Positions 1 through 64,000 of a stretch of 64,000 nucleotides of DNA are shown one piece after another. How positions within the stretch are numbered: position 1 is the stretch's first letter; the number at the start of each line of letters is the position of its first letter. Below the pieces are notes generated by a model, which searched no databases, was not told where the DNA came from, and saw only the letters and a list, made by a program, of their open reading frames with translations. The stretch is from the IMG/VR virus record IMGVR_UViG_3300028883_000032, positions 1 through 64,000 of that record; one strand, written 5' to 3'. Made by a program: the position numbers and the translations under genes.

Positions 1-214
1 GGTTCCCCCCCCCCATCACCTCAGAGCACTCTACTTTACATGAATTTTTCAAAGGAGAGCGTCATGTCTAGAATTAAAGAGGCCATTAGCGGAATTATTG
101 AAGACATCGAACCAGATTTTGTTTTAATTGACGTTAGCCCAAAAGATCTTTGGGAAGAAATAGAGAACCGATTTTTTGAAGACAACTATGACCTATACTT
201 AGGAGATATAGCCG

Positions 215-763
215 ATGGGGAAGCCTGCTAAAAATCCAACAGTGCTATTCGATCAACATGGTTTTAGGGTAGCACAAAATCCCGAAAAACCCGCGGAAGT
301 GTATCACGACGGGGCGGATATATTAATTATTGCCCCGGTTACAACTGCTCGCGGGGAACCGCGCTTAATTGTGGAAAAAACAAAGAGACAGGCTTACACA
401 CATTGGGGAGTATACGAAGAATACTATACTCCAATATGGGATAATATTTATAATGATGCACTAACTACCGCAGAGGAAGCAATAGTTATTTTTGAAAGAA
501 TAACTGGAATTCGCTTAACGAGCTACAATGTTAACCCCTTTGCACAAAGTATCCCAATTTTTTGTGGAACTAATGTCAGGGTATCAGTTGTTGCCATAGA
601 TATAAATACTTGCAAGTTAGATAAAGGTAAAATAAGTGAAAACCTTGAATTTCTAACTCGTGCAAAATACGTGGAAGCTATAAAAGATAACAGAGTTGAC
701 TTGTTATTGTTTTCATTGTATAATATAGCTACTAAACTTATTGAGACTAAAACAAAAAAATAG
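215..763 (+). CDS. hypothetical protein
   Basis: 182-aa ORF overlapping the upstream 63-aa ORF; no recognisable motif. Confidence 0.6.
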   Translation: MGKPAKNPTVLFDQHGFRVAQNPEKPAEVYHDGADILIIAPVTTARGEPRLIVEKTKRQAYTHWGVYEEYYTPIWDNIYNDALTTAEEAIVIFERITGIRLTSYNVNPFAQSIPIFCGTNVRVSVVAIDINTCKLDKGKISENLEFLTRAKYVEAIKDNRVDLLLFSLYNIATKLIETKTKK

Positions 764-769
764 TTAAGG

Positions 770-845
770 GCTCTTGTAGCTCAATTGGTAGAGCAACGCA
801 CTTGTAATGCGTAGGTTTGGGGTTCGACTCCCTACAGGAGCTCCA
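770..845 (+). tRNA. tRNA-Thr(UGU)
   Basis: Cloverleaf GCTCTTG..CAGGAGC, anticodon loop CT-TGT-AA, T-loop TTCGACT, encoded CCA. Confidence 0.95.
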
Positions 846-870
846 CGGAGTTAACGTTAACGGAGATAAT

Positions 871-2316
871 ATGAAAAGAAGACGCGGGAACATCATGATC
901 AATGCGTTGATCATTACGTTCTTCCTTGTGATGACCGGAACCGCATACATGATGTGGGCCGTTGGTGAAAATCATCAGGGGAGGATGGATTTAGCGAGAA
1001 CTCAAGCATACTATGTTGCACAGTATGGGGTTTTGAATAGAGGGCTAACCGAGTTAAGAACTCGTCAGATTGAAACTTTGCCCCCTGATAGGGAACACCT
1101 ACCGTCAGGTAAATTTTATTCAGGCCGCCAAGATGAATTAGGGGTATATACGGACACCTATATTGAGCGTGTGAGCGGCATTGATCAAGATATTTATATG
1201 CAGCAATTAGAATATAAAGTATGGTCTACAGGGCACGTTGAATTAAAAGACCAAGGTATGGTTCGAGATGTGACAAGAACTATAAATATGGTTTTTAGAC
1301 TTAGGTCCTATTCTGCATATATGTACCTTACCAATTATGAAATGACCATGTTTGATGAGATCATTTGGTTTTATACAGACGACACTTTACATGGAAGAGT
1401 TCATAGTAACTCCCAAATAGGAATAAAACAGAGACCGGTATTTTATGGACCGGTAAGTACATGTGCCGACGACTTTATACATGGGCCAGGATATAATCCT
1501 TATTTTGCCCACGAGCCACAATTCAATGCACAAAAAGTATTTTTCCCAACAACTGCCGAAAAAATACGGACTGGAGCAAGCTCTGGGGGATGTTTTTTCG
1601 ATAATGACAACGGGAGACTTCAATCAAGACTAACTGGACAAAACGGAGCTTGGGTTTTAGAGCAATGGACTCAAGGAACCCCATATAATGAACAGCACAT
1701 CGCAGTTTTTCAAACCATTGGAATGCCCGCTAATATATTTATAGAGGGCGATGTCGAACTAAGTGGTACCGTGACAGGAATTCAGACGATAGGTTGCTCT
1801 GGAGATCTGAGATTAATTGACAATATCTATTATGCTGACGTATCTCCCAACAATCCAGGTGGTTCTGATCGCTGGTTAAGTTATAACGGCTCTTCGCATC
1901 TACTAGGTTTAATCAGTGAGCAACGTATAGTCATCCAAGATACCAATGAAAATGGTCACGGTAATAGTATGAACGGTTCAGATATTACTATTACCGCCGC
2001 ACTTGTAGCACTGGGCGAATCCTTCACTTTTCAGCACCAGAATGACGAATGGGATACTTACCAATGGTGTGCCGATGGAATAAACGGCCAAGACGAACGT
2101 GGTGACATAAGATTAAGAGGTTCTGTTACACAGGTGCGTCGTGGATATGTCCATCGCTCTAATTGTGGTGGTACCGGGTATTGGAAAGACTATCTTTACG
2201 ATAGACGATTAGACAGAACTCCTCCCCCGTGCTACTTAGACGCGGTTGATGAGGAGGGATATGCTTTGTTTGATCCCATTTATTGGGCTGAAGATGCCTC
2301 ATTCATAGTAAACTAA
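871..2316 (+). CDS. PilX-like minor pilin / pilus assembly protein (DUF4900-like C-terminal region)
   Basis: Start moved to ATG 871 after GGAG (817 lies inside the tRNA); N-terminus MKRRRG/NIMINALIITFFLV then hydrophobic helix and QAYYVAQYG, typical of PilX N-terminal domains; GRVHSN and GYWKDYLYDRRL motifs. Confidence 0.7.
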   Translation: MKRRRGNIMINALIITFFLVMTGTAYMMWAVGENHQGRMDLARTQAYYVAQYGVLNRGLTELRTRQIETLPPDREHLPSGKFYSGRQDELGVYTDTYIERVSGIDQDIYMQQLEYKVWSTGHVELKDQGMVRDVTRTINMVFRLRSYSAYMYLTNYEMTMFDEIIWFYTDDTLHGRVHSNSQIGIKQRPVFYGPVSTCADDFIHGPGYNPYFAHEPQFNAQKVFFPTTAEKIRTGASSGGCFFDNDNGRLQSRLTGQNGAWVLEQWTQGTPYNEQHIAVFQTIGMPANIFIEGDVELSGTVTGIQTIGCSGDLRLIDNIYYADVSPNNPGGSDRWLSYNGSSHLLGLISEQRIVIQDTNENGHGNSMNGSDITITAALVALGESFTFQHQNDEWDTYQWCADGINGQDERGDIRLRGSVTQVRRGYVHRSNCGGTGYWKDYLYDRRLDRTPPPCYLDAVDEEGYALFDPIYWAEDASFIVN

Positions 2317-2982
2317 ACATTTCCACGGGGTATAAAGATGACACCAAAATCGGACACACTCGATAAATTACAAGAATGGTATGACCAACTTATACCAACG
2401 GAAAAAGTTGGCTTCTACATTGTATCTTTTTTTATAATGGCAATTGCAGTAATGATGTGCATCAGTTTCGTGGCCTTGCTAATCCAACTTCCTAAAGTAG
2501 TAATATCAATAACTATACTACTTATAATACATCGTGTGTTATTTAGGTGGTTATTCAAAGGGGGGTTAAAAAAGAGAATACAAAAGGATTAAATTGTTAT
2601 TCTCTACAGGAAGGAAATAGTGATAAAATGAAACCGACAAAAAGAACACCTGTTTTACAAAACTTTCTTGAAACTTTGGGTTCTACTATTTATGGAAGAA
2701 GTTTACAAGAAAGTATAAAAAAGAGGATTTGCGTAGCGTGCGGAAAACCGGCATTAACTTTCGTAGATGCAAAATCGAAAGAAGAGTATTATATTAGTGG
2801 TTTTTGCCAAAAATGCCAAGATAGGACTTTTACGGACTTACAAACACTTTTAATTGGTTCAGCATGAAAGGACAAAGGACATGAAACACACATAGGTATT
2901 TTACCTAATTCCTCCTTAACCATTCAATTAATTTAATTAGTTCCATGAATGTTACATTAAATTTAATTGAAAGGTTATAAAA

Positions 2983-3264
2983 ATGAATGTAGTGCGTTTT
3001 AACGATATTAAGGAATTCAAACAATTCCTTAAAGACCTGGTTGTAGAAATCAGGCAAGAGAAAAAAGACCATGGGTATTCCGAAAGAAAGCACCGACTTT
3101 CTTGGAAGTACCGGCACTATCACATTGCGTATTGTCTGCTTCGCGGTAGAGAGTATGTAGAAATTGAACAAATAGTACAGGAAGGCAATGAACCCAATAT
3201 GCTATTTGTTCGGAATATAATGGATTCATTTCACAATGAAACGCTTATACGTGATAGTGCGTGA
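2983..3264 (+). CDS. conserved phage hypothetical protein
   Basis: RHYHIAYCLLRGREY motif; overlaps the PTH2-like gene. Confidence 0.55.
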   Translation: MNVVRFNDIKEFKQFLKDLVVEIRQEKKDHGYSERKHRLSWKYRHYHIAYCLLRGREYVEIEQIVQEGNEPNMLFVRNIMDSFHNETLIRDSA

Positions 3265-3565
3265 GGACTTAAACTCACCAAATACTCACCAAACAGATGG
3301 TGGATTTAAAGCAGCCCAAGCATGCCACGCAGTTGCTGAATTGATTGGAAAATTCCAAACAGACAAGCGCTGGGATAAGTACATGATACTATTAGGTGTA
3401 CCTGATAAGGGGACGCTTTTAGATTGGGCAGACTTTAGATTACTTAAGAAAAAAGTTCATGAGTATGTTGTGTTTTATGAACCCGACATAGGAAATGAAC
3501 CTACTTCAATTGCATTTTTTGCTGAACCAAAAAAGATAAGGGGTTTAGAGCTTTTAAAGCTCTAA
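3236..3565 (+). CDS. peptidyl-tRNA hydrolase PTH2-like protein
   Basis: LYVIVREDL, G.KAAQACHAV and FYEPDIGNEPTSIA motifs. Confidence 0.75.
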   Translation: MKRLYVIVREDLNSPNTHQTDGGFKAAQACHAVAELIGKFQTDKRWDKYMILLGVPDKGTLLDWADFRLLKKKVHEYVVFYEPDIGNEPTSIAFFAEPKKIRGLELLKL

Positions 3566-3794
3566 CCCCTTTTCCCACTTAAAGGAAAAAAGACATGAAA
3601 GCACTACTGATATTGATTATCATTTGGGCATTACTGGCAGTACTTTCTTGGGTATTGAGAAAAGTATCCCAAGAACTTATCATGATCATAGGAATAAGAA
3701 CGGCATTTTTATGCCAAATTGCTGCTTACGTTTTATGGATAGTTTCACCCATGTATTTGGTATTTAAAGTACAACCTCAACAAATGCTGAAAAA

Positions 3795-4211
3795 ATGAAA
3801 ACAGAACATTTACAGCAATTACTTGTGTCCGGACAGTTTATAGGATCTCACATGTGCCTTGCCAAAGACATAGGATCAAACGGAAATCTCTTTGGGGGTA
3901 ACATGCTAGCTTGGGCAGACGAAATGGGTGCTATTTTTGCTAAAAAGTTTACTGGAGAACCAAAGCTCGTAACTGTTCAAATGGACGCGGTTGAATTCAC
4001 TGTTCCAGTACATGAAGGCGAAATAGTTGATTTCTATGCCGCTAACCCCAAACCCGGCCATACCAGTTTAACGTTCACTCTTGTTGTTGCCAAACCGAAC
4101 AATGCCGACGGGGTAAGACAAATTGTATTTACAACGCGATTTGTTTTCGTGGCTGTCGGCGATGATGGGCACTCCAAACCAATTGAAAGGTTTGCAGAAA
4201 AGCGCCCATAG
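3795..4211 (+). CDS. acyl-CoA thioesterase (hotdog fold)
   Basis: NGNLFGGNMLAWADE motif, VTVQMDAVEF, GHTS, FVFVAV; 3' end overlaps the tRNA. Confidence 0.85.
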   Translation: MKTEHLQQLLVSGQFIGSHMCLAKDIGSNGNLFGGNMLAWADEMGAIFAKKFTGEPKLVTVQMDAVEFTVPVHEGEIVDFYAANPKPGHTSLTFTLVVAKPNNADGVRQIVFTTRFVFVAVGDDGHSKPIERFAEKRP

Positions 4212-4274
4212 TTCAGTGGTTAGAACAGCGGACTCTAAATCCGTGTGTCCTCGGTTCAAGTCCGAGTGGGCGCA
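4202..4274 (+). tRNA. amber suppressor tRNA (CUA anticodon)
   Basis: GCGCCCA/TGGGCGC acceptor, anticodon stem GCGGA/TCCGT with loop CT-CTA-AA, T-loop TTCAAGT. Confidence 0.85.
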
Positions 4275-4287
4275 CAAAGGAGACCTA

Positions 4288-4692
4288 ATGGAAAACGTGA
4301 TTAAAGGCCTAATGCTTACTATCAGGTTTATTGTTGTATTTCTAAAAGTGTTCACAAAACACATCTTTGCTAGTGTGGTTATTCCCTTAGACATAGCTTT
4401 CAACAGACGGGGCATTTGGTTAGGAGAGATTTTTTGGTCCACGCTAAAAAATTTTAAAAACACATTAGGTTGTGAAGATGGGCCCTACCCCATAGTTAAC
4501 TCTCTGGCTGGTTTATTTAGCAGTATCATTGCAATACTCCTTGTTGTTGGGTTTCTTGGTTTATGGTATAGTGCACTAGCCTTTGTAGTATGCGTCGGTT
4601 TTAGCTTCCGAATACTACATTTTGTTGTTTTGTTTATAGCTGTTCACTCTATAATTGCAGCCCGCCGAGCAGTTAAAGGAGGCCAAAATTGA
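4288..4692 (+). CDS. hypothetical membrane protein
   Basis: ATG 4288 after AAGGAG; hydrophobic segments. Confidence 0.6.
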   Translation: MENVIKGLMLTIRFIVVFLKVFTKHIFASVVIPLDIAFNRRGIWLGEIFWSTLKNFKNTLGCEDGPYPIVNSLAGLFSSIIAILLVVGFLGLWYSALAFVVCVGFSFRILHFVVLFIAVHSIIAARRAVKGGQN

Positions 4693-5234
4693 AATTTGTT
4701 AAGTTAGCCGCACTAAACTTTATTGGACTGTTTCTAGTTTTCCTTTTTACCACCTTTACTTGGATTTTCAGAAAACTTGTTTGCAACGAAAATATAGGAA
4801 TAGCCGGCTTATTTAATGAAGCGGAAACGAGCACAGAAACATTAGATGAAACTGCTGAAGGGTTATTCCAAACATTTATAATACTAACTGTAGGTTTAAT
4901 CTACTTAGCAGCCATAGTGGGATACTATGCGGTAATCTTATACTTTCTAATAGCTTGGTATAATGTCACCATACCATTAATATTCGTGGCACTAGTGGCT
5001 GCAACGTTTACACTAAAAAGTTATTGGTATGATCCCAACGAGGCAGAAAACCATCAAGCCCAAGGCTCGGAGTCAAAAATGAAAAAACTCAAATACGAAG
5101 TTGTCCTTTTACAGACAGTTTGGGCACACGACCCCGACGACGCATGCTCACATCTGCTCTACGGCGATGACATCAAAATACTAGACATTAAAGATGTTAC
5201 TTTACTAGATGAGGCAAGATTTGAGGAGAGATAA
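4689..5234 (+). CDS. hypothetical membrane protein
   Basis: Several hydrophobic helices; overlaps neighbours at both ends. Confidence 0.55.
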   Translation: MKFVKLAALNFIGLFLVFLFTTFTWIFRKLVCNENIGIAGLFNEAETSTETLDETAEGLFQTFIILTVGLIYLAAIVGYYAVILYFLIAWYNVTIPLIFVALVAATFTLKSYWYDPNEAENHQAQGSESKMKKLKYEVVLLQTVWAHDPDDACSHLLYGDDIKILDIKDVTLLDEARFEER

Positions 5235-5680
5235 TGGATGCTTCTTTGGCGACTGCAAATAACCTTGTAAAGGCCTTAAGGATAGCTCTTGATGCCCATA
5301 AAGATCAAGTTGATAGGTTAGGCCATCCGTATATTCTCCACCCAATCAAAGTTATGACCATGGTCGGGGATGATAGGGTGCTGCAAATAATAGCACTACT
5401 ACACGACGTGGTGGAAGATAGCGATTGGACTCTTGAAGAATTAGGTTCTGAAGGATTTTGTGAACGTGTGATAAATGGTGTGGATTCTATGACCCGCAGA
5501 CATGGAGAAACTTATACTGAATTCATAGAGAGGAACAAGCATAATGAGGATGGAAGGAAAGTTAAGATAGAAGACATACGCCACAATTCCAGCTTCGAAA
5601 GATTGTCCCACTTACCTGTGGATGTTGCCACGCGGCTAGCAGTCAAATACGCAAAAGCCCTTATTATTTTAGGAAGATAG
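5234..5680 (+). CDS. HD-domain protein, (p)ppGpp hydrolase-like small RSH homologue
   Basis: AHKDQVDR.GHPYILHP, ALLHDVVEDS, VKIEDIRHN motifs. Confidence 0.85.
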   Translation: MDASLATANNLVKALRIALDAHKDQVDRLGHPYILHPIKVMTMVGDDRVLQIIALLHDVVEDSDWTLEELGSEGFCERVINGVDSMTRRHGETYTEFIERNKHNEDGRKVKIEDIRHNSSFERLSHLPVDVATRLAVKYAKALIILGR

Positions 5681-5787
5681 ACGTAGTCCCAGATAGTAGC
5701 TTTGTTACTATCTGGGTATTTTTATCCCAATGTAAGCATAACTTAATGGCATAAGAAAGAGTGAAGTTTAACCATGCGGAGGTAAGA

Positions 5788-7026
5788 ATGCTAAAGAAGA
5801 TTCTTGTTGTCATGTTGCTTTTGAGTACCACGGTGGTATTCGGGCAAAGTTTTGAGGAAGTATCTACCGTCAGTATGGACGGTAGAAAATCGGATGCATT
5901 CCTGGTTAATAATAGTATTTTGTGTTTCTCATGTAGAGACACGGTGTATTATTACGACACCGGGGACTTTTCCCGAATGGGAGAAGTGTACGTTGACGGT
6001 GAAGTTTCCTCGCTTGAGTATAATTGGATTTATACTTATGCGAGTACAAATCGAGGCTTTGTCATCATTGACTGTGAAGACGTCTTTGATGGCAGGGCGC
6101 CGTATAATCCACGTTTTGTGGATAGAGTAAATCTTGGTGGTATAACAAACCTCTCAGTAACAAGTCGTGATTCTCTCCACGTATATGCCTCCGGTGGTCC
6201 TAACGGGGTCTTTAGGATTAATATCCAACAAGATACTAATCCGTATGTTACGGACCATCTCAGTACGCCCGGCTACGCAAACGATCTTTGCGTAGTAGAC
6301 GGTTTCGTCTACACGGCCTGCTGGGGACCGATCCACAAGCACCGGTTGGCCACGGACTCTACATACGGGGTGTGGTCTATCGAAGGACAGAACGTCAAAC
6401 GTATTGGAGATTTGAACGACGGAGTCGGAGTATGGTGGGCGTCCGATTATCAAATCGGGGCCCTTGACATTTGGGGAAACTTAACAACTTGGAGGTATTA
6501 CCCAAACTCCAATGCTGTTAAGGATGTTTTCGCCAGTGACGGCTATACTGCAGTACTTGGCGATTCGGCCGAGTATTGGATATGGGGATCAGAAGAATTT
6601 GATGATCCCGATATAAACTGGAGCTACCCGGATGGAGAACATCCTAACCGGGTGGTTGTATGGAGGAATGAAGGTGAGATATTCTCTGCAGTATTAACAC
6701 AGGAGAATATACACTTCCTCCAGTTTGTGGAAGAAAACAAAGTTTCTGACAAGGGAGAACTCCCCCAGAAGTACGAGGTGAGTGTCTACCCGAACCCGTT
6801 CAACCCGACAACCTCCATCGGCTTCAGCCTTGCACGCCAGGGGCGTGTGACGCTCGCGGTGTACGATGTGCTGGGACGCCAGGTTGCCACACTGATCGAC
6901 CGTACGATGAACAACGGTCATCACACGGTATTCTTCGATGGAAGTAACCTCTCGGCAGGAGCTTACTTCTTAAAAATACGGACCAAGGACTCGGTGCATA
7001 CCCAAAAGCTTGTATTGTTGAAATAG
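5788..7026 (+). CDS. secreted beta-propeller-like (LVIVD-like) protein with T9SS type A C-terminal sorting domain
   Basis: Signal peptide MLKKILVVMLLLSTTVVFG after GGAGG; C-terminus YPNPFNPTTSIGFSL..AVYDVLGRQVATL..G.YF..TQKLVLLK. Confidence 0.8.
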   Translation: MLKKILVVMLLLSTTVVFGQSFEEVSTVSMDGRKSDAFLVNNSILCFSCRDTVYYYDTGDFSRMGEVYVDGEVSSLEYNWIYTYASTNRGFVIIDCEDVFDGRAPYNPRFVDRVNLGGITNLSVTSRDSLHVYASGGPNGVFRINIQQDTNPYVTDHLSTPGYANDLCVVDGFVYTACWGPIHKHRLATDSTYGVWSIEGQNVKRIGDLNDGVGVWWASDYQIGALDIWGNLTTWRYYPNSNAVKDVFASDGYTAVLGDSAEYWIWGSEEFDDPDINWSYPDGEHPNRVVVWRNEGEIFSAVLTQENIHFLQFVEENKVSDKGELPQKYEVSVYPNPFNPTTSIGFSLARQGRVTLAVYDVLGRQVATLIDRTMNNGHHTVFFDGSNLSAGAYFLKIRTKDSVHTQKLVLLK

Positions 7027-7044
7027 CCGAGTTTGGGTTTTATC

Positions 7045-7072
7045 AAGGAGGATCAGTTCGATCCTCCTTTTT
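7045..7072 (+). terminator. rho-independent terminator
   Basis: AAGGAGGATC-agttc-GATCCTCCTT followed by T run. Confidence 0.8.
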
Positions 7073-7081
7073 ACATTGGTA

Positions 7082-7110
7082 TTGATTTCTATTAAATAAA
7101 GTTGTATAAT
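7082..7110 (+). promoter_or_regulatory. sigma70-type promoter for tRNA-Leu cluster
   Basis: TTGATT-N17-TATAAT just upstream of tRNA-Leu(UAA). Confidence 0.7.
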
Positions 7111-7117
7111 ACAATAA

Positions 7118-7202
7118 GCCGGGGTGGTGGAATTGGCAGACACACGAGACTTAAAATCTCGTGGAGCTTAGCTCCGTGCGGGTTCAATTCCCGCCCTCGG
7201 TA
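7118..7202 (+). tRNA. tRNA-Leu(UAA)
   Basis: Cloverleaf with long variable arm, anticodon loop CT-TAA-AA. Confidence 0.95.
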
Positions 7203-7224
7203 CAACATTATAATTGGTGCGATT

Positions 7225-7599
7225 ATGGGTACAAGTAACTATGAATCGTTTCTTATAGAATGGCAGAAAAAACTCCGATTAATGGATTGGAATATAGCCC
7301 TTAATGTGTGCACTAAACGAGAAATTTCTGATTCAATGGCAACTGCCGAAGTTACCATATCCAATCACACCAAAGAAGCAATAATTGATCTACTAAATGA
7401 AAAAGATTTCAATGTTGGTGACTATGGGGGATTTCATTCCTTAATAGGAGAGAATAGGTGTAAATTTGACATACTCCACGAACTGGCAGAGATACGCTTA
7501 CAAGCTTGGGAACCACAAAACGATAGTGAACTTTTGCAAAAGGAACAAGCCTGTAATATGTTTGCGTGGGCACTTTTACATGCCACAAACCACAATTAA
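7225..7599 (+). CDS. hypothetical protein, possible zincin-like (HELxE)
   Basis: Start moved downstream of the tRNA; WQKKLRLMDWNI and ILHELAEI motifs. Confidence 0.5.
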   Translation: MGTSNYESFLIEWQKKLRLMDWNIALNVCTKREISDSMATAEVTISNHTKEAIIDLLNEKDFNVGDYGGFHSLIGENRCKFDILHELAEIRLQAWEPQNDSELLQKEQACNMFAWALLHATNHN

Positions 7600-7601
7600 C
7601 T

Positions 7602-7874
7602 ATGCCTCAAATTTATAGTAGTTACAAACTTAATAGTTTTACCAAAAGAGAGCTTATAGAGATAATACAAGAATGGCAATCAGAAGACAGGGCTCCTATT
7701 GATGAACCACAGGAAATCACCGAGGACATCATAAATTCAATATCAGAAATATTGGATAACTGGCGTAATCAGCTGGGTGCAGTCCGGGTTGCTGGAGTAG
7801 CGCCAAGGCCAGCCGAGTCAATCATGGCAACAACTAAACGTATAACCAAAGTAATAAAACATGGAATCAAATGA
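7602..7874 (+). CDS. hypothetical protein
   Basis: ATG 7602 preceded by AACCA at -14. Confidence 0.55.
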   Translation: MPQIYSSYKLNSFTKRELIEIIQEWQSEDRAPIDEPQEITEDIINSISEILDNWRNQLGAVRVAGVAPRPAESIMATTKRITKVIKHGIK

Positions 7875-8244
7875 AACTCGCGTTACTCCTTATAATGAGG
7901 ATAAATTTAAGGAATGGTGCAAAGTACTAGATGTTACAAAATTAGCTATTCAGGAAAAATTTCCTGATGAAGCTTATGCGCTCAACGTACATTTGGACCA
8001 AATAAAAGAATATTTGGAAGAAGTTATAAGTTCCCCAAATGATAGGGTAGTTGCTGCTAAAGATGGCTCTCTTGCAAGTTTATTATCTAATATAGGAATA
8101 TCGCAAGTAGAAAAAAAAGAAGAAGATCGCCCGCTAGACCCAAGATTCAAATTCTTACGTAATGCAAATAAAAACACGGATATTACAGAGGGCGCAGTTG
8201 TATATAACCCCCTAAAGCCGCATAAAGGGCTTAAAGGGTCATAA
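7861..8244 (+). CDS. hypothetical protein
   Basis: 127-aa ORF overlapping the previous gene. Confidence 0.6.
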   Translation: MESNETRVTPYNEDKFKEWCKVLDVTKLAIQEKFPDEAYALNVHLDQIKEYLEEVISSPNDRVVAAKDGSLASLLSNIGISQVEKKEEDRPLDPRFKFLRNANKNTDITEGAVVYNPLKPHKGLKGS

Positions 8245-8330
8245 ACCGGGATGGCGGAACTGGCATACGCGGGGGCCTCAAAAGCCCCTGTCTTTTTATA
8301 GGCGTGAGGGTTCAACCCCCTCTCCCGGTA
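8245..8330 (+). tRNA. tRNA-Leu(CAA)
   Basis: ACCGGGA/TCCCGGT acceptor, loop CT-CAA-AA, long variable arm. Confidence 0.93.
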
Positions 8331-8334
8331 CTTT

Positions 8335-8420
8335 GCCGGATTACCCGAATTGGCACAGGGGCTGGATTGAGATTCCAGTGGCCGACTTTGGTCGTATAGG
8401 TTCGAGTCCTATATCCGGTA
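8335..8420 (+). tRNA. tRNA-Leu(GAG)
   Basis: GCCGGAT/ATCCGGT acceptor, loop TT-GAG-AT, long variable arm. Confidence 0.9.
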
Positions 8421-8474
8421 CAATAAACCAATAAAAATTGGTAAAAGATTTGTAGAGCAAGTAACACAAAGTAT

Positions 8475-8780
8475 TTGTACACAGAAGACGATCAACAAAT
8501 AGTGTGTCGCAATAGTTAGCGAATCCTTAACGGCTGGATATAATGGACCAGCTGGGAGCGGCGAGTGGGTGACGAATCGGAAGTCCCACCAAATACTTAT
8601 TATGGCATAAGAAGATGAGATAGCTGACCGAAACCTCTTGGGATTCATGTGTACACTCCTACAACACGTGAAAGTAGGAAGCTGTCTTTTCAGAGATTTA
8701 TGCGAGGTCCATACTGATGTAGCCACCGTGTCAGTGTATCTTTGTGTAGATCGAGGAGTGTTATAGCTAACGGTGGCTTT
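8475..8780 (+). ncRNA. candidate structured ncRNA (unassigned)
   Basis: No + strand ORF; stems GAATCC/GGATTC, GCTGG/CCAGC, TCCTAC/GTAGGA, AGCCACCGT/ACGGTGGCT; shares TGGG..GTGGGTGA..CCCACC with RNAs at 35.6 and 37.7 kb. Confidence 0.45.
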
Positions 8781-8821
8781 GTTTTTTTGGCGGAGTGGCG
8801 GAATTGGCAGACGCGCTAGAC

Positions 8822-9358
8822 TTAACTCAAAGAATTTAGAATGTCATAAGCATTCTTTACTACATCACGAACTAGTGTTTTACCACCAGAGTAAACCCTT
8901 ACGATTGCGTTTTTTCTATTTACGTCCTTTTGAAATTTAGCGTTAGGGTAAATATCTAAGAAACCCTTAGCATCGCTTTTAGATTTTGCCAACACAACCA
9001 ATCTTATACTTTTGGCGCTATATACTTCAGTCAGCATTGAAGTTATTAAGTCTATTAAGTTTGGATCTTGGTTGCAAAATTGAAATATATTAGCTTTTTC
9101 TGTACGATACCCTTCACACAGATAAGCAATATGGCCTGCTATGCTAAGGTTAGTCTTTAATAAAGATTGATCCGGGTTTTGATGACTTACTCTGGGAAGA
9201 TAATTATATTCAGATGCACTACGCATAGAAATATTGTGAAATTTTAAATACTTACGAACTGTTTTGTGATCACATTTTAAAAGCATTCCAATTTCATAAG
9301 GATTTAATTTATCTTCTAAGTAGAGTTTTTCTAGTTCATGTTTAGTAAAATTCTTCAT
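8822..9358 (-). CDS. intron-encoded HTH + degenerate LAGLIDADG-like putative homing endonuclease
   Basis: 178 aa from MKNFTKHELEK; HTH (LYLEDKLNPYEIGMLLKCDHKTVRKYL) then IAYLCEG..FQFCNQDPNLI; antisense to the intron. Confidence 0.6.
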   Translation of the reverse strand: MKNFTKHELEKLYLEDKLNPYEIGMLLKCDHKTVRKYLKFHNISMRSASEYNYLPRVSHQNPDQSLLKTNLSIAGHIAYLCEGYRTEKANIFQFCNQDPNLIDLITSMLTEVYSAKSIRLVVLAKSKSDAKGFLDIYPNAKFQKDVNRKNAIVRVYSGGKTLVRDVVKNAYDILNSLS

Positions 9359-9626
9359 CCTGAGCCTTTGGTTAGAAATAACTAATTGAATTCGGCTATA
9401 TGCGGGAAACTCATAAAGCCTACAGTACCATACGTATACCAATAGTATACTAAATTGGAAATACGTTGTCAAGTAAAAATCTGTAGGATGTACAATTGAC
9501 AATCCGCAGGGAAGCCTGTAATGGCCCCTCAGAGACTAAACGCCGAACCCTTAACAGGTAATGCTGAAGGAGATGATATAGTCCAGACCACAACAGAATA
9601 TGGCTTGTGAAAGCAAGTGTGGTAAG
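8824..9626 (+). mobile_element. group I self-splicing intron (~803 nt) in the tRNA anticodon loop
   Basis: Core elements ATGCGGGAAACTC (P), AATCCGCAGGGAAG (Q), TCAGAGACTA (R), GATATAGTCC (S); ends in G; splice point +/-1 nt uncertain. Confidence 0.88.
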
Positions 9627-9723
9627 AGGATCTAGTGTCTTCGGACGTGTGGGTTCGAGTCCCACCTCTGCTACCATTAAGATAAACTCATATGAGACAT
9701 ATGCAAAGCGACATAAAAACAAT

Positions 9724-9752
9724 TTGCATTTGGCGTTCATATTTTGTATAAT
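9724..9752 (+). promoter_or_regulatory. sigma70-type promoter for glycan cluster
   Basis: TTGCAT-N17-TATAAT. Confidence 0.65.
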
Positions 9753-9784
9753 ATAGTACGCCATTTTTTTAGCCATTTGAAGTA

Positions 9785-10777
9785 ATGAATATCATAGTGA
9801 ATTCTCTGATAAACGACAGAAGTTCATTTGGAAGAGTCGGCTATAATTTAGTTTTAGCTATGACTAAACTTGGTCATAAAGTTAAAACTGTTGCATGGCC
9901 GGAAAGTAATTTTGATATTGTAGAAACTCTACCAAAACCTGACTTTGCTAGCCCTGATTTATGGGTAAGGCTGTCGCATCCAGATGGCCCAGTAAGCCAT
10001 CCAGACTGTGAACACGCTGGGTTACTGACTGTATTTGAATCCACAGGACTATATAAGCACACAAAAATAGGTAACCTCAAACCCCTTGATTTCATCGCTA
10101 CTCCTAGCGAATGGTGTTCCAATATCTTAAGGAATATCAAGAAAGATATCCCAATCTTTACTTGGAATCACGGGTACAATCCAATCCTTCCTTTTAAAAC
10201 AAACATTAATGATCAAGTAACTACCCTACTAACTGTTGGGTGTATGGATGATCGTAAGCACATCTACAATTTTCTTAAATTATTTGAAGACAATTTTAGG
10301 AATTCAAATGAAATTAAGTTAATAGTAAAATCTCAAAAAGGATTTAATCCTAGGTATTGTCTTGATTGTAAAAACGTAAAATTTGTAGATAAAGAGCTTA
10401 ATAAATTAGAACTAGAAAAGCTTTATTTAAGTGCCAGCGCCTATGTTATGCCATCAAGGGGTGAAGCCTTTGGTTTAACCGCTTTGGAAGCCGCCATGAT
10501 GGGTATACCTATAATGGTCACTAATTTTAGTGGGCCAGTAGATTATTTAGACGATTGCGCATCCATTAAATTAGACTATGACCTAGTAGATACTCCAAAT
10601 AGCGGACCTTGGGCAGGAAAATGGGCAAAACCAACAGACGATGCCATCCTTACGGGAATTGAAGAGTTAGTGACTAACAATAAATTGGGTATAAAAGCAG
10701 TAGATGTGGCACAAAATGTTAGAGACAAGTGGTCATGGGAAATAACTACTGAAAGGTTTTTAAATAGTATACAATGA
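9785..10777 (+). CDS. glycosyltransferase family 4
   Basis: YVMPSRGEAFGLTALEAA (E-x7-E) motif. Confidence 0.9.
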   Translation: MNIIVNSLINDRSSFGRVGYNLVLAMTKLGHKVKTVAWPESNFDIVETLPKPDFASPDLWVRLSHPDGPVSHPDCEHAGLLTVFESTGLYKHTKIGNLKPLDFIATPSEWCSNILRNIKKDIPIFTWNHGYNPILPFKTNINDQVTTLLTVGCMDDRKHIYNFLKLFEDNFRNSNEIKLIVKSQKGFNPRYCLDCKNVKFVDKELNKLELEKLYLSASAYVMPSRGEAFGLTALEAAMMGIPIMVTNFSGPVDYLDDCASIKLDYDLVDTPNSGPWAGKWAKPTDDAILTGIEELVTNNKLGIKAVDVAQNVRDKWSWEITTERFLNSIQ

Positions 10778-12417
10778 AAATTCCTTTATTTGTATCAACA
10801 TTCAATAGAATAGAGACTGTAAAACAATCATTGACAAGTCTTGCAAACTCAAACTTACCAGACTATGTCCAAGTAATCATTAGTGACGATGGATCAAGCG
10901 ATCCAGTTGTTCCACAAATTAAAAGGTTATATGGAAAGTTAGGTTGGGAAATACATGCGAACCATCATAGGGAGTTCCCCGAAGGAAAGTTGGCCCCTAT
11001 ACGAGAACATTTAGACAGGTTTCCAGATGCCCCATACTTTCTAGTTTCTGATTCTGATATGTTATACACCAAAAACTGGGTACAGGCTTTAGAAAAGATA
11101 TATCGTGACACTAAAAAGGATGGTGTAAATCCGGCCGTTATAACTGGTTTTGATACGGAGTGGAATCAACATAGAATAGTAGAAAGACATGGATATTGGG
11201 GATTTAAGGGAACTGTTGGTGGTGCAAACCTATTAGCAGATAGAGAATTTTACAATAAGTGGCAATGGAATGGAATGCATTGGGATTGGGGAATATGTTC
11301 AAAAGCAGGAGAATTTGATTACAAGCTCGTTAGCAGTTGTCCATCTTTAACTGAACATATTGGGAAACATGGTAAATTTTCAAAACCGGGTAAATATGAC
11401 GTAGCGGTTCATTTTGAAGGTGAAGATTTCGATGCCATGGAAATTTTTAATCCGGAGTATAAATACTTGAGTGAAACAGCACTAGTAACAGCAGGACAAG
11501 GGGTAGGAAACATAGTAATGGCTACTCCATTAATAGAAGCTCTGCACGATTTAGGATATATAGTAGATTTTATGGTTGGATGTAACTGGCCTAAAAGCAA
11601 AGAGTTGTTTTTTGAAAACCCACATTGTAGAAATGTTGCTTGGAGTAATGAGCATATAGATGGTTTCTATAATATAGTTGTTGAAACTGCTTGGAGTTTT
11701 TCTTCTTGGGAAGGAAAATATGCTACCAATAGGTTGGCACGACACGATCGCCACGTAAAAGTGGACAAATCAGTAGTTGACCACCAATACCGTAATCATG
11801 AAATCCACCATAACCTAACTCCAGCAATTCAGCTTGGTATGGATGAATCCAAGATGAACAGCTACAAGCCTTTTGTTAACACCCTAATGCCCCACAACTA
11901 TAATACTGATTCAAAGGTTATAGGAATTCATGCAGGGTGTAATCCAAGACCCGAATGGGAAGGTAAAAAATATCCGTACTATCAAGAGCTTGTTTACTTA
12001 TTAAAAAGAGACGGATATAAAATTGCACTATTTGGCACTGATACGGACCAACATTTAAAGGATGTTGATTATGACTTTATAGGAGCAACTAATGTCCAAG
12101 GAGCAGCAGAACGCATCGCTGGCTGTGATATATTTATTTCTAACGATTCTGGATTAATGCATTGTGCAGGCGCCAGCCAAATACCACAAATAGCTATATT
12201 TGGGGGCGAAGGTTACAAGAAAATGGTTAAAAACGACCCTCGACTATATAATGATAAGGCTATTGTAATTGGCGCGGAAGACTTAAGCACTATTTCTCCG
12301 GAACAGGTGATGGATACTCTCAAGTATGGTAAGTTCTCTAAAAATAAGTATCAAGGTAGTGTAGATATTCCAATTAAACCAAAAGTGAAGCGTAAAACAA
12401 CCACTAAAAAGAAATGA
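10774..12417 (+). CDS. bifunctional glycosyltransferase, GT2 (N-term) + GT9-like (C-term)
   Basis: IISDDGSSD/SDSD N-terminal; GVGNIVMATP and FISNDSGLMHCAGA..IAIFG C-terminal. Confidence 0.85.
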   Translation: MKIPLFVSTFNRIETVKQSLTSLANSNLPDYVQVIISDDGSSDPVVPQIKRLYGKLGWEIHANHHREFPEGKLAPIREHLDRFPDAPYFLVSDSDMLYTKNWVQALEKIYRDTKKDGVNPAVITGFDTEWNQHRIVERHGYWGFKGTVGGANLLADREFYNKWQWNGMHWDWGICSKAGEFDYKLVSSCPSLTEHIGKHGKFSKPGKYDVAVHFEGEDFDAMEIFNPEYKYLSETALVTAGQGVGNIVMATPLIEALHDLGYIVDFMVGCNWPKSKELFFENPHCRNVAWSNEHIDGFYNIVVETAWSFSSWEGKYATNRLARHDRHVKVDKSVVDHQYRNHEIHHNLTPAIQLGMDESKMNSYKPFVNTLMPHNYNTDSKVIGIHAGCNPRPEWEGKKYPYYQELVYLLKRDGYKIALFGTDTDQHLKDVDYDFIGATNVQGAAERIAGCDIFISNDSGLMHCAGASQIPQIAIFGGEGYKKMVKNDPRLYNDKAIVIGAEDLSTISPEQVMDTLKYGKFSKNKYQGSVDIPIKPKVKRKTTTKKK

Positions 12418-13313
12418 GAGTCCTACTAGGGTTCCCACAGCAAGATCAGCAAACTGGTGTTTATATTAAACGTGCCTTTGAGGAACTTGGACATGAAATA
12501 GTTGATATCCATGACCCAAAAATTCAGGATCGCGAACTATTTCTGTCAATGGCTAAACAACATCGTCCAGATTTAGCGTTTATGAGTAGAAGTGAGCCCT
12601 ATTGTCATGTTATTGAACGTTTGCGAGATGTATGTTTAACATCATTTTGGAATGTAGATGTTAGAGCAGACATAGGACCTTGGGCCAACCTCGGCGCGCT
12701 TATGCAATATACCCACTTCTGGTTCACCATAGCAAAAAGCCAGATACCAGATTTTAAGAAGGAGTATGGTAACAAAAATGTGTATTGGCTTTCAGAAGGA
12801 TGCGACAGTATCCATTCCATCCGTCCCGGAGGCCGTACTGAAGAATTTGACGTGTTCTTTGCCGGAAGTATCGATCAGTTTCACGAGGACTGCGGTAACA
12901 GAGTATCAGTATTAAACGCTATTCAAAATCACGGATTTACGTGTCAGTATTCTCATGGGCTTAAATTGGTAAATGAATATCATAATGATTATGTTGGTAG
13001 ATCTCAAGTATGTTTAGGAAACAGCGCTTTTCCGCAGGTTGAGCTTAGCATGTCTGCTAGAGATTACCGCATCATGGGAGCAGGAGGATTTCTTTTAACA
13101 AATAATGTGAAGGGAATAGAAAACTGGTTTAAAATTGGCAAAGAATGCGAAACCTATTCTTCCCCCGAGGAAGCTGTTGAAAAAGTAGAATACTACTGTA
13201 TTCATAAGGAAGAGCGTATAAAAATAGCAGATACTGGATACAAAGCAGCCCACGAAAAACACAGGTTTAAAAACAGAATTGAAGAAGTAATAAAAATTGC
13301 GAAAAGTTTCTAA
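12414..13313 (+). CDS. CgeB-like glycosyltransferase
   Basis: SARDYRIMGAGGFLLTN..YSSPEEAVEKVEYY..RIKIA..GY motif. Confidence 0.85.
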   Translation: MRVLLGFPQQDQQTGVYIKRAFEELGHEIVDIHDPKIQDRELFLSMAKQHRPDLAFMSRSEPYCHVIERLRDVCLTSFWNVDVRADIGPWANLGALMQYTHFWFTIAKSQIPDFKKEYGNKNVYWLSEGCDSIHSIRPGGRTEEFDVFFAGSIDQFHEDCGNRVSVLNAIQNHGFTCQYSHGLKLVNEYHNDYVGRSQVCLGNSAFPQVELSMSARDYRIMGAGGFLLTNNVKGIENWFKIGKECETYSSPEEAVEKVEYYCIHKEERIKIADTGYKAAHEKHRFKNRIEEVIKIAKSF

Positions 13314-13315
13314 TA

Positions 13316-14047
13316 ATGCAAAAAAATTTATATCTTATATATGCTATGCAGCGTTCTGGGCAACATGCCATTATCAATTGGATGGGAAACCAGCTTGGTA
13401 ATTGTAAATTTATTAATAATGCGGGCTGGTCTACTGTTGTTAGAGAGTTTGGAAGTAGATATGGTGGAACAGAGGATGAAGGTAAATGTTATGGAAACGC
13501 CACGGAAGATAAGTTTGATAATCTGATTGTAAGCTTTGAAAATTTTTCCCCAAAAGATGTTCTTGACGAAAGGCTTACAGACATAATGGCCCAAGTACAT
13601 AAAAAATACAATAATGTATATAGCGTGATAATTCTTCGCGACCCACTAAATTGGTTAGCAAGTATGATGAAAATGCATTGGAGGTTTGCAGAGTATTTTA
13701 AAAACCACTATCTAGCAGATGTATATATAAAACAAGCAGAAGAGTATTTCGGCAATACAAAGTATTTATCAAATTTAGTAAAAATTAATTATAATACATG
13801 GTGTACAGATACGACATATAGACATGAATTGTCAGTTAAATTAAATTTTAATGAATTTACTGATGAGGGAATTTATACTCCAAGTTTTACAGGTAGTAGT
13901 TTTGATAATGAAATAAAGTTTCCAAACTTTCAAATATTTAGTCGCTACAAGGAATACGAGGGAAATTTACAGTTTGAGGAAATTTTGCAAATATACCCAA
14001 GATTGCTAAGTATAGCAAAAGATGAATTTAACATTGAAAAAGAATAA
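13316..14047 (+). CDS. sulfotransferase-like protein
   Basis: AMQRSGQHAIINW (5'-PSB-like) and ILRDPLNWLAS (3'-PB-like). Confidence 0.65.
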   Translation: MQKNLYLIYAMQRSGQHAIINWMGNQLGNCKFINNAGWSTVVREFGSRYGGTEDEGKCYGNATEDKFDNLIVSFENFSPKDVLDERLTDIMAQVHKKYNNVYSVIILRDPLNWLASMMKMHWRFAEYFKNHYLADVYIKQAEEYFGNTKYLSNLVKINYNTWCTDTTYRHELSVKLNFNEFTDEGIYTPSFTGSSFDNEIKFPNFQIFSRYKEYEGNLQFEEILQIYPRLLSIAKDEFNIEKE

Positions 14048-14052
14048 ATAAT

Positions 14053-15033
14053 ATGTTTAGAAAACCTAAATTAGAGCTTGAACATTACGGAACTAAACCT
14101 TTAAGGAAGGAAGATTGGGTTTCTAGGGGAGTAAAGTTTGAGCCAACTGGCGAAGAATATGATTTGGCTGTAAGTTTAGTGACATATAATACCGCAAATA
14201 GTTTAAAAGACGTGGCGGAATATTTAGAAACTACAGCCCCTGATATAAAAAAGAAGTATATTTTTGTTAACTCCGGAAGTATAGATCACTCGGCGGAACT
14301 ACTCCCATTGTTACCTTTTGATAAAGTGGTTGTTAGCCACACTTATGATGAAGCAATTGAACATAGGTATAGTTTGGCTTCAGCACTAAATGATGCGTTT
14401 GCAATAGCACATAAACTTGGTATAAAATATTTGTTAGTGCATGACATAGATGCCTACGTGGAAGAGGAAGGGTTGTATCAAATGTTTAATGTGCTAAAAA
14501 AAGCCCCTAAAGACGTGATAGCAGTTACGTGTCCTCCAACAGGAGGATATGAGCATAGGGTAGAAGGCAGGAAAGATGAGGCGACAGTATTAAGTTGGGG
14601 GAGTGGATGGACTGCGGCAATAACAAAAGTGGAAGAACATATAAAACATTGGGGATGGTGGAGTGAGGCGCTTATGCCCTGTTTAGGAATTGATAGCGAC
14701 TTAAATAGGCGCATTAATGAGACACCCTATAAGCGACTAATGGATAAAAATTATTTTCACGACCATTACGGAAATATCGGATTAAAGACCACGGCACAGA
14801 TAGGGGGAATTCCTGTAGATAGGCCCGATGGAATTGGTTGGGAAGACGCCTACCGAAGAATTTGGGGAGGCCCCACCGGTAAAGAAAAATTCCAATATCC
14901 ATTAAACAGGCAAGATTGCTTAAGGGGGGTATCCTACAATTTTACACCTATACAGGATAATAGGATATATAGAAGAGTAGATTCGTATAATTTAGAGGGA
15001 GTACCAAAGCTATGCTTACCCACGGAAGCGTAA
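14053..15033 (+). CDS. GT2-like glycosyltransferase
   Basis: VSLVTYN, VNSGSID, VHDIDA (DxD). Confidence 0.65.
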   Translation: MFRKPKLELEHYGTKPLRKEDWVSRGVKFEPTGEEYDLAVSLVTYNTANSLKDVAEYLETTAPDIKKKYIFVNSGSIDHSAELLPLLPFDKVVVSHTYDEAIEHRYSLASALNDAFAIAHKLGIKYLLVHDIDAYVEEEGLYQMFNVLKKAPKDVIAVTCPPTGGYEHRVEGRKDEATVLSWGSGWTAAITKVEEHIKHWGWWSEALMPCLGIDSDLNRRINETPYKRLMDKNYFHDHYGNIGLKTTAQIGGIPVDRPDGIGWEDAYRRIWGGPTGKEKFQYPLNRQDCLRGVSYNFTPIQDNRIYRRVDSYNLEGVPKLCLPTEA

Positions 15034-15647
15034 CGGGGGCTGCAACAATGCCATCACAGGCCGTAATTAGAAGTTGGGAAAAAACCTCAAACATGTCACA
15101 GTTGGCTCCTATTTACTATTTTATCGGCATCGGCGAAAATTGGAAAAATATTTTAGAATTGGGGACAGGTTTTGGGGTGTCTACAACTACCCTTACCGAA
15201 ATAGCTAAAGTAAATGGGGGATTGGTAATTACGGTAGACAGAGAAGACATGAGAGATAAAATAAAAAATTTGACAAACTACAAATTTATCCAAACACATA
15301 CTGGCGACACTTATAGAATAAAAAATGTTTTAAAAAATAACAATATAGAGGAATTAGATTGTTTGTTTATAGATGCCGATCATCACGCAGATTCAATACG
15401 TGAGGACTTCCACAGGTATAAATACTTGGTAAAACCTGGAGGTTTTGTTATTTTTCACGATGTGGTTTTAGTGGACGAGGAGTGTGAAGGTTCCGAATTC
15501 TGGTTCAATGAGGACTTTGGAGAAGGTTTTGAAAAACTAACATTAAGTTTTTGCAATGGGCTGGGAATACTAAGGAAGATAGATTATGGAAAAGATCTCA
15601 GTAATGATTCCAACAATGAATCTGGATCTAGTAGAATACTCGATTAA
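15012..15647 (+). CDS. class I SAM-dependent methyltransferase (Methyltransf_24-like)
   Basis: ILELGTGFGVST, LFIDADH, VKPGGFVIFHD. Confidence 0.88.
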   Translation: MLTHGSVTGAATMPSQAVIRSWEKTSNMSQLAPIYYFIGIGENWKNILELGTGFGVSTTTLTEIAKVNGGLVITVDREDMRDKIKNLTNYKFIQTHTGDTYRIKNVLKNNNIEELDCLFIDADHHADSIREDFHRYKYLVKPGGFVIFHDVVLVDEECEGSEFWFNEDFGEGFEKLTLSFCNGLGILRKIDYGKDLSNDSNNESGSSRILD

Positions 15648-16380
15648 AAGTTTATTACAAAATTCAACTTATGAACCAGAAATACTAGTTTGGGACAACC
15701 GTGTAGAGCCTGAAGAAGGGCATCTCGGGGTAGCTCAGGAAACACATGAGCTGTGGCTAAAATTTGATGGGAAAATTAGGGTATTTGGGGATTTAGGAAA
15801 TATAGGCATCCCAGCCGCCTACAATCGAATGGCTAAAAAGGCGTCAAACGGTATTCTGTGGGCGGCTGACGATGACTATTACTACCCTAGGGGATGGGAT
15901 GAACCACTTATAGAAATAATGGAAAGAGACAGATTGAGTTCTGTTACTCCACACATCTCGAGACATCCAATAATGATAGAGCCTCTAGACGGCAACCCTA
16001 ACACTATATATAAGGATTTTGGAAGAGCTCCAGATGTATTTAGAAAAGATGAGTTTGACAAATTCGCCAACGAACAATTACCGTGGCCAGGCTTCAAAGA
16101 AGAAAGAGTAAACCCTAATTGCCCATGTGCAGTATGGAAAGATACTTGGGCAGCTCTGGATGGGTGGGATGAAGACTATTTCCCCGGATTTGGAGCTGAT
16201 CCTGACTTCCTTATAAGATTGCGAAACATGGGTGGAAAAATGTTAAGTGCCCCAAATTGTTATTTTTACCATTTTTCAGGAACAACATCTAGTGGAATGC
16301 CTAGGAACGAATCTCGTGAAATGTTTCTAAAAAAACATGGAATTGCAATTAAACAATTTGTGGAAAGCATGAGAAAGTAG
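15586..16380 (+). CDS. glycosyltransferase family 2
   Basis: SVMIPT, NIGIPAAYN, ADDD, GWDEDYFPGFGADPD. Confidence 0.85.
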   Translation: MEKISVMIPTMNLDLVEYSIKSLLQNSTYEPEILVWDNRVEPEEGHLGVAQETHELWLKFDGKIRVFGDLGNIGIPAAYNRMAKKASNGILWAADDDYYYPRGWDEPLIEIMERDRLSSVTPHISRHPIMIEPLDGNPNTIYKDFGRAPDVFRKDEFDKFANEQLPWPGFKEERVNPNCPCAVWKDTWAALDGWDEDYFPGFGADPDFLIRLRNMGGKMLSAPNCYFYHFSGTTSSGMPRNESREMFLKKHGIAIKQFVESMRK

Positions 16381-16430
16381 CACCGACGCATATAAAATTA
16401 TACCAGCGTTTTTGAAAGCGCATTTAAAGC

Positions 16431-16979
16431 ATGAAAAAAATAAATTTGGGATGTGGCAGGTTTCCTATGAAAGGCTATATTAATATAGACCTTCATAGCA
16501 ATAAAGCTGATGTTAACACTGACTTACTTGAATACCTAATTGGCGAAGAGGAAGGTTCTATTGATGAAGTATTTGCAGATCATGTATTGGAGCACCTTGA
16601 TTTCATAGAGGAACGTTCTTTTTTTATACAATCAAAAAGAGTCCTTAAACCTGGTGGAGAATTACATATAAAGGTTCCTGATTTTGAATTTGCATGTAAG
16701 ACATTTTTATTAGGGAGAGAGAACGACTATAATTGGTATAGATTGGATTCCGACGACCACTACTTTGGATCGGGGTTTGACCTATCTAAACGTTGGGGGT
16801 ATATTACAACCACCTTCTTTGGAAACCAATCAAATACCGGGGAAGTACATAAAAATGCCTACACATTTGAAAAATTACAGTCGATAGCAAGACTTATAAA
16901 TATGAAATTAACCCACTCAGAATACTATACACGCAAGGGTGTAGTTTGTATATATGTGGTTTTAACCAAGAGAGATTAA
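16431..16979 (+). CDS. class I SAM-dependent methyltransferase
   Basis: INLGCG, DHVLEHL, RVLKPGG..VPD. Confidence 0.88.
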   Translation: MKKINLGCGRFPMKGYINIDLHSNKADVNTDLLEYLIGEEEGSIDEVFADHVLEHLDFIEERSFFIQSKRVLKPGGELHIKVPDFEFACKTFLLGRENDYNWYRLDSDDHYFGSGFDLSKRWGYITTTFFGNQSNTGEVHKNAYTFEKLQSIARLINMKLTHSEYYTRKGVVCIYVVLTKRD

Positions 16980-17347
16980 TGGCAAATTTAGACAGAGTTT
17001 ACGCAGGAAATGTTAATTCATTCGGACATCTACTGGACAGGCTGGTGGTGGAAAATATAAAGCTCACAAACTTCCTGAAAAGAATGGAAGCCGAACAAAG
17101 AAAAGAAAAACCGGATTCTGATTTAATAGTAAGATTAGATTTGGGACATCGCAAATCTAATGAAGCGCGCTCTGTAATAAAAAATGAGATAGACAGGCTT
17201 CTTAGTGATGTAATGGCCGCTGGGGAATACAGAATCATTGAGGAAACACGTACTTGGACTACCCCAAATGATCCACAAGATGCTTCAGTGGAAGAAGACG
17301 CATCTGGTGATAAATTAGAACTTAAAAAATACATGGAAAATAAATAA
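16979..17347 (+). CDS. small helical protein, DUF4254-like
   Basis: SFGHLLDRLVVENIKL..SNEARSVIKNEID pattern; within glycan cluster. Confidence 0.45.
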   Translation: MANLDRVYAGNVNSFGHLLDRLVVENIKLTNFLKRMEAEQRKEKPDSDLIVRLDLGHRKSNEARSVIKNEIDRLLSDVMAAGEYRIIEETRTWTTPNDPQDASVEEDASGDKLELKKYMENK

Positions 17348-18525
17348 TGGTACACGAATTTTTGGATTTAGGAATGCAGCCATTGGCAAATGGCTTTAGA
17401 GACCCCAACGACCCATCAGAGGAGTATAGACACCCGCTACGTGTGGGTGCCGACGACGAAACTTACTTGATTTCATTGATAGACCCAGTTCCAAAAGAAA
17501 AGATGTTTAACCAGGCATATCCTTTTTTAACTGGTTCGTCAGAAAAAATGAAAGACTATTTTGCACGTATGGCATTAAACATAAGTGCTTTTTGTAACAG
17601 CAAAAACAAAAATAAACGTAAAAATGTTATGGAAATAGGTTGTAATGATGGTACTTTTTTAACTGCTTTAGACGACGACATAAATAAAATTGGCATAGAG
17701 CCTTGTGAAAACATAGCAGAAGTGTGTGCGGAAAAGGGCATAGAAGTGTACCCCGAATACTTTACAAGGGATTTAGCAAATAGAATAGTTACCAAGCATG
17801 GTAAATTTTTAGCAATATATGCTGCAAATACTATTTGCCACATTGAAGACCTAGACGAAGTGTTTGAAGCCGTAAAAATACTTCTTGACCCTGAAGGCCA
17901 ATTTGTTTTTGAGGACCCGTGGTTTGGGGCCATACTCGCTAAAGGCACCTACGATCAAATTTATGATGAACACATACACTACTTTACTGTATTGGCTGTG
18001 GAACGTCTAGCGAAAAAACACGGATTAAAACTTTATTCCGCTTTACCCACACAAGTACACGGTGGGGGGATGCGATACTACATTTATTTTCCAGAACATG
18101 TCGGAGAAGAGTATGATTATTCAGTTACAACAATGAAGGCCTTGGAGCATACTTTGGGGGTTTATGATATGAAAGAGCTAAAGCGCTTTGCCTCCAGAGT
18201 GTATACCAATATTAGCCTATTTAAGGAACTAGTCCAAGCTGTTAAAAAGCCAATCTGGGCGTACGGGGCAACAAGTAAATCAACAGTAATCTATAATGCT
18301 TGTGGAATAGGTAATGATAAAATTAAGTATGTAACTGATACAACCCCATATAAAATAGGAAAATTACTACCGGGAACAAAAATACCTATTATACATCCAG
18401 ATGAAAGAAGCGATGAAGACACGGTAGCTTTTTTAGCAGCATGGAATCATAAAGAAGAAATTTTTAAAAAGGAAAAAAGTTGGATTGAATCCGGCGGGCG
18501 GTTTATAACCCACCTACTAATATAG
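17347..18525 (+). CDS. NDP-hexose C-methyltransferase
   Basis: LDLGMQPLAN, EIGCNDG, YDQIYDEHIHYF, HGG, YGATSKS, LAAWNH. Confidence 0.9.
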   Translation: MVHEFLDLGMQPLANGFRDPNDPSEEYRHPLRVGADDETYLISLIDPVPKEKMFNQAYPFLTGSSEKMKDYFARMALNISAFCNSKNKNKRKNVMEIGCNDGTFLTALDDDINKIGIEPCENIAEVCAEKGIEVYPEYFTRDLANRIVTKHGKFLAIYAANTICHIEDLDEVFEAVKILLDPEGQFVFEDPWFGAILAKGTYDQIYDEHIHYFTVLAVERLAKKHGLKLYSALPTQVHGGGMRYYIYFPEHVGEEYDYSVTTMKALEHTLGVYDMKELKRFASRVYTNISLFKELVQAVKKPIWAYGATSKSTVIYNACGIGNDKIKYVTDTTPYKIGKLLPGTKIPIIHPDERSDEDTVAFLAAWNHKEEIFKKEKSWIESGGRFITHLLI

Positions 18526-18535
18526 GAGTAATAGA

Positions 18536-19372
18536 ATGAAAAAGTTGGCAGTATGCATTACAACACATATAACGGGCCCTAATGGAGACGCCGGGAGACA
18601 CGGAAGAGAATTCAGGGAGAACCTCTTTGCGTACTATAAAAAAATGATAGATAGGTATATAGACCTTAAAGCCGGATTAAAAGACGACGACTGGGATCTA
18701 TATATTATGGATACAGGCTGTGATGTTGATTTTCAGGCGTGGGCTAAAGAAACAGAAATATACAACGAAAATTTTTATCACATTGGTGTCCCAAATAATT
18801 GTGGATTTGCGGCAGGTTTAAAGCATGTAATGCATGGAAATAATGACCTAAAAAGTAAGTACGAGTACTACTTTTTTCATGTTGACGACGGTGTGGAACC
18901 ACAAGCTGATAACTGGGCAACGTCGCTAATATCATCCTATAAAAAAGGGTGTGAGTTGGGAATTATGGGACGGGAACTTATTACAATTAAACTTGGCCCA
19001 AACGGTTTAACGGATCACCACGGCTGGTGTAAGCACGTTGCTAAAATGTGGAATATGAATGAGGAAAAGCAAATACCGCACTTACATGCTGACTGGTGGT
19101 TCATGAATAAAGCCACACTAAATAAGTTGGCTGACGTGTGGTATGAGCCGCAATACTCGGAAGCTGCAATGCAGTATCAAAAACAGTGGGAAAATACGGA
19201 TTTTATTGCTTTGCAGGATCTGAATGATGGAAGAAAAACTCTTGACAACATACACGTTGGTAGAGAAGTGGATACTCCACTTAGGGTAGAACTGTTTGGT
19301 GGAAAGGTGTTCGCTTATAAAGGCACAAAAATAAACGCTGTTCAAATACACCACCGGGGATTTAAGATATAA
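18536..19372 (+). CDS. putative glycosyltransferase (GT-A-like)
   Basis: FFHVDD DxD-like motif; cluster context. Confidence 0.45.
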   Translation: MKKLAVCITTHITGPNGDAGRHGREFRENLFAYYKKMIDRYIDLKAGLKDDDWDLYIMDTGCDVDFQAWAKETEIYNENFYHIGVPNNCGFAAGLKHVMHGNNDLKSKYEYYFFHVDDGVEPQADNWATSLISSYKKGCELGIMGRELITIKLGPNGLTDHHGWCKHVAKMWNMNEEKQIPHLHADWWFMNKATLNKLADVWYEPQYSEAAMQYQKQWENTDFIALQDLNDGRKTLDNIHVGREVDTPLRVELFGGKVFAYKGTKINAVQIHHRGFKI

Positions 19373-20151
19373 TGTTTTATTCCGACAAATGGGCGTATTT
19401 TAGATTCCAAAGAACTGGATCAAAAATAATTGCTTGGATTCTAATTGAATTAGAAAATGGAGTTGAAAAAAAGGAAGAGCTGTTTACTACAGTAAGGGAA
19501 CCTGAAGCTCTTCGACATAAAGGAAAAGTTTGGATATCAAGTGTAAGACACCCACTCCCATGGAATCATTCTCATTATGACGATTATATATTTGGGCTTC
19601 AGAACCATGTAAGCAGGATATATAATTACCTTGAACCTGTATTTTATACGCCAACCGATCACCGCAATTTTGTAAATTTTGGTCAACATTTAGACTTACT
19701 TTATTCATGTGATCTTGATGAAGAATGGGTAACAGGTCACGGACATCACATAAACCCATATATAATGAATAGCCTAGGCATAGGAGTACAAACATATAAG
19801 TTTCTAGATATGTATTCTAAGTATCATCCGAGGCATTTTTTAGACTTGGGCTACACAATTGATGATTTGCTTGAAGACTATGATAACTATATGGCTATTG
19901 ACGACTTTATCATACACAGTGATGTAGAATTATTTGAGAACACTATGAGTACCCTTACTAGGTGTGGAATTAATTATTCAAATGAAGCTGTGCAGAGAGC
20001 AAAAAAAATGGTTAGAGATAACCCAAAGAGAGTAATTTCATATAAAAAACTATACACACCACAAACAGAAAAACTAGTTTTAGAAAAAGAGCAGTTTATT
20101 ATAAAGAAATTTTTTAAAAATGGATCACGAATTCGCACCCAAAATTATTAA
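19372..20151 (+). CDS. sulfotransferase family 2-like protein
   Basis: YFRFQRTGS and SSVRHP..W..S.Y motifs. Confidence 0.6.
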   Translation: MFYSDKWAYFRFQRTGSKIIAWILIELENGVEKKEELFTTVREPEALRHKGKVWISSVRHPLPWNHSHYDDYIFGLQNHVSRIYNYLEPVFYTPTDHRNFVNFGQHLDLLYSCDLDEEWVTGHGHHINPYIMNSLGIGVQTYKFLDMYSKYHPRHFLDLGYTIDDLLEDYDNYMAIDDFIIHSDVELFENTMSTLTRCGINYSNEAVQRAKKMVRDNPKRVISYKKLYTPQTEKLVLEKEQFIIKKFFKNGSRIRTQNY

Positions 20152-20557
20152 GATTCACAAGAACAAGGACAACAGGGGATTTTTTCAAGAAATACTGAAA
20201 ACCTCTCAAGTACCAGAAAAAATTGAGCAGATTTCTATCTCTGAAACTTATCCGGGAGTTATTAAGGCATTTCATAAACACGAACACCAATGGGATTATT
20301 GGTACTTGATATCGGGAAACATAGAGGCGAAGTTAGTTCATGAAAAGCACCAAATTCCCCTATCATACTATTTATCCGGGGACGACGATGTAATACTAGT
20401 AATACCCCCTTATTGGTACCACGGATACAAAGTTTTAGGTAACACTCCGGCAAAAATGCTATATATGGTTAGCACAGAATATAACCCTGATAGCCCAGAT
20501 GAAGAAAAGATATCTCCGTATTCTTATGGAGTTACGTGGGATACAGAAAACCGATGA
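20120..20557 (+). CDS. dTDP-4-dehydrorhamnose 3,5-epimerase-like cupin
   Basis: DNRGFFQEI, PGVIKAFHKH..QWD, IPP..YHG. Confidence 0.88.
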   Translation: MDHEFAPKIIKIHKNKDNRGFFQEILKTSQVPEKIEQISISETYPGVIKAFHKHEHQWDYWYLISGNIEAKLVHEKHQIPLSYYLSGDDDVILVIPPYWYHGYKVLGNTPAKMLYMVSTEYNPDSPDEEKISPYSYGVTWDTENR

Positions 20558-21318
20558 ATACTAAAATAAAAGATTTTTGGAATACAAGGTCTCTTGGTAA
20601 AAATCCGGGATCTGATGACTATCATATAAAAAATTTGGAGCTTAAAGCACTAATTAAAACTATACGCAGTATAGAAAACTCCCACAGCAATATCGCAGAT
20701 GTTGGGTGTGGAAACGGAGAAACACTTAACAAGCTGTGTGAGGTACTTAATTGTGCGGGTTTTGGGATAGATTATTCCAAAGGAATGGTTGATTCCGCAA
20801 ATAAGTTTGGCGGAGAAATGTTTGTAGAGGACGACATATCCGAAGACTTACAAAAGGACTATTTAGAGTCAAGTGTGGTTTATACGGAAAGATGCTTAAT
20901 AAACATATCACCAGAAAAAAGAAAAAAAGCTTTAGAGAATATTTATAAATTAGTAAAACCTAATGGATTTTATTTAATGATTGAAAGTTTTATCGAACCA
21001 TTAAATAGAATAAATGTAATAAGAGAAAAACTTAATCTGTATAGAATTGAACCTCCGTGGCATAACAGCTTTCTAAAAAGAGACGAAATAGTCAAATTAG
21101 CGACAGATTCGGGTTTTTCATTAATCGGAGAATACACATTCACAAGTTCCTACTACTTTTTGAGTAGAGTTGCTAATGCAAAGCTTTCAAATTTATTTGG
21201 CAGAACTCCCAAATACAACGACTTCTTAAATAATATAGGAGAGCACTTACCGTCTGTTGGGGATTTTGGTCCAGTAAAAATGTTAATTTGGGAGAAAGGT
21301 TGTCTTGAGAACAATTAA
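20554..21318 (+). CDS. class I SAM-dependent methyltransferase
   Basis: ADVGCGNG, GIDYSKGM, TERCLIN. Confidence 0.85.
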   Translation: MNTKIKDFWNTRSLGKNPGSDDYHIKNLELKALIKTIRSIENSHSNIADVGCGNGETLNKLCEVLNCAGFGIDYSKGMVDSANKFGGEMFVEDDISEDLQKDYLESSVVYTERCLINISPEKRKKALENIYKLVKPNGFYLMIESFIEPLNRINVIREKLNLYRIEPPWHNSFLKRDEIVKLATDSGFSLIGEYTFTSSYYFLSRVANAKLSNLFGRTPKYNDFLNNIGEHLPSVGDFGPVKMLIWEKGCLENN

Positions 21319-22405
21319 TTTATATAATCCAAACCTACAACTCCAAGATAAATTAGCAGTAATGGAAGCCCTTAATCTAGATTGGAGTTCTGGACAATAC
21401 TATAAACCGATAGAGCAGTTTGAAGCCGCTTTTGCAAATCGTGTGGGTCGCAAGTATGCGCTAATGACACCAAATTGTACAATAGCAATTGAACTTGCTT
21501 TACGAGCTCGCGGTATAAAAAAAGACAATTTGGTGGCCGTCCCAAACAATACATGGATAGGAAGCACAGCAGGGATACACACTGTTGGAGCTTCTCAAGT
21601 TGTGTGTGATGTTGGGCAACGAAGTTGGTGTTTAGAGGTAACTAATCTTATAGAAGCTGATTATAGATTAAACGCAGTGGTGGTTGTAGATTTATTTGGA
21701 CAAATGCCGGACTATAATTCATTATTAAATTATACAGAAAAACACGGCATATTCGTAATTGAAGACGCTGCGGAAGCATTAGGTTCAACATATAATGGAA
21801 AACCCGCTGGCTCTTTTGGGGATGTTAGTGTCTTCAGTTTTCATCGTTCAAAAACCATCGCTTGTGGAGAAGGTGGAATGGTAGTAACAGATAACGACAA
21901 ACTTTACGAGATGATGTGGACACTGCGCGATCAAGGCAGACCAAAAAGTTGCGAAACCTATAAAAATGAATACCTAGCACATAAATTTATTCCATCAAAT
22001 ATGCAGGCAGCTCTAGGATTAAGCCAGCTTATGAGGTTAGACAGCATTCTAGAACATAAGAGAAGGGTATTTAGGTGGTACCATAAACACATCAATATGG
22101 ACGACAAGTCTCTAACTCCTGATATCCCAGGAGTAAGTAATTCATATTGGGTACCTATTTTAGTATTTAAGGATAACACAATTAATACTGATTTTGTAAT
22201 TAACACATTAGCGAAAAATGGAATTTACACCAGGCGGTGTTTCTACCAACTATCAGAATTACCAGCATACTCAAGAATAGGGTTTTTTAGAAATAATACG
22301 CCTAATTGTAAATGGTTACAAGACCATGCCATTAATTTACCATCTCCGATGGATTTAACAGAAGAAGATGTCGAAAGGATAGCAGGAGTAATCAATATAT
22401 TATGA
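21305..22405 (+). CDS. DegT/DnrJ/EryC1/StrS sugar aminotransferase (perosamine synthase-like)
   Basis: IEDAAEALGS, SFHRSKTIACGEGG. Confidence 0.92.
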   Translation: MRTINLYNPNLQLQDKLAVMEALNLDWSSGQYYKPIEQFEAAFANRVGRKYALMTPNCTIAIELALRARGIKKDNLVAVPNNTWIGSTAGIHTVGASQVVCDVGQRSWCLEVTNLIEADYRLNAVVVVDLFGQMPDYNSLLNYTEKHGIFVIEDAAEALGSTYNGKPAGSFGDVSVFSFHRSKTIACGEGGMVVTDNDKLYEMMWTLRDQGRPKSCETYKNEYLAHKFIPSNMQAALGLSQLMRLDSILEHKRRVFRWYHKHINMDDKSLTPDIPGVSNSYWVPILVFKDNTINTDFVINTLAKNGIYTRRCFYQLSELPAYSRIGFFRNNTPNCKWLQDHAINLPSPMDLTEEDVERIAGVINIL

Positions 22406-22977
22406 AAGTTCAGCTAGGGGCGGGCGATGACCCCAAGAGGGGTTATACAAACGTAGATTTATATGAAACAATCCCAGATGGAGATTATACATACATCTCT
22501 AAAGATATTTTTGAATTTTTGGAAGAAACACCTGATAATTCACTAGATGAAATTTATGCTAAATGGTTATTTGAACACATCGCTTTTCCTGATGAGGAGC
22601 GTTTGTGGAGAGAATGTTACAGAACTCTTAAGCCGGGAGGGAAATTACAAATATATGTACCAGATTTTGAATTTTTATGTGAGCGCTTTCTCAAGGCTAA
22701 AGAAGGATTTAAGGGGTTCTATAAACTGACTACACCGGACGACCCAGCTTACGGTTTTGGGTTTGGCTACGATCGTGAAATAGAAAATAGGTGGGGTACT
22801 CTTATGGTATTTATGTTTGGAGTTCAAACCAACCCAGGACAATTTCACAGGAATGCCTATACAGAACAAAGAGTAATAGATATATTTAATTACATTGGAT
22901 TCACTAATATTGAAACCAACCTTGTAATGGAACGAAATATTAGAAACGTAGATGCAATAGGAATTAAACCGGAATAA
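22402..22977 (+). CDS. class I SAM-dependent methyltransferase (paralogue of 16431-16979)
   Basis: QLGAG, FEHI, RTLKPGG..VPDFEF; shares RWG..FG.Q.N.G..H.NAYT with 16431. Confidence 0.85.
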   Translation: MKVQLGAGDDPKRGYTNVDLYETIPDGDYTYISKDIFEFLEETPDNSLDEIYAKWLFEHIAFPDEERLWRECYRTLKPGGKLQIYVPDFEFLCERFLKAKEGFKGFYKLTTPDDPAYGFGFGYDREIENRWGTLMVFMFGVQTNPGQFHRNAYTEQRVIDIFNYIGFTNIETNLVMERNIRNVDAIGIKPE

Positions 22978-22992
22978 CAGATTAGTAATACT

Positions 22993-23424
22993 ATGGAAAA
23001 GCCAACTACTATTAAGGACGTAAAACTAATTGAGTTTAATCAAATCAAAGAGAATAACGGAACTCTAGTACCAATAGAGGACTTTGAGCTTCCATTTGAA
23101 ATTAAACGCACATTTTACGTCTATAAAGTAGACTCAAACGACCTTAGAGGACAGCATGCTCACAAACAAGGAGAGCAAGTTCTAATATGTTTGGGAGGCA
23201 CTTTAGTATGTATGGTAGACGACGGGGTGGATAGAAAACATTTTGTTTTGGATTCACCAACGCAAGGTTTGTACATTCCAAAAATGATATGGGATGAACA
23301 GATATACATATCCAAAGACACTTTAATGCTATCGTTAGCAAACAACAACTACGACTCCGAGGACTACATACTAAACTATAAAGAATTCCGACAATTAAAA
23401 ACAGAAAATAATGAAAATGGCTGA
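22993..23424 (+). CDS. FdtA/QdtA-family sugar 3,4-ketoisomerase
   Basis: PFEIKRTFYVY, RGQHAHK, GLYIP.MIW. Confidence 0.9.
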   Translation: MEKPTTIKDVKLIEFNQIKENNGTLVPIEDFELPFEIKRTFYVYKVDSNDLRGQHAHKQGEQVLICLGGTLVCMVDDGVDRKHFVLDSPTQGLYIPKMIWDEQIYISKDTLMLSLANNNYDSEDYILNYKEFRQLKTENNENG

Positions 23425-24265
23425 ACAAACAACAGTTTTGGTGCTAGGAAGCAAAGGCTACATAGGATCCAGAATATTACAACAACTAAAAAAAGAACAG
23501 TCTGCTTTTAAAGTTGTTGAAGATGGTCGTGAATACGACCTCTTGGAATTGCAGCAGGTACAAAAGCTGTATGATAAACAACACATCGATGAGGTTATTG
23601 TAGCAGCTGGAGTAGGAAACCGAGCTTCAGACAGAGATTCTATGTGGGCTATGATGGAAAACATACAAATTACAGCCAATGTTCTTTACACCTTTGGCGG
23701 AAATTGTAATATTGTATACCTAGGAACAGGATTAGACGACAAGTATGAGGGTTCTTATTATCAAAGAGTAAAGCACATATGCAGACTAATGACTGCTGAC
23801 TTGTGTAAGAACGAAGGTTTGGGGGATGTTACCCATGTGAGGCTATTCCATGTATACGGGCCAAACGAGCCAAAATACAGATTAATACCCTTTATAGTTA
23901 ACCAAATAAATACTAAAGGCGTTGTTAACTTGGAGCGTAATATTTGTATAGACCCGCTACATGTAGATGAAATATGCAAAACTATATGTAATTACGTCCG
24001 TCGCGGACACGACAAAGTACAAAATGTATGGAATGTGGGTACAGGGACCGGAACATTAATTAGTGATCTAGCAAAACAAATTGCTGTAATTATGGGAAAA
24101 CCCGAAACGCCTATAATCTGTAACCCGTACTGTGTATCACACCATAATTATGTTCCCGAGGGACCCTACTTAAATCAAAGGGAACTACAACCAGAAGAGC
24201 ACATTTGGCTAGAGGAAGCATTGCCAGAAATTGTGACATCATATACCAAAACATACCATGAGTAA
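23411..24265 (+). CDS. NAD-dependent epimerase/dehydratase
   Basis: GSKGYIG, YxxxK, RLFHVYGP. Confidence 0.82.
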   Translation: MKMAEQTTVLVLGSKGYIGSRILQQLKKEQSAFKVVEDGREYDLLELQQVQKLYDKQHIDEVIVAAGVGNRASDRDSMWAMMENIQITANVLYTFGGNCNIVYLGTGLDDKYEGSYYQRVKHICRLMTADLCKNEGLGDVTHVRLFHVYGPNEPKYRLIPFIVNQINTKGVVNLERNICIDPLHVDEICKTICNYVRRGHDKVQNVWNVGTGTGTLISDLAKQIAVIMGKPETPIICNPYCVSHHNYVPEGPYLNQRELQPEEHIWLEEALPEIVTSYTKTYHE

Positions 24266-25217
24266 ATTAGTAATAACCGGAGGATTGGGCCACATAGGAT
24301 CTGTAATATTAGCTAAACTATCCAATTTACGCGATTCCGGTAGAGGCTTTAGCGAAATAGTCATTATTGATGCATGTTTACAAAGACAAGAAACAGTATT
24401 CTTTGATAGTAATATCCCGTTGAGAAATTTTAAATTAATACAAAAAGTATTACCAACAGACAATATAGATGATGTGGTGGAAGTGCTGGATGGGGCGGAT
24501 GCCGTTATACATTTAGCAGCTGTTACTGATGCCCCAAGCACCTTTGAAAGACCCGAATATACGAGGATAACAAATGTTGATTCCACAAAACAACTTGTAA
24601 ATGCATGTGAAAAGGTGGGAGTGAAAAAATTTGTGTTTGCGTCGTCTACAAGTATATACGGGCCCTCCAAGAAAGTAAACTTAGAAAACGATGCATGCAT
24701 AAACCCACAAACCCCGTATGCCAGATCAAAGTTAGCCGCGGAGGATTTAGTATCCAAAACTGATATGAACTACGCAACATTCAGAATGGGTACAATATAT
24801 GGCTACACTCCCGGTATGCGTTTTCATACCGCTGTAAATAGGTTTATTTGGCAAGCTATAACCAAACAGCCAATCACCATCTGGTCAGGGGCAGCGGACA
24901 GTGTTAGGCCATATTGCCACGTGTATGCAGCATGTGAGGCTATGCTTCGATTTGTGTCACCAGTAAAGGATACCAAATCTGGAATCTATAATATAGTCTC
25001 TGATCACTATACCCCCAACTCCATAATTGAAGTTATCAAACAGGAGATCCCAAACGTAGAAGTGATAACAACCCCAACAAGAATACTTAACCAAGATTCT
25101 TATTTTGCACCTAATGATAAAGCCAATCAAGCCGGTTTATTGAAACAAGAATATGTGGGAAATACTGACCACTTATTAGATTACATTCGCTACATCAAAA
25201 CCAAGTTTGAAGGATGA
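24258..25217 (+). CDS. NAD-dependent epimerase/dehydratase
   Basis: TGGLGHIGS, HLAA, SSTSIYG, YARSK. Confidence 0.9.
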   Translation: MSKLVITGGLGHIGSVILAKLSNLRDSGRGFSEIVIIDACLQRQETVFFDSNIPLRNFKLIQKVLPTDNIDDVVEVLDGADAVIHLAAVTDAPSTFERPEYTRITNVDSTKQLVNACEKVGVKKFVFASSTSIYGPSKKVNLENDACINPQTPYARSKLAAEDLVSKTDMNYATFRMGTIYGYTPGMRFHTAVNRFIWQAITKQPITIWSGAADSVRPYCHVYAACEAMLRFVSPVKDTKSGIYNIVSDHYTPNSIIEVIKQEIPNVEVITTPTRILNQDSYFAPNDKANQAGLLKQEYVGNTDHLLDYIRYIKTKFEG

Positions 25218-26308
25218 TATTAACAAGTAGGCCTTGTATAGGCAAAGAAGAACAAGATGCGGCTATGAGGGTTTTAAAAAGTGGATGGTATATACACGGT
25301 CAAGAACTAGAATCATTTGAAAAAGAATTCGGAGAATATCACTCAACACATTGGTGGGGTAAAGAAGCCGTTGGAGTAAGTAATGGCACAGCCGCGCTAT
25401 TTTTAACTTTGCAGGCATACGGTGTTGGTCCGGGTGACGAGGTTATAGTACCTGAAGTGACTGCATTTCCTACAGCAGAAGCTGTCTGGCAATGTGGAGC
25501 GACTCCCGTTCCTGCCGCCGTTCATCCACATTCAAAATTACTTGACTTTCGTACAATAAAAGATTATACTACAAGTAGAACTAAAGCAATTATAGGTGTA
25601 CATTTATATGGGCAACCTTTACAAACAGTTGACTTTTATCAATTTGCACGTTCAGAAAATCTAATTTTTATTGAAGATTGTGCACAAGCTTTTGGAGCAA
25701 AATTAAACGATTTTCCCGTTGGTCTTTGTAGCGATGCCTCGTGCTTTTCTTTCTATCCTACCAAAAATATTACAGCTGCAGGGGATGGAGGAGCGGTTAT
25801 TTGCACACCAAAAATCGCTGACAAAATTAAGAAGTTAAGAAACCACGGAATAGTAAATTGTACTTGGGACCACACTGAAGTTGGTTGGAACTTCAGGATG
25901 AGTGAGCTGTCTGCGGCTATTTTAAGAGAACAGCTAAAAAAAGTAGACTGGTTTATTGAAGAACGCAGGAAACTAGCATTTAATTACATTGATTTGTTAT
26001 CTACGTTTCAACCATACAATAATGGGTCGAAAGCGGACAGATATATAATCCCCAAAACTTATACTCCGGGAGCCAAACACTCTTATCACTTATTTGTGAT
26101 TCAAGCAAGAAACATACGCGATTTAATGTGTACGGAAGATAATTTCAGCCTTATTGATGTAAAACCCGGGTATCATTATCCGTATACTATTACATCAAAT
26201 CGAGATAAACCAATTCAAAGTATAGACAACTTTAATTGTATTAGCCTTCCTTTGTATGTAGGCTTAACAGAAAAAGAGCAAGAACTAATAGTAAACCACA
26301 TATTTTAA
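25214..26308 (+). CDS. DegT/DnrJ/EryC1/StrS sugar aminotransferase
   Basis: SNGTAAL, IEDCAQAFG, SFYPTKNITAAGDGG. Confidence 0.92.
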   Translation: MILTSRPCIGKEEQDAAMRVLKSGWYIHGQELESFEKEFGEYHSTHWWGKEAVGVSNGTAALFLTLQAYGVGPGDEVIVPEVTAFPTAEAVWQCGATPVPAAVHPHSKLLDFRTIKDYTTSRTKAIIGVHLYGQPLQTVDFYQFARSENLIFIEDCAQAFGAKLNDFPVGLCSDASCFSFYPTKNITAAGDGGAVICTPKIADKIKKLRNHGIVNCTWDHTEVGWNFRMSELSAAILREQLKKVDWFIEERRKLAFNYIDLLSTFQPYNNGSKADRYIIPKTYTPGAKHSYHLFVIQARNIRDLMCTEDNFSLIDVKPGYHYPYTITSNRDKPIQSIDNFNCISLPLYVGLTEKEQELIVNHIF

Positions 26309-26634
26309 TGATTTATACAACATACTTTGGTAGTGGAAAATCTCATGGAGACAAGATCTCCATTGCTAGGACACATCCAGAGGGTAAGTATGAAGAATTC
26401 CCCTCGTTATTTCCCAGTTGGGAAATGATACGTGAGCACAAAAGCGGAGGAATGGACGACGAGGAGTACACTTGGTTATATAACGAGGTTTTACAAAGTC
26501 TAGATGTGATAGAGTTAGCAGAGTACTTTGATGAAAAAACACTAATGTGCTGGTGTAAGCGTGGTAAATTCTGTCATAGACATCTTGTAGCAAAGTGGTT
26601 TAAAGATGCCGGATATGATGTAGCAGAGCTGTAA
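26308..26634 (+). CDS. DUF488-family protein
   Basis: IYTTYF, SIART.P, LFPSW, LMCWC..FCHRHLV. Confidence 0.75.
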   Translation: MIYTTYFGSGKSHGDKISIARTHPEGKYEEFPSLFPSWEMIREHKSGGMDDEEYTWLYNEVLQSLDVIELAEYFDEKTLMCWCKRGKFCHRHLVAKWFKDAGYDVAEL

Positions 26635-27128
26635 TGCGTAAGAAATCTAATAAGCGGGGACAACGAGGTAAATACCTAGAATCATTTGTTAATAAGGTGA
26701 ATATGAAGTATCGGCGAGAGAAATTAGCAATGATTAGAAGGATAGATGTGCCCATACGCATGACTAACTTTGGTTATCAGCGTACTTTATCTACTGTAGA
26801 CTTTGAAGGAGTTGTTAAGAAAAACAATGTTGGTATTGCTGTAGCTTTTGATGCAAAACAGACTACCAGCAAAACATCGTTTCCATTAAGTAATATACAC
26901 CAGCATCAGCTGGACTACTTACTATTGGTAGAAGAACTTTGTGGAATTGCTTTTTTCTTAATAATGTTTACAGAAGTAGATGATCAAAAGGCTTATAAGG
27001 TTTCTCCAAAAGTAGTAAAAAAATATTGGGATGCTTGGAAAGATAATAAAGGAAGAGCGAGTATTCCGATAAGCAAGTTAAAAAAGGAATGGTTAGTTCC
27101 AGTAACTGACTATTTAACCATATTATAA
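26634..27128 (+). CDS. recU: RecU-like Holliday junction resolvase
   Basis: RGKYLE, STVDFEG, FDAKQT, FPLSNIHQHQLDYL. Confidence 0.85.
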   Translation: MRKKSNKRGQRGKYLESFVNKVNMKYRREKLAMIRRIDVPIRMTNFGYQRTLSTVDFEGVVKKNNVGIAVAFDAKQTTSKTSFPLSNIHQHQLDYLLLVEELCGIAFFLIMFTEVDDQKAYKVSPKVVKKYWDAWKDNKGRASIPISKLKKEWLVPVTDYLTIL

Positions 27129-27129
27129 A

Positions 27130-27411
27130 ATGTTCAAAGAACAGTATTACAGAGACAAGGTGTTGGGGATAGGTACTACCTCTGGGGTTATTTTGTTGTG
27201 TAGAATGGTTAACAGGGGAGTATCTAAAGAGGAAAAAGATATAGTTTCTCTATCCCCATTAAAGCCATCAGAAATAGAACAAATGATGAAAATAGAAGAG
27301 ATACAACCACTATTACCGGTTAAGTTCCCAATGGATATGAGAGAATCACTAATTACAAATGTGGCGTTATTAGAACTTCCGCCTGAAGAAAAAGAAAAGA
27401 AAAAGAAATGA
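27130..27411 (+). CDS. hypothetical protein
   Basis: 93-aa ORF between recU and dut. Confidence 0.6.
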   Translation: MFKEQYYRDKVLGIGTTSGVILLCRMVNRGVSKEEKDIVSLSPLKPSEIEQMMKIEEIQPLLPVKFPMDMRESLITNVALLELPPEEKEKKKK

Positions 27412-27866
27412 ATGCAAAATTAATTGTAGCCTATAAATTAACAAACACCATGGCTATAGCTCCAACAAAGAAATCACATGGGGACGACGAGGCCTATACC
27501 GCAGGATTTGATCTATATGTTCCAAAAAATATCAAATGCCGCGTTAATACAAACTCACATACAAGGATAGACATTGGCGTTGCGTTTAGCATTCCAAAAG
27601 GATACATGGGATTAGTAAAACTAAGATCTGGTTTTGCAAATAGAACAGGTTGCGTACAACCTGCTGGGGTAATAGATGCTAATTATAGGGGAAACATTAT
27701 AATTCCTATTGTAAATCCCACTAATCACATAGTTGACATAAAACCTGGTGAAGGTTTTGCACAAATGATTATTTTCCCAATACCTGAGATACATCTAGTT
27801 GAAGTAGACGATTTAGACGCCACCAACAGAGGATCTCAAGGTTTTGGTTCAACAGATAAGGATTAA
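27408..27866 (+). CDS. dut: dUTP diphosphatase (trimeric)
   Basis: AGFDLY, RSG, GVIDANYRG, AQM, RGSQGFGST. Confidence 0.95.
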   Translation: MNAKLIVAYKLTNTMAIAPTKKSHGDDEAYTAGFDLYVPKNIKCRVNTNSHTRIDIGVAFSIPKGYMGLVKLRSGFANRTGCVQPAGVIDANYRGNIIIPIVNPTNHIVDIKPGEGFAQMIIFPIPEIHLVEVDDLDATNRGSQGFGSTDKD

Positions 27867-27872
27867 TTAGTA

Positions 27873-29726
27873 ATGAATCTTGCCAGTCAAATTTTATCAG
27901 ACATTACGGTGCATATGAAATATGCGCGATACATCCCAGAACTTAATCGCAGGGAAACCTGGGATGAGATCGTAACACGAAATAAAAATATGCATCTTAA
28001 GAAATTTCCAGACTTGGCAGACGAAATCGAGGAAGCTTATACTTTCGTATACGACAAAAAAATACTACCATCTATGCGATCACTACAATTTGGTGGTAAA
28101 CCTATTGAAATAAGCCCTAACAGAATTTATAATTGCAGTTTTGCTCCAATTGATGATTGGCGTGTATTTCATGAAATAATGTTTCTCTTATTAGGTGGGA
28201 CGGGAGTTGGTATTTCTGTACAAAGACACCATGTGGAACAGCTACCTGAAATTGTTAAACCCAACCCACAACGTAAACGCAGATTTCTAATAGGAGATAG
28301 CATAGAGGGGTGGGCTGACGCAGTAAAGGTTTTAATGAAATCGTATTTTTTTGGTGGAAGTACTATTATATTTGATTTTGACGACATTAGACCAAAAGGG
28401 GCTAGATTGGTAACCAGTGGAGGAAAGGCGCCAGGACCACAACCTCTAAAAGAGTGCTTGGTTAAAATAAGAGGCATTCTTGATGAAAAAAATGCTGGGG
28501 ATCAATTAAAACCAATTGAAGCATATGATATAGTTTGTCATATTGCAGACGCCGTATTAGCTGGAGGGATACGCAGAGCAGCATTAATAACACTATTTAG
28601 TGCAACTGATATCGAAATGCTTACAGCTAAAAGTGGTAACTGGAGTGAAAGAAATCCACAAAGAGCCAGATCAAATAATTCCGCAGTATTACTGAGGAGT
28701 TTAATTACTAAAAAATTCTTTGATGCAGTTTGGGACCGTATCATACATAGTGGTTCTGGGGAACCCGGAGTATATTTTACAAACGATAAAGAATGGGGAG
28801 CAAATCCTTGTGTAGAAATAGGTCTGAGGCCTTTTCAGTTTTGTAACTTAGTAACTATAAATTCTAGTAGCTTAGAGTCACAAATTGATTTTAATGACAG
28901 AGCAAGAGCCGCAGCATTTATTGCTACACTTCAGGCATCATATACAGATTTTCACTATCTAAGACCGGTATGGCAACGTACAACAGAAAAAGAAGCTCTA
29001 ATAGGGGTGTCGTTAACCGGAATAGCAGATAAAACAGTATACAGATTTAATAAAGAAGAAGCAGCGATAGTAGTAAAGTCCGAAAATTCAAGAACAGCAA
29101 AGCTAATCGGGATAAATACCGCCGCAAGAACCACCTGTGGTAAACCGGAAGGAACATCTTCTCTAGTCCTAGGTAGTTCTAGCGGATGGGGACGTAGGTC
29201 AGCAAAGAGGTATATCAGAAGATTAAGAATTGGTAAAAATGAAAGCTTATACCCATATTTGTTAGAAAACCACCCAGAATTGGTTGAGGATGAATATTTT
29301 TCTCCACACGACACCGCAGTAATATCAGTACCTCAAGAATCACCATGGGGAGCAATTACTGAAGAAACTGCTTTAGAGTTTATGGAGAGAATAAAAGAGG
29401 GCTATCTGACATGGGTTAAACCAGGACACAGATCTGGATTAAATACCAACAACATTTCTGCCACAGTATTCGTAAAGCCCAAGGAATGGGAATCTGTCGG
29501 TAATTGGATGTGGGAAAATAGGGAGTACTACTGTGGACTCACAGTTCTTCCTCACGACGGCGGGACTTATAAACAAATGCCATTCGAAGAATGTGACAAA
29601 GATACCTATGATAAAATGTTCTCCGTATTACAGGAAATCGATTTAACTAAAATAGTGGAACTATCTGATAATACTGACCTAAAAGGAGAAATTGCTTGTT
29701 CGGGAGGTTCATGCGAATTGGTATGA
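27873..29726 (+). CDS. nrdJ: class II (B12-dependent) ribonucleotide reductase
   Basis: RRETWDE, LPSMRSL, YNCSF, GGIRRAA, NPCVEI, KPEGTSS, C-terminal CSGGSC. Confidence 0.92.
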   Translation: MNLASQILSDITVHMKYARYIPELNRRETWDEIVTRNKNMHLKKFPDLADEIEEAYTFVYDKKILPSMRSLQFGGKPIEISPNRIYNCSFAPIDDWRVFHEIMFLLLGGTGVGISVQRHHVEQLPEIVKPNPQRKRRFLIGDSIEGWADAVKVLMKSYFFGGSTIIFDFDDIRPKGARLVTSGGKAPGPQPLKECLVKIRGILDEKNAGDQLKPIEAYDIVCHIADAVLAGGIRRAALITLFSATDIEMLTAKSGNWSERNPQRARSNNSAVLLRSLITKKFFDAVWDRIIHSGSGEPGVYFTNDKEWGANPCVEIGLRPFQFCNLVTINSSSLESQIDFNDRARAAAFIATLQASYTDFHYLRPVWQRTTEKEALIGVSLTGIADKTVYRFNKEEAAIVVKSENSRTAKLIGINTAARTTCGKPEGTSSLVLGSSSGWGRRSAKRYIRRLRIGKNESLYPYLLENHPELVEDEYFSPHDTAVISVPQESPWGAITEETALEFMERIKEGYLTWVKPGHRSGLNTNNISATVFVKPKEWESVGNWMWENREYYCGLTVLPHDGGTYKQMPFEECDKDTYDKMFSVLQEIDLTKIVELSDNTDLKGEIACSGGSCELV

Positions 29727-29935
29727 ACTGGAAACTAAGTGGCAAAGAAGGTTTTGGTATATTAATAAGTTGTCCAAAATGCCGGTCAATAAGTAAAATG
29801 ACACAAACAAGGTATGATGACACATATGAAATTAAGCACCAAAGGACATGCCCTGGTTGTAAAACCACATTTAATGAAATGCACTCACCTATCATGGAGT
29901 CATACCCACAATCTACATGGATAAGAAAAACCTAA
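29723..29935 (+). CDS. small zinc-ribbon protein
   Basis: CPKC..CPGC pairs. Confidence 0.5.
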   Translation: MNWKLSGKEGFGILISCPKCRSISKMTQTRYDDTYEIKHQRTCPGCKTTFNEMHSPIMESYPQSTWIRKT

Positions 29936-30055
29936 ACAGGAGATTTAATATCCAAACACCTTGATCTCCGTCAAGGGGAACATATTAGTACAATCCTGGT
30001 AAATATGGAATAAGATTATGCCAACGGTTCTATATTATTATAACCAACATTACAA

Positions 30056-30445
30056 ATGACAGACATACTGAAACAGCAAGTTGGGGGTAGAACTAAATTT
30101 TTAGAAGTGGTTGATGTACAGATTAACAAGGAAACGTCAAGGGAAGGCGTGGAAGGTGAAAAAGCTGCGTTAATCTGCAATTTTAATGGAACCCATAGAT
30201 TCAAGGTAGATGAAATGTTGTTACATGATAGAAATGGGAATCTTCATGCAACAGGTTTATGGGTAAACACAAACGCAGACGGAAGCCACAAAGATACATC
30301 AGCTATCGCAAGAATACTGCGATACTACGGCGCTCCTACACTAGAGGATTTAGTCGGCAAAACAGTTAGGACACTGCCCAAAAAAAGCAATTACCTGGCT
30401 CTTGCCGCAAACGATGAAGTAACAGAAGAAGCCTTACCTTGGTAA
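30056..30445 (+). CDS. hypothetical protein, possible ssDNA-binding protein
   Basis: Beta-rich body with acidic tail ending EEALPW, reminiscent of SSB tails. Confidence 0.4.
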   Translation: MTDILKQQVGGRTKFLEVVDVQINKETSREGVEGEKAALICNFNGTHRFKVDEMLLHDRNGNLHATGLWVNTNADGSHKDTSAIARILRYYGAPTLEDLVGKTVRTLPKKSNYLALAANDEVTEEALPW

Positions 30446-30475
30446 GGCTTCCCCGCACTACAAACCAAATAGACT

Positions 30476-32785
30476 ATGTCGACTTATGACGTTAATTTTA
30501 GAATACTAAAGCTAAGAAACGAATTAAACGGACTCGGATTATCAAAAAACGCACTTGATCAAACACTTTACAATTGGGTCCAATTTAACAATAAAATAGC
30601 AAACTATTCGTTAAAATTCGGCGGATTGACTCTTATTAAAAAATTGGAATTACCACAGCAGGCTCCAGTATTTAAGAACCTATCCATAGCTTTAAAATGG
30701 GAGACACCGACAGCATTATATTCAGCTGACAGTGCCCAAGATGTAAATATATACATTTTATCAGATAGCTCTAACTTTGGTATCATCCCCACCAACAAAA
30801 TACTAATTATTCCGCCCAAACGAGATTATCACTTTTATAGTCTAACTGAGGCTGTTACAGTTGATGAGGAAAACATTGAAGAGGGGTTTCTTCAGGTTGT
30901 AGATTTTATTAATGGTATTAAAGATGATCTGCTAATTCCTTACAACATGACAAACCTGCTACCAAGCAAAGTACAAACTGAAGTAAGTTTAAGAAAGCAT
31001 TATTACGAAAACGGCCTACCCTTGGTAGACTTTAATAAGATGTGTGAGTATAGTAAAGAGCAACGAGATGAAATTGTAAACAAATGGTGTGAGCTTACTC
31101 TTCATTCCACATTTGAAAAAGCTTTTCCGAATGTATACTCTTACTACAATGATATCAAAAACTATAAATACGAAAACCCAATGTATGGAAGAATAGTAGA
31201 CGTTGCCGAACACAAAGATAATGGTGACAGATACTATATTATCGCTCTCCCAGAAAGAAAGAAGTTGGGGTTGGAAAAAATAGTAATAGAGGGAGTAAAG
31301 AATCTAAAACTAACTTCCGGTAAGATAACATCAAAATCGGAATACTGGCCATACATTGATGTTGGTAGGTATTTGTATTATCGGGTGCCTGAGATAGTAA
31401 TTAACCGTATAAAAGGAGACAGTCCTGGGGATAGGGCCATTAGGACCTATTATTACCATAACGATTATTATAGGACTGGTACACGAGACCCCTTATCAGA
31501 GATTTGGGGGATGTTCATAGACGAAAACCCCCTTCTACCTCAAAACCCAATACCTTTACAAAATCATTTAAATGACGATCACAGAAGAGTACAGGAACAA
31601 AATTTTGTAACCTTGCTAGATAATAGGCAGGTTAAAAGATTAGTTAAACAGCATGAGCAAATTCAGGATCGGCTAAAAAAAGAAGAAAAGCTGGAAAAGC
31701 TTTTAAAAACAAAGTGGGAACATAAATTTGAAATACTCAACGAAGACCCGTCGGCTTCCATACAATTAGATGACATAATATTCACAGGTAAAAGGGCGAT
31801 ATTTAGACCGCCAAACGTAGATGACCCTGAGCAGCCTATTGAATGTTCTGCCATAAAAGTAACCGACGTATTAAGAAGTCTTCTTTCTAAGCATTCTCCT
31901 GATCAAATATCGTTTCTTATGTATTTAGAGAATCTTTCTGCACATATTATTAAAAAAGTAGTAGAAGAGGGTAAAACTAATAATGTTACGGGAGTAATAG
32001 GAAACATTTCCTATAAATTACATTTTACCGAGACAGAAACAAAAACTGGCAGTTGCATGAGAAGGTACTTTATAAATGGGTATCGTGTAAACAAAGATGA
32101 AATGGCTCAAATACTAGATGCAGGGCTTTGTTTCAGAAGTACTCCAGAGTTTAATTCTTGGTTAAAAACCGTATCTAGATATTCGTTAAGAATACACGGA
32201 TTGATACAAAGAGGACTTGAGGCATCAGTTACGGATTCTTTAGCCTTTGACAACAACAAAAAATTCAATATAAAACTAACCTTGGAAAGACACGGTAGTA
32301 GGAATTATATTAAAAATGAAACCGATCTTTTTCAGATTCACGATATAAATAGGTTAGAAACAATCCAACGAGCGCGTCAGATGGATCATATAATATCCAT
32401 ACTTACCGATCCAAAAATATCAGATATTGGATACGAACATGTTACAAAAATACTCAAGGATGCCAGAAAGTACTACGAAGATGCTATTGAAAAAAGTCAA
32501 GCACTGCTTAATAAAACAATAGAGAAATATGGAGTTGTTAAAGATACAAAAAATGGCATGAATGGGTATGTAGTACAAGGAAAATTAAGATCGTATTTCA
32601 TAGAGCACAGTAGCAACGCAACCGTTTATTCATTGCCTAAAATGAGGCCTCTTTGCATAGTTGAAAAAACAGGCCACGGCAGAGATCCAAATGACCAAGT
32701 TGGCATGGATAAAATATATAATAGAATAATGATGCTGCGAAATGACCATCTTGTATTAGATAAAGTTCACACTTTAAACTTTTAA
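30476..32785 (+). CDS. large hypothetical protein heading the Ubl/JAB/E1 module 1
   Basis: 769 aa; coiled-coil segments; C-terminal VQGKLRSY.I..LCIV..D..ND domain with a single Cys. Confidence 0.7.
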   Translation: MSTYDVNFRILKLRNELNGLGLSKNALDQTLYNWVQFNNKIANYSLKFGGLTLIKKLELPQQAPVFKNLSIALKWETPTALYSADSAQDVNIYILSDSSNFGIIPTNKILIIPPKRDYHFYSLTEAVTVDEENIEEGFLQVVDFINGIKDDLLIPYNMTNLLPSKVQTEVSLRKHYYENGLPLVDFNKMCEYSKEQRDEIVNKWCELTLHSTFEKAFPNVYSYYNDIKNYKYENPMYGRIVDVAEHKDNGDRYYIIALPERKKLGLEKIVIEGVKNLKLTSGKITSKSEYWPYIDVGRYLYYRVPEIVINRIKGDSPGDRAIRTYYYHNDYYRTGTRDPLSEIWGMFIDENPLLPQNPIPLQNHLNDDHRRVQEQNFVTLLDNRQVKRLVKQHEQIQDRLKKEEKLEKLLKTKWEHKFEILNEDPSASIQLDDIIFTGKRAIFRPPNVDDPEQPIECSAIKVTDVLRSLLSKHSPDQISFLMYLENLSAHIIKKVVEEGKTNNVTGVIGNISYKLHFTETETKTGSCMRRYFINGYRVNKDEMAQILDAGLCFRSTPEFNSWLKTVSRYSLRIHGLIQRGLEASVTDSLAFDNNKKFNIKLTLERHGSRNYIKNETDLFQIHDINRLETIQRARQMDHIISILTDPKISDIGYEHVTKILKDARKYYEDAIEKSQALLNKTIEKYGVVKDTKNGMNGYVVQGKLRSYFIEHSSNATVYSLPKMRPLCIVEKTGHGRDPNDQVGMDKIYNRIMMLRNDHLVLDKVHTLNF

Positions 32786-32797
32786 CCATTATTAGTA

Positions 32798-33619
32798 ATG
32801 TACAAACACGACGAACCACAGAAAATCAAATTTAGTGTTGTATCCGTAAATGGGGACGATGAATTTGAAATGTTTCCAGCGGATGCTTTGGAAGAAATGA
32901 AACGTCTAGTAAATAACCATGGAAAATGGTTATATGAAGACGGTGACATAGTAAATGTAATGGATCTTACTCCTGGAGATCTAAACCCGAATAGAGATTA
33001 CGAACTTGGAAATCTGTTAAAGGGCGGTGTAGCCATAGATGAATCATGTCGGGAGACAGAAAGCGATGGGTGCTGTTGTGAACCAGAAGGTCGCTGTGAT
33101 GAGACTTCAAAACAATTAGAACTTGGAGATCCACAAAAGTATTTTTACTCCACACAACTTAATACAGTGGATAATCAGGAATTTGATTTTATGATCTGGG
33201 TCAATGATGAAAAGAAAGAAATTACTGGCCAACTACGTAAGGATCGCGGAAGATTTTATGTAGCTAATAGAGACGACATCGCAGAGATACTATATTCTGT
33301 ACTACACAATCTGAGTGTTGTGGAGACTCGAAAAATAGCAGAACCATTGAACGTGCCGTCATATGAATTTCAATTCCGTAATACTCGTACACGTATTGCT
33401 GAAGGATACAACTTCTTTTTTGATGTTTCTGGTGATCCAATGATAACCTTAAACTACGACATTAAAGATAACATACTGACCGTTGGGATTAATAACAACT
33501 TAAGGTTTAGAGCCATGAAGCATCAACGAGAACTAAAAGCTTTTGTTGGTAAGCAAATGGTAGCATTCGGACAACAGTATGTACAGGACATGGCGAAGCT
33601 AACAGGCCTTCGCGGCTAA
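32798..33619 (+). CDS. putative ubiquitin-like (beta-grasp) domain ending in GG, fused to C-terminal domain
   Basis: 77-aa N-terminal unit ending ELGNLLKGG, Cys-rich acidic linker, ~190-aa C-domain; adjacent to JAB and E1. Confidence 0.55.
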   Translation: MYKHDEPQKIKFSVVSVNGDDEFEMFPADALEEMKRLVNNHGKWLYEDGDIVNVMDLTPGDLNPNRDYELGNLLKGGVAIDESCRETESDGCCCEPEGRCDETSKQLELGDPQKYFYSTQLNTVDNQEFDFMIWVNDEKKEITGQLRKDRGRFYVANRDDIAEILYSVLHNLSVVETRKIAEPLNVPSYEFQFRNTRTRIAEGYNFFFDVSGDPMITLNYDIKDNILTVGINNNLRFRAMKHQRELKAFVGKQMVAFGQQYVQDMAKLTGLRG

Positions 33620-33644
33620 TAATATTACCATTTAACGGGAGTGT

Positions 33645-33679
33645 GGTGGGTTAGATTAAGCTCTAACCCACCTTTTTTT
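33645..33679 (+). terminator. rho-independent terminator
   Basis: GGTGGGTTAGA-ttaagc-TCTAACCCACC + T7. Confidence 0.75.
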
Positions 33680-33685
33680 AATGTT

Positions 33686-34117
33686 ATGAAAAGACAAATT
33701 TACATAAAAAACAACTTAATAGAGCACTTTGATGTATTAGGAAGAGCATACTACCCACAAGAAATTTGTGGCATATTAACTGGGCGAAACTTAAATGGAT
33801 TGTATACAGTACGTAATTTTCACTGGATAGATAACATCAGTAAGGAGCCCGGTAAATGGGATTTTACAATGGATCCCGAACAATATATGGATGTAGTAAG
33901 GGCCTTTATTAGTTCCAAATTCTCGGAAGTAGTGGGTATTTTTCACACTCACCCCAATGGTCCAAGTGTTCCTTCACTTATAGACACGAAGTATGCAACC
34001 CAAGCAGGAGATAAGATACCGTGGGTAATATATTCTGTAAGAGATAAACAGACTCAATCTTGGTACTATAATGGTAAAGAATTTGAACTTATGGATGTAG
34101 AGGAAATATATGAGTAA
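33686..34117 (+). CDS. JAB/MPN (Mov34) metalloprotease
   Basis: PQEICGIL..HTHPNGPSVPSLID (E..HxH..S..D). Confidence 0.92.
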   Translation: MKRQIYIKNNLIEHFDVLGRAYYPQEICGILTGRNLNGLYTVRNFHWIDNISKEPGKWDFTMDPEQYMDVVRAFISSKFSEVVGIFHTHPNGPSVPSLIDTKYATQAGDKIPWVIYSVRDKQTQSWYYNGKEFELMDVEEIYE

Positions 34118-34733
34118 AGTAAAAGTAGCTATTGTTGGTCTTGGGGGCATTGGTTCTTGGCTAGTCAACCATATTAATTGGTTGGTAAATAGGGGCCAAA
34201 TAGACACGTCATTAATTGAATTTCATGGATATGATGATGATGAAGTGGAAGACAAAAATACACGCTATCAATGTTTTGAGCCAGAAGATATATTTGACTC
34301 TAAAGCAGCTGCTCTTGAAATTAGATTCTTACCCGTTAGTGGAGAACACTGGTTTTTTGGACACGAAGAAAGAATTACAAATGTGGGAAAACAGCTTGGA
34401 GATGCAAACCTTATTATCTCGGCTGTCGATAACCTCAAGTTTAGAAAGGCTCTTTTTGAGTTCTGCTTGGATAAAGAGATCCACTGGTTTGATTTTCGTT
34501 CAGAAGGACGAGCTATAATGGCTCTAACCAAACACCCCTCCAACAATGTTGAAAAGCTTGAAATGTTTACTGCTGGAGATCAAGAAGAGAACGGATCATG
34601 TCAATTAGCAGCCGATTTGGAAAAAGGTTTAGTGCAACTTGGCAATCAAATTATTGCTCAAATAGGGGCTCAATACCTGCTAAACTGGTGGAGAGACATC
34701 CCTAATCCAGCACAATTTATAAGGAAGTTTTAA
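34110..34733 (+). CDS. ThiF/E1-like adenylating enzyme
   Basis: GLGGIGSW, DDDEVEDKNTRYQ, K, AVDNLKFR, D.RSEG, candidate catalytic Cys GSCQ. Confidence 0.9.
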   Translation: MSKVKVAIVGLGGIGSWLVNHINWLVNRGQIDTSLIEFHGYDDDEVEDKNTRYQCFEPEDIFDSKAAALEIRFLPVSGEHWFFGHEERITNVGKQLGDANLIISAVDNLKFRKALFEFCLDKEIHWFDFRSEGRAIMALTKHPSNNVEKLEMFTAGDQEENGSCQLAADLEKGLVQLGNQIIAQIGAQYLLNWWRDIPNPAQFIRKF

Positions 34734-34970
34734 ATATGTCAATGTTTAGCGACATCTCCGATGAATTCTGGGCAAAGAGAATCTCAGAAGTTTTAATCGA
34801 AGTATACAAGTCTGGAAACGAAGAGCATAAGCAATTTTGTAAAGCTAAAATACTACCTCTTCTAGACTATAGCAACTCCTTTGAAGTCGTAAAAGAAGAA
34901 GAGGAAGCTAGAAAATTATATAAGGAAGTACCGTGAAAGTTTATGATGTATGGATGGAGAGTTTTGGATA

Positions 34971-35531
34971 ATGGCAATTTTTGTAACTTCAGATACCCAC
35001 TTCAACCATGAAAAGATTATTGGGTATTGCAATCGTCCATTTTCGGACGCAAAGGAGATGAACGAGGTTCTTATCAATAATTGGAATGAAACAGTGGGTC
35101 CCGAAGATACAGTCTACCATCTTGGGGATTTTGCCATGGGAGGACCGGCCAGGATATGTCCAATTTTTGATCAATTAAATGGTTATAAAATCCTAATAAG
35201 AGGTAATCATGACTACCTTGACAGGATTACAAAAGTTGGGTTTCCTCAAATAATATGTCATGGGATCATTCTCCCATTAACAGATAATCTACAAGTCGAG
35301 ATGGTTCACCGACCAATACAAAGTTTAACGTCTTTGCCTACACTATGTGGACATGTACACGACTTGTGGAAAAGTATAAAGCCTGGTGATAAACCAATTG
35401 TTTTACACTTTAAAGATGAACATGTGCCAGCTGTTTATAGCAAGAAAAATCATTGGTACATTAATGTCGGTGTAGACAATTGGGGGTTTAAACCAGTAAA
35501 CATACAAACAATCATTGAATTGTTGACTTGA
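34971..35531 (+). CDS. calcineurin-like metallophosphoesterase
   Basis: SDTHFNH, HLGDF, RGNHD, GHVH, NVGVD. Confidence 0.92.
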   Translation: MAIFVTSDTHFNHEKIIGYCNRPFSDAKEMNEVLINNWNETVGPEDTVYHLGDFAMGGPARICPIFDQLNGYKILIRGNHDYLDRITKVGFPQIICHGIILPLTDNLQVEMVHRPIQSLTSLPTLCGHVHDLWKSIKPGDKPIVLHFKDEHVPAVYSKKNHWYINVGVDNWGFKPVNIQTIIELLT

Positions 35532-35556
35532 CAAACAAATTATAATTGTATATATT
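35528..35556 (+). promoter_or_regulatory. sigma70-type promoter
   Basis: TTGACA-N17-TATATT immediately before the ncRNA candidate. Confidence 0.75.
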
Positions 35557-35564
35557 AGTAAGTA

Positions 35565-35774
35565 GCGCCTATTGAGTGCTGGAACAGGGTAGCCTGGAAT
35601 CACTACTTCACGCATGGGGCGTATGCGTAAATTACGTAATCCCCAATGTATGGCGGCATACGGGATGGCCAAAGTGTTGACGGTGGACTAGGACAGCACC
35701 CGGGTCCCACCTATAACCCCTGACTGTATTATTGAGCGGTTAAGTTGGCGCGTAGTGAACCCCGATGTAGGCGC
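35565..35774 (+). ncRNA. candidate structured ncRNA (family paralogue A)
   Basis: Ends pair (GCGCCTA/TAGGCGC); GC-rich, no + strand ORF; own promoter; motifs shared with 37633-37820. Confidence 0.6.
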
Positions 35775-35796
35775 GATGTTATAACCAACAAAAAAT

Positions 35797-36393
35797 GTGA
35801 CTAAAGTAATACTATCCCTGTTTGATTATACAGGAGAGTGGCCTCGTCCTTATAAAGAAGCAGGGTACCATGTAATACAAATTGACATAAAGCACGGTAT
35901 TGATATTTTAAGTGATGATAAGTACCACGTTTTAGACGGGTTACCAAAGAATTCAAGAGTTGTCGGAATTATGATGGCCCCGCCATGCACGGATTTCGCG
36001 GGCTCTGGAGCACGGTGGTGGCCAGAGAAAGATGCCAACGGTACGACAGTAGCATCTGTTCAACTAGTCCGTGAAGGGCTTAAAACTGTGATCTTTTACA
36101 AGCCTGATTGGTGGGTACTAGAAAACCCTGTTGGCAGACTGCCAAAACTTGTACCAGAGTTAGGCCAACCAACAATGTATTTTCAGCCTTGTGATTTCGG
36201 GGACCCATATACAAAGAAAACAGGTCTTTGGGGAACATTTAACATTCCTAAAAAGAACCCCGTTAAACCAACAGAAGGTAGTAAGATGTGGAGACGGTAC
36301 GGTGGTAAATCTGAACGTACTAAAGAGTTGAGATCTATTACTCCTGCCGGTTTTGCAAAAGCCTTTTATAGAGCAAATAGTATGAGCTGTTGA
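35797..36393 (+). CDS. DNA cytosine-5 methyltransferase (short type)
   Basis: LSLFD, MAPPCTDF (PC), VLENPVG (ENV-like). Confidence 0.85.
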   Translation: MTKVILSLFDYTGEWPRPYKEAGYHVIQIDIKHGIDILSDDKYHVLDGLPKNSRVVGIMMAPPCTDFAGSGARWWPEKDANGTTVASVQLVREGLKTVIFYKPDWWVLENPVGRLPKLVPELGQPTMYFQPCDFGDPYTKKTGLWGTFNIPKKNPVKPTEGSKMWRRYGGKSERTKELRSITPAGFAKAFYRANSMSC

Positions 36394-36439
36394 TGAAGTT
36401 GAAATGGTCTAAAACTAGTAAGCCGCTTAAGCGGCATAT

Positions 36440-36514
36440 CCAGGTGTAGCTCAGTCCGGCCAGAGCTCTCGGTTTGGGGCCGAGGGGCCGCAGGTTCGAA
36501 TCCTGCTACCTGGA
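36440..36514 (+). tRNA. tRNA-Pro(UGG)
   Basis: CCAGGTG/TACCTGG, loop TT-TGG-GG. Confidence 0.93.
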
Positions 36515-36517
36515 CAA

Positions 36518-37079
36518 TGGCAGACTTCCCCCATTAATTTACTACCAAAAAGGAGTATGATTATGACTAATCTACCAGTAGAAAAATGGGGATTTGATGA
36601 CATTTTTGCATCATTCGGTGGTTTTTTCGATAGTATGTTTAAACCCAGTAGTCTCGTTAGACAGGGGTTTTGTAAAACTCCAGACCAGTCTTTTCCTAAA
36701 TTTGATTTGAACTACCTTACAAATCAGAACGGAGACAATACAGGTGTAGTAATGCATTGTACAGTGCCAGGATGGGATAATGGTGGGCTGTCAGTGAAAG
36801 TTGAGGAAATTAACAGTAACATAGGAGTACTTGTTGTTTCCGGGGATAAACAAAATCGGCAGGAAGGTGAAAAAGCACAATTTAGCGGAATAAAACGAAG
36901 TAAGTTCCGTCGCTTCTTTGTGCTAAAACCTCTTGAAAAATATAATTTAGATGCGTTAGTAGCAAAATTAGAAAAAGGCATTTTAACAATAGAACTACCG
37001 TATAATGCGGAGTTTGATGTTGAGCAGGAAATAAAAGTTCGTAACATAGAAATCAATTAAATTGTGGGGAAGTCTGCCA
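36518..37079. repeat. 14-bp inverted repeat pair flanking the Hsp20 gene
   Basis: TGGCAGACTTCCCC at 36518-36531; GGGGAAGTCTGCCA at 37066-37079. Confidence 0.85.
36557..37060 (+). CDS. small heat shock protein Hsp20
   Basis: FP.FDL, VPGW, SGIKRSKFRRFF, AKLEKGILTIEL, C-terminal IEI. Confidence 0.85.
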   Translation: MIMTNLPVEKWGFDDIFASFGGFFDSMFKPSSLVRQGFCKTPDQSFPKFDLNYLTNQNGDNTGVVMHCTVPGWDNGGLSVKVEEINSNIGVLVVSGDKQNRQEGEKAQFSGIKRSKFRRFFVLKPLEKYNLDALVAKLEKGILTIELPYNAEFDVEQEIKVRNIEIN

Positions 37080-37532
37080 CTAAATTAACCAATTAAAACA
37101 ATGGAACAAGAGCAGGATGGCACAATCACAAGCATGCAAATACTTGGTTTGAGATATGATGTATTTATGAAACTACTGTCGTTTCATTTAGATCACATTG
37201 ATTCCGTAGAAATGAAAAGCCATATCCAAATAGCCGAACAAGCTAATAAAATCGTTAGTAAATTAATGGAATAAGAGAACGGAGAGTTAATCTACTATGT
37301 CATTAACCAAAAAGAATTATGACGTCCAGCAACAAGATGAAAAATAAAATCTTGGAGACAATTAATGGTCTCGATAGCGACTTATTCGAGCAGGCAGACG
37401 AATCGATTGCTGGAGCAGTGTTAACAGCACTAACTTATGGTGCAACATTTTTAACAGACATAGTAAGAGACTTAAAAGTTACAACAACTCTTAAACAGAG
37501 ATTAGTAGATATACTTTCTAAATAGACAACGT

Positions 37533-37609
37533 TGCGGGGTGGTCTAGACGGGTAGGACGCCGGGCTCATAACCCGGAGGTCGCGGGTTCGAATCCCGCCC
37601 CCGCTACCA
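37533..37609 (+). tRNA. tRNA-fMet(CAU), initiator
   Basis: 1:72 mismatch, GGG/CCC anticodon stem, loop CT-CAT-AA, CCA. Confidence 0.93.
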
Positions 37610-37632
37610 ACGACAAACATGACTAATCGATT

Positions 37633-37820
37633 ATGTAGCGGTCAACAGATTGCACATAAAAAGCACAGGGTCTCCGATATCCGCCGCTCATGGGGATTAA
37701 ACAGTGGTGATCAGGGCGTAGCGGACCCACCCATTACCCTGTAGCTTATTTTTTATCACGTGGCAACGTGTGAAGCGGGTTACGCCGGAATGTGGTCAAA
37801 TACTCGACCCCTCGCTATAT
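37633..37820 (+). ncRNA. candidate structured ncRNA (family paralogue B)
   Basis: Ends pair (ATGTAGCG/CGCTATAT); CAGGGT/ACCCTG stem; motif order shared with 35565-35774. Confidence 0.6.
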
Positions 37821-37840
37821 TAAATCAATCCGGCCCCCAT

Positions 37841-37940
37841 GTACCGGTAGTTCAAATGGTTTAGAACCTGCGTAAGTAGGGCAAGATCGCTGCCCGAAAA
37901 ACGCGGAGATGGAGGATTCGAAGACCTCCCCGGTATGCCA
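37841..37940 (+). ncRNA. tRNA-like RNA with hairpin inserted in the anticodon loop
   Basis: GTACCGG/CCGGTAT acceptor + GCCA, GTTC/GAAC D arm, 27-nt anticodon loop containing GGGCA/TGCCC hairpin, 9-nt T-loop. Confidence 0.75.
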
Positions 37941-37944
37941 TTTA

Positions 37945-38013
37945 AGCAGGGCGTGTAAGCGGATCCGCGGCTAAGCAAGCGTTTAGCTAGAATGTTCGAG
38001 CCATTCTCCTGCT
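37945..38013 (+). ncRNA. compact tRNA-like element
   Basis: AGCAGG/CCTGCT closing stem, GCGG/CCGC hairpin, GCTAAGC/GTTTAGC hairpin, AGAATG-TTCGAGC-CATTCT T arm. Confidence 0.5.
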
Positions 38014-38058
38014 GCGATTACAAGTTTTCGGAAAACGTTCCATAGGTAAAATAGGACT

Positions 38059-38856
38059 ATGCAGCGGTTTCCCAGAATGAAAGGAAATAACATAATGTTA
38101 TTAAACAGCCATGGTAGTGAGGTAGCACGCGTTTCAATAGAGAGAAACGGTGATCCTCTACGAGAGACTGCTGTAGGCAGTCAAAAATTAGTACATGTCC
38201 CTGATGGGGCAGAGTATGGTATTATGATTAAGAATCTAAACTACTCACAGATTCTTGCGGATGTGTGGATGGATGGCATCAAACTAACCTCCGAAAACCA
38301 ACTTTTACTTGATGGGTATCAAACGCTTCATTTGGAGCGGTTTCTTGATACAGACCGAAAGTTTAAGTTTGTACGATATGAGGGCAGTGGACAAGAAAAC
38401 AGCGTAGAAGAAAGAAACGCTGGAATAATTAGAGTGCGAATTTGGCACAATGTTGGGTATAGGCCAAAGCCATTTATTACTCAACCAACAATGTGGTGGC
38501 AAAACTATTCCTATCCAAGCATGTTCGCAAACCCAGCTCCGTATTCACAACAGTGCCGTAGTTCTTTCAATATGGAAATTGGAAACCAAAGTGTAATGTG
38601 TTGTTCTGATGCTAACTTGGTTTCAAGGTCGATTGGAGAGGAAGAAATAGGAACAACAGTGGAAGGCAGCAAATCTGATCAATCATTCCATGAGGTAACT
38701 ACTACTCAAAGGTTTCCTTATTGGGAAGAAATTATATTTAAGCTGGTTGTAGCAGACGAGCCAACTGCTGTTGCCCATAATTCAAAATTCTGCCCCAAGT
38801 GTGGAACTCGTAACAAAAATTACTCTTACTGTCCTGAATGTGGACAAAAGCTGTAA
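38059..38856 (+). CDS. hypothetical protein with C-terminal double zinc ribbon
   Basis: LERFLD..RKFKF core; CPKCG..CPECG. Confidence 0.75.
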   Translation: MQRFPRMKGNNIMLLNSHGSEVARVSIERNGDPLRETAVGSQKLVHVPDGAEYGIMIKNLNYSQILADVWMDGIKLTSENQLLLDGYQTLHLERFLDTDRKFKFVRYEGSGQENSVEERNAGIIRVRIWHNVGYRPKPFITQPTMWWQNYSYPSMFANPAPYSQQCRSSFNMEIGNQSVMCCSDANLVSRSIGEEEIGTTVEGSKSDQSFHEVTTTQRFPYWEEIIFKLVVADEPTAVAHNSKFCPKCGTRNKNYSYCPECGQKL

Positions 38857-38877
38857 AGACACGAAAGCAAACAACAC

Positions 38878-38903
38878 GGGGCTCGAAATCGGGCCCCTTT
38901 TTT
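38878..38903 (+). terminator. rho-independent terminator
   Basis: GGGGCTCG-aaat-CGGGCCCC + T run. Confidence 0.75.
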
Positions 38904-38920
38904 ATTATTTTGGAGTTATT

Positions 38921-39629
38921 ATGCTCGACCCGTTAGGTGATAGAATGAAATCTTACGAACGTGTAACTAGTTCGGTGATTGTTCCCAGAACCCCGGTTAT
39001 CTTAAGGCTTGATGGGAGATCGTTTCATACTTTTACAAAAAAAACTTGATAAACCATTTGACGAGCGAATGAGACAAGCGATGTATGCAGCAATGGAATC
39101 GCTAATGTCTAGTATATCGGGAGCCGAAATTGGATTCACACAATCCGACGAAATAAGTATTTTTGTAAAAACTTATAATAAGTTTGAAACACAAGCTTGG
39201 CATGGTGGAAAAATACAAAAAATGATATCTTCTGCTGCAAGTATTGCAACAGCGTCTTTTATACAATACTTGAGTATGTTTGAAGCCCTTCAAAAACACG
39301 CATTTACAGCAACTTTTGATTGTCGTATATTCAACTTACCATTGGAGGAAGTCGCCAATTACTTCCTATGGAGAGGAAAAGATTGTTTTCGTAACGCAGT
39401 TATGGCTTACTATTTATCACTCAACTCGCATAAATCTGCGCAAAATAAAAGCACTTCAGAACTATTGGAGTTAATTCCAAAACACAACTGGAATACTGTT
39501 GCAGATGAGTCAAAATTTGGTATTTTACTATTTAAAGACAGTGATACAACTAAACGTTCTTACTCATGCCCGATAGGAGACATGTTAAAGAACGTAAACG
39601 ATGTAGTAAATCACAGAGAAGACCAATAG
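38921..39629 (+). pseudogene. tRNA-His guanylyltransferase Thg1-like, frameshifted at an A8 run (39037-39044)
   Basis: LGDRMKSYE..ILRLDGRSFHTFT in one frame continues KKLDKPFD..TQSDEIS..FDCR..NYFLWR in the next; A7 would restore the frame. Confidence 0.85.
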
Positions 39630-39700
39630 GGTCGTAGCTCAATTGGCAGAGCGCTGGTCTCCAAAACCAGAAGTTAGGGGTTCGAGTCCTCTCGGCCCTG
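39628..39700 (+). tRNA. tRNA-Trp(CCA)
   Basis: Cloverleaf, loop CT-CCA-AA. Confidence 0.95.
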
Positions 39701-39879
39701 CACAGGAGGTAGAAAATGCATGTTTTTATTGCAATACTGTTGTTTTTCATAGTTTCGCTTCTTTTTGGTGATGGGGCGGGGCTTGTGCTATGGGTATGCC
39801 TAGCTGTTTTTGGATATATAAGTTGGTTTGCTTTCTTTGTGAGTTTAACAGCATACATAGTTGTAGCAATAATACTAGT

Positions 39880-39954
39880 GGGCGATTAGCTCAGTTTGGT
39901 TAGAGCGCTGCCCTTACAAGGCAGAAGTCGTTAGTTCGAACCTAACATTGCCCA
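39880..39954 (+). tRNA. tRNA-Val(UAC)
   Basis: Cloverleaf, loop CT-TAC-AA. Confidence 0.95.
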
Positions 39955-39957
39955 CAA

Positions 39958-40164
39958 TCTTCGTCGTTGGCGCTAATGTTTATTTTAGCACACATAATCG
40001 TAGGGGGCGTACCGCCCCGCCCACTATAAATACTTTTATGTGAAAAAATTCGTTACTCTTAATTCTTAAGAAGTAACACGCGAATTTATTGGGCTCGCCA
40101 TGCTCGCCCAAAATTCAAACCAAAAATTTTTACATGAAATGTAAAAATTTAGCGGCGATGAAGA
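39958..40164 (+). ncRNA. candidate multi-hairpin ncRNA
   Basis: 11-bp end pairing TCTTCGTCGTT/GGCGATGAAGA enclosing several hairpins; no ORF. Confidence 0.5.
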
Positions 40165-40233
40165 TTCGGCCCGAAGAGGGTAAATCTATCGGGGCGCCAG
40201 GCAAGTGGGCCCCGCCCCCGATAGTAATTTTAT

Positions 40234-40311
40234 GCTAGTGTAGCTCAGTTTGGAAAGAGCGCTCGACTGTGGATCGAGAGGTCATGGGTTCGACCCCCAT
40301 CGCTAGTTCCA
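40234..40311 (+). tRNA. tRNA-His(GUG), no encoded G-1, U73
   Basis: GCTAGTG/CGCTAGT-T-CCA, loop CT-GTG-GA; preceding base is T. Confidence 0.9.
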
Positions 40312-40336
40312 CACAACCTAGGGGCACTAAATATGA

Positions 40337-40410
<74 letters not shown>

Positions 40411-40607
40411 CATACAAAAGAGGTACTAAAATGAAGCTGCATTTCACAGTGATGCCCGCATGCCTATTCGGGATACAGCACCAAAAGGGCCATACTAGAG
40501 AATTTTTTTCATTGTGGCTAATTTGCTTCAGGATATCTTTATCAATCCCTAAAGCACTAACCGACTATCCTCTTCTGAACGAATTTGAATGTTGTTAGGA
40601 GATTATT

Positions 40608-40817
40608 ATGCCTAAAGTAGTTATCGTACATCATTGTAGCAAATGTCCATATGGAAATTCCAGTTATCAAGAACCAGATGCTTGCTTTGCTGCTACGGAT
40701 AAGGATCACAAGCATTTTCGAATTTTTGGCGAACCGGGTGACCGCAACTACGGCACTTATCCAAAAGAGATACCAGATTGGTGTCCGTTGCCCGATACAG
40801 AGGAGTCGTTGTCATGA
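40608..40817 (+). CDS. small Cys-rich phage protein
   Basis: CSKCPY..IPDWCPL; AGGAG RBS. Confidence 0.6.
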   Translation: MPKVVIVHHCSKCPYGNSSYQEPDACFAATDKDHKHFRIFGEPGDRNYGTYPKEIPDWCPLPDTEESLS

Positions 40818-41178
40818 ATATTACAATACAAGTATGGCGTATTCCTGGACCTATTCATAAGTTAACCATTCCTGGGAGGGGGGGATGTGCTTAAAATACA
40901 TTTTAGATCAGCATGACATTAAGCGCCCCCACAAATGTAATGCTGTATTAGATAATCCTTATAGCCGTAAATACCGTGTAAGCTTGAATGGTGTACGCGA
41001 CTGTATAGACGAGGAGTATATACCGAAGAATGGTGATGAGATAATATTGTTATCGCCTTTGCATGGTAATGGGCCGTGGCCACCTTGGGGATTTGGTCCA
41101 AGGTGGAGAAGGGTATCCTTGTTAACTCGCCATAAAGGGTTAACAATAAAGGCCCCACATGGGTTAATGAAGTTTTAA

Positions 41179-41263
41179 GGGTCGGTGGCCGAGTGGTTAA
41201 AGGCGCCAGACTGTAAATCTGGTCCTCGAAAGAGGTTCGCTGGTTCAAATCCAGCTCGGCCCA
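41179..41263 (+). tRNA. tRNA-Tyr(GUA)
   Basis: Long variable arm, loop CT-GTA-AA. Confidence 0.95.
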
Positions 41264-41295
41264 CTAAATTAGGACATAATAAGGACAATGAGGAC

Positions 41296-41715
41296 ATGAT
41301 GAGACTAGTTAGACGTAAAATGAAGATTTACACTACCTATGACAACGTGTACGAAATGCACATACTGTGCAACCACAACACCCCTAAAAAGGAAATAGCA
41401 CAATGGTTTTTTACAAATGGTGTAAGGGAATCTCATAGAGTAGTCGTAAATAATGCGCTTAAAGCACTCCGAATTTATCCCGGAAAAACAATCTCTGGAA
41501 ATGATGTTGAATTCTTTGAAATAGTGATAAAGTATAAAAGTGGGACAGACGCTAGGGGAATGATAGAAGTCCCAGCAAAATTAATACAATCTGAACTGGA
41601 AGGATACATCAAACGTGAAGGTATAAAAATTCGCAGCAGTATCGTTGCTACCACGGATTATCTGGTAGAGGCTTCCCTCATCAGAGACATTACTTTGACC
41701 ATACCAGAGGTATGA
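41296..41715 (+). CDS. hypothetical protein
   Basis: Start moved downstream of tRNA-Tyr, GAGG RBS. Confidence 0.55.
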   Translation: MMRLVRRKMKIYTTYDNVYEMHILCNHNTPKKEIAQWFFTNGVRESHRVVVNNALKALRIYPGKTISGNDVEFFEIVIKYKSGTDARGMIEVPAKLIQSELEGYIKREGIKIRSSIVATTDYLVEASLIRDITLTIPEV

Positions 41716-41716
41716 C

Positions 41717-42559
41717 ATGAAGTTTACCTTTTTAGGCGTTGGGGGCATGTTCGCAAAAACTCTCGGCCATACCAACATACTAGTAGAGTTTACAAGCGGG
41801 TATAAGTTACTAATTGACTGTGGAAATAGAGCACCGCTTGAACTATACCAGCGAGGATTATACCCACAAGACATTAACGGGTATTATATATCCCACCTGC
41901 ATGACGACCATGTTGGAGGAATACAAGAATTGGGGCTGTTTGCATATTTCCACCCCAATTGCCATTTCAAGCCTGATTTGTTTATTGCCCAACAACTTCG
42001 TGGGGAAATTTGGAATAACTGTTTAATGGCCGGAATGTCCAGTATTGAAGGCAGTGTTATGTCCCTAGAAGATTACTTCAATGTTGTGTCTATTCCCCCT
42101 AATGGTTCTTTTGGCGTAGTAAAAGACCGCAGAGACGACTCTGAAAGCAGCGTCTTGGCCATTGATGCTAGGTTTGATGGTTGGAAATTATCCCCCGTTC
42201 AAACAGCACATTTCATGAATGGAAGAATAATTGTTCCATCCTTTGGGTTATTGTTTGAAAAAGGGGACGACAAACCAACCATTTTCATTACAACTGATAC
42301 CCAATTCGCACCCCATCAGATACAAGTGTTTTACGAAAAAGCTGATGTCATTTTCCAAGACTGCGAAGCGGCACCATATAAAAGCGGAGTTCACGCTCAT
42401 TTTGATGAGCTTGTCACTCTACCAGAAAAAATACGTAGGAAAATGTGGTTTGTACATTATCCTGATACTGTTCTCGAAGATATAAACACTTGGAAAATGA
42501 AGGCAAATGGAAGCGGGTTCCTTGGGTTTGTAAAAAAAGGACAAGAATTCGAGTTTTAA
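41717..42559 (+). CDS. MBL-fold metallo-hydrolase (RNase Z-like)
   Basis: FLGVGG, LIDCG, SHLHDDHVGG, TTDT, HAH, VHY. Confidence 0.88.
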   Translation: MKFTFLGVGGMFAKTLGHTNILVEFTSGYKLLIDCGNRAPLELYQRGLYPQDINGYYISHLHDDHVGGIQELGLFAYFHPNCHFKPDLFIAQQLRGEIWNNCLMAGMSSIEGSVMSLEDYFNVVSIPPNGSFGVVKDRRDDSESSVLAIDARFDGWKLSPVQTAHFMNGRIIVPSFGLLFEKGDDKPTIFITTDTQFAPHQIQVFYEKADVIFQDCEAAPYKSGVHAHFDELVTLPEKIRRKMWFVHYPDTVLEDINTWKMKANGSGFLGFVKKGQEFEF

Positions 42560-42560
42560 C

Positions 42561-43307
42561 ATGAACGAAAACGAAGCAAAGACTCAACTGATCTTGAAGG
42601 GGTATGGTGGGTCCATTGCTTACGGAACAAATACCCCATCAAGTGACGTTGATTTAAGGGGGGTATTTATTCCTCCAAAGGAGTACTGGGTCGGGTTAAA
42701 GAGTGTGGATCAAATAAATTTTTCCGCAGAAGACACGACTTTCTACTCTTTACAAAAATTCTTTATGTTGGCTATAAAAGCTAACCCAAACATCCTTGAA
42801 CTATTATGGTTACGAGATAATCATTACATTTGGAAAGACGTACCAAAAGATTTCCGTAGCCTAGGAAGAAAATTGATAAGTAATAGGAATCTTTTTCTTT
42901 CAAAAAACATAAAACACACATATACCGGCTATGCCTATTCTCAACTTCATAGAATGGATAAGTTAAACAAGAACGTAGCACAAAATGCAGACCGTACAGC
43001 TCGCGTAGAGAAATTCGGGTATGATACTAAAAATGCTATGCATTTGATACGGCTACTACGTACTGGTCTGGAGATTCTTACGGAAGGCGAATTACATGTA
43101 TTTCGAGAAGATGCCCGAGACCTTTTAGCCATCAAGGATGGGAAGTATACTTACGATGAGTTGGTGGAAAAAGCCCAGCGTTACGACGAACTCATTGAAG
43201 AGGCATATGTTCGCAGCCCATTGCCACATAAACCGGATTTTAATGCTATTCAGAATCTACACATGGAGATGGTGGAAGAAGCTCTATCCATTTTAAACAA
43301 AAGGTAA
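42561..43307 (+). CDS. predicted nucleotidyltransferase (pol beta-like superfamily)
   Basis: GSIAYGTNTPSSDVDLRGVF, NPNILE, GYDTKNAMHLIRLL. Confidence 0.85.
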   Translation: MNENEAKTQLILKGYGGSIAYGTNTPSSDVDLRGVFIPPKEYWVGLKSVDQINFSAEDTTFYSLQKFFMLAIKANPNILELLWLRDNHYIWKDVPKDFRSLGRKLISNRNLFLSKNIKHTYTGYAYSQLHRMDKLNKNVAQNADRTARVEKFGYDTKNAMHLIRLLRTGLEILTEGELHVFREDARDLLAIKDGKYTYDELVEKAQRYDELIEEAYVRSPLPHKPDFNAIQNLHMEMVEEALSILNKR

Positions 43308-43559
43308 ACAAAGATGAATAAAATTTTTGGTGGAATTATGACTATGCTGGTCTCCATACCAATCATGATTGTGAGTACTTTAGGATCAGCATTGGCTTTT
43401 GGTTTGCTGGTATGGTGGTTGTGGAACGCCACCATAGCTATCGCAATCGTTGGAATAGGGACTATTGGATACTGGCAAGCTGTTGGTTTGTGCCTATTAT
43501 GTTGGATACTATTTAAAGGAAGATCAAAGAGTTAGTATAGCGGGCATAAGCCCGCATTT

Positions 43560-43635
43560 GGGGCCCTAGCTCAGTTGGGAGAGCGCCGGCTTTGCAAGCC
43601 GGAGGTCATCGGTTCGATCCCGATGGGCTCCACCA
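43560..43635 (+). tRNA. tRNA-Ala(UGC)
   Basis: G3:U70, loop TT-TGC-AA, CCA. Confidence 0.95.
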
Positions 43636-43681
43636 AAAACAAGAGACGGCTGGGCATCTGATCACTTTTCAGGAGAGCGTC

Positions 43682-43957
43682 ATGGGTTTATACGTTGAGG
43701 GCGTTAACAAAAACACTTGGCTAGACCGGGTGGGCATTGAAGTATCTATGAATGTCGTGCTTTCTCATGAATTTGATGACGATGTATTCCCCGTAGTTTG
43801 GATAAACAACGGGCCTTTCATTGCCATTGGCGTTGGGTTTTCTCCAACAGAGGTCAAAGCCTTTTGCCAGCCTACCGATCATCGCCAAAAAAGGTTTTAT
43901 TTGGTAGAGGCAAGCAAGTTAAAGCCTGTTTGTCCACAGTGGGACAGTTATTTGTAA
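43682..43957 (+). CDS. hypothetical protein
   Basis: ATG after AGGAG; NNGPF.AIGV.FS..E..AF..D.R motif. Confidence 0.6.
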   Translation: MGLYVEGVNKNTWLDRVGIEVSMNVVLSHEFDDDVFPVVWINNGPFIAIGVGFSPTEVKAFCQPTDHRQKRFYLVEASKLKPVCPQWDSYL

Positions 43958-44028
43958 ACATACATAGCATCGAGTTCGCCGGAGGAGGATGAAATAGACT
44001 CCCTCGATTAATAAAGAATCCGGCTCCT

Positions 44029-44102
44029 GGGCCCATAGCTCAGTTGGTTAGAGCCGCCGACTCATAATCGGCTGGTCCCAGGTTCGAGTCCTGGTGGGCC
44101 CA
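44029..44102 (+). tRNA. tRNA with CAU anticodon (likely Ile2; elongator Met possible)
   Basis: GGGCCCA/TGGGCCC acceptor, loop CT-CAT-AA. Confidence 0.88.
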
Positions 44103-44112
44103 CAGAGACTAA

Positions 44113-44185
44113 TCCGGGGTAGCTCAATTGGTAGAGCACTCGGCTGTTAACCGAGGGGTTGTGGGTTCGAGTCCCTCCCCCGGAG
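44113..44185 (+). tRNA. tRNA-Asn(GUU)
   Basis: Cloverleaf, loop CT-GTT-AA, G73. Confidence 0.93.
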
Positions 44186-44203
44186 CCTATAAAGGAGACA
44201 AAA

Positions 44204-44623
44204 ATGTTTGAAGCGATCTATGGAATTTTCATAGTAGTTTTTATTCTTTCGTATTTTTATTTCAAAGCCATTACAACAGTAACGATTTGGTCAAGCGTTA
44301 ACCGCAATACAACTATACACAACGAACGACACCACATGGAGCGTCTGTCAGAAGAAGCTAGTCTCATTACTAGTTACATTGCCTTAGCAATTGTGCAGAT
44401 TCCGGTGATATTAAAAATATCTATAATAGTGGGGTCTGTATTAATTGGTTCTGTTATATACAAAAAAATTTTGGGTACGATCGGGGAAGACAAGTTAGTT
44501 AATCCCAACCTAGTAGGATTAAACCTCTTTGGCAAAAAGATAGTAATTGTACGCCCCAAATGGTTTACGACAATACAACTCATACTCGGTATAACTTTAG
44601 TGTTGTTACGATTTCTTTATTAA
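44204..44623 (+). CDS. hypothetical membrane protein
   Basis: ATG after AAGGAG; hydrophobic segments. Confidence 0.55.
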   Translation: MFEAIYGIFIVVFILSYFYFKAITTVTIWSSVNRNTTIHNERHHMERLSEEASLITSYIALAIVQIPVILKISIIVGSVLIGSVIYKKILGTIGEDKLVNPNLVGLNLFGKKIVIVRPKWFTTIQLILGITLVLLRFLY

Positions 44624-44666
44624 TAACTACTTATAATATGGAAAAAGAACGAGTAGTGCTTCCTTT

Positions 44667-44738
44667 GGCGCGATCGTCCAGTGGTCAGGACATCGGTTTT
44701 TCATGCCGGGAACCGGGGTTCAATTCCCCGTCGCGCTA
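44667..44738 (+). tRNA. tRNA-Glu(UUC)
   Basis: Cloverleaf, loop TT-TTC-AT. Confidence 0.92.
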
Positions 44739-44764
44739 CTATTTAATTTGGAAGACAAAGAGAA

Positions 44765-46372
44765 ATGAATCCAGAAGACGAAAGAAATACTACTTATACT
44801 CTTGGAAATATCGATCAATTTAGGTTCCAAATTGAACCTAACTTCACTGTTCGAGATGTAGAGCGGGCGAGACAACAAATAAATGCACTCGCTGCCCAAC
44901 ATTGGGGTGAAAGGTTACGTACACGACAAGAAGAGATTTTTGCACAATATCTAAACAGGCCAAATACCGAAGCACCTCAACAAGAGCTGCAAGCAGACCT
45001 GATTGGAGAGCTACGTCGCAATATGGAACACCAACAAACCGTACGTGACGATATGGCAGATGCTGCCCGTTGGGCATATGACGTGGGGGTTAGAGCAGGG
45101 CAGCTTGCTCAAGAAGAACAAATTGAAGAACAAGCCGTCGATAACCCAAATTATTTTGCTACAGAAGAAGAGTATACAAGGTATTTAGAAGAGCTGGATA
45201 CGGATACGCCTCCCTTGGTTGTGGAGGCCCCAAACCCAGAATTAATAAATATAACAAATGCCCCTGAAAAAGGAGAAACGACAACGATGGCAATAAATGT
45301 GGAAATACGCACAGCGAATAAATTTTCAGATCTTCAAAGACAAAAGATCAGAGAAATCGCTTCTGACGTGTTGGCGCCAGTAGTTGGTAAAAAAATTGTG
45401 ATAGCGCACAGAGGTAAAACTCAAAAACCAATCGAAGACGGGTGTTTCCATATTCATTGTTGGTCCTCCGTAAGAGGTAGACGAGTATATACTCCGCCCA
45501 GTGAATTATGGATATTTACTGTACAAGATCGATCAAAATCTTACAAACCGTCTGGAGACGGTTTAGCACTTAAAGCTGGACGATGGTCACACAGTGAGTT
45601 GGTAGGAAATAACCTCTACATTCATCACAATATATTTGCTGATCCCAATCGCCCATCGACGTATGATCTTGAATTGTTTAAGAAAATACTTGATGCCGTT
45701 ACACGCGCATACACAGACACTACCCCAGAATTGGATGAACTGGCAAAAACGAATTATGTAAATTTCTGCTTAAAGAGGAAAGACGATTCCATTAAACAGC
45801 TGGAAGACCGTAACGCTAAGGCACGTCAAGCTTTACAAAGTTCGGTACAAGCATCTCTACAGAAAATACGTTTGGCCAAACAGTCTCAATTTGATTTAAC
45901 TCAAGCACTGAACTCCAAACCGGCAGATATGCGTAAAAAATTTGAAATTGAGTTTGAACGTTTGTTGGAACATCCAAAAATTGTAAAAGTTAGAGTAACT
46001 AGCGGCAAGTTCATGGTTGACACGGAAACTTTATACTGTACAGATCCGCGTAGTAAGAAAGTACACGAAATCGGTAAGTTTTGCATCGAAATCAATCCGA
46101 ATACAGGTTCAATACGGTGGGATAATTTAACCCGTAAAGTGGACGGTATGCGTCGCAATATGAACGGTCCACATATTTGGGCAGATGGTCAGGCATGTAT
46201 GGGAAATACAAGTAGTTCGTTTCATTCACTTATCGCTAACTACGAACTAGCAATTGCCGCCCACCTTGCCATCGAATTTGTGGAAAGTGTAAATGTCAAC
46301 GACGGGGCCGGGGAACGTATTAATAATTGGCCTTTAGCCCCCGAAAAAATGCAAGCTAAAAAGGGTAAATAA
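44765..46372 (+). CDS. coiled-coil + prokaryotic E2-like conjugating enzyme (active Cys)
   Basis: C-terminal GPHIWADGQACMGN (PH..G..C.G; Cys478) followed by N.ND..G...WP; possible second start at 45287. Confidence 0.75.
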   Translation: MNPEDERNTTYTLGNIDQFRFQIEPNFTVRDVERARQQINALAAQHWGERLRTRQEEIFAQYLNRPNTEAPQQELQADLIGELRRNMEHQQTVRDDMADAARWAYDVGVRAGQLAQEEQIEEQAVDNPNYFATEEEYTRYLEELDTDTPPLVVEAPNPELINITNAPEKGETTTMAINVEIRTANKFSDLQRQKIREIASDVLAPVVGKKIVIAHRGKTQKPIEDGCFHIHCWSSVRGRRVYTPPSELWIFTVQDRSKSYKPSGDGLALKAGRWSHSELVGNNLYIHHNIFADPNRPSTYDLELFKKILDAVTRAYTDTTPELDELAKTNYVNFCLKRKDDSIKQLEDRNAKARQALQSSVQASLQKIRLAKQSQFDLTQALNSKPADMRKKFEIEFERLLEHPKIVKVRVTSGKFMVDTETLYCTDPRSKKVHEIGKFCIEINPNTGSIRWDNLTRKVDGMRRNMNGPHIWADGQACMGNTSSSFHSLIANYELAIAAHLAIEFVESVNVNDGAGERINNWPLAPEKMQAKKGK

Positions 46373-47734
46373 ATGTTTGATTTTACCGCACCTATATCCC
46401 CGGGTAGTGTATTTTGTTTTTTGTCTAATTTGTCAAAAAAACAACTAGATAAATTGGACAGCATGGGTGCTACTCCAATGCCTTTTGATCTTGATGGTGA
46501 ATCCGGGATTATTGTTGATGGCTCACAGATGGGTGATATAATACGTGAATTAGACCTAGACATCCTGACAACTGATGCTACTACCTATGATGGTGTATAC
46601 AACATTTTGTGGAGACCAAAAAAAGACGGTAGAGGAAAGGCAGAAGGAAACTCAAGAATTATTTTTGAGAATTCTGAAGTTTGTAGGTGGAATGGAAAAC
46701 TTCCAACCGCTGTCATGGAAAGCTCTATTGAAAGGTTTCTTCTTCCATCTTTAAGTAAAGACGTAAAGGTTCACCTATATGTTCCGCACGGGAGTAACCA
46801 TGGCTTAATAAATAATGGGGAATTTAACATATTTATTTGGTCGGGATTGGGACGAAAGGCAGCACTGACACCGAAGAAAATGTGGGGAATACCCGTTGAC
46901 TGTAAAGATAAACCGTTTGATTATTCAGGAAGCGGGTTAGCCATTTATGAATCAGGTGGAAACATCGTAGGCGAGTTAGTACAAAACAACCTCTACATTT
47001 TTCACGATCTTGTACACATGGGTACTCAGCGCGAAAAACAAATCTTCGAGCACATACTGGAAGAAGTTGTGTATCTAACACAAAACCCAGAAGCCGGTAT
47101 TGATAGGCAGGCTCAGCATTTAGCAGAAGTATTGGCCGCTGAATATCAAAATACTTATAAAGTGAGGGAACAGCAGTTAACCACAATTGAGGATGATATT
47201 CAAAGATATAAAGCCGTGCTAGTTGAGAAGATTAGAGCAGCGGATTCTGCTAAAATGATGGTTTTGGGAGCTGAAGAAGCTCTACGAGATATTCGAAGTG
47301 TGGCCAAGGAACAATTTCTGATACTGCGCAGCAACGACAAAATTGAACGTATTGAACCGTCTGGAGATTGTGTAACAATTTACACCAAACGGTTAATTTG
47401 TACTCACCCCGTAAGTCAAAAACAATACGGCATTGGAAACTTTAAAATTATTATTCATTTAACCGGTCATCCAACTATGGTTGAATGGCACAACTTGACT
47501 AGACAGAGTGATTGCCAAGCACCCCATGTTGAACTATCAGGTTATCCCGTAGCGGGAATGACGGAAGAGATGTTCTTGGAGTTACTCGGAAATTATCAAA
47601 TAGGAATAATCGGAAACTTAGCAATTCAGTTTATAGAAACGGTAGATCCTACCCATCCAACAGCTGAACGCTTGAAAAAGTTTCCCCTTCTTAAGGAATC
47701 GATAGAAACTGATGGCAAAGAAAAAACCAAATAA
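46373..47734 (+). CDS. paralogous coiled-coil + E2-like protein lacking the catalytic Cys (UEV-like)
   Basis: Aligns with the previous gene (ELVQNNLYIFH vs ELVGNNLYIHH; WHNLTR vs WDNLTR); APHVELSGYPVAG has Val at the Cys position. Confidence 0.7.
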   Translation: MFDFTAPISPGSVFCFLSNLSKKQLDKLDSMGATPMPFDLDGESGIIVDGSQMGDIIRELDLDILTTDATTYDGVYNILWRPKKDGRGKAEGNSRIIFENSEVCRWNGKLPTAVMESSIERFLLPSLSKDVKVHLYVPHGSNHGLINNGEFNIFIWSGLGRKAALTPKKMWGIPVDCKDKPFDYSGSGLAIYESGGNIVGELVQNNLYIFHDLVHMGTQREKQIFEHILEEVVYLTQNPEAGIDRQAQHLAEVLAAEYQNTYKVREQQLTTIEDDIQRYKAVLVEKIRAADSAKMMVLGAEEALRDIRSVAKEQFLILRSNDKIERIEPSGDCVTIYTKRLICTHPVSQKQYGIGNFKIIIHLTGHPTMVEWHNLTRQSDCQAPHVELSGYPVAGMTEEMFLELLGNYQIGIIGNLAIQFIETVDPTHPTAERLKKFPLLKESIETDGKEKTK

Positions 47735-48605
47735 AAAAAGAGCTGCCCAGTACTTTATACCTCACGATTTTAAAGAAGAGGTAGAAGTGCTTAACCAGTC
47801 TTCTTACTGTATATGGATGACCCCGCTAGCCTTTCAAAAAATGTGGCATTTTGTCGATATTTGTAGTCAAGAAGTTGGCTGGCTTGGATCGGTTGAACGA
47901 GAGGGAAGAAATTTCATTATAACCGATGTTTTCATGTTTGAGCAAGAAGTTACAGGGACTACAACATCTCTCGATGAAGCTGGCCAGACTAAACTTATGG
48001 AAAATTTTCTGGCACAAGAGAATGGTACAGAGCTTTATAACTCTATAAGGTTCTGGGGACATAGTCATGTTAACATGGGAACAACTCCAAGTGGTCAAGA
48101 TGAAACCACAATGAAGGAATTCGAAGAAAATGGCTGTGCGTGGTTTATAAGAGGCATATTCAACAAAAGAGGACGAGCACAGTTTGATATATTTTTATAC
48201 GACGAAGGTGTACGAGTAAACGATGTTCGTTGGGCAATTCTTGTTGAAATGCCGGAATTTGATATCCGCAAAGAGTTGGAAACTGAAATACAAAAGAAGG
48301 TTACCACAAAAAAGTATGTATATCCTTCGTACGCAGGTGGATGGGGAGGAGGAAATGGCTATGACCCTACCAAGAGGACTGGGAATGGTACTGTTAACCA
48401 CTCAGTCCACCCTACTGTAGGTCAAGGGAACCGCTCATCGTCACAGCAGGGAAATGTCTGGGACGAATTTTATACGGCAAATCCAAGCGGAACTCTTGAC
48501 CTAGATGAAGACGACGAAGGAACAACCTTTTTCAACAATAATGGAGTTGTTGAAGAACTAAAACCAGAAACTAAAAAAGAGACAAAAAAGGACAAAACTA
48601 AATGA
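47712..48605 (+). CDS. JAB/MPN-family metalloprotease
   Basis: QEVGWLG..EQEVTG..WGHSHVNMGTTPSGQD; low-complexity tail. Confidence 0.88.
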   Translation: MAKKKPNKKRAAQYFIPHDFKEEVEVLNQSSYCIWMTPLAFQKMWHFVDICSQEVGWLGSVEREGRNFIITDVFMFEQEVTGTTTSLDEAGQTKLMENFLAQENGTELYNSIRFWGHSHVNMGTTPSGQDETTMKEFEENGCAWFIRGIFNKRGRAQFDIFLYDEGVRVNDVRWAILVEMPEFDIRKELETEIQKKVTTKKYVYPSYAGGWGGGNGYDPTKRTGNGTVNHSVHPTVGQGNRSSSQQGNVWDEFYTANPSGTLDLDEDDEGTTFFNNNGVVEELKPETKKETKKDKTK

Positions 48606-49294
48606 TCGATCCTTTACGTCACTTGGCTATTTTTGATCCTGATGCCTTTGGTCCCCGACGAGTTGATGTAATAGGTGTGGGTGCAACTGGATCAAAAGTT
48701 GTGTTGGAACTTGCAAAACTCGGCATAGTTAACATTCACGTATGGGATTATGACAAAGTCGAAGAACACAATGTTCCCAACCAAGTTTTTGGAAATGATC
48801 ATGTTGGGATGTTCAAAGTTGACGCCATATCAAAAATTGTCAAGGCACAAACTGGTATTGACTTAGTAACTCATAACGAAGAAGTAGACGGTACTCAAAC
48901 TTTTGGTGATATAGTATTCTTGCTAACCGACACCATGAAAAGCCGTAAATCAATCTTTGAGAGGGGCATTAAATATAAATTTAATGTCAAATTAATGATT
49001 GAAACGCGGATGGGAAAAGACAGCGGGCAGATATACTCCATCATTCCGACAAAACCGGATCACATCAAAAATTGGGAAAATTCCCTGTTTAGCGATGATG
49101 ACAAAGATACTGAAGTATCTCTATGTGGAAGTACAATAACTGTTGGGTCAACTGCCGGAATAATTTCGGGCCTAGCGGTTTGGAAAGTCATTGAATGGCT
49201 TCAACACGAAACCGGCAAACTGGAAAATGGAATTGCTAACGAAACAATGATTGATATTTCCCCCAAGTTAGCAGTTTATCAAAACAAATATTAA
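48602..49294 (+). CDS. ThiF/E1-like activating enzyme
   Basis: GVGATGS, WDYDKVEEHNVPNQ, KV, TDTMKSR, ETRMG, candidate catalytic Cys SLCG. Confidence 0.92.
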   Translation: MIDPLRHLAIFDPDAFGPRRVDVIGVGATGSKVVLELAKLGIVNIHVWDYDKVEEHNVPNQVFGNDHVGMFKVDAISKIVKAQTGIDLVTHNEEVDGTQTFGDIVFLLTDTMKSRKSIFERGIKYKFNVKLMIETRMGKDSGQIYSIIPTKPDHIKNWENSLFSDDDKDTEVSLCGSTITVGSTAGIISGLAVWKVIEWLQHETGKLENGIANETMIDISPKLAVYQNKY

Positions 49295-49314
49295 CTCAGG
49301 AGTAGAATTTCAAG

Positions 49315-49524
49315 ATGGAACCTATTCAAGTACGTGTAGGAACAATTCCTGGTGGAGTCTCCGAATTTGCAATCATAGATGCAACAGTTCGTGGAGCACT
49401 TACAGCAGCAGGCCTTGAGGCGGACGGTTACAAAATCAATGTAAACGGCGTGGCAGCTAACTTAGACACACCGTTACGAGATGGTGATAATGTTCTTCGT
49501 GTTCGCAAGGTTGTTGGTAACTAA
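49315..49524 (+). CDS. ubiquitin-like (ThiS/MoaD-fold) protein ending GN
   Basis: 69 aa; ATVRGAL..INVNG..LDTPLRDGDNV..KVVGN. Confidence 0.85.
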   Translation: MEPIQVRVGTIPGGVSEFAIIDATVRGALTAAGLEADGYKINVNGVAANLDTPLRDGDNVLRVRKVVGN

Positions 49525-49531
49525 TGTTACT

Positions 49532-49566
49532 AGAAGAGCGGAAATATTTATATACCGCTCTTTTTT
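49532..49566 (+). terminator. rho-independent terminator
   Basis: AAGAGCGG..CCGCTCTT + T run after the Ubl gene. Confidence 0.75.
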
Positions 49567-49639
49567 ACCCCAAAATGGAATAAGAATATAGCAGGGACTC
49601 TTAAGGTAGAGGCCCGTAAAGCTAAATTGGGAGGATAGC

Positions 49640-50431
49640 ATGAAGCTACTTGAGTGGACCATAGCTGGAGGATTAGACGCCCCCATGGTCTTGTGTGAGG
49701 CTAATGCAGTGTTCGGGTCGCTGAATGTCAAACGACCAATGTGGGCAAGAGTTGTAACATCAATGGGTCACGAAATACCCCCATATCTTAAAAGCTGTAT
49801 GCATGGGTTAGATGGGCTTTTAACTGAAGCTACACTACTTATCAATCGAGCTATTCTCCCAGGAATGGGAGAACAGGCAATGGTAAACATGCCGGAATCT
49901 CCAGCAGGAGAAACCAGAATAGAGTTTCTAACTCCTGGAGGAGTGAAGTTTAGCATAACCAAACATTTAGAACTTTCTTCCCTCAATGTTGCATGGAGAT
50001 TTGGAAGAAATAGTCACTACGCAGCCAATAGGGTACTTCAAGGGTTACTGACTTGTGCGCCAACAAGAGAAACAGCCTTAATACTTGACCATCTATCTGA
50101 CTTAATAAGGAGTTGGAAGATCGAGGTAGGGGGTAATGGACCAACCTCTAATTTCAAAATTGGCCAATGCTTTTCATATCCGAATAACTATGGAAGCTGG
50201 CTTTATATAACAACCACTAAAGAGGCGTGCTATGCTGTAGCAAAAGTGACAGCTCCTGAAACCAATCTTGGGTTGGGGGTATTGGGAAAAGATTTAGACC
50301 CAACATCCCCCAAAAACCAGTGGCTAAATCATGTAGCAGTAGTTGTGGGGAGGGATGAAAGGGGAACTATCGCCGCTTACCACTCTGATTTCCATTACTA
50401 CTTCTTGCACCTTCAAAGAAAATACAGATAG
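49640..50431 (+). CDS. hypothetical protein
   Basis: 263 aa, GGAGG RBS, flanked by terminators. Confidence 0.65.
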   Translation: MKLLEWTIAGGLDAPMVLCEANAVFGSLNVKRPMWARVVTSMGHEIPPYLKSCMHGLDGLLTEATLLINRAILPGMGEQAMVNMPESPAGETRIEFLTPGGVKFSITKHLELSSLNVAWRFGRNSHYAANRVLQGLLTCAPTRETALILDHLSDLIRSWKIEVGGNGPTSNFKIGQCFSYPNNYGSWLYITTTKEACYAVAKVTAPETNLGLGVLGKDLDPTSPKNQWLNHVAVVVGRDERGTIAAYHSDFHYYFLHLQRKYR

Positions 50432-50473
50432 TTGCGGGGATGCGACCAAGATAACAACCAGTGTTATCTTGAG

Positions 50474-50500
50474 AAGAGGCCAGCATGTTGGCCTCTTTTT
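50474..50500 (+). terminator. rho-independent terminator
   Basis: AAGAGGCC-agcatgtt-GGCCTCTT + TTT. Confidence 0.75.
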
Positions 50501-50569
50501 AAACATTTATGTAAATTTAGAATTTTTATGGTATAAGATTTTATCGTCGCGCTTTAGGCTTGCTTAAAG

Positions 50570-51345
50570 TACGACATCGGCCGCATGGGTCGTTAGACAT
50601 AAACCTTGAAAGAGGTGGATAGGGGCGTTGGCAACGTCCGGTCGTAGACAGTCAAAATGCAATCCGTTCCTCCTTCCTTAAAATTCCCGAGGGCAACGCT
50701 GTAGGCGAACCAACTGGAAGGACTCGAAACGAGACAACCAAAACTGGTGTGGACAAGTAACACGTGGTGGTGACTTGGAAACGTACCAACCAATTAATGG
50801 TGAATCGGACGGAAAGGTGGTGTGGTTAGATCGGCTCCTGTTAGAGTCGGTGTGGCTATCTACCATTCAAGGAATTTCTAGACCAGAAATCTAGAAAAAC
50901 TGCGAATCGGGGGACCAACAGGCCTCTGTGATGGAGTAGAGTATTTCGTTGCTCAAAAGGTAACGAAGCTCAAATCCCAGCGCTTCATCAGCCGAGAATT
51001 TTTAACAGATTCGCTCGGGTACGAGCACTTACTATCAATAAGTGAGATCATTTAAAGCACAAGACTGGGACGTGCTGAAACCTAAAGATGCCTCCGCCTT
51101 TAGTGGCCCTTAATTACTCGCAAGGTAATTAAGTTGTGTCGGAAACTAACTTTGCCCCGGCCAGGGTAAAGGGAGTGGTAAGATGCAGAAAGGTTCAGCT
51201 GGAAGACATGTGAAACCAATCTCGGGTTCACGGCATTTCCTACATACGTAAAGACATTTGCGTGGACACACCCTAAACCCAAATATTATGGGAATGTGGG
51301 GGTAAAAGTGTAGGATCAAATAGTCACGTCTAAACTATTTGATTT
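50570..51345 (+). ncRNA. large structured ncRNA, GOLLD-like candidate
   Basis: ~770 nt without a + strand ORF, many hairpins (CTCGAAACGAG, TTTCTAGA..TCTAGAAA, TTCGTTGCTCAAAAGGTAACGAA, TTAATTACTCGCAAGGTAATTAA); tRNA-rich phage context; terminal hairpin + T run. Confidence 0.6.
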
Positions 51346-51382
51346 TTTTAGCCTAAAATGGAATAAGAGTGTATACAAACTC

Positions 51383-51745
51383 TTGGGAGGAAAAGTGAAA
51401 AAGTTGGTGCTTTTACTGCTGCTTGTGATGGTAACGGGATGTTGCCATCACCCATTAGGGCTGTGGAGATCGGAATCCACCCTGTATGAGCTTCAATGGA
51501 GCTTTGAGAACCAGCATATTTATTGGGGAAGAGCAGTAATAAGCTACGACTCCGTATGGACTATTGTTGGAGAGCCAGAAGTAGGCCTAGCCGTTATAAG
51601 AGGGGATACTCTAAATTTGTATATAGACAAGGAGTTGAAATACAGCCTTTTGGTTAAAAACGAAAAATACATACAGATATATCCGGAATATATGCTTCTG
51701 ACCGGCAGTTGGATAAACCGGGAGGACAGTCCAATGGGCAAGTAA
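51383..51745 (+). CDS. putative lipoprotein
   Basis: KKLVLLLLLVMVTG-C lipobox-like N-terminus (start probably GTG 51395). Confidence 0.55.
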   Translation: MGGKVKKLVLLLLLVMVTGCCHHPLGLWRSESTLYELQWSFENQHIYWGRAVISYDSVWTIVGEPEVGLAVIRGDTLNLYIDKELKYSLLVKNEKYIQIYPEYMLLTGSWINREDSPMGK

Positions 51746-51748
51746 AGT

Positions 51749-51797
51749 CAATGGGGAGTCTTGAGATCGGGCTGAGCGACTCGACTCCCCATTTTTT
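51749..51797 (+). terminator. rho-independent terminator
   Basis: AATGGGGAGTC..GACTCCCCATT + T run. Confidence 0.7.
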
Positions 51798-52061
51798 AGA
51801 CTAGTATTTTTATGGAATAAGATTCCAGAAGAGCATCATGATGTCTAACCAACTTAAGTACATGGAAAAGGGAAATATAACGCCGCAAAATGGCGGTTGC
51901 TGGTATTGTCATAAAACCGATTATCCGCTTGTTTTTAGCATTGAATTCGATACTTTTGTGCACCTTGACTGTATAAAAGAAATGTTGAAACTAAACGATA
52001 CAAATGATAAAGAAATAACTTTTTTAGCAAAAGAATTTAATTTGCTGTAACCATAACTTAC

Positions 52062-52901
52062 ATGAACATTTTACTAAATGATGGGGATTTTGTCGTATTA
52101 GCCCATACTACACCAACAAATTTTGAAACAGATGATTTGATGGAAATAGTCAAAAAAGCGGCTACTACTTGTTACCAGAGCGAACAAAAGACACATAAAA
52201 ACCCGCAAGAATTTGCAAAAATGCTTTTGGGACGTGGGCACATGAGCATGTTTGATCATGTCCATGTTACAGTGCTATTTAAAAATGTGTCCCGTGGGTT
52301 TACCCACGAATTGGTGAGGCACAGAATAGCAGCCTACGCCCAAGAAAGCACACGATACGTTGATCCTGGTAATATTAAAGTTGTAGGACCGCCCCATAGA
52401 AATTTAGATGAACAAATAACTATCGAAACTAATTTAGATGATGGATCAATAGCGTATAAAGAAATAACATTTAGAGAGATGGTAAAAGAAGTAGAAAGAT
52501 TTTATCGCGGTTTACGCAATAGTGGGTGGTCTCAAGAAGATGCCCGTCAAATCTTACCCATAGGTATTAAATCTGAAATAGTTATGACGGCAGATTTAAC
52601 GGAGTGGAGACACACATTTCGTTTGCGCACGCAGAAAGCGGCACATTGGGAAATACGCGGGGTAATGAATAAATTATTAAAGCACTTTAAAGAAGTGTTT
52701 CCCCCGGTATTTGATGATTTTATCATAGCCGGTAAGGATGAAAACGAATTAGAATACTACAAAATAAAAGGATACGTTGGCGACATAACGAAAATGGTAA
52801 ACCAAGCATTAGAGCAATATGTGGCAGAAAATACTTTGGGAAATGACCAAGCAAGTCATTTTGCCAACTATCTCAATAGTTATTACAACCAAAATTACTA
52901 A
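52062..52901 (+). CDS. thyX: FAD-dependent thymidylate synthase
   Basis: GHMSMFDH, SRGFTHELVRHR..AQESTRY, EDARQILP, LRTQKAAHWEIR. Confidence 0.95.
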   Translation: MNILLNDGDFVVLAHTTPTNFETDDLMEIVKKAATTCYQSEQKTHKNPQEFAKMLLGRGHMSMFDHVHVTVLFKNVSRGFTHELVRHRIAAYAQESTRYVDPGNIKVVGPPHRNLDEQITIETNLDDGSIAYKEITFREMVKEVERFYRGLRNSGWSQEDARQILPIGIKSEIVMTADLTEWRHTFRLRTQKAAHWEIRGVMNKLLKHFKEVFPPVFDDFIIAGKDENELEYYKIKGYVGDITKMVNQALEQYVAENTLGNDQASHFANYLNSYYNQNY

Positions 52902-53492
52902 ATGGCTTACACAGGACTAAGAAAGCCAAGAACAGACGATCTAGAAAACTGGAAAACTTATTTTAGTGTTAATCCTGAAAAGAAGGATGACTTTCCAGAG
53001 ATGTTTGTTAAATGTTTTAACCGTGATGAACCTAAGAATGACAAAAAGGTTAGAAAGGTTAAAAAGGCCAAAACAAAAAAAGAAAAGAAGGCCATCGAGG
53101 AAGTGGAGGCCATTGTAGTAAAAAAAGAAGTACCGGAGGTAAAAGTTAAAGATGACAAACAAGAGATTTTTATTAATTCCGGTGACACTTTTTGGGCAGA
53201 TACCCTGCAAAAACAAATAACGATTTGGGACATGGACCCGGAATCGGGATTAGTGGCATTCAGAATTTCTGGCTATGATATTCTTCCTTTAGATGAGTTA
53301 ATTAATCTCGGCCTTCGAAAATTTAATGAAAATTATATAGACCACAATAAAGAAAAGCTGAGCTATTCCGATGGTTCTAGAAAAAGAGTAAGTAAGAAAG
53401 GTACCAAAATTACTATTCAAGGAAAGGCTACTTTAAATAAAGTTCATTGGTCAAAGATGGTAGATGACCTTACTAAAAAAGCAAAAATATAA
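52902..53492 (+). CDS. hypothetical Lys-rich protein
   Basis: 196-aa ORF directly after thyX. Confidence 0.6.
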   Translation: MAYTGLRKPRTDDLENWKTYFSVNPEKKDDFPEMFVKCFNRDEPKNDKKVRKVKKAKTKKEKKAIEEVEAIVVKKEVPEVKVKDDKQEIFINSGDTFWADTLQKQITIWDMDPESGLVAFRISGYDILPLDELINLGLRKFNENYIDHNKEKLSYSDGSRKRVSKKGTKITIQGKATLNKVHWSKMVDDLTKKAKI

Positions 53493-53504
53493 CCAATTGA
53501 AATA

Positions 53505-53774
53505 ATGGGTAGTTTAACAGACCAAGTTGCTCCTAAAGAAAAATTAAAAAATAAAGAGACAGGAGAAACAGGTAAACCGGTAATTGTTATACTTAAAACA
53601 GAAAGCGGACAGTTGGGAGTCCAGTGGGATCAAGACAACATGAACAAGGCAGACGTATTTCAAGCATTAGTCGCGTCGGCCGGTATTTTGGAACGTAAAA
53701 TAATGGAAGAAGTGGAAGCATTTAAAAAAGATGTTAAAGCTATTGATGTGCCACCAACTATAAAGGAAAAATAA
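53505..53774 (+). CDS. hypothetical protein
   Basis: 89-aa ORF, AACCA at -14. Confidence 0.55.
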   Translation: MGSLTDQVAPKEKLKNKETGETGKPVIVILKTESGQLGVQWDQDNMNKADVFQALVASAGILERKIMEEVEAFKKDVKAIDVPPTIKEK

Positions 53775-54184
53775 TGTTGCGTAAAGTGTGCGTAATTGTA
53801 CGCGGGTTGCCCGGTTCAGGAAAAACTGAATTTACAAATTTCTTGAACACGCTGTCTATGGATGGTATTAATATTTTCACAACCGACGATTTTTTCACGC
53901 GTCGGGGACAATATAAGTTTGATGGCTCAAAACTTGCCGAAGCCCATAAATGGAATTTTAAACGTTTTTGCGCTACAGTAAAAGCGGGAGCAACTTACGT
54001 GGCAGTAGCTAACACAGCTACCCGCGAGGAAGAATTTCGTTCTTACAAGGAATTTGCAGAAAAACACGGTTACAAAGTATATGTAATTACTGTGGAAAAC
54101 TGGCACGGTAATAAAAATGTACACGGAGTTCCAGACGAGAATCTGGACAAAATGGACGAACGCTACGAGTTGCGTTTGCGTTAG
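53774..54184 (+). CDS. P-loop kinase (AAA_33 / polynucleotide kinase-like)
   Basis: RGLPGSGKT, TDDFF, AHKW, VANT, NVHGVP. Confidence 0.85.
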   Translation: MLRKVCVIVRGLPGSGKTEFTNFLNTLSMDGINIFTTDDFFTRRGQYKFDGSKLAEAHKWNFKRFCATVKAGATYVAVANTATREEEFRSYKEFAEKHGYKVYVITVENWHGNKNVHGVPDENLDKMDERYELRLR

Positions 54185-54198
54185 ATTTTATGTATATT
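54170..54198 (+). promoter_or_regulatory. sigma70-type promoter
   Basis: TTGCGT-N17-TATATT before the Y-RNA-like element. Confidence 0.55.
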
Positions 54199-54200
54199 AT

Positions 54201-54338
54201 AGTAACCTACCATAGAACGCAGTTCGAATCTGCGAATTCGTGTGAGCCATGACCGTCAATACCAATGGTATTAGGTTCAGTCTGCTAACGATGGCACTGT
54301 CACGATATGGAGTAATGGCAACTCGATGGTAGGTTACT
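54201..54338 (+). ncRNA. YrlA/Y RNA-like permuted tRNA mimic
   Basis: 13-bp terminal stem AGTAACCTACCAT/ATGGTAGGTTACT; T arm CGCAG-TTCGAAT-CTGCG precedes D arm GAGT-AATGGCA-ACTC. Confidence 0.65.
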
Positions 54339-54341
54339 TAC

Positions 54342-54416
54342 AGGGTCGTAGCTCAGCTTGGTTAGAGTGCCGGCCTGTCACGCCGGAAGTCACGGGTTCG
54401 AATCCCGTCGGTCCTG
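54342..54416 (+). tRNA. tRNA-Asp(GUC)
   Basis: Cloverleaf, loop CT-GTC-AC, G73. Confidence 0.93.
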
Positions 54417-54418
54417 CA

Positions 54419-54500
54419 AAGTCTGTGTCAAGAGTCTTGGAGACGTCATCTGCAGGTGACATGGGTTCGAATCCCGTCTTGAAGTTGCAACCACAGACTT
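54419..54500 (+). ncRNA. compact tRNA-like element with extended closing stem
   Basis: AAGTCTGTG/CACAGACTT outer stem, TCAAG/CTTGA, GTCT/AGAC hairpin, GTCAT-CTGCAG-GTGAC, ATGGG-TTCGAAT-CCCGT. Confidence 0.5.
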
Positions 54501-54760
54501 GACTTTTGAGGATTAAAGTGTTATATTATGAAGATTGGGGCACCACAGCCTGCGAGATTTTTAAGGAATGGAACAAGACAGTCGTGAAGAAATGTAAGAA
54601 GAAATCTGCAAACAAACGATTTACAGCTATTTCCGCTAAAACCCGGAAAGAGGTTGCCGAGGTACGCCCTAATCAAAAAGAACGAACCTAACGTTCATAA
54701 TTTAATTGGTTGGAGCCTAAACTTCGGTTTAGGCTTTTTTATTTTAAATAAGGACTTAAC

Positions 54761-55159
54761 ATGACAAAAACTGAATTTCGAGAATTGTGGAAAGCTGCAG
54801 AAGAAAGCGGATTAGATAGATTCACTGTTATCTACTTAAGTTCCGGAGCCAAACACAATGGGCTGCTAGGAGAAATACTATTCAAACAGAATAGTATAGG
54901 AAACTCATACCCGAGTGTATTTTTTTCAGGAACGGGGCAAAGAATTACTACCTCCCTCGACAAATTAGTTGCAACGGAACAAAATTTTATTCGAACTCCA
55001 AAGGAACTGCAACCTGGATTAGAAATCTTGGTTATGGCTAATGAAGGTTCATTAGATATTGTTAATGAATCAGAAGCAATAAAGAAATTACAAAAAGATC
55101 CCAAAACAAAAATATTTACGTGTTTAATACGAAAGCAAGTTGAATTAAGACTTGTGTAA
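54761..55159 (+). CDS. hypothetical protein
   Basis: 132 aa, AAGGA RBS. Confidence 0.6.
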   Translation: MTKTEFRELWKAAEESGLDRFTVIYLSSGAKHNGLLGEILFKQNSIGNSYPSVFFSGTGQRITTSLDKLVATEQNFIRTPKELQPGLEILVMANEGSLDIVNESEAIKKLQKDPKTKIFTCLIRKQVELRLV

Positions 55160-56093
55160 TCAAGGAGATAAAAATGCTGGGAGCTCTACGGGCCTAATGG
55201 CCCCCCACAAAGTTATTGATGTAGTACAAGAAGAGTTTTATAAAGTAAATTTAACTTTAGACAATAATTTTAGATTGTCACCCCCAGACAAAACAACAAA
55301 TTTTACAACGGCAGGAATGCAGTGGTTTAAGAACCGCTTTAATAATCCGGACGGGACAAGATGTGGTAGCAGACAATCTTGTTTACGTACAAACGATTTG
55401 TCCTTAATTGGGGACGGGACACATTTAACCTATTTTGAAATGCTGGGAAATTTTTCATTTGGAAATAACGATTATGAACAATCGGTAGAATTGTGGCACA
55501 ATATTGTTTCTCAATTAAAAATCCCAGTTACATATGTTACGGTACACCCGTCACAAAAATACCATAAGAGAGTTTGGGAGAGGTTGCATTACCCCATAAA
55601 AGAAGACGAAAGCTGCGTGTGGTCAGACGGTAATATCGGAGGATACTGTTGTGAAATGTTTGTTAATGACCTCGAAATCGGGAATCTGGTAAATACTTCT
55701 GGAGTTTCAACAGATGTGGGTTTTGGTTTTGAGAGGTTAGTACAAGTTTATGAAAACCAAACAAATATTCATGACACAACTTTGTTTGATTGCTCTTTAC
55801 CTCCTTTTGTCAGAGACCACGTTCGCGCCTTGAATGCGTTATATCTTAACGGTATAAAACCGGGAGCAAGTGGACCAAATTACTCCGCCAAACTAATACT
55901 CAGAAGAGTACTATCTCATCTTGACCCAAAATGTTATAAGTTTGGGCACTGGTTAGAACAAGAAAAACTAATTAGTGAAGATGGTAAGTACAGAGCTAAA
56001 AAACACTTTAACCGCTATGGTATTAAAGACTATGACTTTGTTAAAGCCACATTTGGTTTAACAGCCGAAGAATATGAGGAAGTACTATCGTGA
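55152..56093 (+). CDS. truncated alanyl-tRNA synthetase-like protein (catalytic core only)
   Basis: DKTTNFTTAGMQ.FK, QSCLRTNDL..IGDGTHLTYFEMLGNFSF, EIGNLV, DVGFGFERL, RDHVRA..G.KP...GPNY...LILRR. Confidence 0.85.
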   Translation: MCNQGDKNAGSSTGLMAPHKVIDVVQEEFYKVNLTLDNNFRLSPPDKTTNFTTAGMQWFKNRFNNPDGTRCGSRQSCLRTNDLSLIGDGTHLTYFEMLGNFSFGNNDYEQSVELWHNIVSQLKIPVTYVTVHPSQKYHKRVWERLHYPIKEDESCVWSDGNIGGYCCEMFVNDLEIGNLVNTSGVSTDVGFGFERLVQVYENQTNIHDTTLFDCSLPPFVRDHVRALNALYLNGIKPGASGPNYSAKLILRRVLSHLDPKCYKFGHWLEQEKLISEDGKYRAKKHFNRYGIKDYDFVKATFGLTAEEYEEVLS

Positions 56094-56151
56094 TGAATAA
56101 TAAATCTAGAAAAGGGGCCGTATACTAGTATACTTAACAGGAGACTAGTAT

Positions 56152-56691
56152 ATGTCTGGATTCAAAGAAGTTATGGATTCTACGTCCAACTCAAGCGTTT
56201 ACAAAAAAGCACGTAAACTATATCTTGACCATACCGGGGAAATTAGTTGTTCTCGTTGTGCATACCACTGTAGAGATAATTCCGGAAAACGTGCGCGTGG
56301 TTATAGAGACTGGAAAGCACGTAAAAACCAACGTTACCAGTGGCAAAAAGGTAAGAAGACTCCCTGGGGAAAAGAAATAGAAACTTGGGATATGGATATA
56401 TTAGCCAAAGGTAGAGCCTACAGTAGCTGGGAAAAGAAACGTATGTACCCAGGTGCAAGAAAAGACAGGGCTAACCGCAGGAGAGTATATAATGCCATAT
56501 GGGCTGCAGAATGGTATTGGAGACAAGAACAGGGCCCTTGGTGGTTTCTGATAACTAACCACCCAAACTTTTATGACCCTAAAATATATAGCCCATATTT
56601 AGCACCAGATCCCGACGAGGAAATAGATTGGGAATATTTCCCAGGAGAAAGTAAGGGTTTTATAAATAAACCGCAGATTGCATGCAAATAA
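56152..56691 (+). CDS. hypothetical basic protein
   Basis: CSRCAYHC motif; AGGAG RBS. Confidence 0.55.
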   Translation: MSGFKEVMDSTSNSSVYKKARKLYLDHTGEISCSRCAYHCRDNSGKRARGYRDWKARKNQRYQWQKGKKTPWGKEIETWDMDILAKGRAYSSWEKKRMYPGARKDRANRRRVYNAIWAAEWYWRQEQGPWWFLITNHPNFYDPKIYSPYLAPDPDEEIDWEYFPGESKGFINKPQIACK

Positions 56692-56695
56692 TATT

Positions 56696-56785
56696 GGCTG
56701 GTAGATGGGTATTCTAGATACTCTATGTTGGACACAAGCTCGGCTGATCACTGAGAAGAGCGGGTTCGACTCCCGCCACCTGCCA
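56696..56785 (+). ncRNA. tRNA-Ile(GAU)-like RNA with expanded D region
   Basis: CTCGG-CTGATCA-CTGAG anticodon arm and GCGGG-TTCGACT-CCCGC T arm; D region contains GGGTAT/ATACTC hairpin. Confidence 0.55.
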
Positions 56786-57058
56786 ACACTACGGAGATGT
56801 AATGAAAGACTATTTTGAAACTAAACTCAAAGCTGGAGATATAATTGTAAGGGCAAGTTTCTCCGGATATAGTAGAGGACTATTCTTGGGGATAGTTACA
56901 GAGCCGGAACAAAACAGAGTTTTGGGGTATTGGGTGGATAACAAGAGATGGAACGAAAGACAATCAAAGTGGCAATGGGGCTTTTTAAAACTGTCTTTGG
57001 ATGTATTACCTATTAATTTAAGAAACGAGTTTAAAGAAAAATTATCCACATTGAAACT

Positions 57059-57132
57059 ATCCTCGTAGCTCAATTGGATAGAGCGCTGCGCTACGAACGC
57101 AGAGGTTGGGGGTTCGATCCCCTCCGAGGGTA
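57059..57132 (+). tRNA. tRNA-Arg(ACG)
   Basis: Cloverleaf, A20, loop CT-ACG-AA. Confidence 0.95.
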
Positions 57133-57225
57133 CAAACAAAAGGAGAAATTGTAGGATTTCTAGCAATTAGCTTAGCAGGAGATAAGAGCTGTAGTTATAG
57201 GGACTATTCAAACCAAACAAAAATA

Positions 57226-57984
57226 GTGGGATACACAACAGATTTTGAAGGATCGTTTAGTATCGATCCTCCGTTAAATGAAGAAACTAAAACATTTCTT
57301 AATAAGTTCAATCAAACGCGTAGAATGGCTCGCAATGTTGATGCCAAGTATGGTATCGAAGGAGAATTCTATGTGGATGGAACAGGAGATTATGGTCAAG
57401 CACATGAAGCCAATATTATTGACTTCAACCGACCACCAAGCACACAACCCGGATTATGGTGTCAATGGACACCAAACGAAAATGGGACAGAGTTAATATG
57501 GGATGGGGGCGAGAAGTTTTACAGTTATATAGATTGGCTAAAATACCTGATCAAAAACATCTTTGAACCAAGAGGCTACACACTTAACGGTGCTGTGAAT
57601 TGGTATGGCGAAGACCGAGAAGACACGGGAGTTATTAATGTAGTCGATAACAAAGTAACATCAAACAAGTCTCTTCCAGGTTCGGGGGAACGTGTAAAAA
57701 TAGGTATTGTTGGAGTGGATAGCGGCCAACTAATGATTATGGATCCGTGCTATGCAATTGGAGATAGTGGTTTTGGTACACAAGAGGACTACAAAAAAGC
57801 CTGTGAAGTATCACACCCTGTCGGAGGCCAATTAAAATATAAAATGGGGCATGACGGTCTCGGAGTAGTGTTTTCTTCTGGATTTGGAGATGGCACCTAC
57901 GATGTTTATGCTACCATTAAAGACTGTGGAACTTGGGGAAAACGAGTCACAAAAGTTGAAGTTATTCTTATAGACGAGGACTAG
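57226..57984 (+). CDS. two-domain hypothetical protein (phage MGYTTDF-type domain + DUF4241-like domain)
   Basis: GYTTDFEG..WCQW..WDGGEKFY..GED; then GVDSGQLMIMDPCY..SGFGDGTYDV. Confidence 0.6.
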   Translation: MGYTTDFEGSFSIDPPLNEETKTFLNKFNQTRRMARNVDAKYGIEGEFYVDGTGDYGQAHEANIIDFNRPPSTQPGLWCQWTPNENGTELIWDGGEKFYSYIDWLKYLIKNIFEPRGYTLNGAVNWYGEDREDTGVINVVDNKVTSNKSLPGSGERVKIGIVGVDSGQLMIMDPCYAIGDSGFGTQEDYKKACEVSHPVGGQLKYKMGHDGLGVVFSSGFGDGTYDVYATIKDCGTWGKRVTKVEVILIDED

Positions 57985-58138
57985 GGTTTCTAATGAAAAC
58001 AATGCGCATAGGCAAAACACAAGTTTGTATACGAGTTCCTGATAACCAAGTGGAACACTGGAAAAAAGAAGGTTTTCACCTCTGCTCAAAATCCATTTGG
58101 AAAAAATTTGTAAGAAATAAGAAGTAAAAATAAAGCAC

Positions 58139-58285
58139 GGGTGATTGGCGAAATGGTACACGTCGCGGCTAACTTCCAAAAAATATTAAATCTATGGAGA
58201 AGGTAAACCGCTGGGGTATTAATTCTGTTAGATTTAAAACGGTTTTATGCAATTCCCCTTCCAAGTTCAAGTCTTGGATCGCTCT
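58139..58285 (+). ncRNA. tRNA-like RNA with enlarged anticodon and variable arms
   Basis: GGGTGAT/ATCGCTC acceptor, D loop AAATGGTA, GCGG/CCGC stem with ~38-nt insert, GGGG/CCCC long arm, CCAAG-TTCAAGT-CTTGG T arm. Confidence 0.7.
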
Positions 58286-58290
58286 GTATT

Positions 58291-58363
58291 GGGCCGGTAG
58301 CTCAGTTGGCAGAGCAGCGGACTTTTAATCCGAAGATCGACGGTTCGATCCCGTCTCGGCTCA
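58291..58363 (+). tRNA. tRNA-Lys(UUU)
   Basis: Cloverleaf, loop CT-TTT-AA. Confidence 0.93.
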
Positions 58364-58638
58364 CGAAATAGTGGAAATTGTATAATATGGCAAAATATGA
58401 CAAAGTAAATTTAGAAGAATACTTAAGAGCTGACGCTGATGGTATGCCTATATTTAGAAGATGCTTCGATCATGAAATTTTAATGTCCTTCATTAATGAT
58501 TTGGGAGCAGAGGCATTTGATAGCTGGTGGTATGAGGAAGGGGCTGAATTATTTAATAATTGGCTTAAGGACCACCCAGATTTTCATACCGAATACTGTA
58601 AACCTTTTTATAAGTAACACAGGAGAAGTTTTCCGATA

Positions 58639-58711
58639 GCCCGTATAGCTCAGCTGGCAGAGCAGCCGGCTCTTAACCGGCAGGCCCTAGGTTCGAAACC
58701 TAGTACGGGCA
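58639..58711 (+). tRNA. tRNA-Lys(CUU)
   Basis: Cloverleaf, loop CT-CTT-AA. Confidence 0.93.
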
Positions 58712-58733
58712 CTGCCAACGACAAGGAGACACC

Positions 58734-59093
58734 ATGTTTAAGGATTGGGCAATCATACTATTACAGTTGGGTGATGAAGACATCATAACAGGAGAACCCC
58801 AATTTAGATACGTATGTTTGGGGGCCATCTTTGACGAACCAGATATAACCAAAGCAGCCGAACAAACGGAAGCACTTTTGAATAGTATTGGGTATCAGGT
58901 AGAAAATCGGGAGTATAAAATCGGAGAACCTGATTTTGAGGGACCTGACTGTGACAAACACGAGGGAATTGACTACACAATTTATGATGAAACTATTGGG
59001 AACGCTGTGGTTATGCTCAATAGTTATTCTCCTGAAAAAGTCAAGGAAATTTACGATACCCTATACTACAAAAACGTCCATAACCGGGAGTAA
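58734..59093 (+). CDS. hypothetical acidic protein
   Basis: AAGGAG RBS, 119 aa. Confidence 0.6.
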   Translation: MFKDWAIILLQLGDEDIITGEPQFRYVCLGAIFDEPDITKAAEQTEALLNSIGYQVENREYKIGEPDFEGPDCDKHEGIDYTIYDETIGNAVVMLNSYSPEKVKEIYDTLYYKNVHNRE

Positions 59094-59096
59094 GCC

Positions 59097-59699
59097 ATGC
59101 TGAAGCACATCATCACTACAAAATGCCCAAGAGGGTGTGAGTATTGCATTTCAAAAAACTTGCGTGTTTCAAGTGAGTTAAGTGCCCACCAAGCCATCGA
59201 TTACTGGAAAAAATGGCTTGAGGCGTGTCATTTAGAGAAAGGCAGCGACATAAACTTAACCGGTGGAGAACCTGGAATGCACCCAGAGTTCGATGATTTT
59301 GTGTTTAATGCATGCCAATATTTTGTAAATGTTAATGTGACAACTTCATTAATATCTCTCATTAACTTTGATTATTCACATACAACAGTATTCTCTCTCC
59401 ATGGAAGAATACCATCATACGACATGGTGGTTGTGCCCGGCTGCACTGTTTATGCCTCCATATTGTCAAACGAATACTATGTTGGTATTGTTGACGATCT
59501 CGCAGATCTGGGGTTTAGAGGACTAACAATAAACGAGGACCACAGAGGTGGGGGTGTTAAAATATCTAATTTAAGTTTACCAAAAAGTCCCGAAGGTTTT
59601 AGCATAAAATGCAACTACGAGGGTTACTGTGTTAACGACGACACCCCGATTATGCTTCCGGATGGTTCAATAATTAAAGGATTTTTACCATACCTATGA
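59097..59699 (+). CDS. short radical SAM protein
   Basis: CPRGCEYC (CxxxCxxC), LTGGEP. Confidence 0.8.
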   Translation: MLKHIITTKCPRGCEYCISKNLRVSSELSAHQAIDYWKKWLEACHLEKGSDINLTGGEPGMHPEFDDFVFNACQYFVNVNVTTSLISLINFDYSHTTVFSLHGRIPSYDMVVVPGCTVYASILSNEYYVGIVDDLADLGFRGLTINEDHRGGGVKISNLSLPKSPEGFSIKCNYEGYCVNDDTPIMLPDGSIIKGFLPYL

Positions 59700-60043
59700 A
59701 CACTACAACAAGGCCAAGTGTATCAGAAGAGGTTAAAACATTGGGCCATAAACTGTTCGACCACCAGTTAACGCGCCGACTAAAAGAAAAGGGACCTCTC
59801 GCGTTTGCTGGAAGACATGAATCCTACGGCATACTTGCCGAAGAATTTAATAAAGAGCTTTTAGATGCTTTACACAGCAATGACCTATTAGACTTTGTAT
59901 GGGAATCGTTAGACGTGGCTGTAGGAGCTTTTTGGGCCGCAGTTTCGGCTATACAAGAATATGAGGATAGCTTAGATGATCATAATAGAGGGAAAACTTG
60001 GGAAGACCAATTTAATAAAAAACTTGGCGACGGTAGCTCTTGA
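59696..60043 (+). CDS. MazG-like helical protein
   Basis: HESYGILAEEF.KE..ESLDVA acidic pattern. Confidence 0.45.
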   Translation: MNTTTRPSVSEEVKTLGHKLFDHQLTRRLKEKGPLAFAGRHESYGILAEEFNKELLDALHSNDLLDFVWESLDVAVGAFWAAVSAIQEYEDSLDDHNRGKTWEDQFNKKLGDGSS

Positions 60044-60337
60044 ACAAGGCAAAAAAGTGTTGTTGGTTGATGCCGTAGACGTTTTACACATTGTTCCCTG
60101 TACATTATGCACAAGGCTGGTAAACAAATGTGACGACTCAAAAATACGAGCCAGCATAGGTATTGTGAAGGAGCATTTCCACGAGTTTGGGTTAATTGTA
60201 CTAGCACTAAATCTACCTGTTTCCCGCAAAGAAGAACTAACCAACGTTTTAAGTAAACACAAAAACGTGGTTGTTACTATACAAAATAATAGTAAAGACA
60301 CTCTGGAACAATACGAAAGCTAACCAAAATATATGAG

Positions 60338-61462
60338 GTGAAAAGATCAACAACAAAGGAATTTAAGGAAAAAGCTAACGTAGTTCACGGAAATAACTAT
60401 ATTTACGATAAAGTTGAATATGTAAATACCTATACTCAAGTAACTATCATGTGCCCAGAACATGGAGAGTTTACACAAACCCCCAATTGCCATTTAAGTG
60501 GGAGTGGTTGCCCTAAATGTGCCGGTAAATTCATGGATCGAGACTATTTTATTGAGAAAGCCAATGTAGTTCATGGAAATAATTATATTTACGATAAAGT
60601 TGAATATGTAAATACCGATACTAAAGTAACTATCATATGCCCCGAACATGGGGAGTTTACACAAATCCCCCATAACCATTTAAGTGGGAAAGGTTGCCCT
60701 AAATGTGCCGGTACATTCATGGATCGAGACTATTTTATTGAGAAAGCTAATGTAGTTCATGGAAATAAATATATTTATGATAAAGTTGAATATGTAAATA
60801 CCCATACTAAAGTAACTATCATATGTCCTGAACATGGTGAGTTTGCACAAACCCCACGTGATCATTTAAGTGGGAAAGGTTGCCCTAAATGTGCCGGTAC
60901 ATTCATGGATCGAGACTACTTTATTGAGAAAGCTAACGTAGTTCACGGAAATAAATATATTTATGATAAAGTTGAATATGTAAATACCCATATTAAAGTA
61001 ACTATCATATGCCCTGAACATGGAGAGTTTACACAAACCCCTAGTAACCATTTAAATGGGAAAGGTTGCCCTAAATGTAATTATTCCCATGGTGAACGCT
61101 ATTTTTATGAACAACTGGAATTATCTAACATAAAGTATGATCCACAAAAAACATACGACGACTTAAAGGGTTTAGGAGATGGTTTGTTGTCCTATGATTT
61201 TTATTTGCCAGAATATAATACTTTAGTAGAGATAGACGGAGTGCAACATTATAATGAAAAGTGTGGGTGGCACCAAAAAGAAGAGGATTGGACTATAAGA
61301 CAGATACACGATGAGGCTAAAAACGAATACGCCGAAAATAATAGAATTGAATTAATACGAATTCCTTATTTGAATGGTGTAAACGACGAGTTTAAAGTGC
61401 AGGTTCAACAGACTATTGACCAAATAAAAAATGCCGCCGTAGCTCAGTTGGTAGAGCGGTAG
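60338..61462 (+). CDS. putative free-standing homing endonuclease with 4 Zn-binding repeats and C-terminal PD-(D/E)XK-like domain
   Basis: 4x VHGN.YIYDKVEYVN..KVTIICPEHGEF.Q.P..HL.G.GCPKC; C-term YDFYLP..LVEIDGVQH..D..KN..LIRIPY. Confidence 0.8.
   Translation: MKRSTTKEFKEKANVVHGNNYIYDKVEYVNTYTQVTIMCPEHGEFTQTPNCHLSGSGCPKCAGKFMDRDYFIEKANVVHGNNYIYDKVEYVNTDTKVTIICPEHGEFTQIPHNHLSGKGCPKCAGTFMDRDYFIEKANVVHGNKYIYDKVEYVNTHTKVTIICPEHGEFAQTPRDHLSGKGCPKCAGTFMDRDYFIEKANVVHGNKYIYDKVEYVNTHIKVTIICPEHGEFTQTPSNHLNGKGCPKCNYSHGERYFYEQLELSNIKYDPQKTYDDLKGLGDGLLSYDFYLPEYNTLVEIDGVQHYNEKCGWHQKEEDWTIRQIHDEAKNEYAENNRIELIRIPYLNGVNDEFKVQVQQTIDQIKNAAVAQLVER
60371..61078 (+). repeat. tandem 186-bp coding repeats (~4 copies)
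   Basis: Unit starts at 60371, 60557, 60743, 60929. Confidence 0.95.
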
Positions 61463-61505
61463 ACTGAAAATCTGCGCGTCGGTGGTTCAAGTCCGCCCGG
61501 TGGCA
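61433..61505 (+). tRNA. tRNA-Phe(GAA)
   Basis: Cloverleaf, loop CT-GAA-AA. Confidence 0.95.
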
Positions 61506-61507
61506 CA

Positions 61508-61610
61508 TGGAGATTAAGTGTGGGGGTTCGAATCCCCTTTAATGGGTGGCTTCCTACATTATTTGGAACTCGTTGCGCAACGTGGGCCGGATCGAAGCCG
61601 GTAATCTCCA
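61508..61610 (+). ncRNA. candidate T-loop-containing structured RNA
   Basis: TGGAGATTA/TAATCTCCA closing stem; GGGG-TTCGAAT-CCCC near 5' end; CCGG-ATCGAAG-CCGG near 3' end. Confidence 0.45.
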
Positions 61611-61656
61611 CCTTAAAAATGGAATATGAAATAAAGACACAACTAACCATAAAGTA

Positions 61657-62805
61657 TTGTTGAAAAAATTTACACCGCTTTTTTCAGAAGATTCCAAAGG
61701 TAATATTAAACAGTGGACCATTACGGCCATTGACTGTGATGACGGTACAGCACAAATTGTAACCGAGCATGGACAGTTGGATGGCAAAATCGTCACAAGA
61801 ACAAAAAATATTACCGTTGGCAAAAACATTGGTAAATCTAATGAGACGAATCCGTACGAACAGGCGATACTCGAAGCTCAAAGTTCGTGGACCAAAAAAA
61901 GGGACCAAGAGGATTATTTTGAATCTGTAAAAGAAGCCCAAGGTCACGAAAGTAAGCTTCCAATGCTTGCTCAACCTTATGACAAGAGAAAGCATTATAT
62001 CGTATTTCCAGCATTTGTACAACCAAAGCTAGATGGAGTTCGTTGCCTTTCTTTTTGCGATAAAAACAACAAAATAAAGTTGTTATCGAGGAAAGTAAAG
62101 GACTACACAAGTATTGTTGGACGAAACGAATTCATCATCAATTCTCTTACTAAATTGATGTCACCGGGAGATGTGTTAGATGGTGAATTGTATGTCCATG
62201 GGTGGAGTTTGCAACGCATAAACTCTGCCGTAAAAAAGTATCGAGATGATACGCTGTTGCTGCAATATTGGGTATACGACTTTCCCAGTATTGCCGATAC
62301 TTTCGAAAGTCGGATAAATCGTTTAAAAGAAGTGTTTGGGAATACACGGCATCCTCAAATAGTATTGACGGAAACTGAACCAATCGATTCTGAACAAACG
62401 ATGGTTGAGTACCATAAGCGCTTTGTAAATAGAGGTTTTGAGGGTGCTATAATTCGCAATTCAAGTGGGTTATACTCTTGGGGAAACAGGAGTAATGATC
62501 TGCAAAAGTACAAGCATTTTAAAGACGACGAATTCAAAATTGTAGGGAGTTATAGTGAACAACAACAAACAAACGGAAAAGAATATACCTGCATCGTATT
62601 CATCTGTGAAACCGATGATGGCACAACTTTTCACTGTCGCCCAAAAGGGACTCTCGAAGATCGCCAGCAAGCTTGGGGAAATCGAGAAAAGTTCATTGGA
62701 AAGTATCTCACAGTCCGATACTTCACCCTCACAGATTCAGATCAAGGAAGCGGAAGAGGCGTTCCCCAGTTCCCTGTCGGAATCACCGTCAGAGATTATG
62801 AATGA
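61657..62805 (+). CDS. ATP-dependent DNA ligase
   Basis: PMLA, QPKLDGVRC, LDGELY, YDF, GFEGAIIR, RSNDLQKYK, PQFPV..RDYE. Confidence 0.93.
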   Translation: MLKKFTPLFSEDSKGNIKQWTITAIDCDDGTAQIVTEHGQLDGKIVTRTKNITVGKNIGKSNETNPYEQAILEAQSSWTKKRDQEDYFESVKEAQGHESKLPMLAQPYDKRKHYIVFPAFVQPKLDGVRCLSFCDKNNKIKLLSRKVKDYTSIVGRNEFIINSLTKLMSPGDVLDGELYVHGWSLQRINSAVKKYRDDTLLLQYWVYDFPSIADTFESRINRLKEVFGNTRHPQIVLTETEPIDSEQTMVEYHKRFVNRGFEGAIIRNSSGLYSWGNRSNDLQKYKHFKDDEFKIVGSYSEQQQTNGKEYTCIVFICETDDGTTFHCRPKGTLEDRQQAWGNREKFIGKYLTVRYFTLTDSDQGSGRGVPQFPVGITVRDYE

Positions 62806-62861
62806 CAGTGAACCCGAAATTGGACTAATGCATGGAAGGCCTGTAAGTGATGATTTGATCG

Positions 62862-63308
62862 TTGCAAAGACCGAACGATATGTTAGTAAACATTGAGCCG
62901 CATGACGCGGTAAAAGTGCAGGCTTTTCTTACTCTGGATATTTTGGGAATCCCCGTAAGTGACACGGGGATTCTCTATCCAGAAGTTTTAGATAAGTGGC
63001 CAAACCTAAAAGAAGTATGGGAGGGCCTGTTAAAAAGTCACCGACAGATAGATCTAACAGGGAAAGTACTGTTAGTAAATGGTTTAAACAATTCTACAAA
63101 ATTTAAGGTTGCCTTTATATTTACTCATAAAGGCAACAGCCCAAAGAAAGAGTGGTTAGAAAGCGCCCTAACCAAACTTCTTAAAAGGGCAGAAGAACTT
63201 GACATGGACATTCATATGCCTTATATTGAGGAAGCGCTGTGGTTTTTAAAGGGGTATGAATCTCCAATAAGTTTTGTCATGTACAAACCGGAGAACAAGG
63301 ATGAGTAA
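62862..63308 (+). CDS. hypothetical protein, possibly degenerate macro domain
   Basis: KWPNL..GKVLLV..AFIFT..EWLESAL.KL..IHMPYI pattern. Confidence 0.4.
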   Translation: MQRPNDMLVNIEPHDAVKVQAFLTLDILGIPVSDTGILYPEVLDKWPNLKEVWEGLLKSHRQIDLTGKVLLVNGLNNSTKFKVAFIFTHKGNSPKKEWLESALTKLLKRAEELDMDIHMPYIEEALWFLKGYESPISFVMYKPENKDE

Positions 63309-63720
63309 TTTCTTACTTATTAAGTACCGTCATGGAATTAATCATGGCGACGAATCAGTGGAACATGGAGTTGTGGGTATTCCCGCGGGAAGTCACATTT
63401 CTGGATCAAAGGCTTTTCAAGAAACAAGCCCACACAATAAGCTGTATGGCGCAATTTATGATGTAAACCAAAGAGCCATTGTCAGCTTGTTTACCAGTTT
63501 AGGAAACCCATATTTTACCGATGAGAGGGGAACTTTTAGACCCGATACTCGTGTACCTGGTGAAAATTGGGGAAGGCGGATTAATGTAATGATTCATAAA
63601 ACCAATAGAATCGTACCCCGCAATCAGTTTATAGAGTGGGGAGGAACCATTACAAAAGGTTCCGCAAATTACATGACGGAAGTTATGTGGAACAGGCTTC
63701 GCGACCACATGACGGCATAA
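63301..63720 (+). CDS. hypothetical protein
   Basis: ATG after AAGG, overlapping the previous gene. Confidence 0.55.
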   Translation: MSNFLLIKYRHGINHGDESVEHGVVGIPAGSHISGSKAFQETSPHNKLYGAIYDVNQRAIVSLFTSLGNPYFTDERGTFRPDTRVPGENWGRRINVMIHKTNRIVPRNQFIEWGGTITKGSANYMTEVMWNRLRDHMTA

Positions 63721-64000
63721 TGCAGGCTTTTTATCGTCACCCTAGCTTTAACAAGTCTGCGGGGATTATTGATTTCCGCGGACTTGGTAAGCAGCGGGTA
63801 GGGCCTTACCAAATTTTAAACATGTTGTAAAATGGGAGAAGTATGGTTATAGATGTAGAGAGATTAAAAAGAGAGATGGCGGAGGAAGCGAAACAACTTG
63901 AAAACTTTACTAGCCATTCTCTAGGCTACCCAGCATTTATTTTAAGACAGGCTTTAGAGTACATAACAATACTAGAGACAAAATTACAAAAGGACAGTTA

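What the first reader, a model, noticed from the sequence alone, without database searches (positions are those of the whole stretch)
8789..9676. Group I intron in phage tRNA-Leu(UAG) carrying an antisense endonuclease-like ORF
Seen: group I core motifs lie in the 3' ~270 nt. The 5' ~540 nt is filled by a 178-aa ORF on the opposite strand (the only credible minus-strand gene in the window), whose TAA stop straddles the 5' splice site. Known: group I introns occur in bacterial tRNA anticodon loops (e.g. Leu U^AA), and intron homing endonucleases are normally in the sense orientation. Inference: a mobile tRNA intron with an antisense HTH-LAGLIDADG-like gene that needs its own promoter.
Basis: partly seen in the sequence, partly recalled or inferred. 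Interest (0 to 1): 0.7.

Follow-up and report, generated by a model that had tools for sequence, protein, structure and literature searches.

The report
Phage tRNA intron with backwards endonuclease gene
A large marine-sediment phage carries a self-splicing group I intron inside its only tRNA-Leu(UAG) gene, and the intron holds a LAGLIDADG-type homing endonuclease gene written on the opposite strand, a layout kept in at least ten divergent phages and not found described for phages or bacteria in my literature searches.

Summary
Positions 8789-9676 hold a split class II tRNA-Leu(UAG). The 5' exon is 8789-8823, an 803-nt group I intron is 8824-9626 (Rfam RF00028, 71.1 bits against a cut-off of 50), and the 3' exon is 9627-9676.

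The intron's L1 loop is filled by a 178-aa ORF on the minus strand (8825-9358). Its TAA stop (8822-8824) straddles the 5' splice site, and its ATG lies directly beside the internal guide sequence, CCUGAG.

The ORF is a real gene. There are about 40 full-length relatives at 29-58% identity, and codon position 3 varies most. A confident model (pLDDT 93) shows an N-terminal helix-turn-helix plus a single LAGLIDADG domain (Z 9.4 to an intein homing endonuclease). E82-G83 are invariant at the end of the motif helix. A symmetric homodimer is predicted (score 0.68, best control 0.00).

The same anatomy recurs in nine other phage loci, always in tRNA-Leu(UAG) between U34 and A35. Free-standing relatives also lie next to tRNA-Leu(UAG) genes. 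A sigma-70-like antisense promoter sits at a fixed distance in 6 of the 9 loci scanned.

Splicing, transcription and cleavage were not tested, because no RNA run was listed. I rate it a new variant of a known kind.

The parts
8789..8823 (+). 5' exon of tRNA-Leu(UAG): acceptor 5' strand, D arm, anticodon stem 5' strand, C32 U33 U34
   Evidence: ARAGORN -i gives the gene start at 8789. The spliced product folds as tRNA-Leu(tag). Anticodon stems co-vary between the two exons across 9 loci.
8824..9626 (+). Group I intron, 803 nt, preceded by U34 and ending in omega-G 9626
   Evidence: Rfam RF00028, 71.1 bits. Boundaries come from the in-silico splice. A DNA contig in the source sample skips exactly 8824-9626, recorded as joint 8823->9627.
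8822..9358 (-). 178-aa HTH + single-LAGLIDADG homing-endonuclease gene. Coding part 8825-9358, TAA stop 8822-8824 across the 5' splice site. It fills loop L1 of the intron.
   Evidence: homologues; invariant H76 E82 G83 N96 Y113 G159 N169. (model, pLDDT 93). (LAGLIDADG fold). (homodimer). (codon-position pattern).
9359..9364 (+). Internal guide sequence CCUGAG. GAG pairs with C32 U33 U34 (P1, with a U34-G wobble). U9361 pairs with intron base A8824. CCU can pair with A35 G36 G37 of the 3' exon (P10).
   Evidence: CTGAGC is invariant in the 9 aligned introns. There is one compensatory change: L026 has UUU in the exon and GAA in the guide. The assignment is by inspection. RNAalifold paired this stretch elsewhere.
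9368..9385 (+). P2 hairpin with GAAA tetraloop (9375-9378)
   Evidence: 7 of its 8 pairs show compensatory changes.
9391..9547 (+). P3 (9391-9396 with 9542-9547), enclosing P4 (9402-9406 with 9503-9507), P5 with its P5a/P5b extension (9410-9502), P6 (9508-9529) and the 5' strand of P7 (GACUA, 9534-9538)
   Evidence: RNAalifold on 9 introns: P3, P5, P5a and P6 have compensatory changes. The P7 strands are invariant and complementary.
9444..9472 (-). Candidate promoter of the endonuclease gene: TTGACA (9472-9467), 17 nt, TATACT (9449-9444). It lies inside the P5 extension. The -10 element ends 85 nt before the ATG.
   Evidence: 11 of 12 consensus matches. A match this good arose in 0.25% of shuffles of the region. 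A site of at least 9 of 12 at the same distance (78-91 nt) occurs in 6 of 9 loci, against 0.25-4% per locus in shuffles.
9549..9626 (+). P8 (9549-9570), P7 3' strand (UAGUC, 9579-9583), P9 (9587-9591 with 9619-9623) with an inner hairpin and GAAA loop (9609-9612), omega-G 9626
9627..9676 (+). 3' exon of tRNA-Leu(UAG): A35 G36 G37 A38, anticodon stem 3' strand, long variable arm, T arm, acceptor 3' strand, A73, CCA

Best explanation
This is a mobile group I intron of the bacterial tRNA type. It resembles the IC3 subgroup: a 3-bp P1, and GAAA loops on P2 and P9. It interrupts the phage's only tRNA-Leu(UAG) gene between U34 and A35.

Inferred mechanism on the + strand: the tRNA cluster is transcribed, the ribozyme core (9359-9626) folds, and the guide GAG pairs with C32-U33-U34 across the 537-nt L1 loop. 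The intron then splices itself out to give a normal class II tRNA-Leu(UAG).

Inferred mechanism on the - strand: a separate transcript starts from a promoter embedded in the P5 extension. It is translated into a 178-aa protein with an N-terminal helix-turn-helix and one LAGLIDADG domain. The protein dimerises through its motif helix, which brings the two invariant E82 residues together. As a homodimer it would cut the uninterrupted anticodon stem-loop DNA of intron-less tRNA-Leu(UAG) genes. That DNA is a natural near-palindrome (CTAGA-CTTAGGA-TCTAG). The targets would be co-infecting phages, and repair from the intron-bearing copy would spread the intron and its gene. The carrier's own gene is immune because the intron splits the site.

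The antisense orientation uncouples endonuclease expression from the strongly transcribed tRNA precursor. It also keeps ribosomes off the ribozyme RNA.

Shown: the RNA family match, the boundaries, the conserved anatomy, protein conservation, the fold, the predicted dimer, the association of the family with tRNA-Leu(UAG), and the existence of intron-less sites.

Inferred: splicing, antisense transcription, cleavage, the target and homing.
For: RNA: RF00028 at 71.1 bits. 33 of 61 consensus pairs carry compensatory changes across 9 introns. U at -1 and G at omega occur in all loci. There is one P1 compensatory change, UUU/GAA in L026.

tRNA: in-silico splicing gives tRNA-Leu(tag) in 9 of 9 loci. 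Anticodon stems co-vary across the 800-nt intron: CTAGA/TCTAG, CCAGA/TCTGG, CGGGC/GCCCG, CAGGT/ACCTG, CAAGA/TCTTG. The genome has no other tRNA-Leu(UAG).

Protein: 20 homologues down to 46% identity by word search. The exhaustive search found 280 proteins at E<=0.001, of which about 15 among the best 150 listed are full-length. E82-G83 are invariant at the C-terminal end of helix 70-82. VIA-align gives TliVMA intein endonuclease Z 9.4, I-DmoI 7.3, E-DreI 6.8, WhiA 6.8, I-CreI 5.6. AlphaFold DB clusters named DOD/LAGLIDADG homing endonuclease match down to E 1.8e-6. The homodimer score is 0.68 in the median run, against 0.00 for the best of 3 controls; the three runs agree in at least 97% of contacts; partner pLDDT is at least 81. 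That mark was reached by 20 of 30 solved homodimers and 1 of 23 solved monomers. The interface is residues 68-82, 96-107 and 171-178.

Context: the intron-embedded antisense layout occurs in the window, L005, L008, L010, L011, L013, L014, L020, L026 and L027. Free-standing relatives sit beside tRNA-Leu(UAG) in L007, L012, L022, L023, L155, L157 and L158.

Target availability: more than 112 viral contigs carry the uninterrupted GCTAGACTTAGGATCTAG. A contig in the source sample joins 8823 to 9627.

Promoter.
Against: - No RNA data. None was listed for this sequence, so neither splicing nor the antisense transcript has been seen.
- No sequence profile recognises a LAGLIDADG domain in the protein: Pfam on all 33 family members and a PDB profile search. 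The assignment rests on a predicted structure with mid-range Z scores.
- LAGLIDADG folds can be non-nucleolytic, as in WhiA and in maturases.
- P1 is only 3-4 bp and nearly invariant, so its assignment has one supporting covariation.
- The promoter motif is missing in 3 of 9 loci. The loci are related, so the chance estimate is too optimistic, and the distance window for it was chosen after seeing the sites. The phage's own transcription signals are unknown.
- The half-sites of the proposed target are separated by an odd number of base pairs, unlike I-CreI-type sites.
Confidence: 0.8

Rival explanations
1. The protein is a domesticated LAGLIDADG protein rather than a homing endonuclease. It could be a maturase that helps the intron fold across its 537-nt L1 loop, or a WhiA-like DNA-binding regulator acting at tRNA-Leu(UAG) genes.
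For: WhiA, a LAGLIDADG fold joined to an HTH with no nuclease activity, is among the best structural matches (Z 6.8 and 6.2). No LAGLIDADG sequence profile matches. A very long L1 might need help to form a 3-bp P1. The family stays beside tRNA-Leu(UAG) even without an intron.
Against: The acidic residue plus glycine at the end of the motif helix (E82-G83) is invariant in 33 sequences down to 29% identity. The two E82 residues are predicted to meet at the dimer axis, as in active enzymes. Free-standing copies beside intact tRNA genes have no intron to mature. The patchy spread over many unrelated phage contigs fits a selfish mobile gene.
Confidence: 0.12
2. The endonuclease gene is a separate free-standing mobile gene that merely landed in the intron's L1 loop. 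It moves on its own, and the intron is a passive safe harbour rather than a co-mobile unit.
For: Homologues occur without any ribozyme core, in three other layouts beside tRNA-Leu(UAG) (L012/L155, L007, L157/L158). The gene has its own orientation and a candidate promoter. On the protein tree, intron-embedded and free-standing copies are interleaved.
Against: In ten divergent loci the gene occupies exactly the same place in the intron. In nine of them the stop codon sits on the splice site. In all ten the start lies 0-5 nt before the guide sequence CCUGAG. This points to long co-inheritance of gene and intron. Any cut at the anticodon loop, repaired from an intron-bearing donor, would copy both together. 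The rival differs from the best explanation mainly in history, not in present mechanism.
Confidence: 0.05
3. The locus is a decaying relic: the intron no longer splices, the tRNA is a pseudogene, and the ORF is no longer expressed.
For: No expression data. The single-sequence fold of the core is not clearly more stable than shuffles (z -1.58).
Against: All core helices are intact and co-vary. The exons co-vary to keep the anticodon stem. The ORF is intact in all ten intron loci, with a purifying-selection pattern over the nine compared. This is the genome's only tRNA-Leu(UAG).
Confidence: 0.03

Closest known systems
[quoted passage not shown]
   Same: Group I intron in the anticodon loop of a tRNA-Leu, at the same position: after U34 in the loop CUU/a...g/A. 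U at -1 and G at omega. P1 is made only of loop bases, so the anticodon stem can persist.
   Different: The isoacceptor here is UAG, not UAA. The host is a phage, not a cell or plastid. The classical intron is about 250 nt and has no ORF; this one is 803 nt with a gene in L1. Formal subgroup assignment was not tested.
Azoarcus tRNA-Ile(CAU) IC3 intron (PMC13168695)
   Same: From my own knowledge of that ribozyme: a three-base guide sequence pairs with the last three exon bases, and GAAA tetraloops cap P2 and P9. Here the guide is GAG against CUU, and GAAA loops lie at 9375-9378 and 9609-9612.
   Different: Azoarcus has a short L1 and no ORF. It is inserted after position 36 of another tRNA. 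The resemblance was read from the alignment and not tested with a subgroup model.
I-Ssp6803I in the Synechocystis tRNA-fMet intron (Bonocora and Shub 2001, cited in PMC3984707)
   Same: It is the one established case of a homing endonuclease gene inside a bacterial tRNA group I intron. Its target is the anticodon region of the intron-less tRNA gene.
   Different: From my own knowledge, that enzyme is a PD-(D/E)XK nuclease encoded in the sense orientation. Here the enzyme has a LAGLIDADG fold with an HTH, is encoded antisense, and sits in a phage.
I-DirII, antisense His-Cys box endonuclease gene in a Didymium iridis nuclear rDNA group I intron (Johansen et al. 2006, as described in PMC3073962)
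   Same: A homing endonuclease gene on the strand opposite to its host intron, expressed from its own promoter.
   Different: I-DirII is eukaryotic and nuclear: it uses a Pol II promoter, a spliceosomal intron and polyadenylation. It is a His-Cys box enzyme in an rRNA host gene. Here the setting is a phage, the candidate promoter is sigma-70-like and lies inside a ribozyme peripheral helix, and the enzyme has a LAGLIDADG fold.
Homodimeric single-motif LAGLIDADG endonucleases (I-CreI, I-MsoI, I-CeuI)
   Same: One alpha-beta-beta-alpha-beta-beta-alpha domain per chain. A predicted symmetric dimer forms through the motif helix. An acidic residue followed by Gly ends that helix. The presumed target is near-palindromic.
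   Different: No detectable sequence similarity. The motif reads S-I-A-A-H-I-A-Y-L-C-E-G. There is an extra N-terminal HTH_23-type domain. Z scores are only 5-5.6 to these chains; the best match is to an intein endonuclease domain.
Free-standing phage endonucleases beside their target genes: T4 SegB in the tRNA cluster (PMC2330249), and F-CphI beside cyanophage psbA (from my own knowledge)
   Same: The free-standing relatives (L012, L155, L007) lie directly beside the gene they presumably target, in phage tRNA clusters.
   Different: SegB is a GIY-YIG enzyme. The relatives found here overlap the tRNA gene on the opposite strand and end at its anticodon loop.

Membership tests
Group I intron (Rfam RF00028) | Covariance-model score above the curated gathering score | tested here: met
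   71.1 bits against 50, E 5e-16, full model 1-253. Nine related loci score 55-79 bits.
Group I intron (Rfam RF00028) | Conserved core helices P3-P9 supported by covariation | tested here: met
   RNAalifold on 9 introns: 33 of 61 pairs have compensatory changes, in P2, P3, P5, P5a, P6, P8 and P9. P4 and P7 are invariant but complementary. L026 shows a compensatory change in P4.
Group I intron (Rfam RF00028) | U at -1 in a U-G wobble of P1, and G at the last intron position | tested here: met
   U34 precedes the intron and G ends it in all ten loci. G9362 of the invariant CUGAGC can pair with U34. There is one compensatory change (C32-G to U32-A) in L026.
Group I intron (Rfam RF00028) | Guanosine-dependent self-splicing | not testable with these tools
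   No RNA run was listed. It needs an in-vitro assay.
IC3 / bacterial tRNA intron class Leu.3Ug | Insertion in the anticodon loop after the third loop base of a tRNA-Leu | tested here: met
   The splice lies between U34 and A35 and the product is tRNA-Leu(tag) in 9 of 9 loci. The class is defined in bioRxiv 10.1101/2020.01.27.920355.
IC3 / bacterial tRNA intron class Leu.3Ug | Subgroup-specific structure (formal IC3 classification) | not tested
   I only noted a 3-bp P1 and GAAA loops on P2 and P9 by inspection. No subgroup model was available.
LAGLIDADG (DOD) homing endonuclease | alpha-beta-beta-alpha-beta-beta-alpha core fold | tested here: met
   Model pLDDT 93, elements H70-82, E92-96, H99-112, E118-124, E141-144, E152-157, H160-177. 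The best matches to the C-terminal domain in solved structures are all LAGLIDADG proteins, Z 9.4 to 5.0. Named DOD/LAGLIDADG clusters match in AlphaFold DB.
LAGLIDADG (DOD) homing endonuclease | Motif helix ending in a conserved acidic residue plus Gly and forming the dimer or domain interface | tested here: met
   E82 and G83 are invariant in 33 sequences. The predicted homodimer interface centres on residues 68-82, with E82 facing E82'.
LAGLIDADG (DOD) homing endonuclease | Match to a curated LAGLIDADG sequence profile (Pfam LAGLIDADG_1/2/3 and relatives) | tested here: not met
   No LAGLIDADG family appears for the window protein or among the 25 families most often matched by the 33 members at E<=1. 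No LAGLIDADG chain was found by the PDB profile search. Membership is therefore at the level of fold, as a new subfamily.
LAGLIDADG (DOD) homing endonuclease | Mg2+-dependent double-strand cleavage leaving 4-nt 3' overhangs at a long specific site | not testable with these tools
   Needs purified protein and a substrate.
Mobile (homing) intron | Intron-plus and intron-minus alleles of the same site exist in the population | tested here: met
   More than 112 viral contigs have the uninterrupted 18-nt site. A contig in the source sample bridges 8823 to 9627. These are tRNA genes of other genomes, not shown to be the same phage.
Mobile (homing) intron | The encoded enzyme cuts the intron-minus allele and the intron is copied in | not testable with these tools
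   Indirect support only: the whole protein family is tied to tRNA-Leu(UAG) genes.
Antisense-encoded intron endonuclease (I-DirII type) | ORF on the strand opposite to the intron, with its own promoter | tested here: inconclusive
   Orientation is met in ten loci. For the promoter there is only a consensus match, 11 of 12, recurring in 6 of 9 loci. There are no transcript data.

The most novel reading that the evidence does not exclude
The antisense layout may be an evolved regulatory design rather than an accident of insertion. A peripheral ribozyme helix (the P5 extension) would double, on the other DNA strand, as the promoter of the endonuclease gene. The complement of the guide sequence and the P2 flank would double as its ribosome-binding region. 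The endonuclease mRNA would be fully complementary to L1 of the pre-tRNA. Endonuclease expression, splicing and the supply of tRNA-Leu(UAG) would then be mutually coupled through transcriptional collision or RNA-RNA pairing. The family, with its free-standing, tRNA-overlapping and intron-embedded forms, would show the steps by which a free endonuclease gene and an intron become one mobile element.
Probability: 0.3. Interest if true: 0.8.

Novelty: new variant of a known kind. Interest (0 to 1): 0.64.

Why it matters
A 2014 review of bacterial group I introns stated that all phage introns seen to that date lie in protein-coding genes, despite the many phage tRNA genes (PMC3984707). My searches of the paper library found no later report of a phage tRNA group I intron, or of an antisense endonuclease gene in a bacterial or phage intron. 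No homologue exists in 50,697 GenBank phage records.

This locus and its relatives show four things:
- Large environmental phages do carry such introns in tRNA genes. This genome has at least two.
- An endonuclease gene can be kept on the opposite strand, tiled exactly between the splice site and the guide sequence, over long divergence.
- There is an unrecognised LAGLIDADG subfamily with an HTH domain that current profiles miss.
- tRNA finders run with default settings miss these genes, so phage tRNA repertoires are under-counted.

If the enzyme is active, it would be a compact homodimeric nuclease with a defined, widespread natural target. It would also offer a tractable system for studying how intron and endonuclease join.

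Tried and rejected
- ARAGORN with default settings misses the gene. It was found only with introns allowed, and in the window the intron was then misplaced by a few bases and the gene mislabelled SeC.
- A single-sequence AlphaFold model was useless (pLDDT 43). The 33-sequence alignment was needed.
- Foldseek against PDB on the whole two-domain model gave no significant match, with tubulin and FtsZ at the top as noise. The domain-level signal came from VIA-align and AlphaFold DB.
- Sequence profiles (Pfam, PHROGs, PDB) recognise only the HTH. The weak PHROG 'HNH endonuclease' hits cover the HTH only and are not evidence for an HNH domain.
- RNA evidence: no RNA run was listed. Only the source DNA run was available.
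- A search for ORF-less copies of this intron in tRNA-Leu(UAG), using a pattern with a short L1, found only unrelated introns in protein-coding genes.
- RNAalifold paired the invariant CUGAGC with the P7 3' strand region. I rejected this in favour of P1/P10 because of the position, the U-G wobble and the L026 compensatory change.
- The minimum-energy fold of the core alone is not significantly more stable than shuffles (z -1.58). That is expected for a pseudoknotted ribozyme and was not used as evidence.
- TAG recoding was considered because of the CUA-anticodon tRNA. Stop-to-stop frames give no sign of it.
- The tree of the protein family could not settle whether the intron-embedded or the free-standing state is ancestral. 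There are many unresolved forks and many members of unknown context.
- I did not run the count of structure pairs or build a covariance model of the 300-column alignment, for reasons of string length and calibration time.
Full report
WHERE THE WINDOW COMES FROM

The window is the first 64 kb of a 206,856-bp IMG/VR virus record that CheckV rates 100% complete. The only public run that holds it is a marine sediment metagenome. The genome has 39.6% G+C and about 30 tRNA genes, plus a ribonucleotide reductase, a DNA ligase and glycosyltransferases. No similar sequence exists in 50,697 GenBank phage records, either as DNA or as protein.

CHECKING THE OBSERVATION

Rfam's group I intron model matches 9345-9604 on the + strand at 71.1 bits, against a gathering score of 50. 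ARAGORN with default settings sees no tRNA here. With introns allowed it calls a split tRNA at exactly 8789..9676.

Reading the sequence:
- The 5' exon is 8789-8823. It holds the acceptor strand GGCGGAG, the D arm, the anticodon stem strand CTAGA and the loop bases C32 U33 U34.
- The 3' exon is 9627-9676. It holds A35 G36 G37 A38, the stem strand TCTAG, a long variable arm, the T arm, the acceptor strand, A73 and CCA.
- Joining the two in a script gives an 85-nt class II tRNA-Leu(UAG).
- The intron is therefore 8824-9626, 803 nt, preceded by U and ending in G.

The minus-strand ORF of 178 aa runs from ATG 9358 to 8825. Its TAA stop is the complement of 8822-8824, that is U33, U34 and the first intron base. 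In the window, 65 ORFs of at least 120 aa lie on the + strand and 4 on the - strand. The other three minus-strand ORFs lie mostly or wholly under long + ORFs.

THE INTRON RNA

I collected related loci in three ways: through the ORF's homologues, through a conserved core pattern, and through look-ups of more distant homologues.

Nine further loci have the same anatomy: L005 (identical in L006), L008 (L009), L010, L011, L013, L014 (also L017, L025, L028), L020, L026 and L027. They score 55-79 bits against RF00028 on the strand opposite to the ORF.

In all ten loci the host gene is a tRNA-Leu(UAG) split between U34 and A35. For the nine aligned loci:
- The intron is 789-813 nt and the ORF 177-181 aa.
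- The stop codon lies on the 5' splice site.
- In-silico splicing gives tRNA-Leu(tag).

The exons differ between loci, but the two strands of the anticodon stem change together across the intron: CTAGA/TCTAG, CCAGA/TCTGG, CGGGC/GCCCG, CTAGC/GCTAG, CAGGT/ACCTG, CAAGA/TCTTG. This is hard to explain unless the spliced tRNA is used.

Aligning the nine cores (A2) and folding the alignment gives P2, P3, P4, P5, a P5a/P5b extension, P6, P8 and P9. 33 of 61 pairs carry compensatory changes. The P7 strands (GACUA 9534-9538, UAGUC 9579-9583) are invariant and complementary. P2 and P9 end in GAAA loops.

Directly after the ORF's start codon lies the invariant CUGAGC.
- I read GAG (9362-9364) as the guide that pairs with C32-U33-U34, with U34 opposite G.
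- I read the preceding CCU as the P10 partner of A35-G36-G37.
- This is a three-base P1, as in the Azoarcus tRNA intron (from my own knowledge of that ribozyme).
- It fits the fact that only loop bases are free to pair when the anticodon stem stays formed.
- One compensatory change supports it: L026 has UUU in the exon and GAA in the guide.
- RNAalifold paired this stretch elsewhere, so the assignment is mine.

It follows that the ORF fills loop L1. It is tiled exactly between the splice site and the guide sequence.

THE PROTEIN

The word-index search found 19 homologues of 175-200 aa at 46-58% identity. The exhaustive search found 280 proteins at E<=0.001. About 15 of the best 150 listed are full-length relatives. 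The rest share only the N-terminal 50 residues, often as 3-11 tandem repeats; these are HTH_23-type modules.

In the alignment of 33 full-length members (A1), H76, E82, G83, N96, Y113, G159 and N169 are invariant. The stretch S-I-A-A-H-I-A-Y-L-C-E-G resembles a LAGLIDADG helix ending in an acid followed by Gly.

Across the nine aligned intron-borne genes, pairwise differences per site are 0.41, 0.29 and 0.60 at codon positions 1, 2 and 3. This is the pattern of a translated gene.

No sequence profile sees more than the HTH. The AlphaFold model built on A1 is confident (pLDDT 93). It shows three short helices (6-40) followed by an alpha-beta-beta-alpha-beta-beta-alpha domain (70-177).

VIA-align against 48,161 solved chains gave the following best matches for the C-terminal domain:
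- TliVMA intein endonuclease domain, Z 9.4
- I-DmoI, Z 7.3
- E-DreI, Z 6.8
- WhiA, Z 6.8 and 6.2
- PI-PkoII, I-Vdi141I, I-CreI (5.6), I-MsoI and I-CeuI

Every one of these is a LAGLIDADG protein. The remaining top rows match only the N-terminal HTH. AlphaFold DB clusters named DOD/LAGLIDADG homing endonuclease match down to E 1.8e-6.

Two copies are predicted to form a symmetric dimer. The median score is 0.68, against 0.00 for the best of three controls. The runs agree in at least 97% of contacts, and partner pLDDT is at least 81. The mark was reached by 20 of 30 solved homodimers and 1 of 23 solved monomers. The interface is residues 68-82, 96-107 and 171-178, with E82 next to E82'. This is the geometry of I-CreI-type homodimers. 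The pass may partly reflect the model's memory of such complexes.

I conclude that the protein is a single-domain LAGLIDADG protein of an unrecognised subfamily with an added HTH, and that it is probably catalytically competent. Nuclease activity is inferred, not shown.

WHAT IT PROBABLY CUTS

Every member whose context I read lies in or beside a tRNA-Leu(UAG) gene, with one exception.
- Ten loci are intron-embedded.
- In L012, L022, L023/L024 and the distant L155 (38% identity), the gene is free-standing and convergent with an intact tRNA-Leu(UAG) that has a short variable arm. Its last 16 or so codons run antisense through the tRNA's 3' half, and the stop is again U33-U34-A35.
- L007 has a remnant of a 5' exon, then the gene, then 73 nt and an intact tRNA-Leu(UAG), with no ribozyme core. 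Its protein is the nearest relative of the window's protein.
- In L157 and L158 the gene follows another ORF and diverges from a tRNA-Leu(UAG).
- The exception is L156, where the neighbour is a class-II-like tRNA with a UGG anticodon.

This association points to the tRNA-Leu(UAG) gene as the target. The uninterrupted anticodon arm is a near-palindrome, which suits a homodimer, and the intron sits at its centre.

In the source sample one contig joins 8823 directly to 9627, and several others continue from the 5' exon into intron-less 3' halves. Substrates for homing therefore exist. The target and the homing step remain inference.

EXPRESSION OF THE ANTISENSE GENE

The consensus scan finds TTGACA-17-TATACT on the minus strand at 9472..9444, an 11 of 12 match. 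It lies inside the P5 extension and ends 85 nt before the ATG. My script, using the same rules, finds a site of at least 9 of 12 with its -10 element ending 78-91 nt before the ATG in 6 of the 9 intron loci: window, L005, L008, L011, L014 and L027.

In dinucleotide shuffles:
- Such a site falls in that distance range in 0.25-4% of trials per locus.
- An 11 of 12 site falls anywhere in the window's region in 0.25% of trials.

Three cautions apply. The loci are related. The distance range was chosen after seeing the sites. The phage's own transcription signals are unknown. I therefore treat the promoter as a good candidate, not a finding.

A purine-rich stretch (AAAGG, AAGGAGG, AGAGG, GAAGG) lies 9-13 nt before the ATG in 6 of 9 loci. 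It is the complement of the sequence between the guide and P2. No RNA run was listed.

WHY ANTISENSE

This part is inference. A sense ORF in L1 would place ribosomes on the RNA that must bring a 3-bp P1 together across 537 nt. It would also tie endonuclease level to a strongly transcribed tRNA cluster. The opposite orientation uncouples the two.

The same genome offers a contrast. Just beyond the window (64043-64799), a tRNA-Ser(UGA) gene carries a 667-nt group I intron (49.2 bits) with a sense-strand HNH ORF in the same part of the intron. Sense ORFs in tRNA introns are therefore tolerated in this phage.

COMPARISON WITH WHAT IS KNOWN

[quoted passage not shown] The classical Leu intron sits at the same loop position, CUU/a...g/AAAA (bioRxiv 10.1101/2020.01.27.920355).
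- One bacterial tRNA intron with an endonuclease gene is established: I-Ssp6803I in tRNA-fMet (cited in PMC3984707).
- Antisense endonuclease genes are known in nuclear rDNA introns: I-DirII, with a Pol II promoter (PMC3073962).
- The 2014 review says that all phage introns then known lie in protein-coding genes, despite the many phage tRNA genes (PMC3984707).
- My eight library searches found no later report of a phage tRNA group I intron, or of an antisense endonuclease gene in a bacterial or phage intron. The library is incomplete, so this is not proof of absence.

I file the RNA as a member of the group I family. All testable features were met; activity was untestable. I file the protein as a LAGLIDADG protein by fold only, because the curated sequence profiles were tested and not met. 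The whole is a new variant of a known kind, the mobile group I intron.

VERDICT

- Confidence in the mechanism as stated is about 0.8.
- Interest is 0.64. It rests on a conserved and unusual gene layout, a host-gene class thought to be avoided in phages, and an unrecognised endonuclease subfamily. It stops short of a new principle.

Noticed in passing
G000:C1:64043-64799 (43 nt past the window end; locus L002 1021-1777): A second split tRNA in the same phage: tRNA-Ser(UGA) with a 667-nt group I intron (Rfam 49.2 bits, just under the cut-off). It carries a sense-strand HNH endonuclease ORF of 143 aa (L002 1085-1516).
   Followed up: partly
window 4202-4275: A tRNA with a CUA anticodon (amber-suppressor type; ARAGORN labels it Pyl; Rfam tRNA 71.8 bits). 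Stop-to-stop frame statistics give no sign that TAG is recoded in this genome. A similar tRNA lies in L026 2612-2686.
   Followed up: partly
There is no group I match there and the call looks doubtful.
   Followed up: no
G000:C1:146154-146467 (L003): A weak group I candidate (21.2 bits) with no tRNA nearby. [quoted passage not shown]
   Followed up: no
L012 2501-3103; L022; L023; L155 1083-1725: Free-standing homologues of the ORF are convergent with an intact tRNA-Leu(UAG) of 77-78 nt with an unusual short variable arm. The ORF's last 16 or so codons are antisense to the tRNA's 3' half, and its stop codon is U33-U34-A35 of the anticodon loop. This layout is shared by proteins only about 40% identical to each other.
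   Followed up: partly
L007 2850-3600: A remnant of a tRNA 5' exon, then the antisense ORF, then 73 nt and an intact tRNA-Leu(UAG), with the ribozyme core gone. This protein is the nearest relative of the window's protein, which suggests core loss with the gene retained.
   Followed up: partly
L014 4020-4289 (also L017 543-812); L027 3148-3451; L020 4575-4798: Related phages carry further intron-bearing tRNAs. L014 has a tRNA-Thr(UGU) with a 194-nt ORF-less group I intron (36 bits). L027 has another group I match (50.6 bits). L020 has a possible split tRNA-Trp. tRNA introns seem common in this phage group.
   Followed up: no
L156 1513-1602: A 90-nt tRNA with a long variable arm (class II body) but a UGG (Pro) anticodon lies 43 nt from the start of an ORF homologue. 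It is the one family member not next to a tRNA-Leu(UAG).
   Followed up: no
L028 (DAOQAF010000001.1, 204 kb): A 204-kb contig with the same intron and ORF as L014 is deposited as a 'Bacteroidales bacterium' MAG. It is probably a phage genome binned with its host or binned wrongly. It may be a hint to the host.
   Followed up: no
L015 2454-3560; L019; L029-L042: Introns sharing this core's P3-P4 and P4'-P6 sequence lie in protein-coding genes of other phages. L015 carries a sense-strand ORF with a Vsr-like FNGCFWH motif upstream of the core.
   Followed up: no
window 8722-8788: An inverted repeat, AGCCACCGT...ACGGTGGCT, followed by TTTGTTTTTTT ends one base before the tRNA's first base. It might be a + strand terminator or a processing hairpin. 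The loop is about 40 nt, and the terminator scan did not call it.
   Followed up: no
window 8795-8822: The Logan contigs of the source run break inside the 5' exon, and word depth rises 3-7 fold over both exons. Other tRNA-Leu genes in the sample share these words.
   Followed up: partly

What the first reader, a model, noticed from the sequence alone, without database searches (positions are those of the whole stretch)
9785..26308. 16.5-kb, 20-gene glycan synthesis and decoration cluster in a phage
Seen: about six glycosyltransferases (GT4, GT2-GT9 fusion, CgeB-like, GT2s), five methyltransferases including an NDP-sugar C-methyltransferase, two sulfotransferase-like proteins, two DegT aminotransferases, FdtA, RmlC and two epimerases, mostly overlapping or closely spaced. 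No flippase, polymerase, nucleotidyltransferase or obvious membrane protein is present. Known: FdtA plus DegT makes 3-amino-3,6-dideoxyhexoses. Inference: the cluster builds a methylated or sulfated oligosaccharide in the cytoplasm, most plausibly on virion proteins or DNA rather than on the host O-antigen.
Basis: partly seen in the sequence, partly recalled or inferred. Interest (0 to 1): 0.65.

Follow-up and report, generated by a model that had tools for sequence, protein, structure and literature searches.

The report
Phage-borne rare-sugar glycan synthesis cluster
A 207-kb uncultured phage devotes 8% of its genome to 20 soluble enzymes that should turn host sugar nucleotides into rare amino, C-methyl, O/N-methyl and possibly sulfated sugars and string them into a glycan; the gene list is real and inherited within the phage lineage, but what the glycan is attached to remains unknown.

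Summary
Window 9785-26308 holds 20 tightly packed + strand genes:
- six glycosyltransferases with seven GT domains
- five methyltransferases, one a full-length TcaB9-type NDP-sugar 3-C-methyltransferase
- two sulfotransferase-fold proteins
- two DegT aminotransferases, FdtA, an RmlC/CapF-like cupin and two SDRs
- one unknown gene

The contig is a complete-looking 206.9-kb phage. Its cluster matches the rest of the genome in composition. A distant relative, G005, carries a 13-gene version in the same genomic slot, so a chimeric contig is rejected.

The whole genome lacks a nucleotidyltransferase, a true 4,6-dehydratase, a priming transferase, Wzx and any polytopic membrane protein. It also lacks a ThyA-type hydroxymethylase.

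The C-methyltransferase, cupin and FdtA form a contiguous triad in many IMG/VR viral contigs but almost never in the best cellular loci.

Cytoplasmic synthesis of a decorated oligosaccharide from host precursors is well supported. The acceptor is unresolved: phage or virion protein about 0.4, host envelope glycan about 0.35, DNA about 0.07. Large sugar-gene clusters in lytic phages have been known since P-SSM2 (2005), so this is a new variant of a known kind.

The parts
9785..10777 (+). g1, GT4-family glycosyltransferase (330 aa)
   Evidence: Pfam Glycos_transf_1 3.8e-14, GT4-conflict 9e-12. No TM segment.
10774..12417 (+). g2, two-domain glycosyltransferase: N-terminal GT2 (GT-A) plus C-terminal GT9 (heptosyltransferase family)
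   Evidence: Pfam PF00535 residues 6-137 and PF01075 residues 387-501. No close relative among 5.8 bn proteins. A viral GT-A+GT9 family exists in the Atlas (row 9). G005 has a separate GT9 gene.
12414..13313 (+). g3, CgeB-like glycosyltransferase (Glyco_trans_1_2)
   Evidence: Pfam PF13524 9.6e-18. A homologous gene lies in the G005 cluster.
13316..14047 (+). g4, sulfotransferase-fold protein of a large uncharacterised family
   Evidence: AF2 with a 49-sequence alignment gave pLDDT 83. Top Foldseek PDB hits are nearly all PAPS sulfotransferases, prob 0.99-1.0 and TM 0.4-0.56. Invariant R13-G15-H17 and R108-D109-N112-S116 motifs. 3288 family representatives. Pfam Sulfotransfer_4 only 0.019.
14053..15033 (+). 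g5, GT2 glycosyltransferase
   Evidence: Pfam PF00535 1.9e-5, just over the cut-off. Also found by the genome-wide GT2 scan.
15012..15647 (+). g6, SAM methyltransferase of the CmcI/rhamnosyl-O-methyltransferase type
   Evidence: Pfam Methyltransf_24 8e-14, RMNT_CmcI 1.4e-6. Homologue in the G005 cluster.
15586..16380 (+). g7, GT2 glycosyltransferase
   Evidence: Pfam PF00535 6.4e-11. Homologue in G005.
16431..16979 (+). g8, small class-I methyltransferase, paralogue of g16
   Evidence: Pfam Methyltransf_11 9.4e-5. g8/g16-like genes in 13 of 80 viral cassette loci, up to 37% identity.
16979..17347 (+). g9, unknown 122-aa helical protein; the ATG at 16979 overlaps the g8 stop and is preferred over the TTG at 16946
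   Evidence: No Pfam, NCBIfam or PDB match. 50% identical to a gene next to the g11 homologue in G005. TAATG junction.
17347..18525 (+). g10, NDP-hexose 3-C-methyltransferase (TcaB9/KijD1/TylC3 family)
   Evidence: Full-length PDB match to TcaB9 at 1e-77. Pfam Methyltransf_13+23+14. The D203-Q204-Y206-E208-H209 block is invariant among relatives. No Cys in the first 80 residues.
18536..19372 (+). g11, GT-A-fold (GT2-like) glycosyltransferase of a mostly viral family
   Evidence: Atlas features 0.96 to viral clusters, structure TM 0.58-0.68 to GT2 families. 48% identical homologue in G005.
19372..20151 (+). g12, sulfotransferase-fold protein
   Evidence: Atlas features 0.96 to a sulfotransferase family, structure TM 0.74. 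No Pfam hit.
20120..20557 (+). g13, small cupin sugar epimerase/isomerase (RmlC/CapF C-terminal type)
   Evidence: Pfam Polysacc_synt_C 2.4e-13, dTDP_sugar_isom 8e-10. PDB Cap5F cupin 1e-9 and RmlC 5e-4. Follows the C-MT directly in 46 of 80 viral loci.
20536..21318 (+). g14, class-I SAM methyltransferase, possibly an N-methyltransferase
   Evidence: Pfam Methyltransf_25 6.5e-11. Weak PDB similarity to phosphoethanolamine N-methyltransferases.
21305..22405 (+). g15, DegT-family PLP aminotransferase, perosamine-synthase-like (probable 4-aminotransferase)
   Evidence: Pfam DegT 2e-79. Best PDB match is GDP-perosamine synthase at 8e-52.
22402..22977 (+). g16, small class-I methyltransferase, paralogue of g8
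   Evidence: Pfam Methyltransf_11 1.5e-7. Weak PDB similarity to N-methyltransferases.
22993..23424 (+). g17, FdtA-type NDP-4-keto-6-deoxyhexose 3,4-ketoisomerase
   Evidence: Pfam FdtA 2e-43 over the full profile. Homologue in 60 of 80 viral cassette loci, up to 53% identity.
23411..24265 (+). g18, short SDR, probable NDP-4-ketosugar reductase
   Evidence: Pfam Epimerase 2e-15. The N-terminus resembles GDP-fucose synthase.
24258..25217 (+). g19, GalE/MoeE5-like NDP-sugar 4-epimerase; not a 4,6-dehydratase
   Evidence: PDB MoeE5 6e-21, GalE 1e-17. The alignment shows the S-S-T-S-I-Y-G form, not the dehydratase T-D-E motif. Scores 62 bits against a 365-bit RmlB cut-off.
25214..26308 (+). g20, DegT-family PLP aminotransferase, QdtB/DesV-like (probable 3-aminotransferase partner of FdtA)
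   Evidence: Pfam DegT 3e-83. Among named PDB matches, QdtB 1.5e-51 and DesV 1e-49.
26308..27866 (+). Downstream boundary genes, not part of the pathway: DUF488-N3a/DUF4326, RecU, a 93-aa ORF and dUTPase, followed by RNR
   Evidence: Pfam. RecU, dUTPase and RNR flank the G005 cluster in the same order.

Best explanation
This is a lineage-conserved phage operon for making and transferring rare sugars on the cytoplasmic side of the infected cell.

Shown: 20 soluble enzymes, with no nucleotidyltransferase, no true 4,6-dehydratase and no lipid-carrier machinery anywhere in the phage genome.

Inferred from family membership: the host supplies NDP-4-keto-6-deoxyhexose (most likely dTDP-4-keto-6-deoxyglucose from RmlA/RmlB), SAM, PAPS and glutamate.
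- Branch A: FdtA (g17) moves the keto group to C3, and the QdtB/DesV-like aminotransferase (g20) makes an NDP-3-amino-3,6-dideoxyhexose. There is no N-acyltransferase, so the amine is left free or is N-methylated (g8, g14, g16).
- Branch B: the TcaB9-type C-methyltransferase (g10) and the cupin epimerase (g13) act on the keto sugar. Either the reductase (g18) or the perosamine-synthase-like 4-aminotransferase (g15) then gives a C-methyl-6-deoxyhexose or a 4-amino derivative.
- g19 supplies a 4-epimer of a common NDP-sugar.
- Six glycosyltransferases with seven GT domains (g1, g2, g3, g5, g7, g11) build an oligosaccharide.
- g6 O-methylates it, and g4 and g12 probably sulfate it.

Most likely acceptor (inference, about 0.4): a phage-encoded, probably virion, protein glycosylated directly in the cytoplasm. 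This would resemble Bacillus spore-crust, mycobacteriophage-virion and giant-virus fibril glycosylation. The general pathway reading I hold at about 0.85.
For: Gene content.

Genome-wide absences: NTP_transferase, true RmlB, Bac_transf and Wzx. No TM segment in any cluster protein, and no genome ORF with more than 4 TM-like segments.

Phage identity: terminase, tail sheath, baseplate, DNA polymerase, primase and a virus record rated 100% complete by CheckV.

Native to the phage: codon usage r = 0.969 against the rest of the genome, within the range of other 20-gene blocks. Tetranucleotide profile is typical.

Lineage conservation: relative G005 shares 50 of 106 ORFs in synteny. It carries a 13-gene glycan cluster between AAA_24/DUF669 and RecU/dUTPase/RNR, the same slot.

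Virus-typical cassette:
- 392 IMG/VR contigs encode a C-MT relative.
- The C-MT, cupin, FdtA triad is contiguous in 37 of 80 viral loci and 0 of 80 cellular loci.
- Viral C-MTs cluster on a tree with the query.

Protein-acceptor lean: a CgeB-like GT is kept in both phages. CgeB is reported to glycosylate the crust protein CgeA in the cytoplasm (PMC13577073).
Against: There is no direct evidence for any acceptor.

The cluster sits among replication and nucleotide-metabolism genes, not next to structural genes. In mycobacteriophages the glycosylation genes lie next to them (my recollection of Freeman et al. 2023, which I could not read).

No Ser/Thr-rich tails were seen in predicted proteins.

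The characterised GT9 acceptors I know are mainly LPS inner-core lipids (background knowledge).

Regiochemistry of both aminotransferases and of the C-methyltransferase, and the nucleotide carrier (dTDP, GDP or UDP), are inferred from nearest solved homologues at roughly 30-40% identity.

Sulfotransferase activity is inferred from fold and motifs only. The phage encodes no APS kinase.

Confidence: 0.42

Rival explanations
1. Host envelope remodelling. The phage's soluble glycosyltransferases and sugar-tailoring enzymes act on the host's own undecaprenyl-phosphate-linked or lipid A-core intermediates. Host primer, flippase, polymerase and ligase then export an altered LPS, capsule or O-glycan. 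This would block superinfection or stop progeny sticking to lysed cells. It is the classical 'phage LPS genes' hypothesis.
For: All family types here (GT2, GT4, GT9, DegT, FdtA, RmlC-like, SDR) are typical of O-antigen and CPS loci. The GT9 family works on LPS core (Pfam description). O-unit GTs are normally soluble, so the lack of membrane proteins does not argue against it. Lytic cyanomyoviruses with 22-24 such genes have been read this way (PMC1079782; PMC12801897). The phage also encodes a protein with a T9SS C-terminal sorting domain 2.7 kb upstream, so it does send at least one product to the host surface.
Against: No phage precedent has been shown experimentally for cytoplasmic O-unit rewiring by a lytic phage. 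The known seroconverting phages I am aware of use membrane proteins such as Gtr, Oac and Wzy (background knowledge). The phage has no primer, flippase, polymerase or ligase of its own, so six foreign GTs would all have to fit host intermediates. The triad cassette is virus-typical rather than copied from cellular loci. The cluster is conserved in slot over deep divergence, at 25-50% identity.
Confidence: 0.35
2. DNA hypermodification. The glycosyltransferases attach the sugars to a modified base in phage DNA to evade restriction, as in T4 and the glycan-hypermodifying clusters described by Pyle et al.
For: The cluster lies next to RecU, dUTPase, RNR and replication genes. Phage GT-A and GT-B enzymes related to LPS enzymes do glycosylate 5hmC with up to three sugars (10.1101/2023.12.21.572611). 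An extra GT2 sits in the replication module at genome 194058-194561.
Against: The complete genome has no ThyA-family hydroxymethylase. It has no Tet/JBP hit, although that control was silent. The only C5-methylase hit is 13 bits in a 198-aa ORF with no Pfam hit. The phage makes normal dTMP precursors with ThyX and dUTPase. Known DNA glycans use hexose, HexNAc, heptose, Kdo or pentose with 1-2 GTs, not seven GT domains with amino/C-methyl deoxysugars and sulfotransferases.
Confidence: 0.07
3. Another soluble acceptor. The glycan is put on a host or phage non-structural protein, an RNA or a small molecule. Examples would be a secondary-metabolite-like glycoside or a decoy for a host defence.
For: The closest solved homologues of g10, g20 and g19 come from antibiotic deoxysugar pathways (TcaB9, KijD1, DesV, MoeE5). 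The window is rich in counter-defence and RNA-repair genes. The unknown g9 is conserved with g11.
Against: No aglycone-synthesis genes (PKS, NRPS, terpene) were seen among the window ORFs scanned. Seven GT domains suggest a polymer or oligosaccharide rather than a simple glycoside.
Confidence: 0.1
4. Artefact. The cluster is a cellular LPS locus joined to phage DNA by misassembly.
For: The contig comes from a metagenome and has no terminal repeat. Read-level support could not be obtained.
Against: Composition and codon usage match the rest of the genome. The genes are co-oriented and overlap with phage genes on the 3' side. An independently assembled, diverged relative has a homologous cluster between the same flanking phage genes.
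Confidence: 0.02

Closest known systems
Sugar/'LPS' gene islands of lytic cyanomyoviruses (P-SSM2, 24 genes; S-SCSM2R, 22 genes with 13 GTs; S-SCSM1)
   Same: A large set of glycosyltransferases and NDP-sugar epimerases in a big lytic myovirus. The function has never been shown (PMC1079782; PMC12801897).
   Different: The cluster has no DNA similarity to any GenBank phage, and the phage backbone is unrelated, with terminase at most 28.5% identical. This cluster adds a TcaB9-type C-methyltransferase, FdtA, two DegT, five methyltransferases and two sulfotransferase-fold proteins. It is one contiguous 16.5-kb operon-like block. A C-MT search of GenBank phages found only megaphages and Synechococcus phage DSL-LC02, at under 29% identity.
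Bacterial dTDP-3-amino-3,6-dideoxyhexose pathways (FdtA/FdtB/FdtC, QdtA/QdtB/QdtC; mycaminose Tyl1a/TylB/TylM1)
   Same: An FdtA-family ketoisomerase (2e-43) plus a QdtB/DesV-like PLP aminotransferase. Candidate N-methyltransferases as in TylM1-type tailoring.
   Different: No RmlA or RmlB in the genome. No LbH N-acetyltransferase among the 20 ORFs. FdtA is embedded with a C-methyltransferase and a second cupin.
Branched-chain deoxysugar pathways of actinomycete antibiotics (TcaB9, KijD1, TylC3; sibirosamine or kansosamine-type sugars, named from my own knowledge)
   Same: Full-length homology of g10 to TcaB9/KijD1 (1e-77), with the conserved catalytic block. It is accompanied by an epimerase, aminotransferase and methyltransferases.
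   Different: No 2,3-dehydratase was seen. g10 has no Cys in its first 80 residues, where I expect the zinc ligands. It belongs to a virus- and SAR11-dominated clade, not the actinomycete clade.
Cytoplasmic glycosylation of proteinaceous particles: Bacillus spore crust (CgeB/CgeA, sps genes), mycobacteriophage virions (Freeman et al. 2023, not readable here), Mimivirus and Megavirinae fibrils, chlorovirus capsid
   Same: Soluble GTs plus NDP-sugar tailoring and methyltransferases, with no lipid carrier, acting in the compartment where the particle is assembled. A CgeB-like GT is present (PMC13577073). Giant viruses encode rare bacterial-like amino-deoxysugar pathways (PMC10117803, abstract).
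   Different: No glycosylated acceptor is known here. The cluster is not adjacent to structural genes. Giant viruses usually encode their own 4,6-dehydratase, while this phage does not (background knowledge for giant viruses; for this phage).
Phage DNA glycan hypermodification clusters (T4 alpha/beta-GT; C5-MT/5mYOX/GT clusters of Pyle et al.)
   Same: Phage GT-A and GT-B enzymes derived from envelope-glycan enzymes, sometimes with an epimerase, near replication genes.
   Different: The base-activating enzyme that defines those clusters is absent from the genome. The gene number and sugar chemistry are far beyond known DNA glycans.

Membership tests
Wzx/Wzy- or ABC-type O-antigen/capsule locus | Priming phosphoglycosyl transferase (WbaP/PglC Bac_transf or WecA type) | tested here: not met
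   PF02397 is absent from the whole genome while the control rang in 10 of 14 genomes. No polytopic membrane protein.
Wzx/Wzy- or ABC-type O-antigen/capsule locus | Flippase or polymerase (Wzx, Wzy) or ABC exporter | tested here: not met
   PF01943 absent. No ORF with more than 4 TM-like segments in the genome and none in the cluster. ABC exporter families were not searched separately.
Wzx/Wzy- or ABC-type O-antigen/capsule locus | NDP-sugar synthesis genes plus several glycosyltransferases in one block | tested here: met
dTDP-Fuc3NAc/Qui3NAc pathway (RmlA, RmlB, FdtA/QdtA, FdtB/QdtB, FdtC/QdtC) | Glucose-1-phosphate thymidylyltransferase and dTDP-glucose 4,6-dehydratase | tested here: not met
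   No PF00483 in the genome. The only TIGR01181 hit is g19 at 62 of 365 bits, with an epimerase-type motif.
dTDP-Fuc3NAc/Qui3NAc pathway (RmlA, RmlB, FdtA/QdtA, FdtB/QdtB, FdtC/QdtC) | 3,4-ketoisomerase of the FdtA family | tested here: met
   g17, PF05523 2e-43 over profile positions 2-130 of 131.
dTDP-Fuc3NAc/Qui3NAc pathway (RmlA, RmlB, FdtA/QdtA, FdtB/QdtB, FdtC/QdtC) | PLP 3-aminotransferase | tested here: inconclusive
   Among named PDB matches, g20 is nearest QdtB and DesV. It is below every NCBIfam equivalog cut-off. Regiospecificity is not provable from sequence.
dTDP-Fuc3NAc/Qui3NAc pathway (RmlA, RmlB, FdtA/QdtA, FdtB/QdtB, FdtC/QdtC) | N-acetyltransferase (LbH) | tested here: not met
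   No hexapeptide or acetyltransferase family among the 20 ORFs.
NDP-hexose 3-C-methyltransferase (TcaB9/KijD1/TylC3) | Three-domain architecture with a SAM domain and a C-terminal Methyltransf_14 domain; conserved catalytic Tyr/Glu/His block | tested here: met
   Pfam PF08421+PF13489+PF08484. TcaB9 1e-77 over residues 2-389. D203, Q204, Y206, E208 and H209 are invariant. Assigning these as catalytic is my own knowledge.
NDP-hexose 3-C-methyltransferase (TcaB9/KijD1/TylC3) | Cys4 zinc site in the N-terminal domain | tested here: not met
   No cysteine in residues 1-80 of g10 and none in the clade consensus. That TcaB9 binds zinc through four Cys is from memory and from the Pfam name 'putative zinc binding domain'.
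PAPS-dependent sulfotransferase | Sulfotransferase fold with 5'-PSB and 3'-PB type motifs | tested here: met
   g4: Foldseek prob 0.99-1.0 to many sulfotransferases, with invariant RxGxH and RDPxN..(A)S blocks. g12: Atlas TM 0.74 to sulfotransferase clusters. Reading these blocks as PAPS-binding motifs is by eye.
PAPS-dependent sulfotransferase | Sulfuryl transfer activity and PAPS supply | not testable with these tools
   No APS kinase in the phage, so the host would have to supply PAPS.
Phage DNA sugar-hypermodification cluster | Enzyme that creates the reactive base (ThyA-type hydroxymethylase, or C5-MT plus 5mYOX/TET) | tested here: not met
   PF00303 absent. PF12851 absent, but the control was silent. 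PF00145 scored only 13 bits. The ORF concerned has no Pfam family.
Phage virion glycosylation operon (mycobacteriophage type) | Soluble GT(s) plus methyltransferase(s) without a lipid-carrier system | tested here: met
Phage virion glycosylation operon (mycobacteriophage type) | Location beside the capsid or tail genes whose products are glycosylated | tested here: not met
   Flanks are a tRNA island, RecU, dUTPase and RNR. Structural genes lie at about 74-110 kb and 166-190 kb on the other strand.
Phage virion glycosylation operon (mycobacteriophage type) | Glycan demonstrably on virion proteins | not testable with these tools
   Needs virions.

The most novel reading that the evidence does not exclude
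The C-methyltransferase, cupin, FdtA cassette would be a virus-specific, ocean-wide module, present in at least 392 IMG/VR contigs including T4-like myoviruses. Phages would use it to coat their own virions, or another phage protein, with C-methylated, aminated, methylated and in this lineage sulfated 6-deoxyhexoses made from host dTDP-sugar intermediates. That would make a 'phage glycocalyx' a common but unrecognised trait rather than a mycobacteriophage curiosity. It would also answer what the 20-year-old 'phage LPS genes' do.
Probability: 0.3. Interest if true: 0.8.

Novelty: new variant of a known kind. Interest (0 to 1): 0.55.

Why it matters
Lytic phages have been known since 2005 to carry large sets of sugar genes, but nobody has shown what they act on. 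This locus is an unusually complete and clean case. It has 20 soluble enzymes and no membrane step, sits in a complete genome, and is conserved in position in a distant relative.

Its core is a C-methyl/amino-deoxysugar cassette that appears typical of viruses rather than of cellular loci. That gives concrete reagents for in vitro sugar-nucleotide chemistry (g10, g13, g17, g20, g15, g18). It also gives a defined marker, the triad, for asking across hundreds of phages whether the target is the virion, the host envelope or DNA.

It would also add sulfotransferase-fold enzymes and branched-chain sugars to the phage repertoire. I found neither in the literature I could search.

Tried and rejected
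- **Microcystis phage Mel-JY01 as a relative.** It was the only blastn hit near the cluster. Only 8 of 348 ORFs match, chiefly RNR at 62.6% identity, so it is not kin. Its own small GT cluster is unrelated.
- **blastn of the cluster against GenBank phages:** no match.
- **Single-protein scans of IMG/VR** with g2, the 769-aa neighbour and the terminase: nothing.
- **Single-sequence AF2 of g4:** useless at pLDDT 37. It was rescued only with a 49-sequence alignment. A profile search of PDB sequences with the 4-sequence g4 alignment found nothing.
- **g9:** no Pfam, NCBIfam or PDB lead.
- **Promoter and terminator consensus scan:** not above shuffled expectation. The TTTGCA-18-TATAAT site at 9723-9752 is only a candidate.
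- **Genome-contig scan with the C-MT profile:** cellular hits are all at 36-41% identity across many phyla, so it gives no host clue.
- **Ser/Thr-rich tails as possible O-glycosylation sites:** none.
No read-level junction or expression test was done, and read laying was not used.
- **Freeman et al. 2023** could not be read.
- **Complex prediction** was not used, because no specific enzyme-acceptor pair could be justified.
- **Genetic code:** no alternative code was applied. TAG ends 17% of ORFs despite a CTA-anticodon tRNA.

Full report
**1. What is there**

Window 9785-26308 carries 20 + strand ORFs. Spacings run from -62 to +50 nt and 14 of 19 junctions overlap. The block is 8.0% of the genome.

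Pfam assigns 16 of the 20 ORFs:
- g1: GT4
- g2: an N-terminal GT2 fused to a C-terminal GT9 domain
- g3: Glyco_trans_1_2 (CgeB-like)
- g5 and g7: GT2
- g6: Methyltransf_24 / rhamnosyl-O-methyltransferase-CmcI
- g8 and g16: paralogous small Methyltransf_11 proteins
- g10: Methyltransf_13+23+14
- g13: a 145-aa cupin (Polysacc_synt_C / dTDP_sugar_isom)
- g14: Methyltransf_25
- g15 and g20: DegT
- g17: FdtA (2e-43)
- g18 and g19: SDR 'epimerase' family

Of the four ORFs without a Pfam hit, three were resolved at fold level.
- g12 matches sulfotransferase clusters in the ESM Atlas, with features 0.96 and structure TM 0.74.
- g4 has only three word-search relatives, but a profile search finds 3288 family representatives. 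With a 49-sequence alignment AF2 gives pLDDT 83. The top Foldseek PDB matches are nearly all PAPS sulfotransferases, with prob 0.99-1.0. Two blocks are invariant across the family, R13-G15-H17 and R108-D109-N112-S116. By eye these look like the 5'-PSB and 3'-PB motifs.
- g11 has a GT-A fold and belongs to mostly viral clusters.
- g9 stays unknown. Its likely start is the ATG at 16979, which overlaps the g8 stop.

**2. Finer enzymology from nearest solved structures**

- g10 aligns end to end with the sugar 3-C-methyltransferases TcaB9 and KijD1 at 1e-77. It keeps the D-Q-x-Y-x-E-H block that is invariant among relatives. It has no cysteine in its first 80 residues, so the N-terminal zinc site is missing.
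- g20 is nearest, among named PDB matches, to the 3-aminotransferases QdtB and DesV.
- g15 is nearest to GDP-perosamine synthase, a 4-aminotransferase.
- g19 is nearest to MoeE5 and GalE 4-epimerases. It shows the epimerase-type S-S-T-S-I-Y-G stretch rather than the dehydratase T-D-E motif.
- g13 resembles the C-terminal cupin (C3-epimerase) of CapF and also RmlC.
- g18 resembles GDP-fucose synthase only at its N-terminus.
- g14, g8 and g16 resemble N-methyltransferases only weakly.

All NCBIfam equivalog cut-offs are missed by a wide margin. Substrate and regiochemistry are therefore inferences.

**3. It is a phage, and the cluster belongs to it**

The window is the first 64 kb of a single 206,856-bp IMG/VR record that CheckV rates 100% complete.

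PHROG profiles find a large terminase, tail sheath, baseplate wedge, family-A DNA polymerase, primase/helicase, a 2046-aa RNA-polymerase-like protein, RNR and ligase. The window also has 21 tRNA genes. The lineage is an orphan: its terminase is at most 28.5% identical to any GenBank phage.

Cluster codon usage correlates with the rest of the genome at r = 0.969. Other 20-gene blocks range from 0.919 to 0.987. The tetranucleotide profile is typical.

The decisive evidence comes from a diverged relative, G005 (IMGVR_UViG_3300009008_002419, a 93.8-kb fragment).
- It shares 50 of 106 ORFs with this genome in conserved order. Terminase is 46% identical, DNA polymerase 36% and primase 34%.
- It carries a 13-gene glycan cluster: GT2, GT2, CgeB-like, g9-like, g11-like, MT24, a GT-A paralogue, GT2, C-MT, cupin, RmlD-like SDR, DegT and GT9.
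- That cluster sits between AAA_24/DUF669 on one side and RecU, dUTPase, RNR, the 754-aa protein, JAB and ThiF on the other.

In our contig the AAA_24/DUF669 side lies at the contig end (198.7-205.4 kb). The RecU side follows the cluster. The contig is therefore simply permuted, with a 9.7-kb tRNA island in between.

The cluster is thus an old, vertically kept feature of this phage lineage, expanded here from 13 to 20 genes. The 'chimeric contig' refutation fails.

**4. What is missing**

The whole genome was searched, with these results.
- No NTP_transferase.
- No real dTDP-glucose 4,6-dehydratase.
- No Bac_transf priming enzyme.
- No Wzx.
- No APS kinase.
- No cluster protein with a TM-like segment, and no ORF anywhere with more than four such segments.

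The phage must therefore draw activated 4-keto-6-deoxyhexose, PAPS and SAM from the host. It has no lipid-carrier route of its own.

For the DNA hypothesis, the results were as follows.
- No ThyA-family enzyme.
- No Tet/JBP hit, although that control was silent.
- Only a 13-bit C5-methylase hit in a 198-aa ORF that has no Pfam family.
- ThyX and dUTPase are present.

**5. A virus-typical cassette**

The C-methyltransferase has thousands of relatives at about 40% identity. One of them, P0042, lies on marine contigs from 266 collection blocks. There it sits inside a block of GT1, GT1, GT2, C-MT, cupin, FdtA, SDRs and DegTs, flanked by phage-like replication genes.

A profile scan finds 392 IMG/VR contigs with a relative. 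The best 80 loci compare with the best 80 cellular loci as follows.

| Feature | Best 80 viral loci | Best 80 cellular loci |
|---|---|---|
| Cupin homologue present | 59 | 6 |
| FdtA homologue present | 60 | 3 |
| C-MT immediately followed by cupin | 46 | 1 |
| C-MT, cupin, then FdtA contiguous | 37 | 0 |

- The viral C-MTs are diverse: 42 groups at 80% identity and 11 at 60%.
- On a FastTree phylogeny, 40 of 42 viral representatives, the query and six SAR11/TMED rows form one set with SH-like support 99.
- The viral label needs 4 changes on the tree, against 35 under shuffling.
- Two cassette-bearing contigs of about 165 kb have a T4-type Gp23 capsid gene, so the cassette crosses phage groups.

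Caveats: the cellular list is dominated by actinomycete antibiotic clusters, the query sits on a long branch, and some viral loci are near-duplicates.

In GenBank phages the C-MT is found only in megaphages and Synechococcus phage DSL-LC02, at under 29% identity. I found no paper describing this cassette in phages.

**6. Mechanism**

Shown: gene families, solubility, absences and conservation.

Inferred: the host supplies NDP-4-keto-6-deoxyhexose, which feeds two branches.
- FdtA (g17) with the 3-aminotransferase (g20) gives a 3-amino-3,6-dideoxyhexose. No acyltransferase is present, so the amine stays free or is N-methylated.
- The C-methyltransferase (g10), cupin (g13) and either the reductase (g18) or the 4-aminotransferase (g15) give a C-methyl or 4-amino-C-methyl 6-deoxyhexose. 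From my own knowledge this resembles virenose-, sibirosamine- or kansosamine-type sugars.

g19 adds a 4-epimer. Seven GT domains then assemble an oligosaccharide. g6 O-methylates it, and g4 and g12 probably sulfate it.

**7. The acceptor**

Three targets were weighed.

- **Phage or virion protein (about 0.4).** It fits the total lack of carrier machinery. It fits the CgeB-like GT kept in both phages; CgeB is reported to glycosylate the crust protein CgeA in the mother-cell cytoplasm (PMC13577073). It fits the analogy with mycobacteriophage and giant-virus particles. Against it, the cluster is not beside structural genes and no Ser/Thr-rich tails were found.
- **Host envelope remodelling (about 0.35).** This is the traditional reading for P-SSM2 and S-SCSM2R and cannot be excluded, because O-unit GTs are soluble. 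The GT9 domains fit it. So does a nearby phage gene with a T9SS C-terminal sorting domain, which also hints at a Bacteroidota host.
- **DNA (about 0.07).** It lacks its defining base-activating enzyme, and the chemistry is far beyond known DNA glycans.

**8. Verdict**

The locus is a new variant of a known but functionally unsolved kind, the sugar-gene islands of large lytic phages. Three things set it apart:
- its size
- its branched-chain/amino-sugar core cassette, which appears virus-typical
- two sulfotransferase-fold genes

Interest is moderate at 0.55. It would be high if virion glycosylation were shown.

Noticed in passing
window 4202-4275: tRNA with a CTA anticodon (amber suppressor type, labelled 'Pyl' by ARAGORN), one of 21 tRNA genes in the window. 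TAG still ends 17% of long ORFs, so there is no sign of recoding. It lies inside a 4-TM-like ORF (4123-4692) that may be spurious.
   Followed up: partly
window 5761-7026: A 421-aa protein ending in a T9SS C-terminal sorting domain (Por_Secre_tail, 3.6e-12). This suggests a Bacteroidota host and a phage product exported to the host surface. The N-terminal 340 residues have no family.
   Followed up: no
window 33641-34733: An adjacent JAB deubiquitinase-like and ThiF/E1-like gene pair, conserved in the relative G005. It may be a ubiquitin-like conjugation or counter-defence module.
   Followed up: no
window 39009-39629, 42561-43307, 55152-56093; genome 135754-137415: An RNA-repair and translation toolkit: Thg1-like tRNA-His guanylyltransferase, RlaP, a fragment-like alanyl-tRNA-synthetase domain, and a tRNA nucleotidyltransferase.
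   Followed up: no
window 41717-42559: A metallo-beta-lactamase-fold protein matching anti-Pycsar Apyc1 (3.8e-24), a likely cyclic-nucleotide-degrading counter-defence enzyme.
   Followed up: no
window 26308-26634: A DUF488-N3a/DUF4326 (rhodanese-phosphatase superfamily) gene overlaps the last cluster gene by 1 nt. DUF4326 has been proposed to process ADP-ribose-derived phosphates (PMC9503650). No homologue was found in the G005 cluster region.
   Followed up: partly
genome 194058-194561 (outside the window): A seventh GT protein, and the strongest GT2 match in the genome (87 bits). It sits alone between an RNA ligase and a helicase in the replication module. Its target could differ from that of the cluster.
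   Followed up: no
window 60338-62805; genome 81975-83357: An HNH/homing-endonuclease gene next to an ATP-dependent DNA ligase gene, with a second ligase-like C-terminal match elsewhere. In G005 the RNR ORF is 1125 aa against 617 aa here, which suggests an intein or insertion.
   Followed up: no
genome 153628-159768 (- strand): A 2046-aa protein with several RNA-polymerase beta/beta'-like PHROG matches, consistent with a phage-encoded multisubunit-type RNAP fusion.
   Followed up: no
L141 (Omnitrophota SAG AM-312-C06 contig, 54 kb): This locus carries homologues of g10, g13, g14, g15 and g19 in the same order as here, at 32-41% identity and GC 0.39. It may be a phage or a phage-derived island in that single-cell assembly.
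   Followed up: no
L001-L002 (Microcystis phage Mel-JY01, record 4750-8430 and 83441-89690): Mel-JY01 has its own unrelated sugar genes: a 1226-aa 'FkbM methyltransferase' next to a structural protein, which hits g1 weakly, and an 8-gene GT/methyltransferase block.
   Followed up: partly

Follow-up and report, generated by a model that had tools for sequence, protein, structure and literature searches.

A large uncultured marine-sediment phage carries, next to its DNA-replication genes, a conserved five-gene cassette that appears to be dedicated to a ubiquitin-like modifier: the predicted modifier (Ubl), an E1-like activating enzyme, a JAB/JAMM metallopeptidase and two novel partner proteins. 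To date, such cassettes have been studied as bacterial anti-phage defences and not as phage genes, and no cultured phage carries this one. The cassette was found in a window of 64,000 nucleotides (positions 1 to 64,000 of IMG/VR record IMGVR_UViG_3300028883_000032), which belongs to a 206,856-bp viral contig. The most probable reading, to which we assign a probability of roughly 0.55, is that the Ubl is matured by JAB, adenylated by the E1 and conjugated to protein, with the 700-aa protein of the cassette (B720) as transfer partner or substrate; conjugation itself is inferred.

Gene content and conservation of the cassette

The initial annotation, made from the sequence alone, described an intact JAB protease overlapping a ThiF/E1 gene, preceded by a protein with an N-terminal 77-aa unit ending LLKGG and by a 769-aa protein with a single Cys in its C-terminal domain, without thiamine, molybdopterin or cysteine biosynthesis genes nearby. 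These observations were confirmed, and all four open reading frames exist as described. However, a fifth conserved gene, encoding an OB-fold protein (A125), had been missed and lies just outside the region considered, and the start of JAB had to be corrected. The real start is almost certainly ATG 33686 (MKRQIYIK...) and not GTG 33641, since the former agrees with homologues and the longer frame would run through a terminator-like hairpin (33645-33672) followed by T7. The JAB and E1 genes overlap by 8 nt (34110-34117). The 769-aa and 273-aa frames share a reading frame, separated by TAA plus 4 codons, which is coincidental because in relatives the two genes are in different frames or overlap by 4 nt.

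Features of the cassette (positions in the 64,000-nt window; residue numbers refer to each protein)
Positions	Strand	Feature	Characteristics
30056-30445	+	A125, OB-fold, SSB-like protein (129 aa)	First gene of the conserved cassette; no conserved Cys
30476-32785	+	B720, multidomain protein (769 aa) of a large uncharacterised phage family	Variable N-terminus, long coiled helix (aa 383-423), conserved C-terminal half
32393-32782	+	C-terminal domain of B720 (aa 640-769)	Invariant Cys727 (codon 32654-32656) in VYxYPxGxYICIVDK
32798-33028	+	Predicted ubiquitin-like domain (aa 1-77 of a 273-aa protein)	NLLKGG at residues 72-77; GG codons 33023-33028
33029-33142	+	Disordered acidic, Cys-rich linker (aa 78-115)	Predicted JAB cleavage site G77|V78
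33143-33619	+	Accessory C-terminal domain fused to the Ubl (aa 116-273)	Three strands plus two helices, then two strands plus two helices (model)
33645-33679	+	Intrinsic-terminator-like hairpin followed by T7	11-bp stem, 6 G-C pairs; between the Ubl gene and JAB
33686-34117	+	JAB/JAMM metallopeptidase (143 aa from ATG 33686)	E26, H87-x-H89-x7-S97-xx-D100
34110-34733	+	Minimal E1-like adenylyltransferase (207 aa)	Gly-rich loop G10-G13, D42xD44, N50, K65, D107 (codon 34428-34430), R112, invariant C164 (codon 34599-34601)
34736-34936	+	66-aa ORF	Uncertain member of the cassette

Conservation of the neighbourhood, the absence of which had been named beforehand as a condition that could refute the initial reading, was strong. 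The E1 homologues formed 47 clusters at 90% identity, and among the 30 lineages with at least 4.3 kb of upstream DNA, B720 was present in 30, the Ubl in 30, A125 directly upstream of the large protein in 28 and JAB in 28; the recurrence of the same gene order in 30 of 30 independent lineages is far beyond chance. Distant B720 members (P0164 and P0144) are still followed by a 71-77-aa gene, JAB and ThiF. In 15 of the 30 lineages the E1 gene is directly followed by a gene for a small protein with the motif FHNW...C-x7-8-C-x2-C (D99), whereas the 66-aa ORF occupying this position in the window is not detectably related to D99 and lacks the Cys motif.

The neighbours of the cassette are RecU-like, dUTPase-like, ribonucleotide reductase, metallophosphatase, methylase-like, HSP20 and Thg1 genes and tRNAs. 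No thiamine, molybdopterin or cysteine-synthesis family was found among them, and no rhodanese, desulfurase, PP-loop ATPase, ThiG, MoaE or CysM was found in the neighbourhood of the window or in relatives.

Sequence and structural evidence for the individual proteins

The N-terminal unit of the 273-aa protein was predicted by AlphaFold to adopt a beta-grasp fold (beta-beta-alpha-beta-beta-(3-10)-beta, pLDDT 84-96), and Foldseek matched it to ubiquitin-like proteins, SUMO/Smt3, Urm1, MTH1743, HVO_2177 and SAMP-like folds with probabilities up to 0.99. No Pfam or PDB sequence match was detected, so that it represents a new Ubl family by sequence. In relatives the Ubl is usually a free 75-aa protein, and GG is invariant in 25 aligned Ubls. 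Of 43 distinct Ubls, 23 end exactly at GG, 14 have 1-10 extra residues and 5 are fused to a domain, which is the pattern reported for type II Bil Ubls (PMC10557695). All three JAB-less lineages have a Ubl ending exactly at GG; the correlation between a C-terminal extension and JAB presence is consistent but not statistically significant. Residues 74-115 of the window's protein have pLDDT below 50, and the linker is not conserved in the other fused forms. The accessory domain (pLDDT about 75-85) was found only in fused forms (the window and loci L012, L044/45 and L046), with weak mutual similarity, and is absent from most lineages.

JAB matched Prok-JAB at 4e-15 and the desampylase model NF041370 at 3e-21, the latter below that model's cutoff, and its full JAMM motif can be read directly from the sequence. 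The closest solved chains are 2kcq, 2kks and the SAMP-cleaving Pyrococcus JAMM1 (5ld9/5lda). The E1 matched ThiF PF00899 at 1.5e-11 (44 bits against a cutoff of 28), and its best NCBIfam model was PRTRC_ThiF at 5.5e-14, which is below cutoff (52 bits against 145); the nearest plasmid proteins are PRTRC ThiF at 24-33% identity. The ATP-binding and Mg-Asp residues are invariant, and C164 aligns with E. coli ThiF Cys184 (in ERNCRTAG) and with the PRTRC ThiF Cys, whereas both ThiF CxxC zinc motifs are absent. The N-terminal half matches UBA6, UBA5, UBA3, ThiF, TcdA and MccB, but the conserved Arg of NxxRQ is replaced by Tyr53. JAB and E1 look catalytically intact.

B720 was an orphan in a word-based search, but a profile of its C-terminal region found 569 representative clusters (451 at E<=1e-10), nearly all of 600-800 aa. 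In 132 sequences R252, D295, Y707, C727 and D757 are invariant, and C552 is also conserved; in the 769-aa protein itself C727 is the only Cys in the last 130 aa. A confident AlphaFold model (pLDDT 82.8, above 90 in the C-terminal half; pTM 0.72) shows a C-terminal domain with a long helix (653-685), a five-strand meander (688-726), Cys727 in a conserved loop straight after the last strand and helices at 745-768. No UBC/E2/RWD structure or other fold match was found in the PDB, and only three unnamed viral proteins matched in BFVD. Pfam scans of the 132 individual C-terminal domains gave no UBC, Prok-E2 or RWD hit but a weak, recurrent DUF7737 match in 32 of 132 (best 4.9e-5); no PDB sequence match was found for this domain, no recurrent Pfam family was found in aa 1-639, and profile comparison with PRTRC protein B was negative.

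For A125, the ESM Atlas model (pTM 0.76) has viral hypothetical clusters as its nearest structural neighbours (TM 0.7-0.8), followed by DUF669, RPA/MEIOB OB and archaeal Ssb-like OB domains (TM 0.4-0.5). Many homologues carry an acidic C-terminal tail ending LFD/LFE.

Proposed function and alternative interpretations

In the mechanism that we consider most probable, the Ubl of this phage is made as a precursor with a 196-aa tail, and JAB would cut after G77 to expose the Gly-Gly carboxylate, in parallel with the processing of eukaryotic ubiquitin fusions, type II Bil Ubls and QbsE. The E1 would then bind the Ubl and ATP and adenylate the terminal glycine, and may hold the Ubl on its crossover-loop Cys164. 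The activated Ubl would be passed to a protein amine, either directly without an E2, as in archaeal SAMPylation or Thermus TtuB, or through Cys727 of B720, which would then be a non-UBC transfer enzyme, or the main substrate. JAB would also reverse the modification. Considering that the cassette sits among replication and nucleotide-metabolism genes, that it includes an SSB-like protein and that in one divergent locus (L009) Ubl-E1-JAB lies next to a protein with weak Hus1/PCNA clamp matches, the likely targets are DNA-replication or repair proteins of the phage or host, although this idea rests only on synteny, an OB fold and one locus with weak matches. Gene content, the modelled Ubl fold, the catalytic motifs and the conserved linkage are established by the present analysis, whereas cleavage, adenylation, thioester formation, conjugation, the targets and the activity of the terminator-like hairpin are inferred.

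The initial interpretation of a phage-encoded conjugation system in which the 769-aa protein is a divergent E2 or the target is partly supported. Its phage origin, the predicted beta-grasp Ubl with a GG end, the intact-looking JAB and E1, the conserved neighbourhood including the 769-aa protein and the absence of sulfur-metabolism partner genes are all in its favour, but the E2 reading is not supported, and the computational evidence does not distinguish between a target and a non-UBC transfer enzyme. No UBC-type E2 or known E3 is present, and the E1 is very small, without a separate catalytic-Cys domain or UFD, so that its chemistry could differ from that of canonical E1s. In addition, JAMM peptidases also serve sulfur-carrier pathways (CysO/Mec+ and QbsE/QbsD); JAB does not by itself prove conjugation, and its presence in most lineages whose Ubl already ends in GG fits deconjugation but also release of a small-molecule adduct.

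A sulfur-carrier role remains possible, although it is less likely. In this view, the E1 would adenylate the Ubl, which would be converted to a C-terminal thiocarboxylate using host persulfide donors, B720 would be a new sulfur-accepting enzyme (for example, thiolating tRNA, a nucleotide or DNA), and JAB would only mature precursors or release an adduct, as Mec+ does for CysO. The ThiF-family E1 with its Cys at the position of ThiF Cys184, which forms the acyl-disulfide with ThiS, the resemblance of the Ubl model to the sulfur carriers MTH1743 (ThiS-like) and Urm1, the two conserved Cys of B720, the location among nucleotide-metabolism genes and the heavy investment of the phage in tRNA functions (21 tRNAs, Thg1-like and RlaP) are compatible with it. 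However, besides the lack of sulfur-metabolism families at any locus, B720 matches no known sulfurtransferase by Pfam or fold search, the E1 lacks the rhodanese domain and zinc motifs typical of MoeB, ThiF and UbaA, Foldseek ranks conjugated Ubls (ubiquitin-like, SUMO) above ThiS-like folds, and the strictly linked OB-fold partner has no counterpart in known sulfur-carrier pathways.

It is doubtful that only Ubl-JAB-E1, with or without the small Zn-motif protein, form the functional system and that A125 and B720 are ordinary replication proteins merely syntenic with it. The terminator-like hairpin implies a possible partial transcriptional separation of A125-B720-Ubl from JAB-E1, A125 looks like an SSB, and the region is a conserved replication block (RecU, dUTPase, RNR, sigma factor, DNA polymerase A) whose synteny could be inherited; yet B720 is immediately followed by the Ubl gene in every locus examined, often with a 4-nt overlap, across very divergent members and while flanking genes change. 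Locus L009 has a wholly different context (methylase, HATPase/SACS protein) but still carries a B720 homologue with Ubl-E1-JAB, and no B720 gene was seen without an adjacent Ubl-sized gene. Counter-defence, in which JAB would strip conjugates made by host immune systems (type II CBASS Cap2/Cap3, Bil, Bub) or the Ubl/E1 would act as decoys, is unlikely. The window does encode another anti-defence gene, an Apyc1-like anti-Pycsar protein, but a decoy or deconjugase would not need its own E1, Ubl and two co-conserved partners, the JAB is closer to stand-alone archaeal/bacterial JAMM1-type enzymes than to Cap3 models (only a 0.067 hit to the cap2_3 model), and the cassette lies in the replication block and not among accessory genes. 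Least likely is an MccB-like attachment of a nucleotide or small molecule to the Ubl C-terminus: the E1 profile also matches MccB in the adenylation domain and the E1 is atypical (Tyr in place of the conserved Arg, no E2), but a folded 75-aa beta-grasp protein with an invariant GG and a dedicated JAMM peptidase is the signature of Ubl activation and not of peptide-antibiotic maturation, and no export or immunity gene was found.

Comparison with known ubiquitin-like systems

The archaeal SAMP/UbaA/JAMM1 system and Thermus TtuB/TtuC similarly combine a small beta-grasp protein with a C-terminal GG, a single ThiF/MoeB-type E1 and a stand-alone JAMM peptidase without a UBC-type E2, and the best named matches of the JAB are the desampylase model and Pyrococcus JAMM1. 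However, the E1 here has only 200 aa and no rhodanese domain or zinc motifs, the Ubl has no sequence similarity to SAMPs, two obligatory extra partners are present, the cassette is encoded by a phage and all matches are below family cutoffs. The PRTRC (ParB-related, ThiF-related) cassette of conjugative plasmids and ICEs, which by gene content probably corresponds to operon type 6d of Iyer et al. 2006 (PMC1779556; this equivalence is our inference), contains the nearest relatives of the E1, has JAB directly upstream of and overlapping the E1 with a small Ubl gene upstream, and is carried by a mobile element together with a DNA-binding protein. In contrast, the phage cassette has no ParB, and PRTRC proteins B, C and F, from a cassette whose own function is unknown, show no profile similarity to B720 or the Ubl.

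Similarity to Bil and CBASS is functional only, and membership of either fails. Type I and II Bil (BilABCD) systems share Ubl, JAB deubiquitinase and E1, and their Ubl has a conserved Gly followed by 0-9 variable residues that the peptidase removes (PMC10557695), but these bacterial antiphage systems have a UBC-fold E2 (BilB) and a two-domain E1 with a catalytic-Cys insertion, whereas no UBC fold was found here and the E1 is a single short adenylation domain. Type II CBASS Cap2/Cap3 likewise uses an E1-type adenylation enzyme and a JAB peptidase that controls a conjugation reaction, while the phage cassette has no CD-NTase, E1-E2 fusion or effector and carries a dedicated beta-grasp Ubl in place of the CD-NTase C-terminus. 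The lambda/T1-like tail-assembly Ubl (TAPI) is also a phage-encoded beta-grasp domain ending in Gly, fused to a C-terminal domain and associated with a JAB peptidase in the JAB-NlpC/P60 protein TAPK (PMC1779556), and the PHROG hits of the JAB are these tail proteins; however, that system has no E1 and sits in the tail module, whereas the present cassette has an E1, no NlpC/P60 domain and a location in the replication module. Finally, the ThiS/ThiF and MoaD/MoeB sulfur-carrier pairs share the ThiF-family adenylation domain with the Mg-binding Asp and the Cys184-equivalent Cys, as well as a beta-grasp partner ending in GG, but the phage cassette has no ThiG/ThiH/MoaE-type acceptor genes or zinc CxxC motifs and contains a JAB peptidase and two unrelated conserved partner proteins.

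Gene content and conservation of the cassette

The window is the first 64 kb of the 206,856-bp viral contig IMGVR_UViG_3300028883_000032, which comes from a marine-sediment metagenome, and among sequencing runs only this source DNA run was found to hold the sequence. All genes of the window are on the + strand, and there are 21 tRNA genes. The observation of the initial annotation, namely a large protein, a protein with an N-terminal unit ending in Gly-Gly, a JAB peptidase and an overlapping ThiF-like E1, was confirmed. The JAB peptidase was recognized by Pfam and NCBIfam (Prok-JAB, 4e-15; desampylase model NF041370, 3e-21, 75.8 bits against a cutoff of 130) and its JAMM motif E26...H87xH89x7S97xxD100 is intact. 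The E1 matches ThiF (PF00899) at 1.5e-11, 44.3 bits against a gathering threshold of 28.1, whereas its best named model, PRTRC_ThiF (5.5e-14), is below cutoff. Although the JAB ORF was initially listed from a GTG codon, a terminator-like hairpin lies between the gene for the 273-aa protein and JAB, and homologues begin like MKRQIYIK, which indicates that the downstream ATG is almost certainly the real start.

Coordinates of features in the window and in related loci (designated L003 to L038, contigs carrying homologues of the E1)
Location	Coordinates	Feature	Size or remark
Window	4202-4275	tRNA with anticodon CUA	labelled Pyl by ARAGORN
Window	9785-26308	block of sugar-nucleotide genes	a glycosyltransferase, two aminotransferases, a nucleotide-sugar epimerase
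Window	30425-30454	palindromic hairpin spanning the stop codon of the OB-fold gene (A125), just before B720	13-bp stem; no T-run on the + strand
Window	30476-32785	B720	769 aa
Window	32798-33619	protein with N-terminal predicted Ubl unit	273 aa
Window	33041-33100	Cys-rich part of the linker after the GG	aa 82-101 of the 273-aa protein
Window	33645-33672	terminator-like hairpin	followed by T7
Window	33686 (ATG start)	JAB peptidase	listed from GTG 33641
Window	34110-34733	ThiF-like E1	207 aa; overlaps JAB by 8 nt
Window	34736-34936	ORF after the E1	66 aa; unrelated to D99
Window	36557-37060	HSP20 chaperone	
Window	39009-39629	Thg1-like tRNA-His guanylyltransferase	
Window	41717-42559	anti-Pycsar Apyc1-like metallo-beta-lactamase	3.8e-24
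Window	42561-43307	RlaP RNA-repair nucleotidyltransferase	
Window	44765-49524	second Ubl-type module	
Window	47712-48605	protein with JAB-like motif, second module	297 aa
Window	48602-49294	ThiF, second module	230 aa; PF00899 5e-22
Window	49315-49524	ThiS/MoaD-like ORF, second module	69 aa; ends VVGN
L003	10594-10893	D99, directly after the E1	
L006	10588-10830	D99, directly after the E1	
L003	8692-9489	variable gene between Ubl and JAB	
L019	6722-7528	variable gene between Ubl and JAB	
L020	6749-7528	variable gene between Ubl and JAB	
L031	6741-7562	variable gene between Ubl and JAB	
L038	6884-7564	variable gene between Ubl and JAB	
L009 (JGI 3300022539)	1-12424	divergent, GC-richer copy of the system	

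The E1 has homologues at 38-54% identity in metagenomes, and by retrieving their contigs and scanning IMG/VR and JGI metagenomes we obtained 87 loci, which fall into 47 clusters at 90% E1 identity. Iterated HMMs built for each gene revealed one fixed order: a protein of about 125 aa (A125), which the initial annotation had not listed, then B720, a protein of about 75 aa, sometimes a variable inserted gene, JAB, E1 and often a small Cys-motif protein (D99). Among the 30 clusters with at least 4.3 kb upstream of the E1, B720 and the 75-aa gene are present in 30, A125 and JAB in 28 each, and D99 in 15. D99 (65-107 aa) is conserved as QSxDFxEIxNxQ...FHNW..P..C-x7-8-C-x2-C, a likely zinc-binding motif, and recalls the metal-binding protein of other bacterial E1/JAB operons (PMC1779556). 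The variable gene (226-273 aa), found in several lineages, has weak helix-turn-helix matches, is unrelated to the C-terminal domain fused to the Ubl in the window, and looks like an insertion, possibly a mobile one.

The flanking genes belong to replication and nucleotide metabolism, with RecU, dUTPase and ribonucleotide reductase upstream, and metallophosphatase, sigma factor and split DNA polymerase A downstream. A profile of the B720 C-terminus retrieved 569 representative clusters (50% identity) at E<=1e-3, nearly all of 600-800 aa, and distant members are still followed by a 71-77-aa gene, JAB and ThiF. The divergent locus L009 lies outside the phage replication block and carries a DNA methylase, HATPase_c_3 proteins, a B720 homologue, a 1367-aa HATPase/SACS/NOV_C protein, a Ubl ending in GG, a 77-aa ORF, E1, JAB and a 266-aa protein with weak Hus1/PCNA_N/PCNA_C matches, which may represent a defence-island or archaeal-type context. 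No GenBank phage was found to carry the cassette: a DNA search and tblastn with the E1 and B720 gave no match, a second E1 query returned only unrelated short ThiF hits, and Microcystis phage Mel-JY01, the phage with the closest RNR, lacks it. A scan of species-representative genomes with an E1 pattern also found nothing; B720 alignments were too variable for such patterns to be made.

The genes for the 769-aa and 273-aa proteins share a reading frame and are separated by TAA plus four codons, which raised the possibility of a readthrough fusion. This was rejected, since the stop is TAA and not the TAG that the tRNA(CUA) of the window would read, and since in relatives the two genes are in different frames or overlap, so the shared frame is coincidental. 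The tRNA(CUA), of amber suppressor type, hints at TAG readthrough or recoding somewhere in this phage, but the cassette genes studied here end in TAA and need no recoding. The Apyc1-like, RlaP, Thg1-like and HSP20 genes lie downstream among the tRNA genes, and the sugar-nucleotide block suggests glycan synthesis or glycosyl modification of DNA or proteins. A second, different Ubl-type module, probably that listed as module 2 in the initial annotation, consists of two paralogous proteins of 535 and 453 aa with no Pfam match, a protein with a JAB-like EVGW...HSHVNMGTTPSGQD motif, a ThiF and a ThiS/MoaD-like ORF; the phage thus encodes two E1 enzymes.

Sequence and predicted structure of the cassette proteins

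The 75-aa proteins align with residues 1-77 of the 273-aa protein and share an invariant Trp and an invariant C-terminal GG. Of 43 distinct sequences, 23 end exactly at GG, 14 carry 1-10 further residues and 5 are fused to a domain of about 160 aa, as here; the three lineages without JAB all end exactly at GG. An AlphaFold model based on this alignment gives a beta-beta-alpha-beta-beta-(3-10)-beta unit (aa 10-71, pLDDT 84-96), followed by a disordered linker (aa 74-115) and a separate alpha/beta domain. Foldseek matched the N-terminal unit to ubiquitin-like proteins, SUMO/Smt3, Urm1, MTH1743 and HVO_2177 with a probability of up to 0.99 at E about 1e-2, and the ESM Atlas structural neighbours agree. 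The presence of a beta-grasp fold, which had been proposed beforehand as a test, is therefore supported by the model, and since no Pfam or PDB sequence match exists, the Ubl is a new family by sequence. The linker holds six Cys in 20 residues (C..., CCC, ...C) within an acidic stretch; this is not conserved in the other fused forms and could be a metal site or could mean nothing.

Eighteen homologues of the E1 share GxGGIGS, DxDxVE.KN..YQ, K65, VDN(107), R112, IDLRSEG and GSC(164)Q. G10, G12, G13, D107 and C164 are invariant and align with a PRTRC ThiF and with E. coli ThiF: D107 falls on the TDN aspartate, which binds Mg, and C164 on the Cys of ERNCRTAG, that is, the crossover-loop Cys184 that becomes covalently linked to ThiS. 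Both CxxC zinc motifs of ThiF are absent. In comparison with the PDB, only the N-terminal half matches (UBA6, UBA5, UBA3, SAE2, ThiF, TcdA and MccB; E>=9e-6), and the Arg of NxxRQ is a conserved Tyr.

The AlphaFold model of B720, built from 132 homologues, is confident (pLDDT 82.8, pTM 0.72, above 90 for most of aa 340-769). R252, D295, Y707, C727 and D757 are invariant, and C552 and several others are nearly so. The suggestion in the initial annotation that this protein might be a divergent E2 was not supported. A Foldseek search of the PDB with the whole 769-aa model, rather than with the isolated C-terminal domain, gave no UBC/E2 among the best 50 hits and only spurious matches such as Mediator MED14 (TM 0.08) and an MHC-like fold (TM 0.05), and PDB sequence profile searches were negative. 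Per-member Pfam scans of 132 C-terminal domains gave no UBC (UQ_con), Prok-E2 or RWD hit, nothing recurred for the first 640 aa, and BFVD gave three unnamed viral proteins of 416-452 aa. The C-terminal domain runs helix, five-strand meander, Cys727 and helices and carries the motif VYxYPxGxYICIVDK; this order superficially recalls the UBC layout, but we do not count it as evidence. The single recurrent Pfam family for the C-terminal 130 aa is DUF7737, the C-terminal domain of DUF4132 proteins, which was hit by 32 of 132 members, with a best score of 4.9e-5 and 23.7 bits against a cutoff of 27. The top Atlas structural neighbour is a DUF4132+DUF7737 cluster, but only at TM 0.2, and hhalign against E. 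coli YehI, a DUF4132 protein, was negative. A literature search found nothing functional on DUF4132.

The ESM model of A125 is also confident (pTM 0.76), and its non-trivial structural neighbours are DUF669, RPA/MEIOB OB domains and archaeal Ssb-like OB folds. Many homologues end in an acidic tail with LFD or LFE, which is the arrangement of phage SSB tails such as those of T7 gp2.5 and T4 gp32. A125 has no conserved Cys, so it is not an active E2.

A putative phage-encoded Ubl pathway

The interpretation in the initial annotation, a phage-encoded conjugation system in which the 769-aa protein is a divergent E2 or the target, is only partly supported. What the analysis establishes is a conserved phage cassette with a GG-terminated, predicted beta-grasp protein, a JAMM peptidase whose catalytic motif is complete, a ThiF-type adenylating enzyme possessing the Cys of the covalent intermediate, and two tightly linked novel partners, without sulfur-metabolism genes. 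It is inferred from these features that JAB matures the precursor at G77|V78 and reverses adducts, that the E1 adenylates the Ubl and perhaps thioesterifies it, and that the Ubl is transferred to protein amines, either directly as in SAMPylation or via B720 Cys727, or onto B720 or A125 as substrates. We assign a probability of roughly 0.55 to this protein-conjugation reading.

Among the alternatives, a sulfur-carrier pathway with B720 as the acceptor enzyme is unlikely but carries the most weight; no ThiG/H, MoaE, CysM, rhodanese, desulfurase or PP-loop ATPase was found by Pfam or NCBIfam in the window, or in the Pfam lists of relatives. It is less likely still that A125 and B720 are merely syntenic with the other genes, and a counter-defence role or an MccB-like small-molecule modification, the latter being the least favored, appears improbable. 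A more far-reaching and less certain form of the protein-conjugation reading is that a clade of large uncultured phages runs its own complete Ubl conjugation pathway using no UBC-type E2, in which B720, through its invariant Cys727 in a DUF7737-like domain, would be a new kind of Ubl-transfer enzyme that, together with the OB-fold SSB-like partner, tags replication or repair proteins. This would be a viral, bacterial-world analogue of PCNA/RPA ubiquitination and SUMOylation.

To date, ubiquitin-like conjugation in the bacterial world has been characterized only as host immunity against phages (type II CBASS, Bil and Bub), whereas this cassette is on the phage side and is fixed in the replication module of a widespread group of large uncultured phages, with at least 47 E1 lineages. 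If it conjugates proteins, this would show that phages use Ubl tagging for their own biology, would offer a minimal E1/Ubl/JAMM system for study, and might give a first functional handle on the uncharacterized DUF7737 domain and on the unexplained PRTRC cassettes of plasmids. If it is instead a sulfur carrier, B720 would be a new sulfur-transfer enzyme.

Comparison with known Ubl, E1 and JAB systems

No paper in the literature searched describes a phage Ubl-E1-JAB cassette of this type, and the 2006 census of prokaryotic Ubl systems lists only tail-assembly Ubls for phages (PMC1779556). The nearest annotated relatives of the E1 are PRTRC ThiF proteins on conjugative plasmids (24-33% identity), and the PRTRC operon also has JAB directly upstream of ThiF and a small Ubl gene. 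However, the E1 scores only 52.1 bits against the TIGR03736 cutoff of 144.75, no other gene of the cassette has an NCBIfam PRTRC hit (the PRTRC system includes a ParB-family protein and proteins A, B, C, E and F), and hhalign of B720 and the Ubl against PRTRC B, F and C from a Burkholderia plasmid gave probabilities below 1%. The cassette shares with Bil (BilABCD) a Ubl with a conserved C-terminal Gly and a JAB peptidase, and the Ubl tails behave like those of type II Bil (PMC10557695), but no UBC-fold E2 was found by the searches described, and the E1 is a single domain of about 200 aa rather than an enzyme with inactive and active adenylation domains and a Cys-bearing insertion. In contrast to type II CBASS, in which a CD-NTase and an effector accompany Cap2 (an E1-E2 fusion) and Cap3 (JAB), neither a CD-NTase nor an E2-E1 fusion was detected in the neighbourhood of the window or in relatives, the only trace being a hit of JAB to a cap2_3 model at 0.067. 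The lambda-type tail-assembly pair (TAPI/TAPK) has JAB fused to or beside NlpC/P60 within the tail gene cluster and no E1, whereas here there is no NlpC/P60 domain, an E1 is present and the neighbours are replication genes. By these criteria the cassette is not a member of the PRTRC, Bil, CBASS or lambda tail Ubl/JAB systems.

In its inferred mode of action, the cassette is most like the E2-free archaeal SAMP/UbaA/JAMM1 system, and the Pyrococcus enzyme PfJAMM1 is among the four PDB sequence hits of its JAB. We regard it as a phage-borne Ubl/E1/JAMM system, related to those already described, which lacks a recognizable UBC E2, has two new obligatory partners and is embedded in the replication module.
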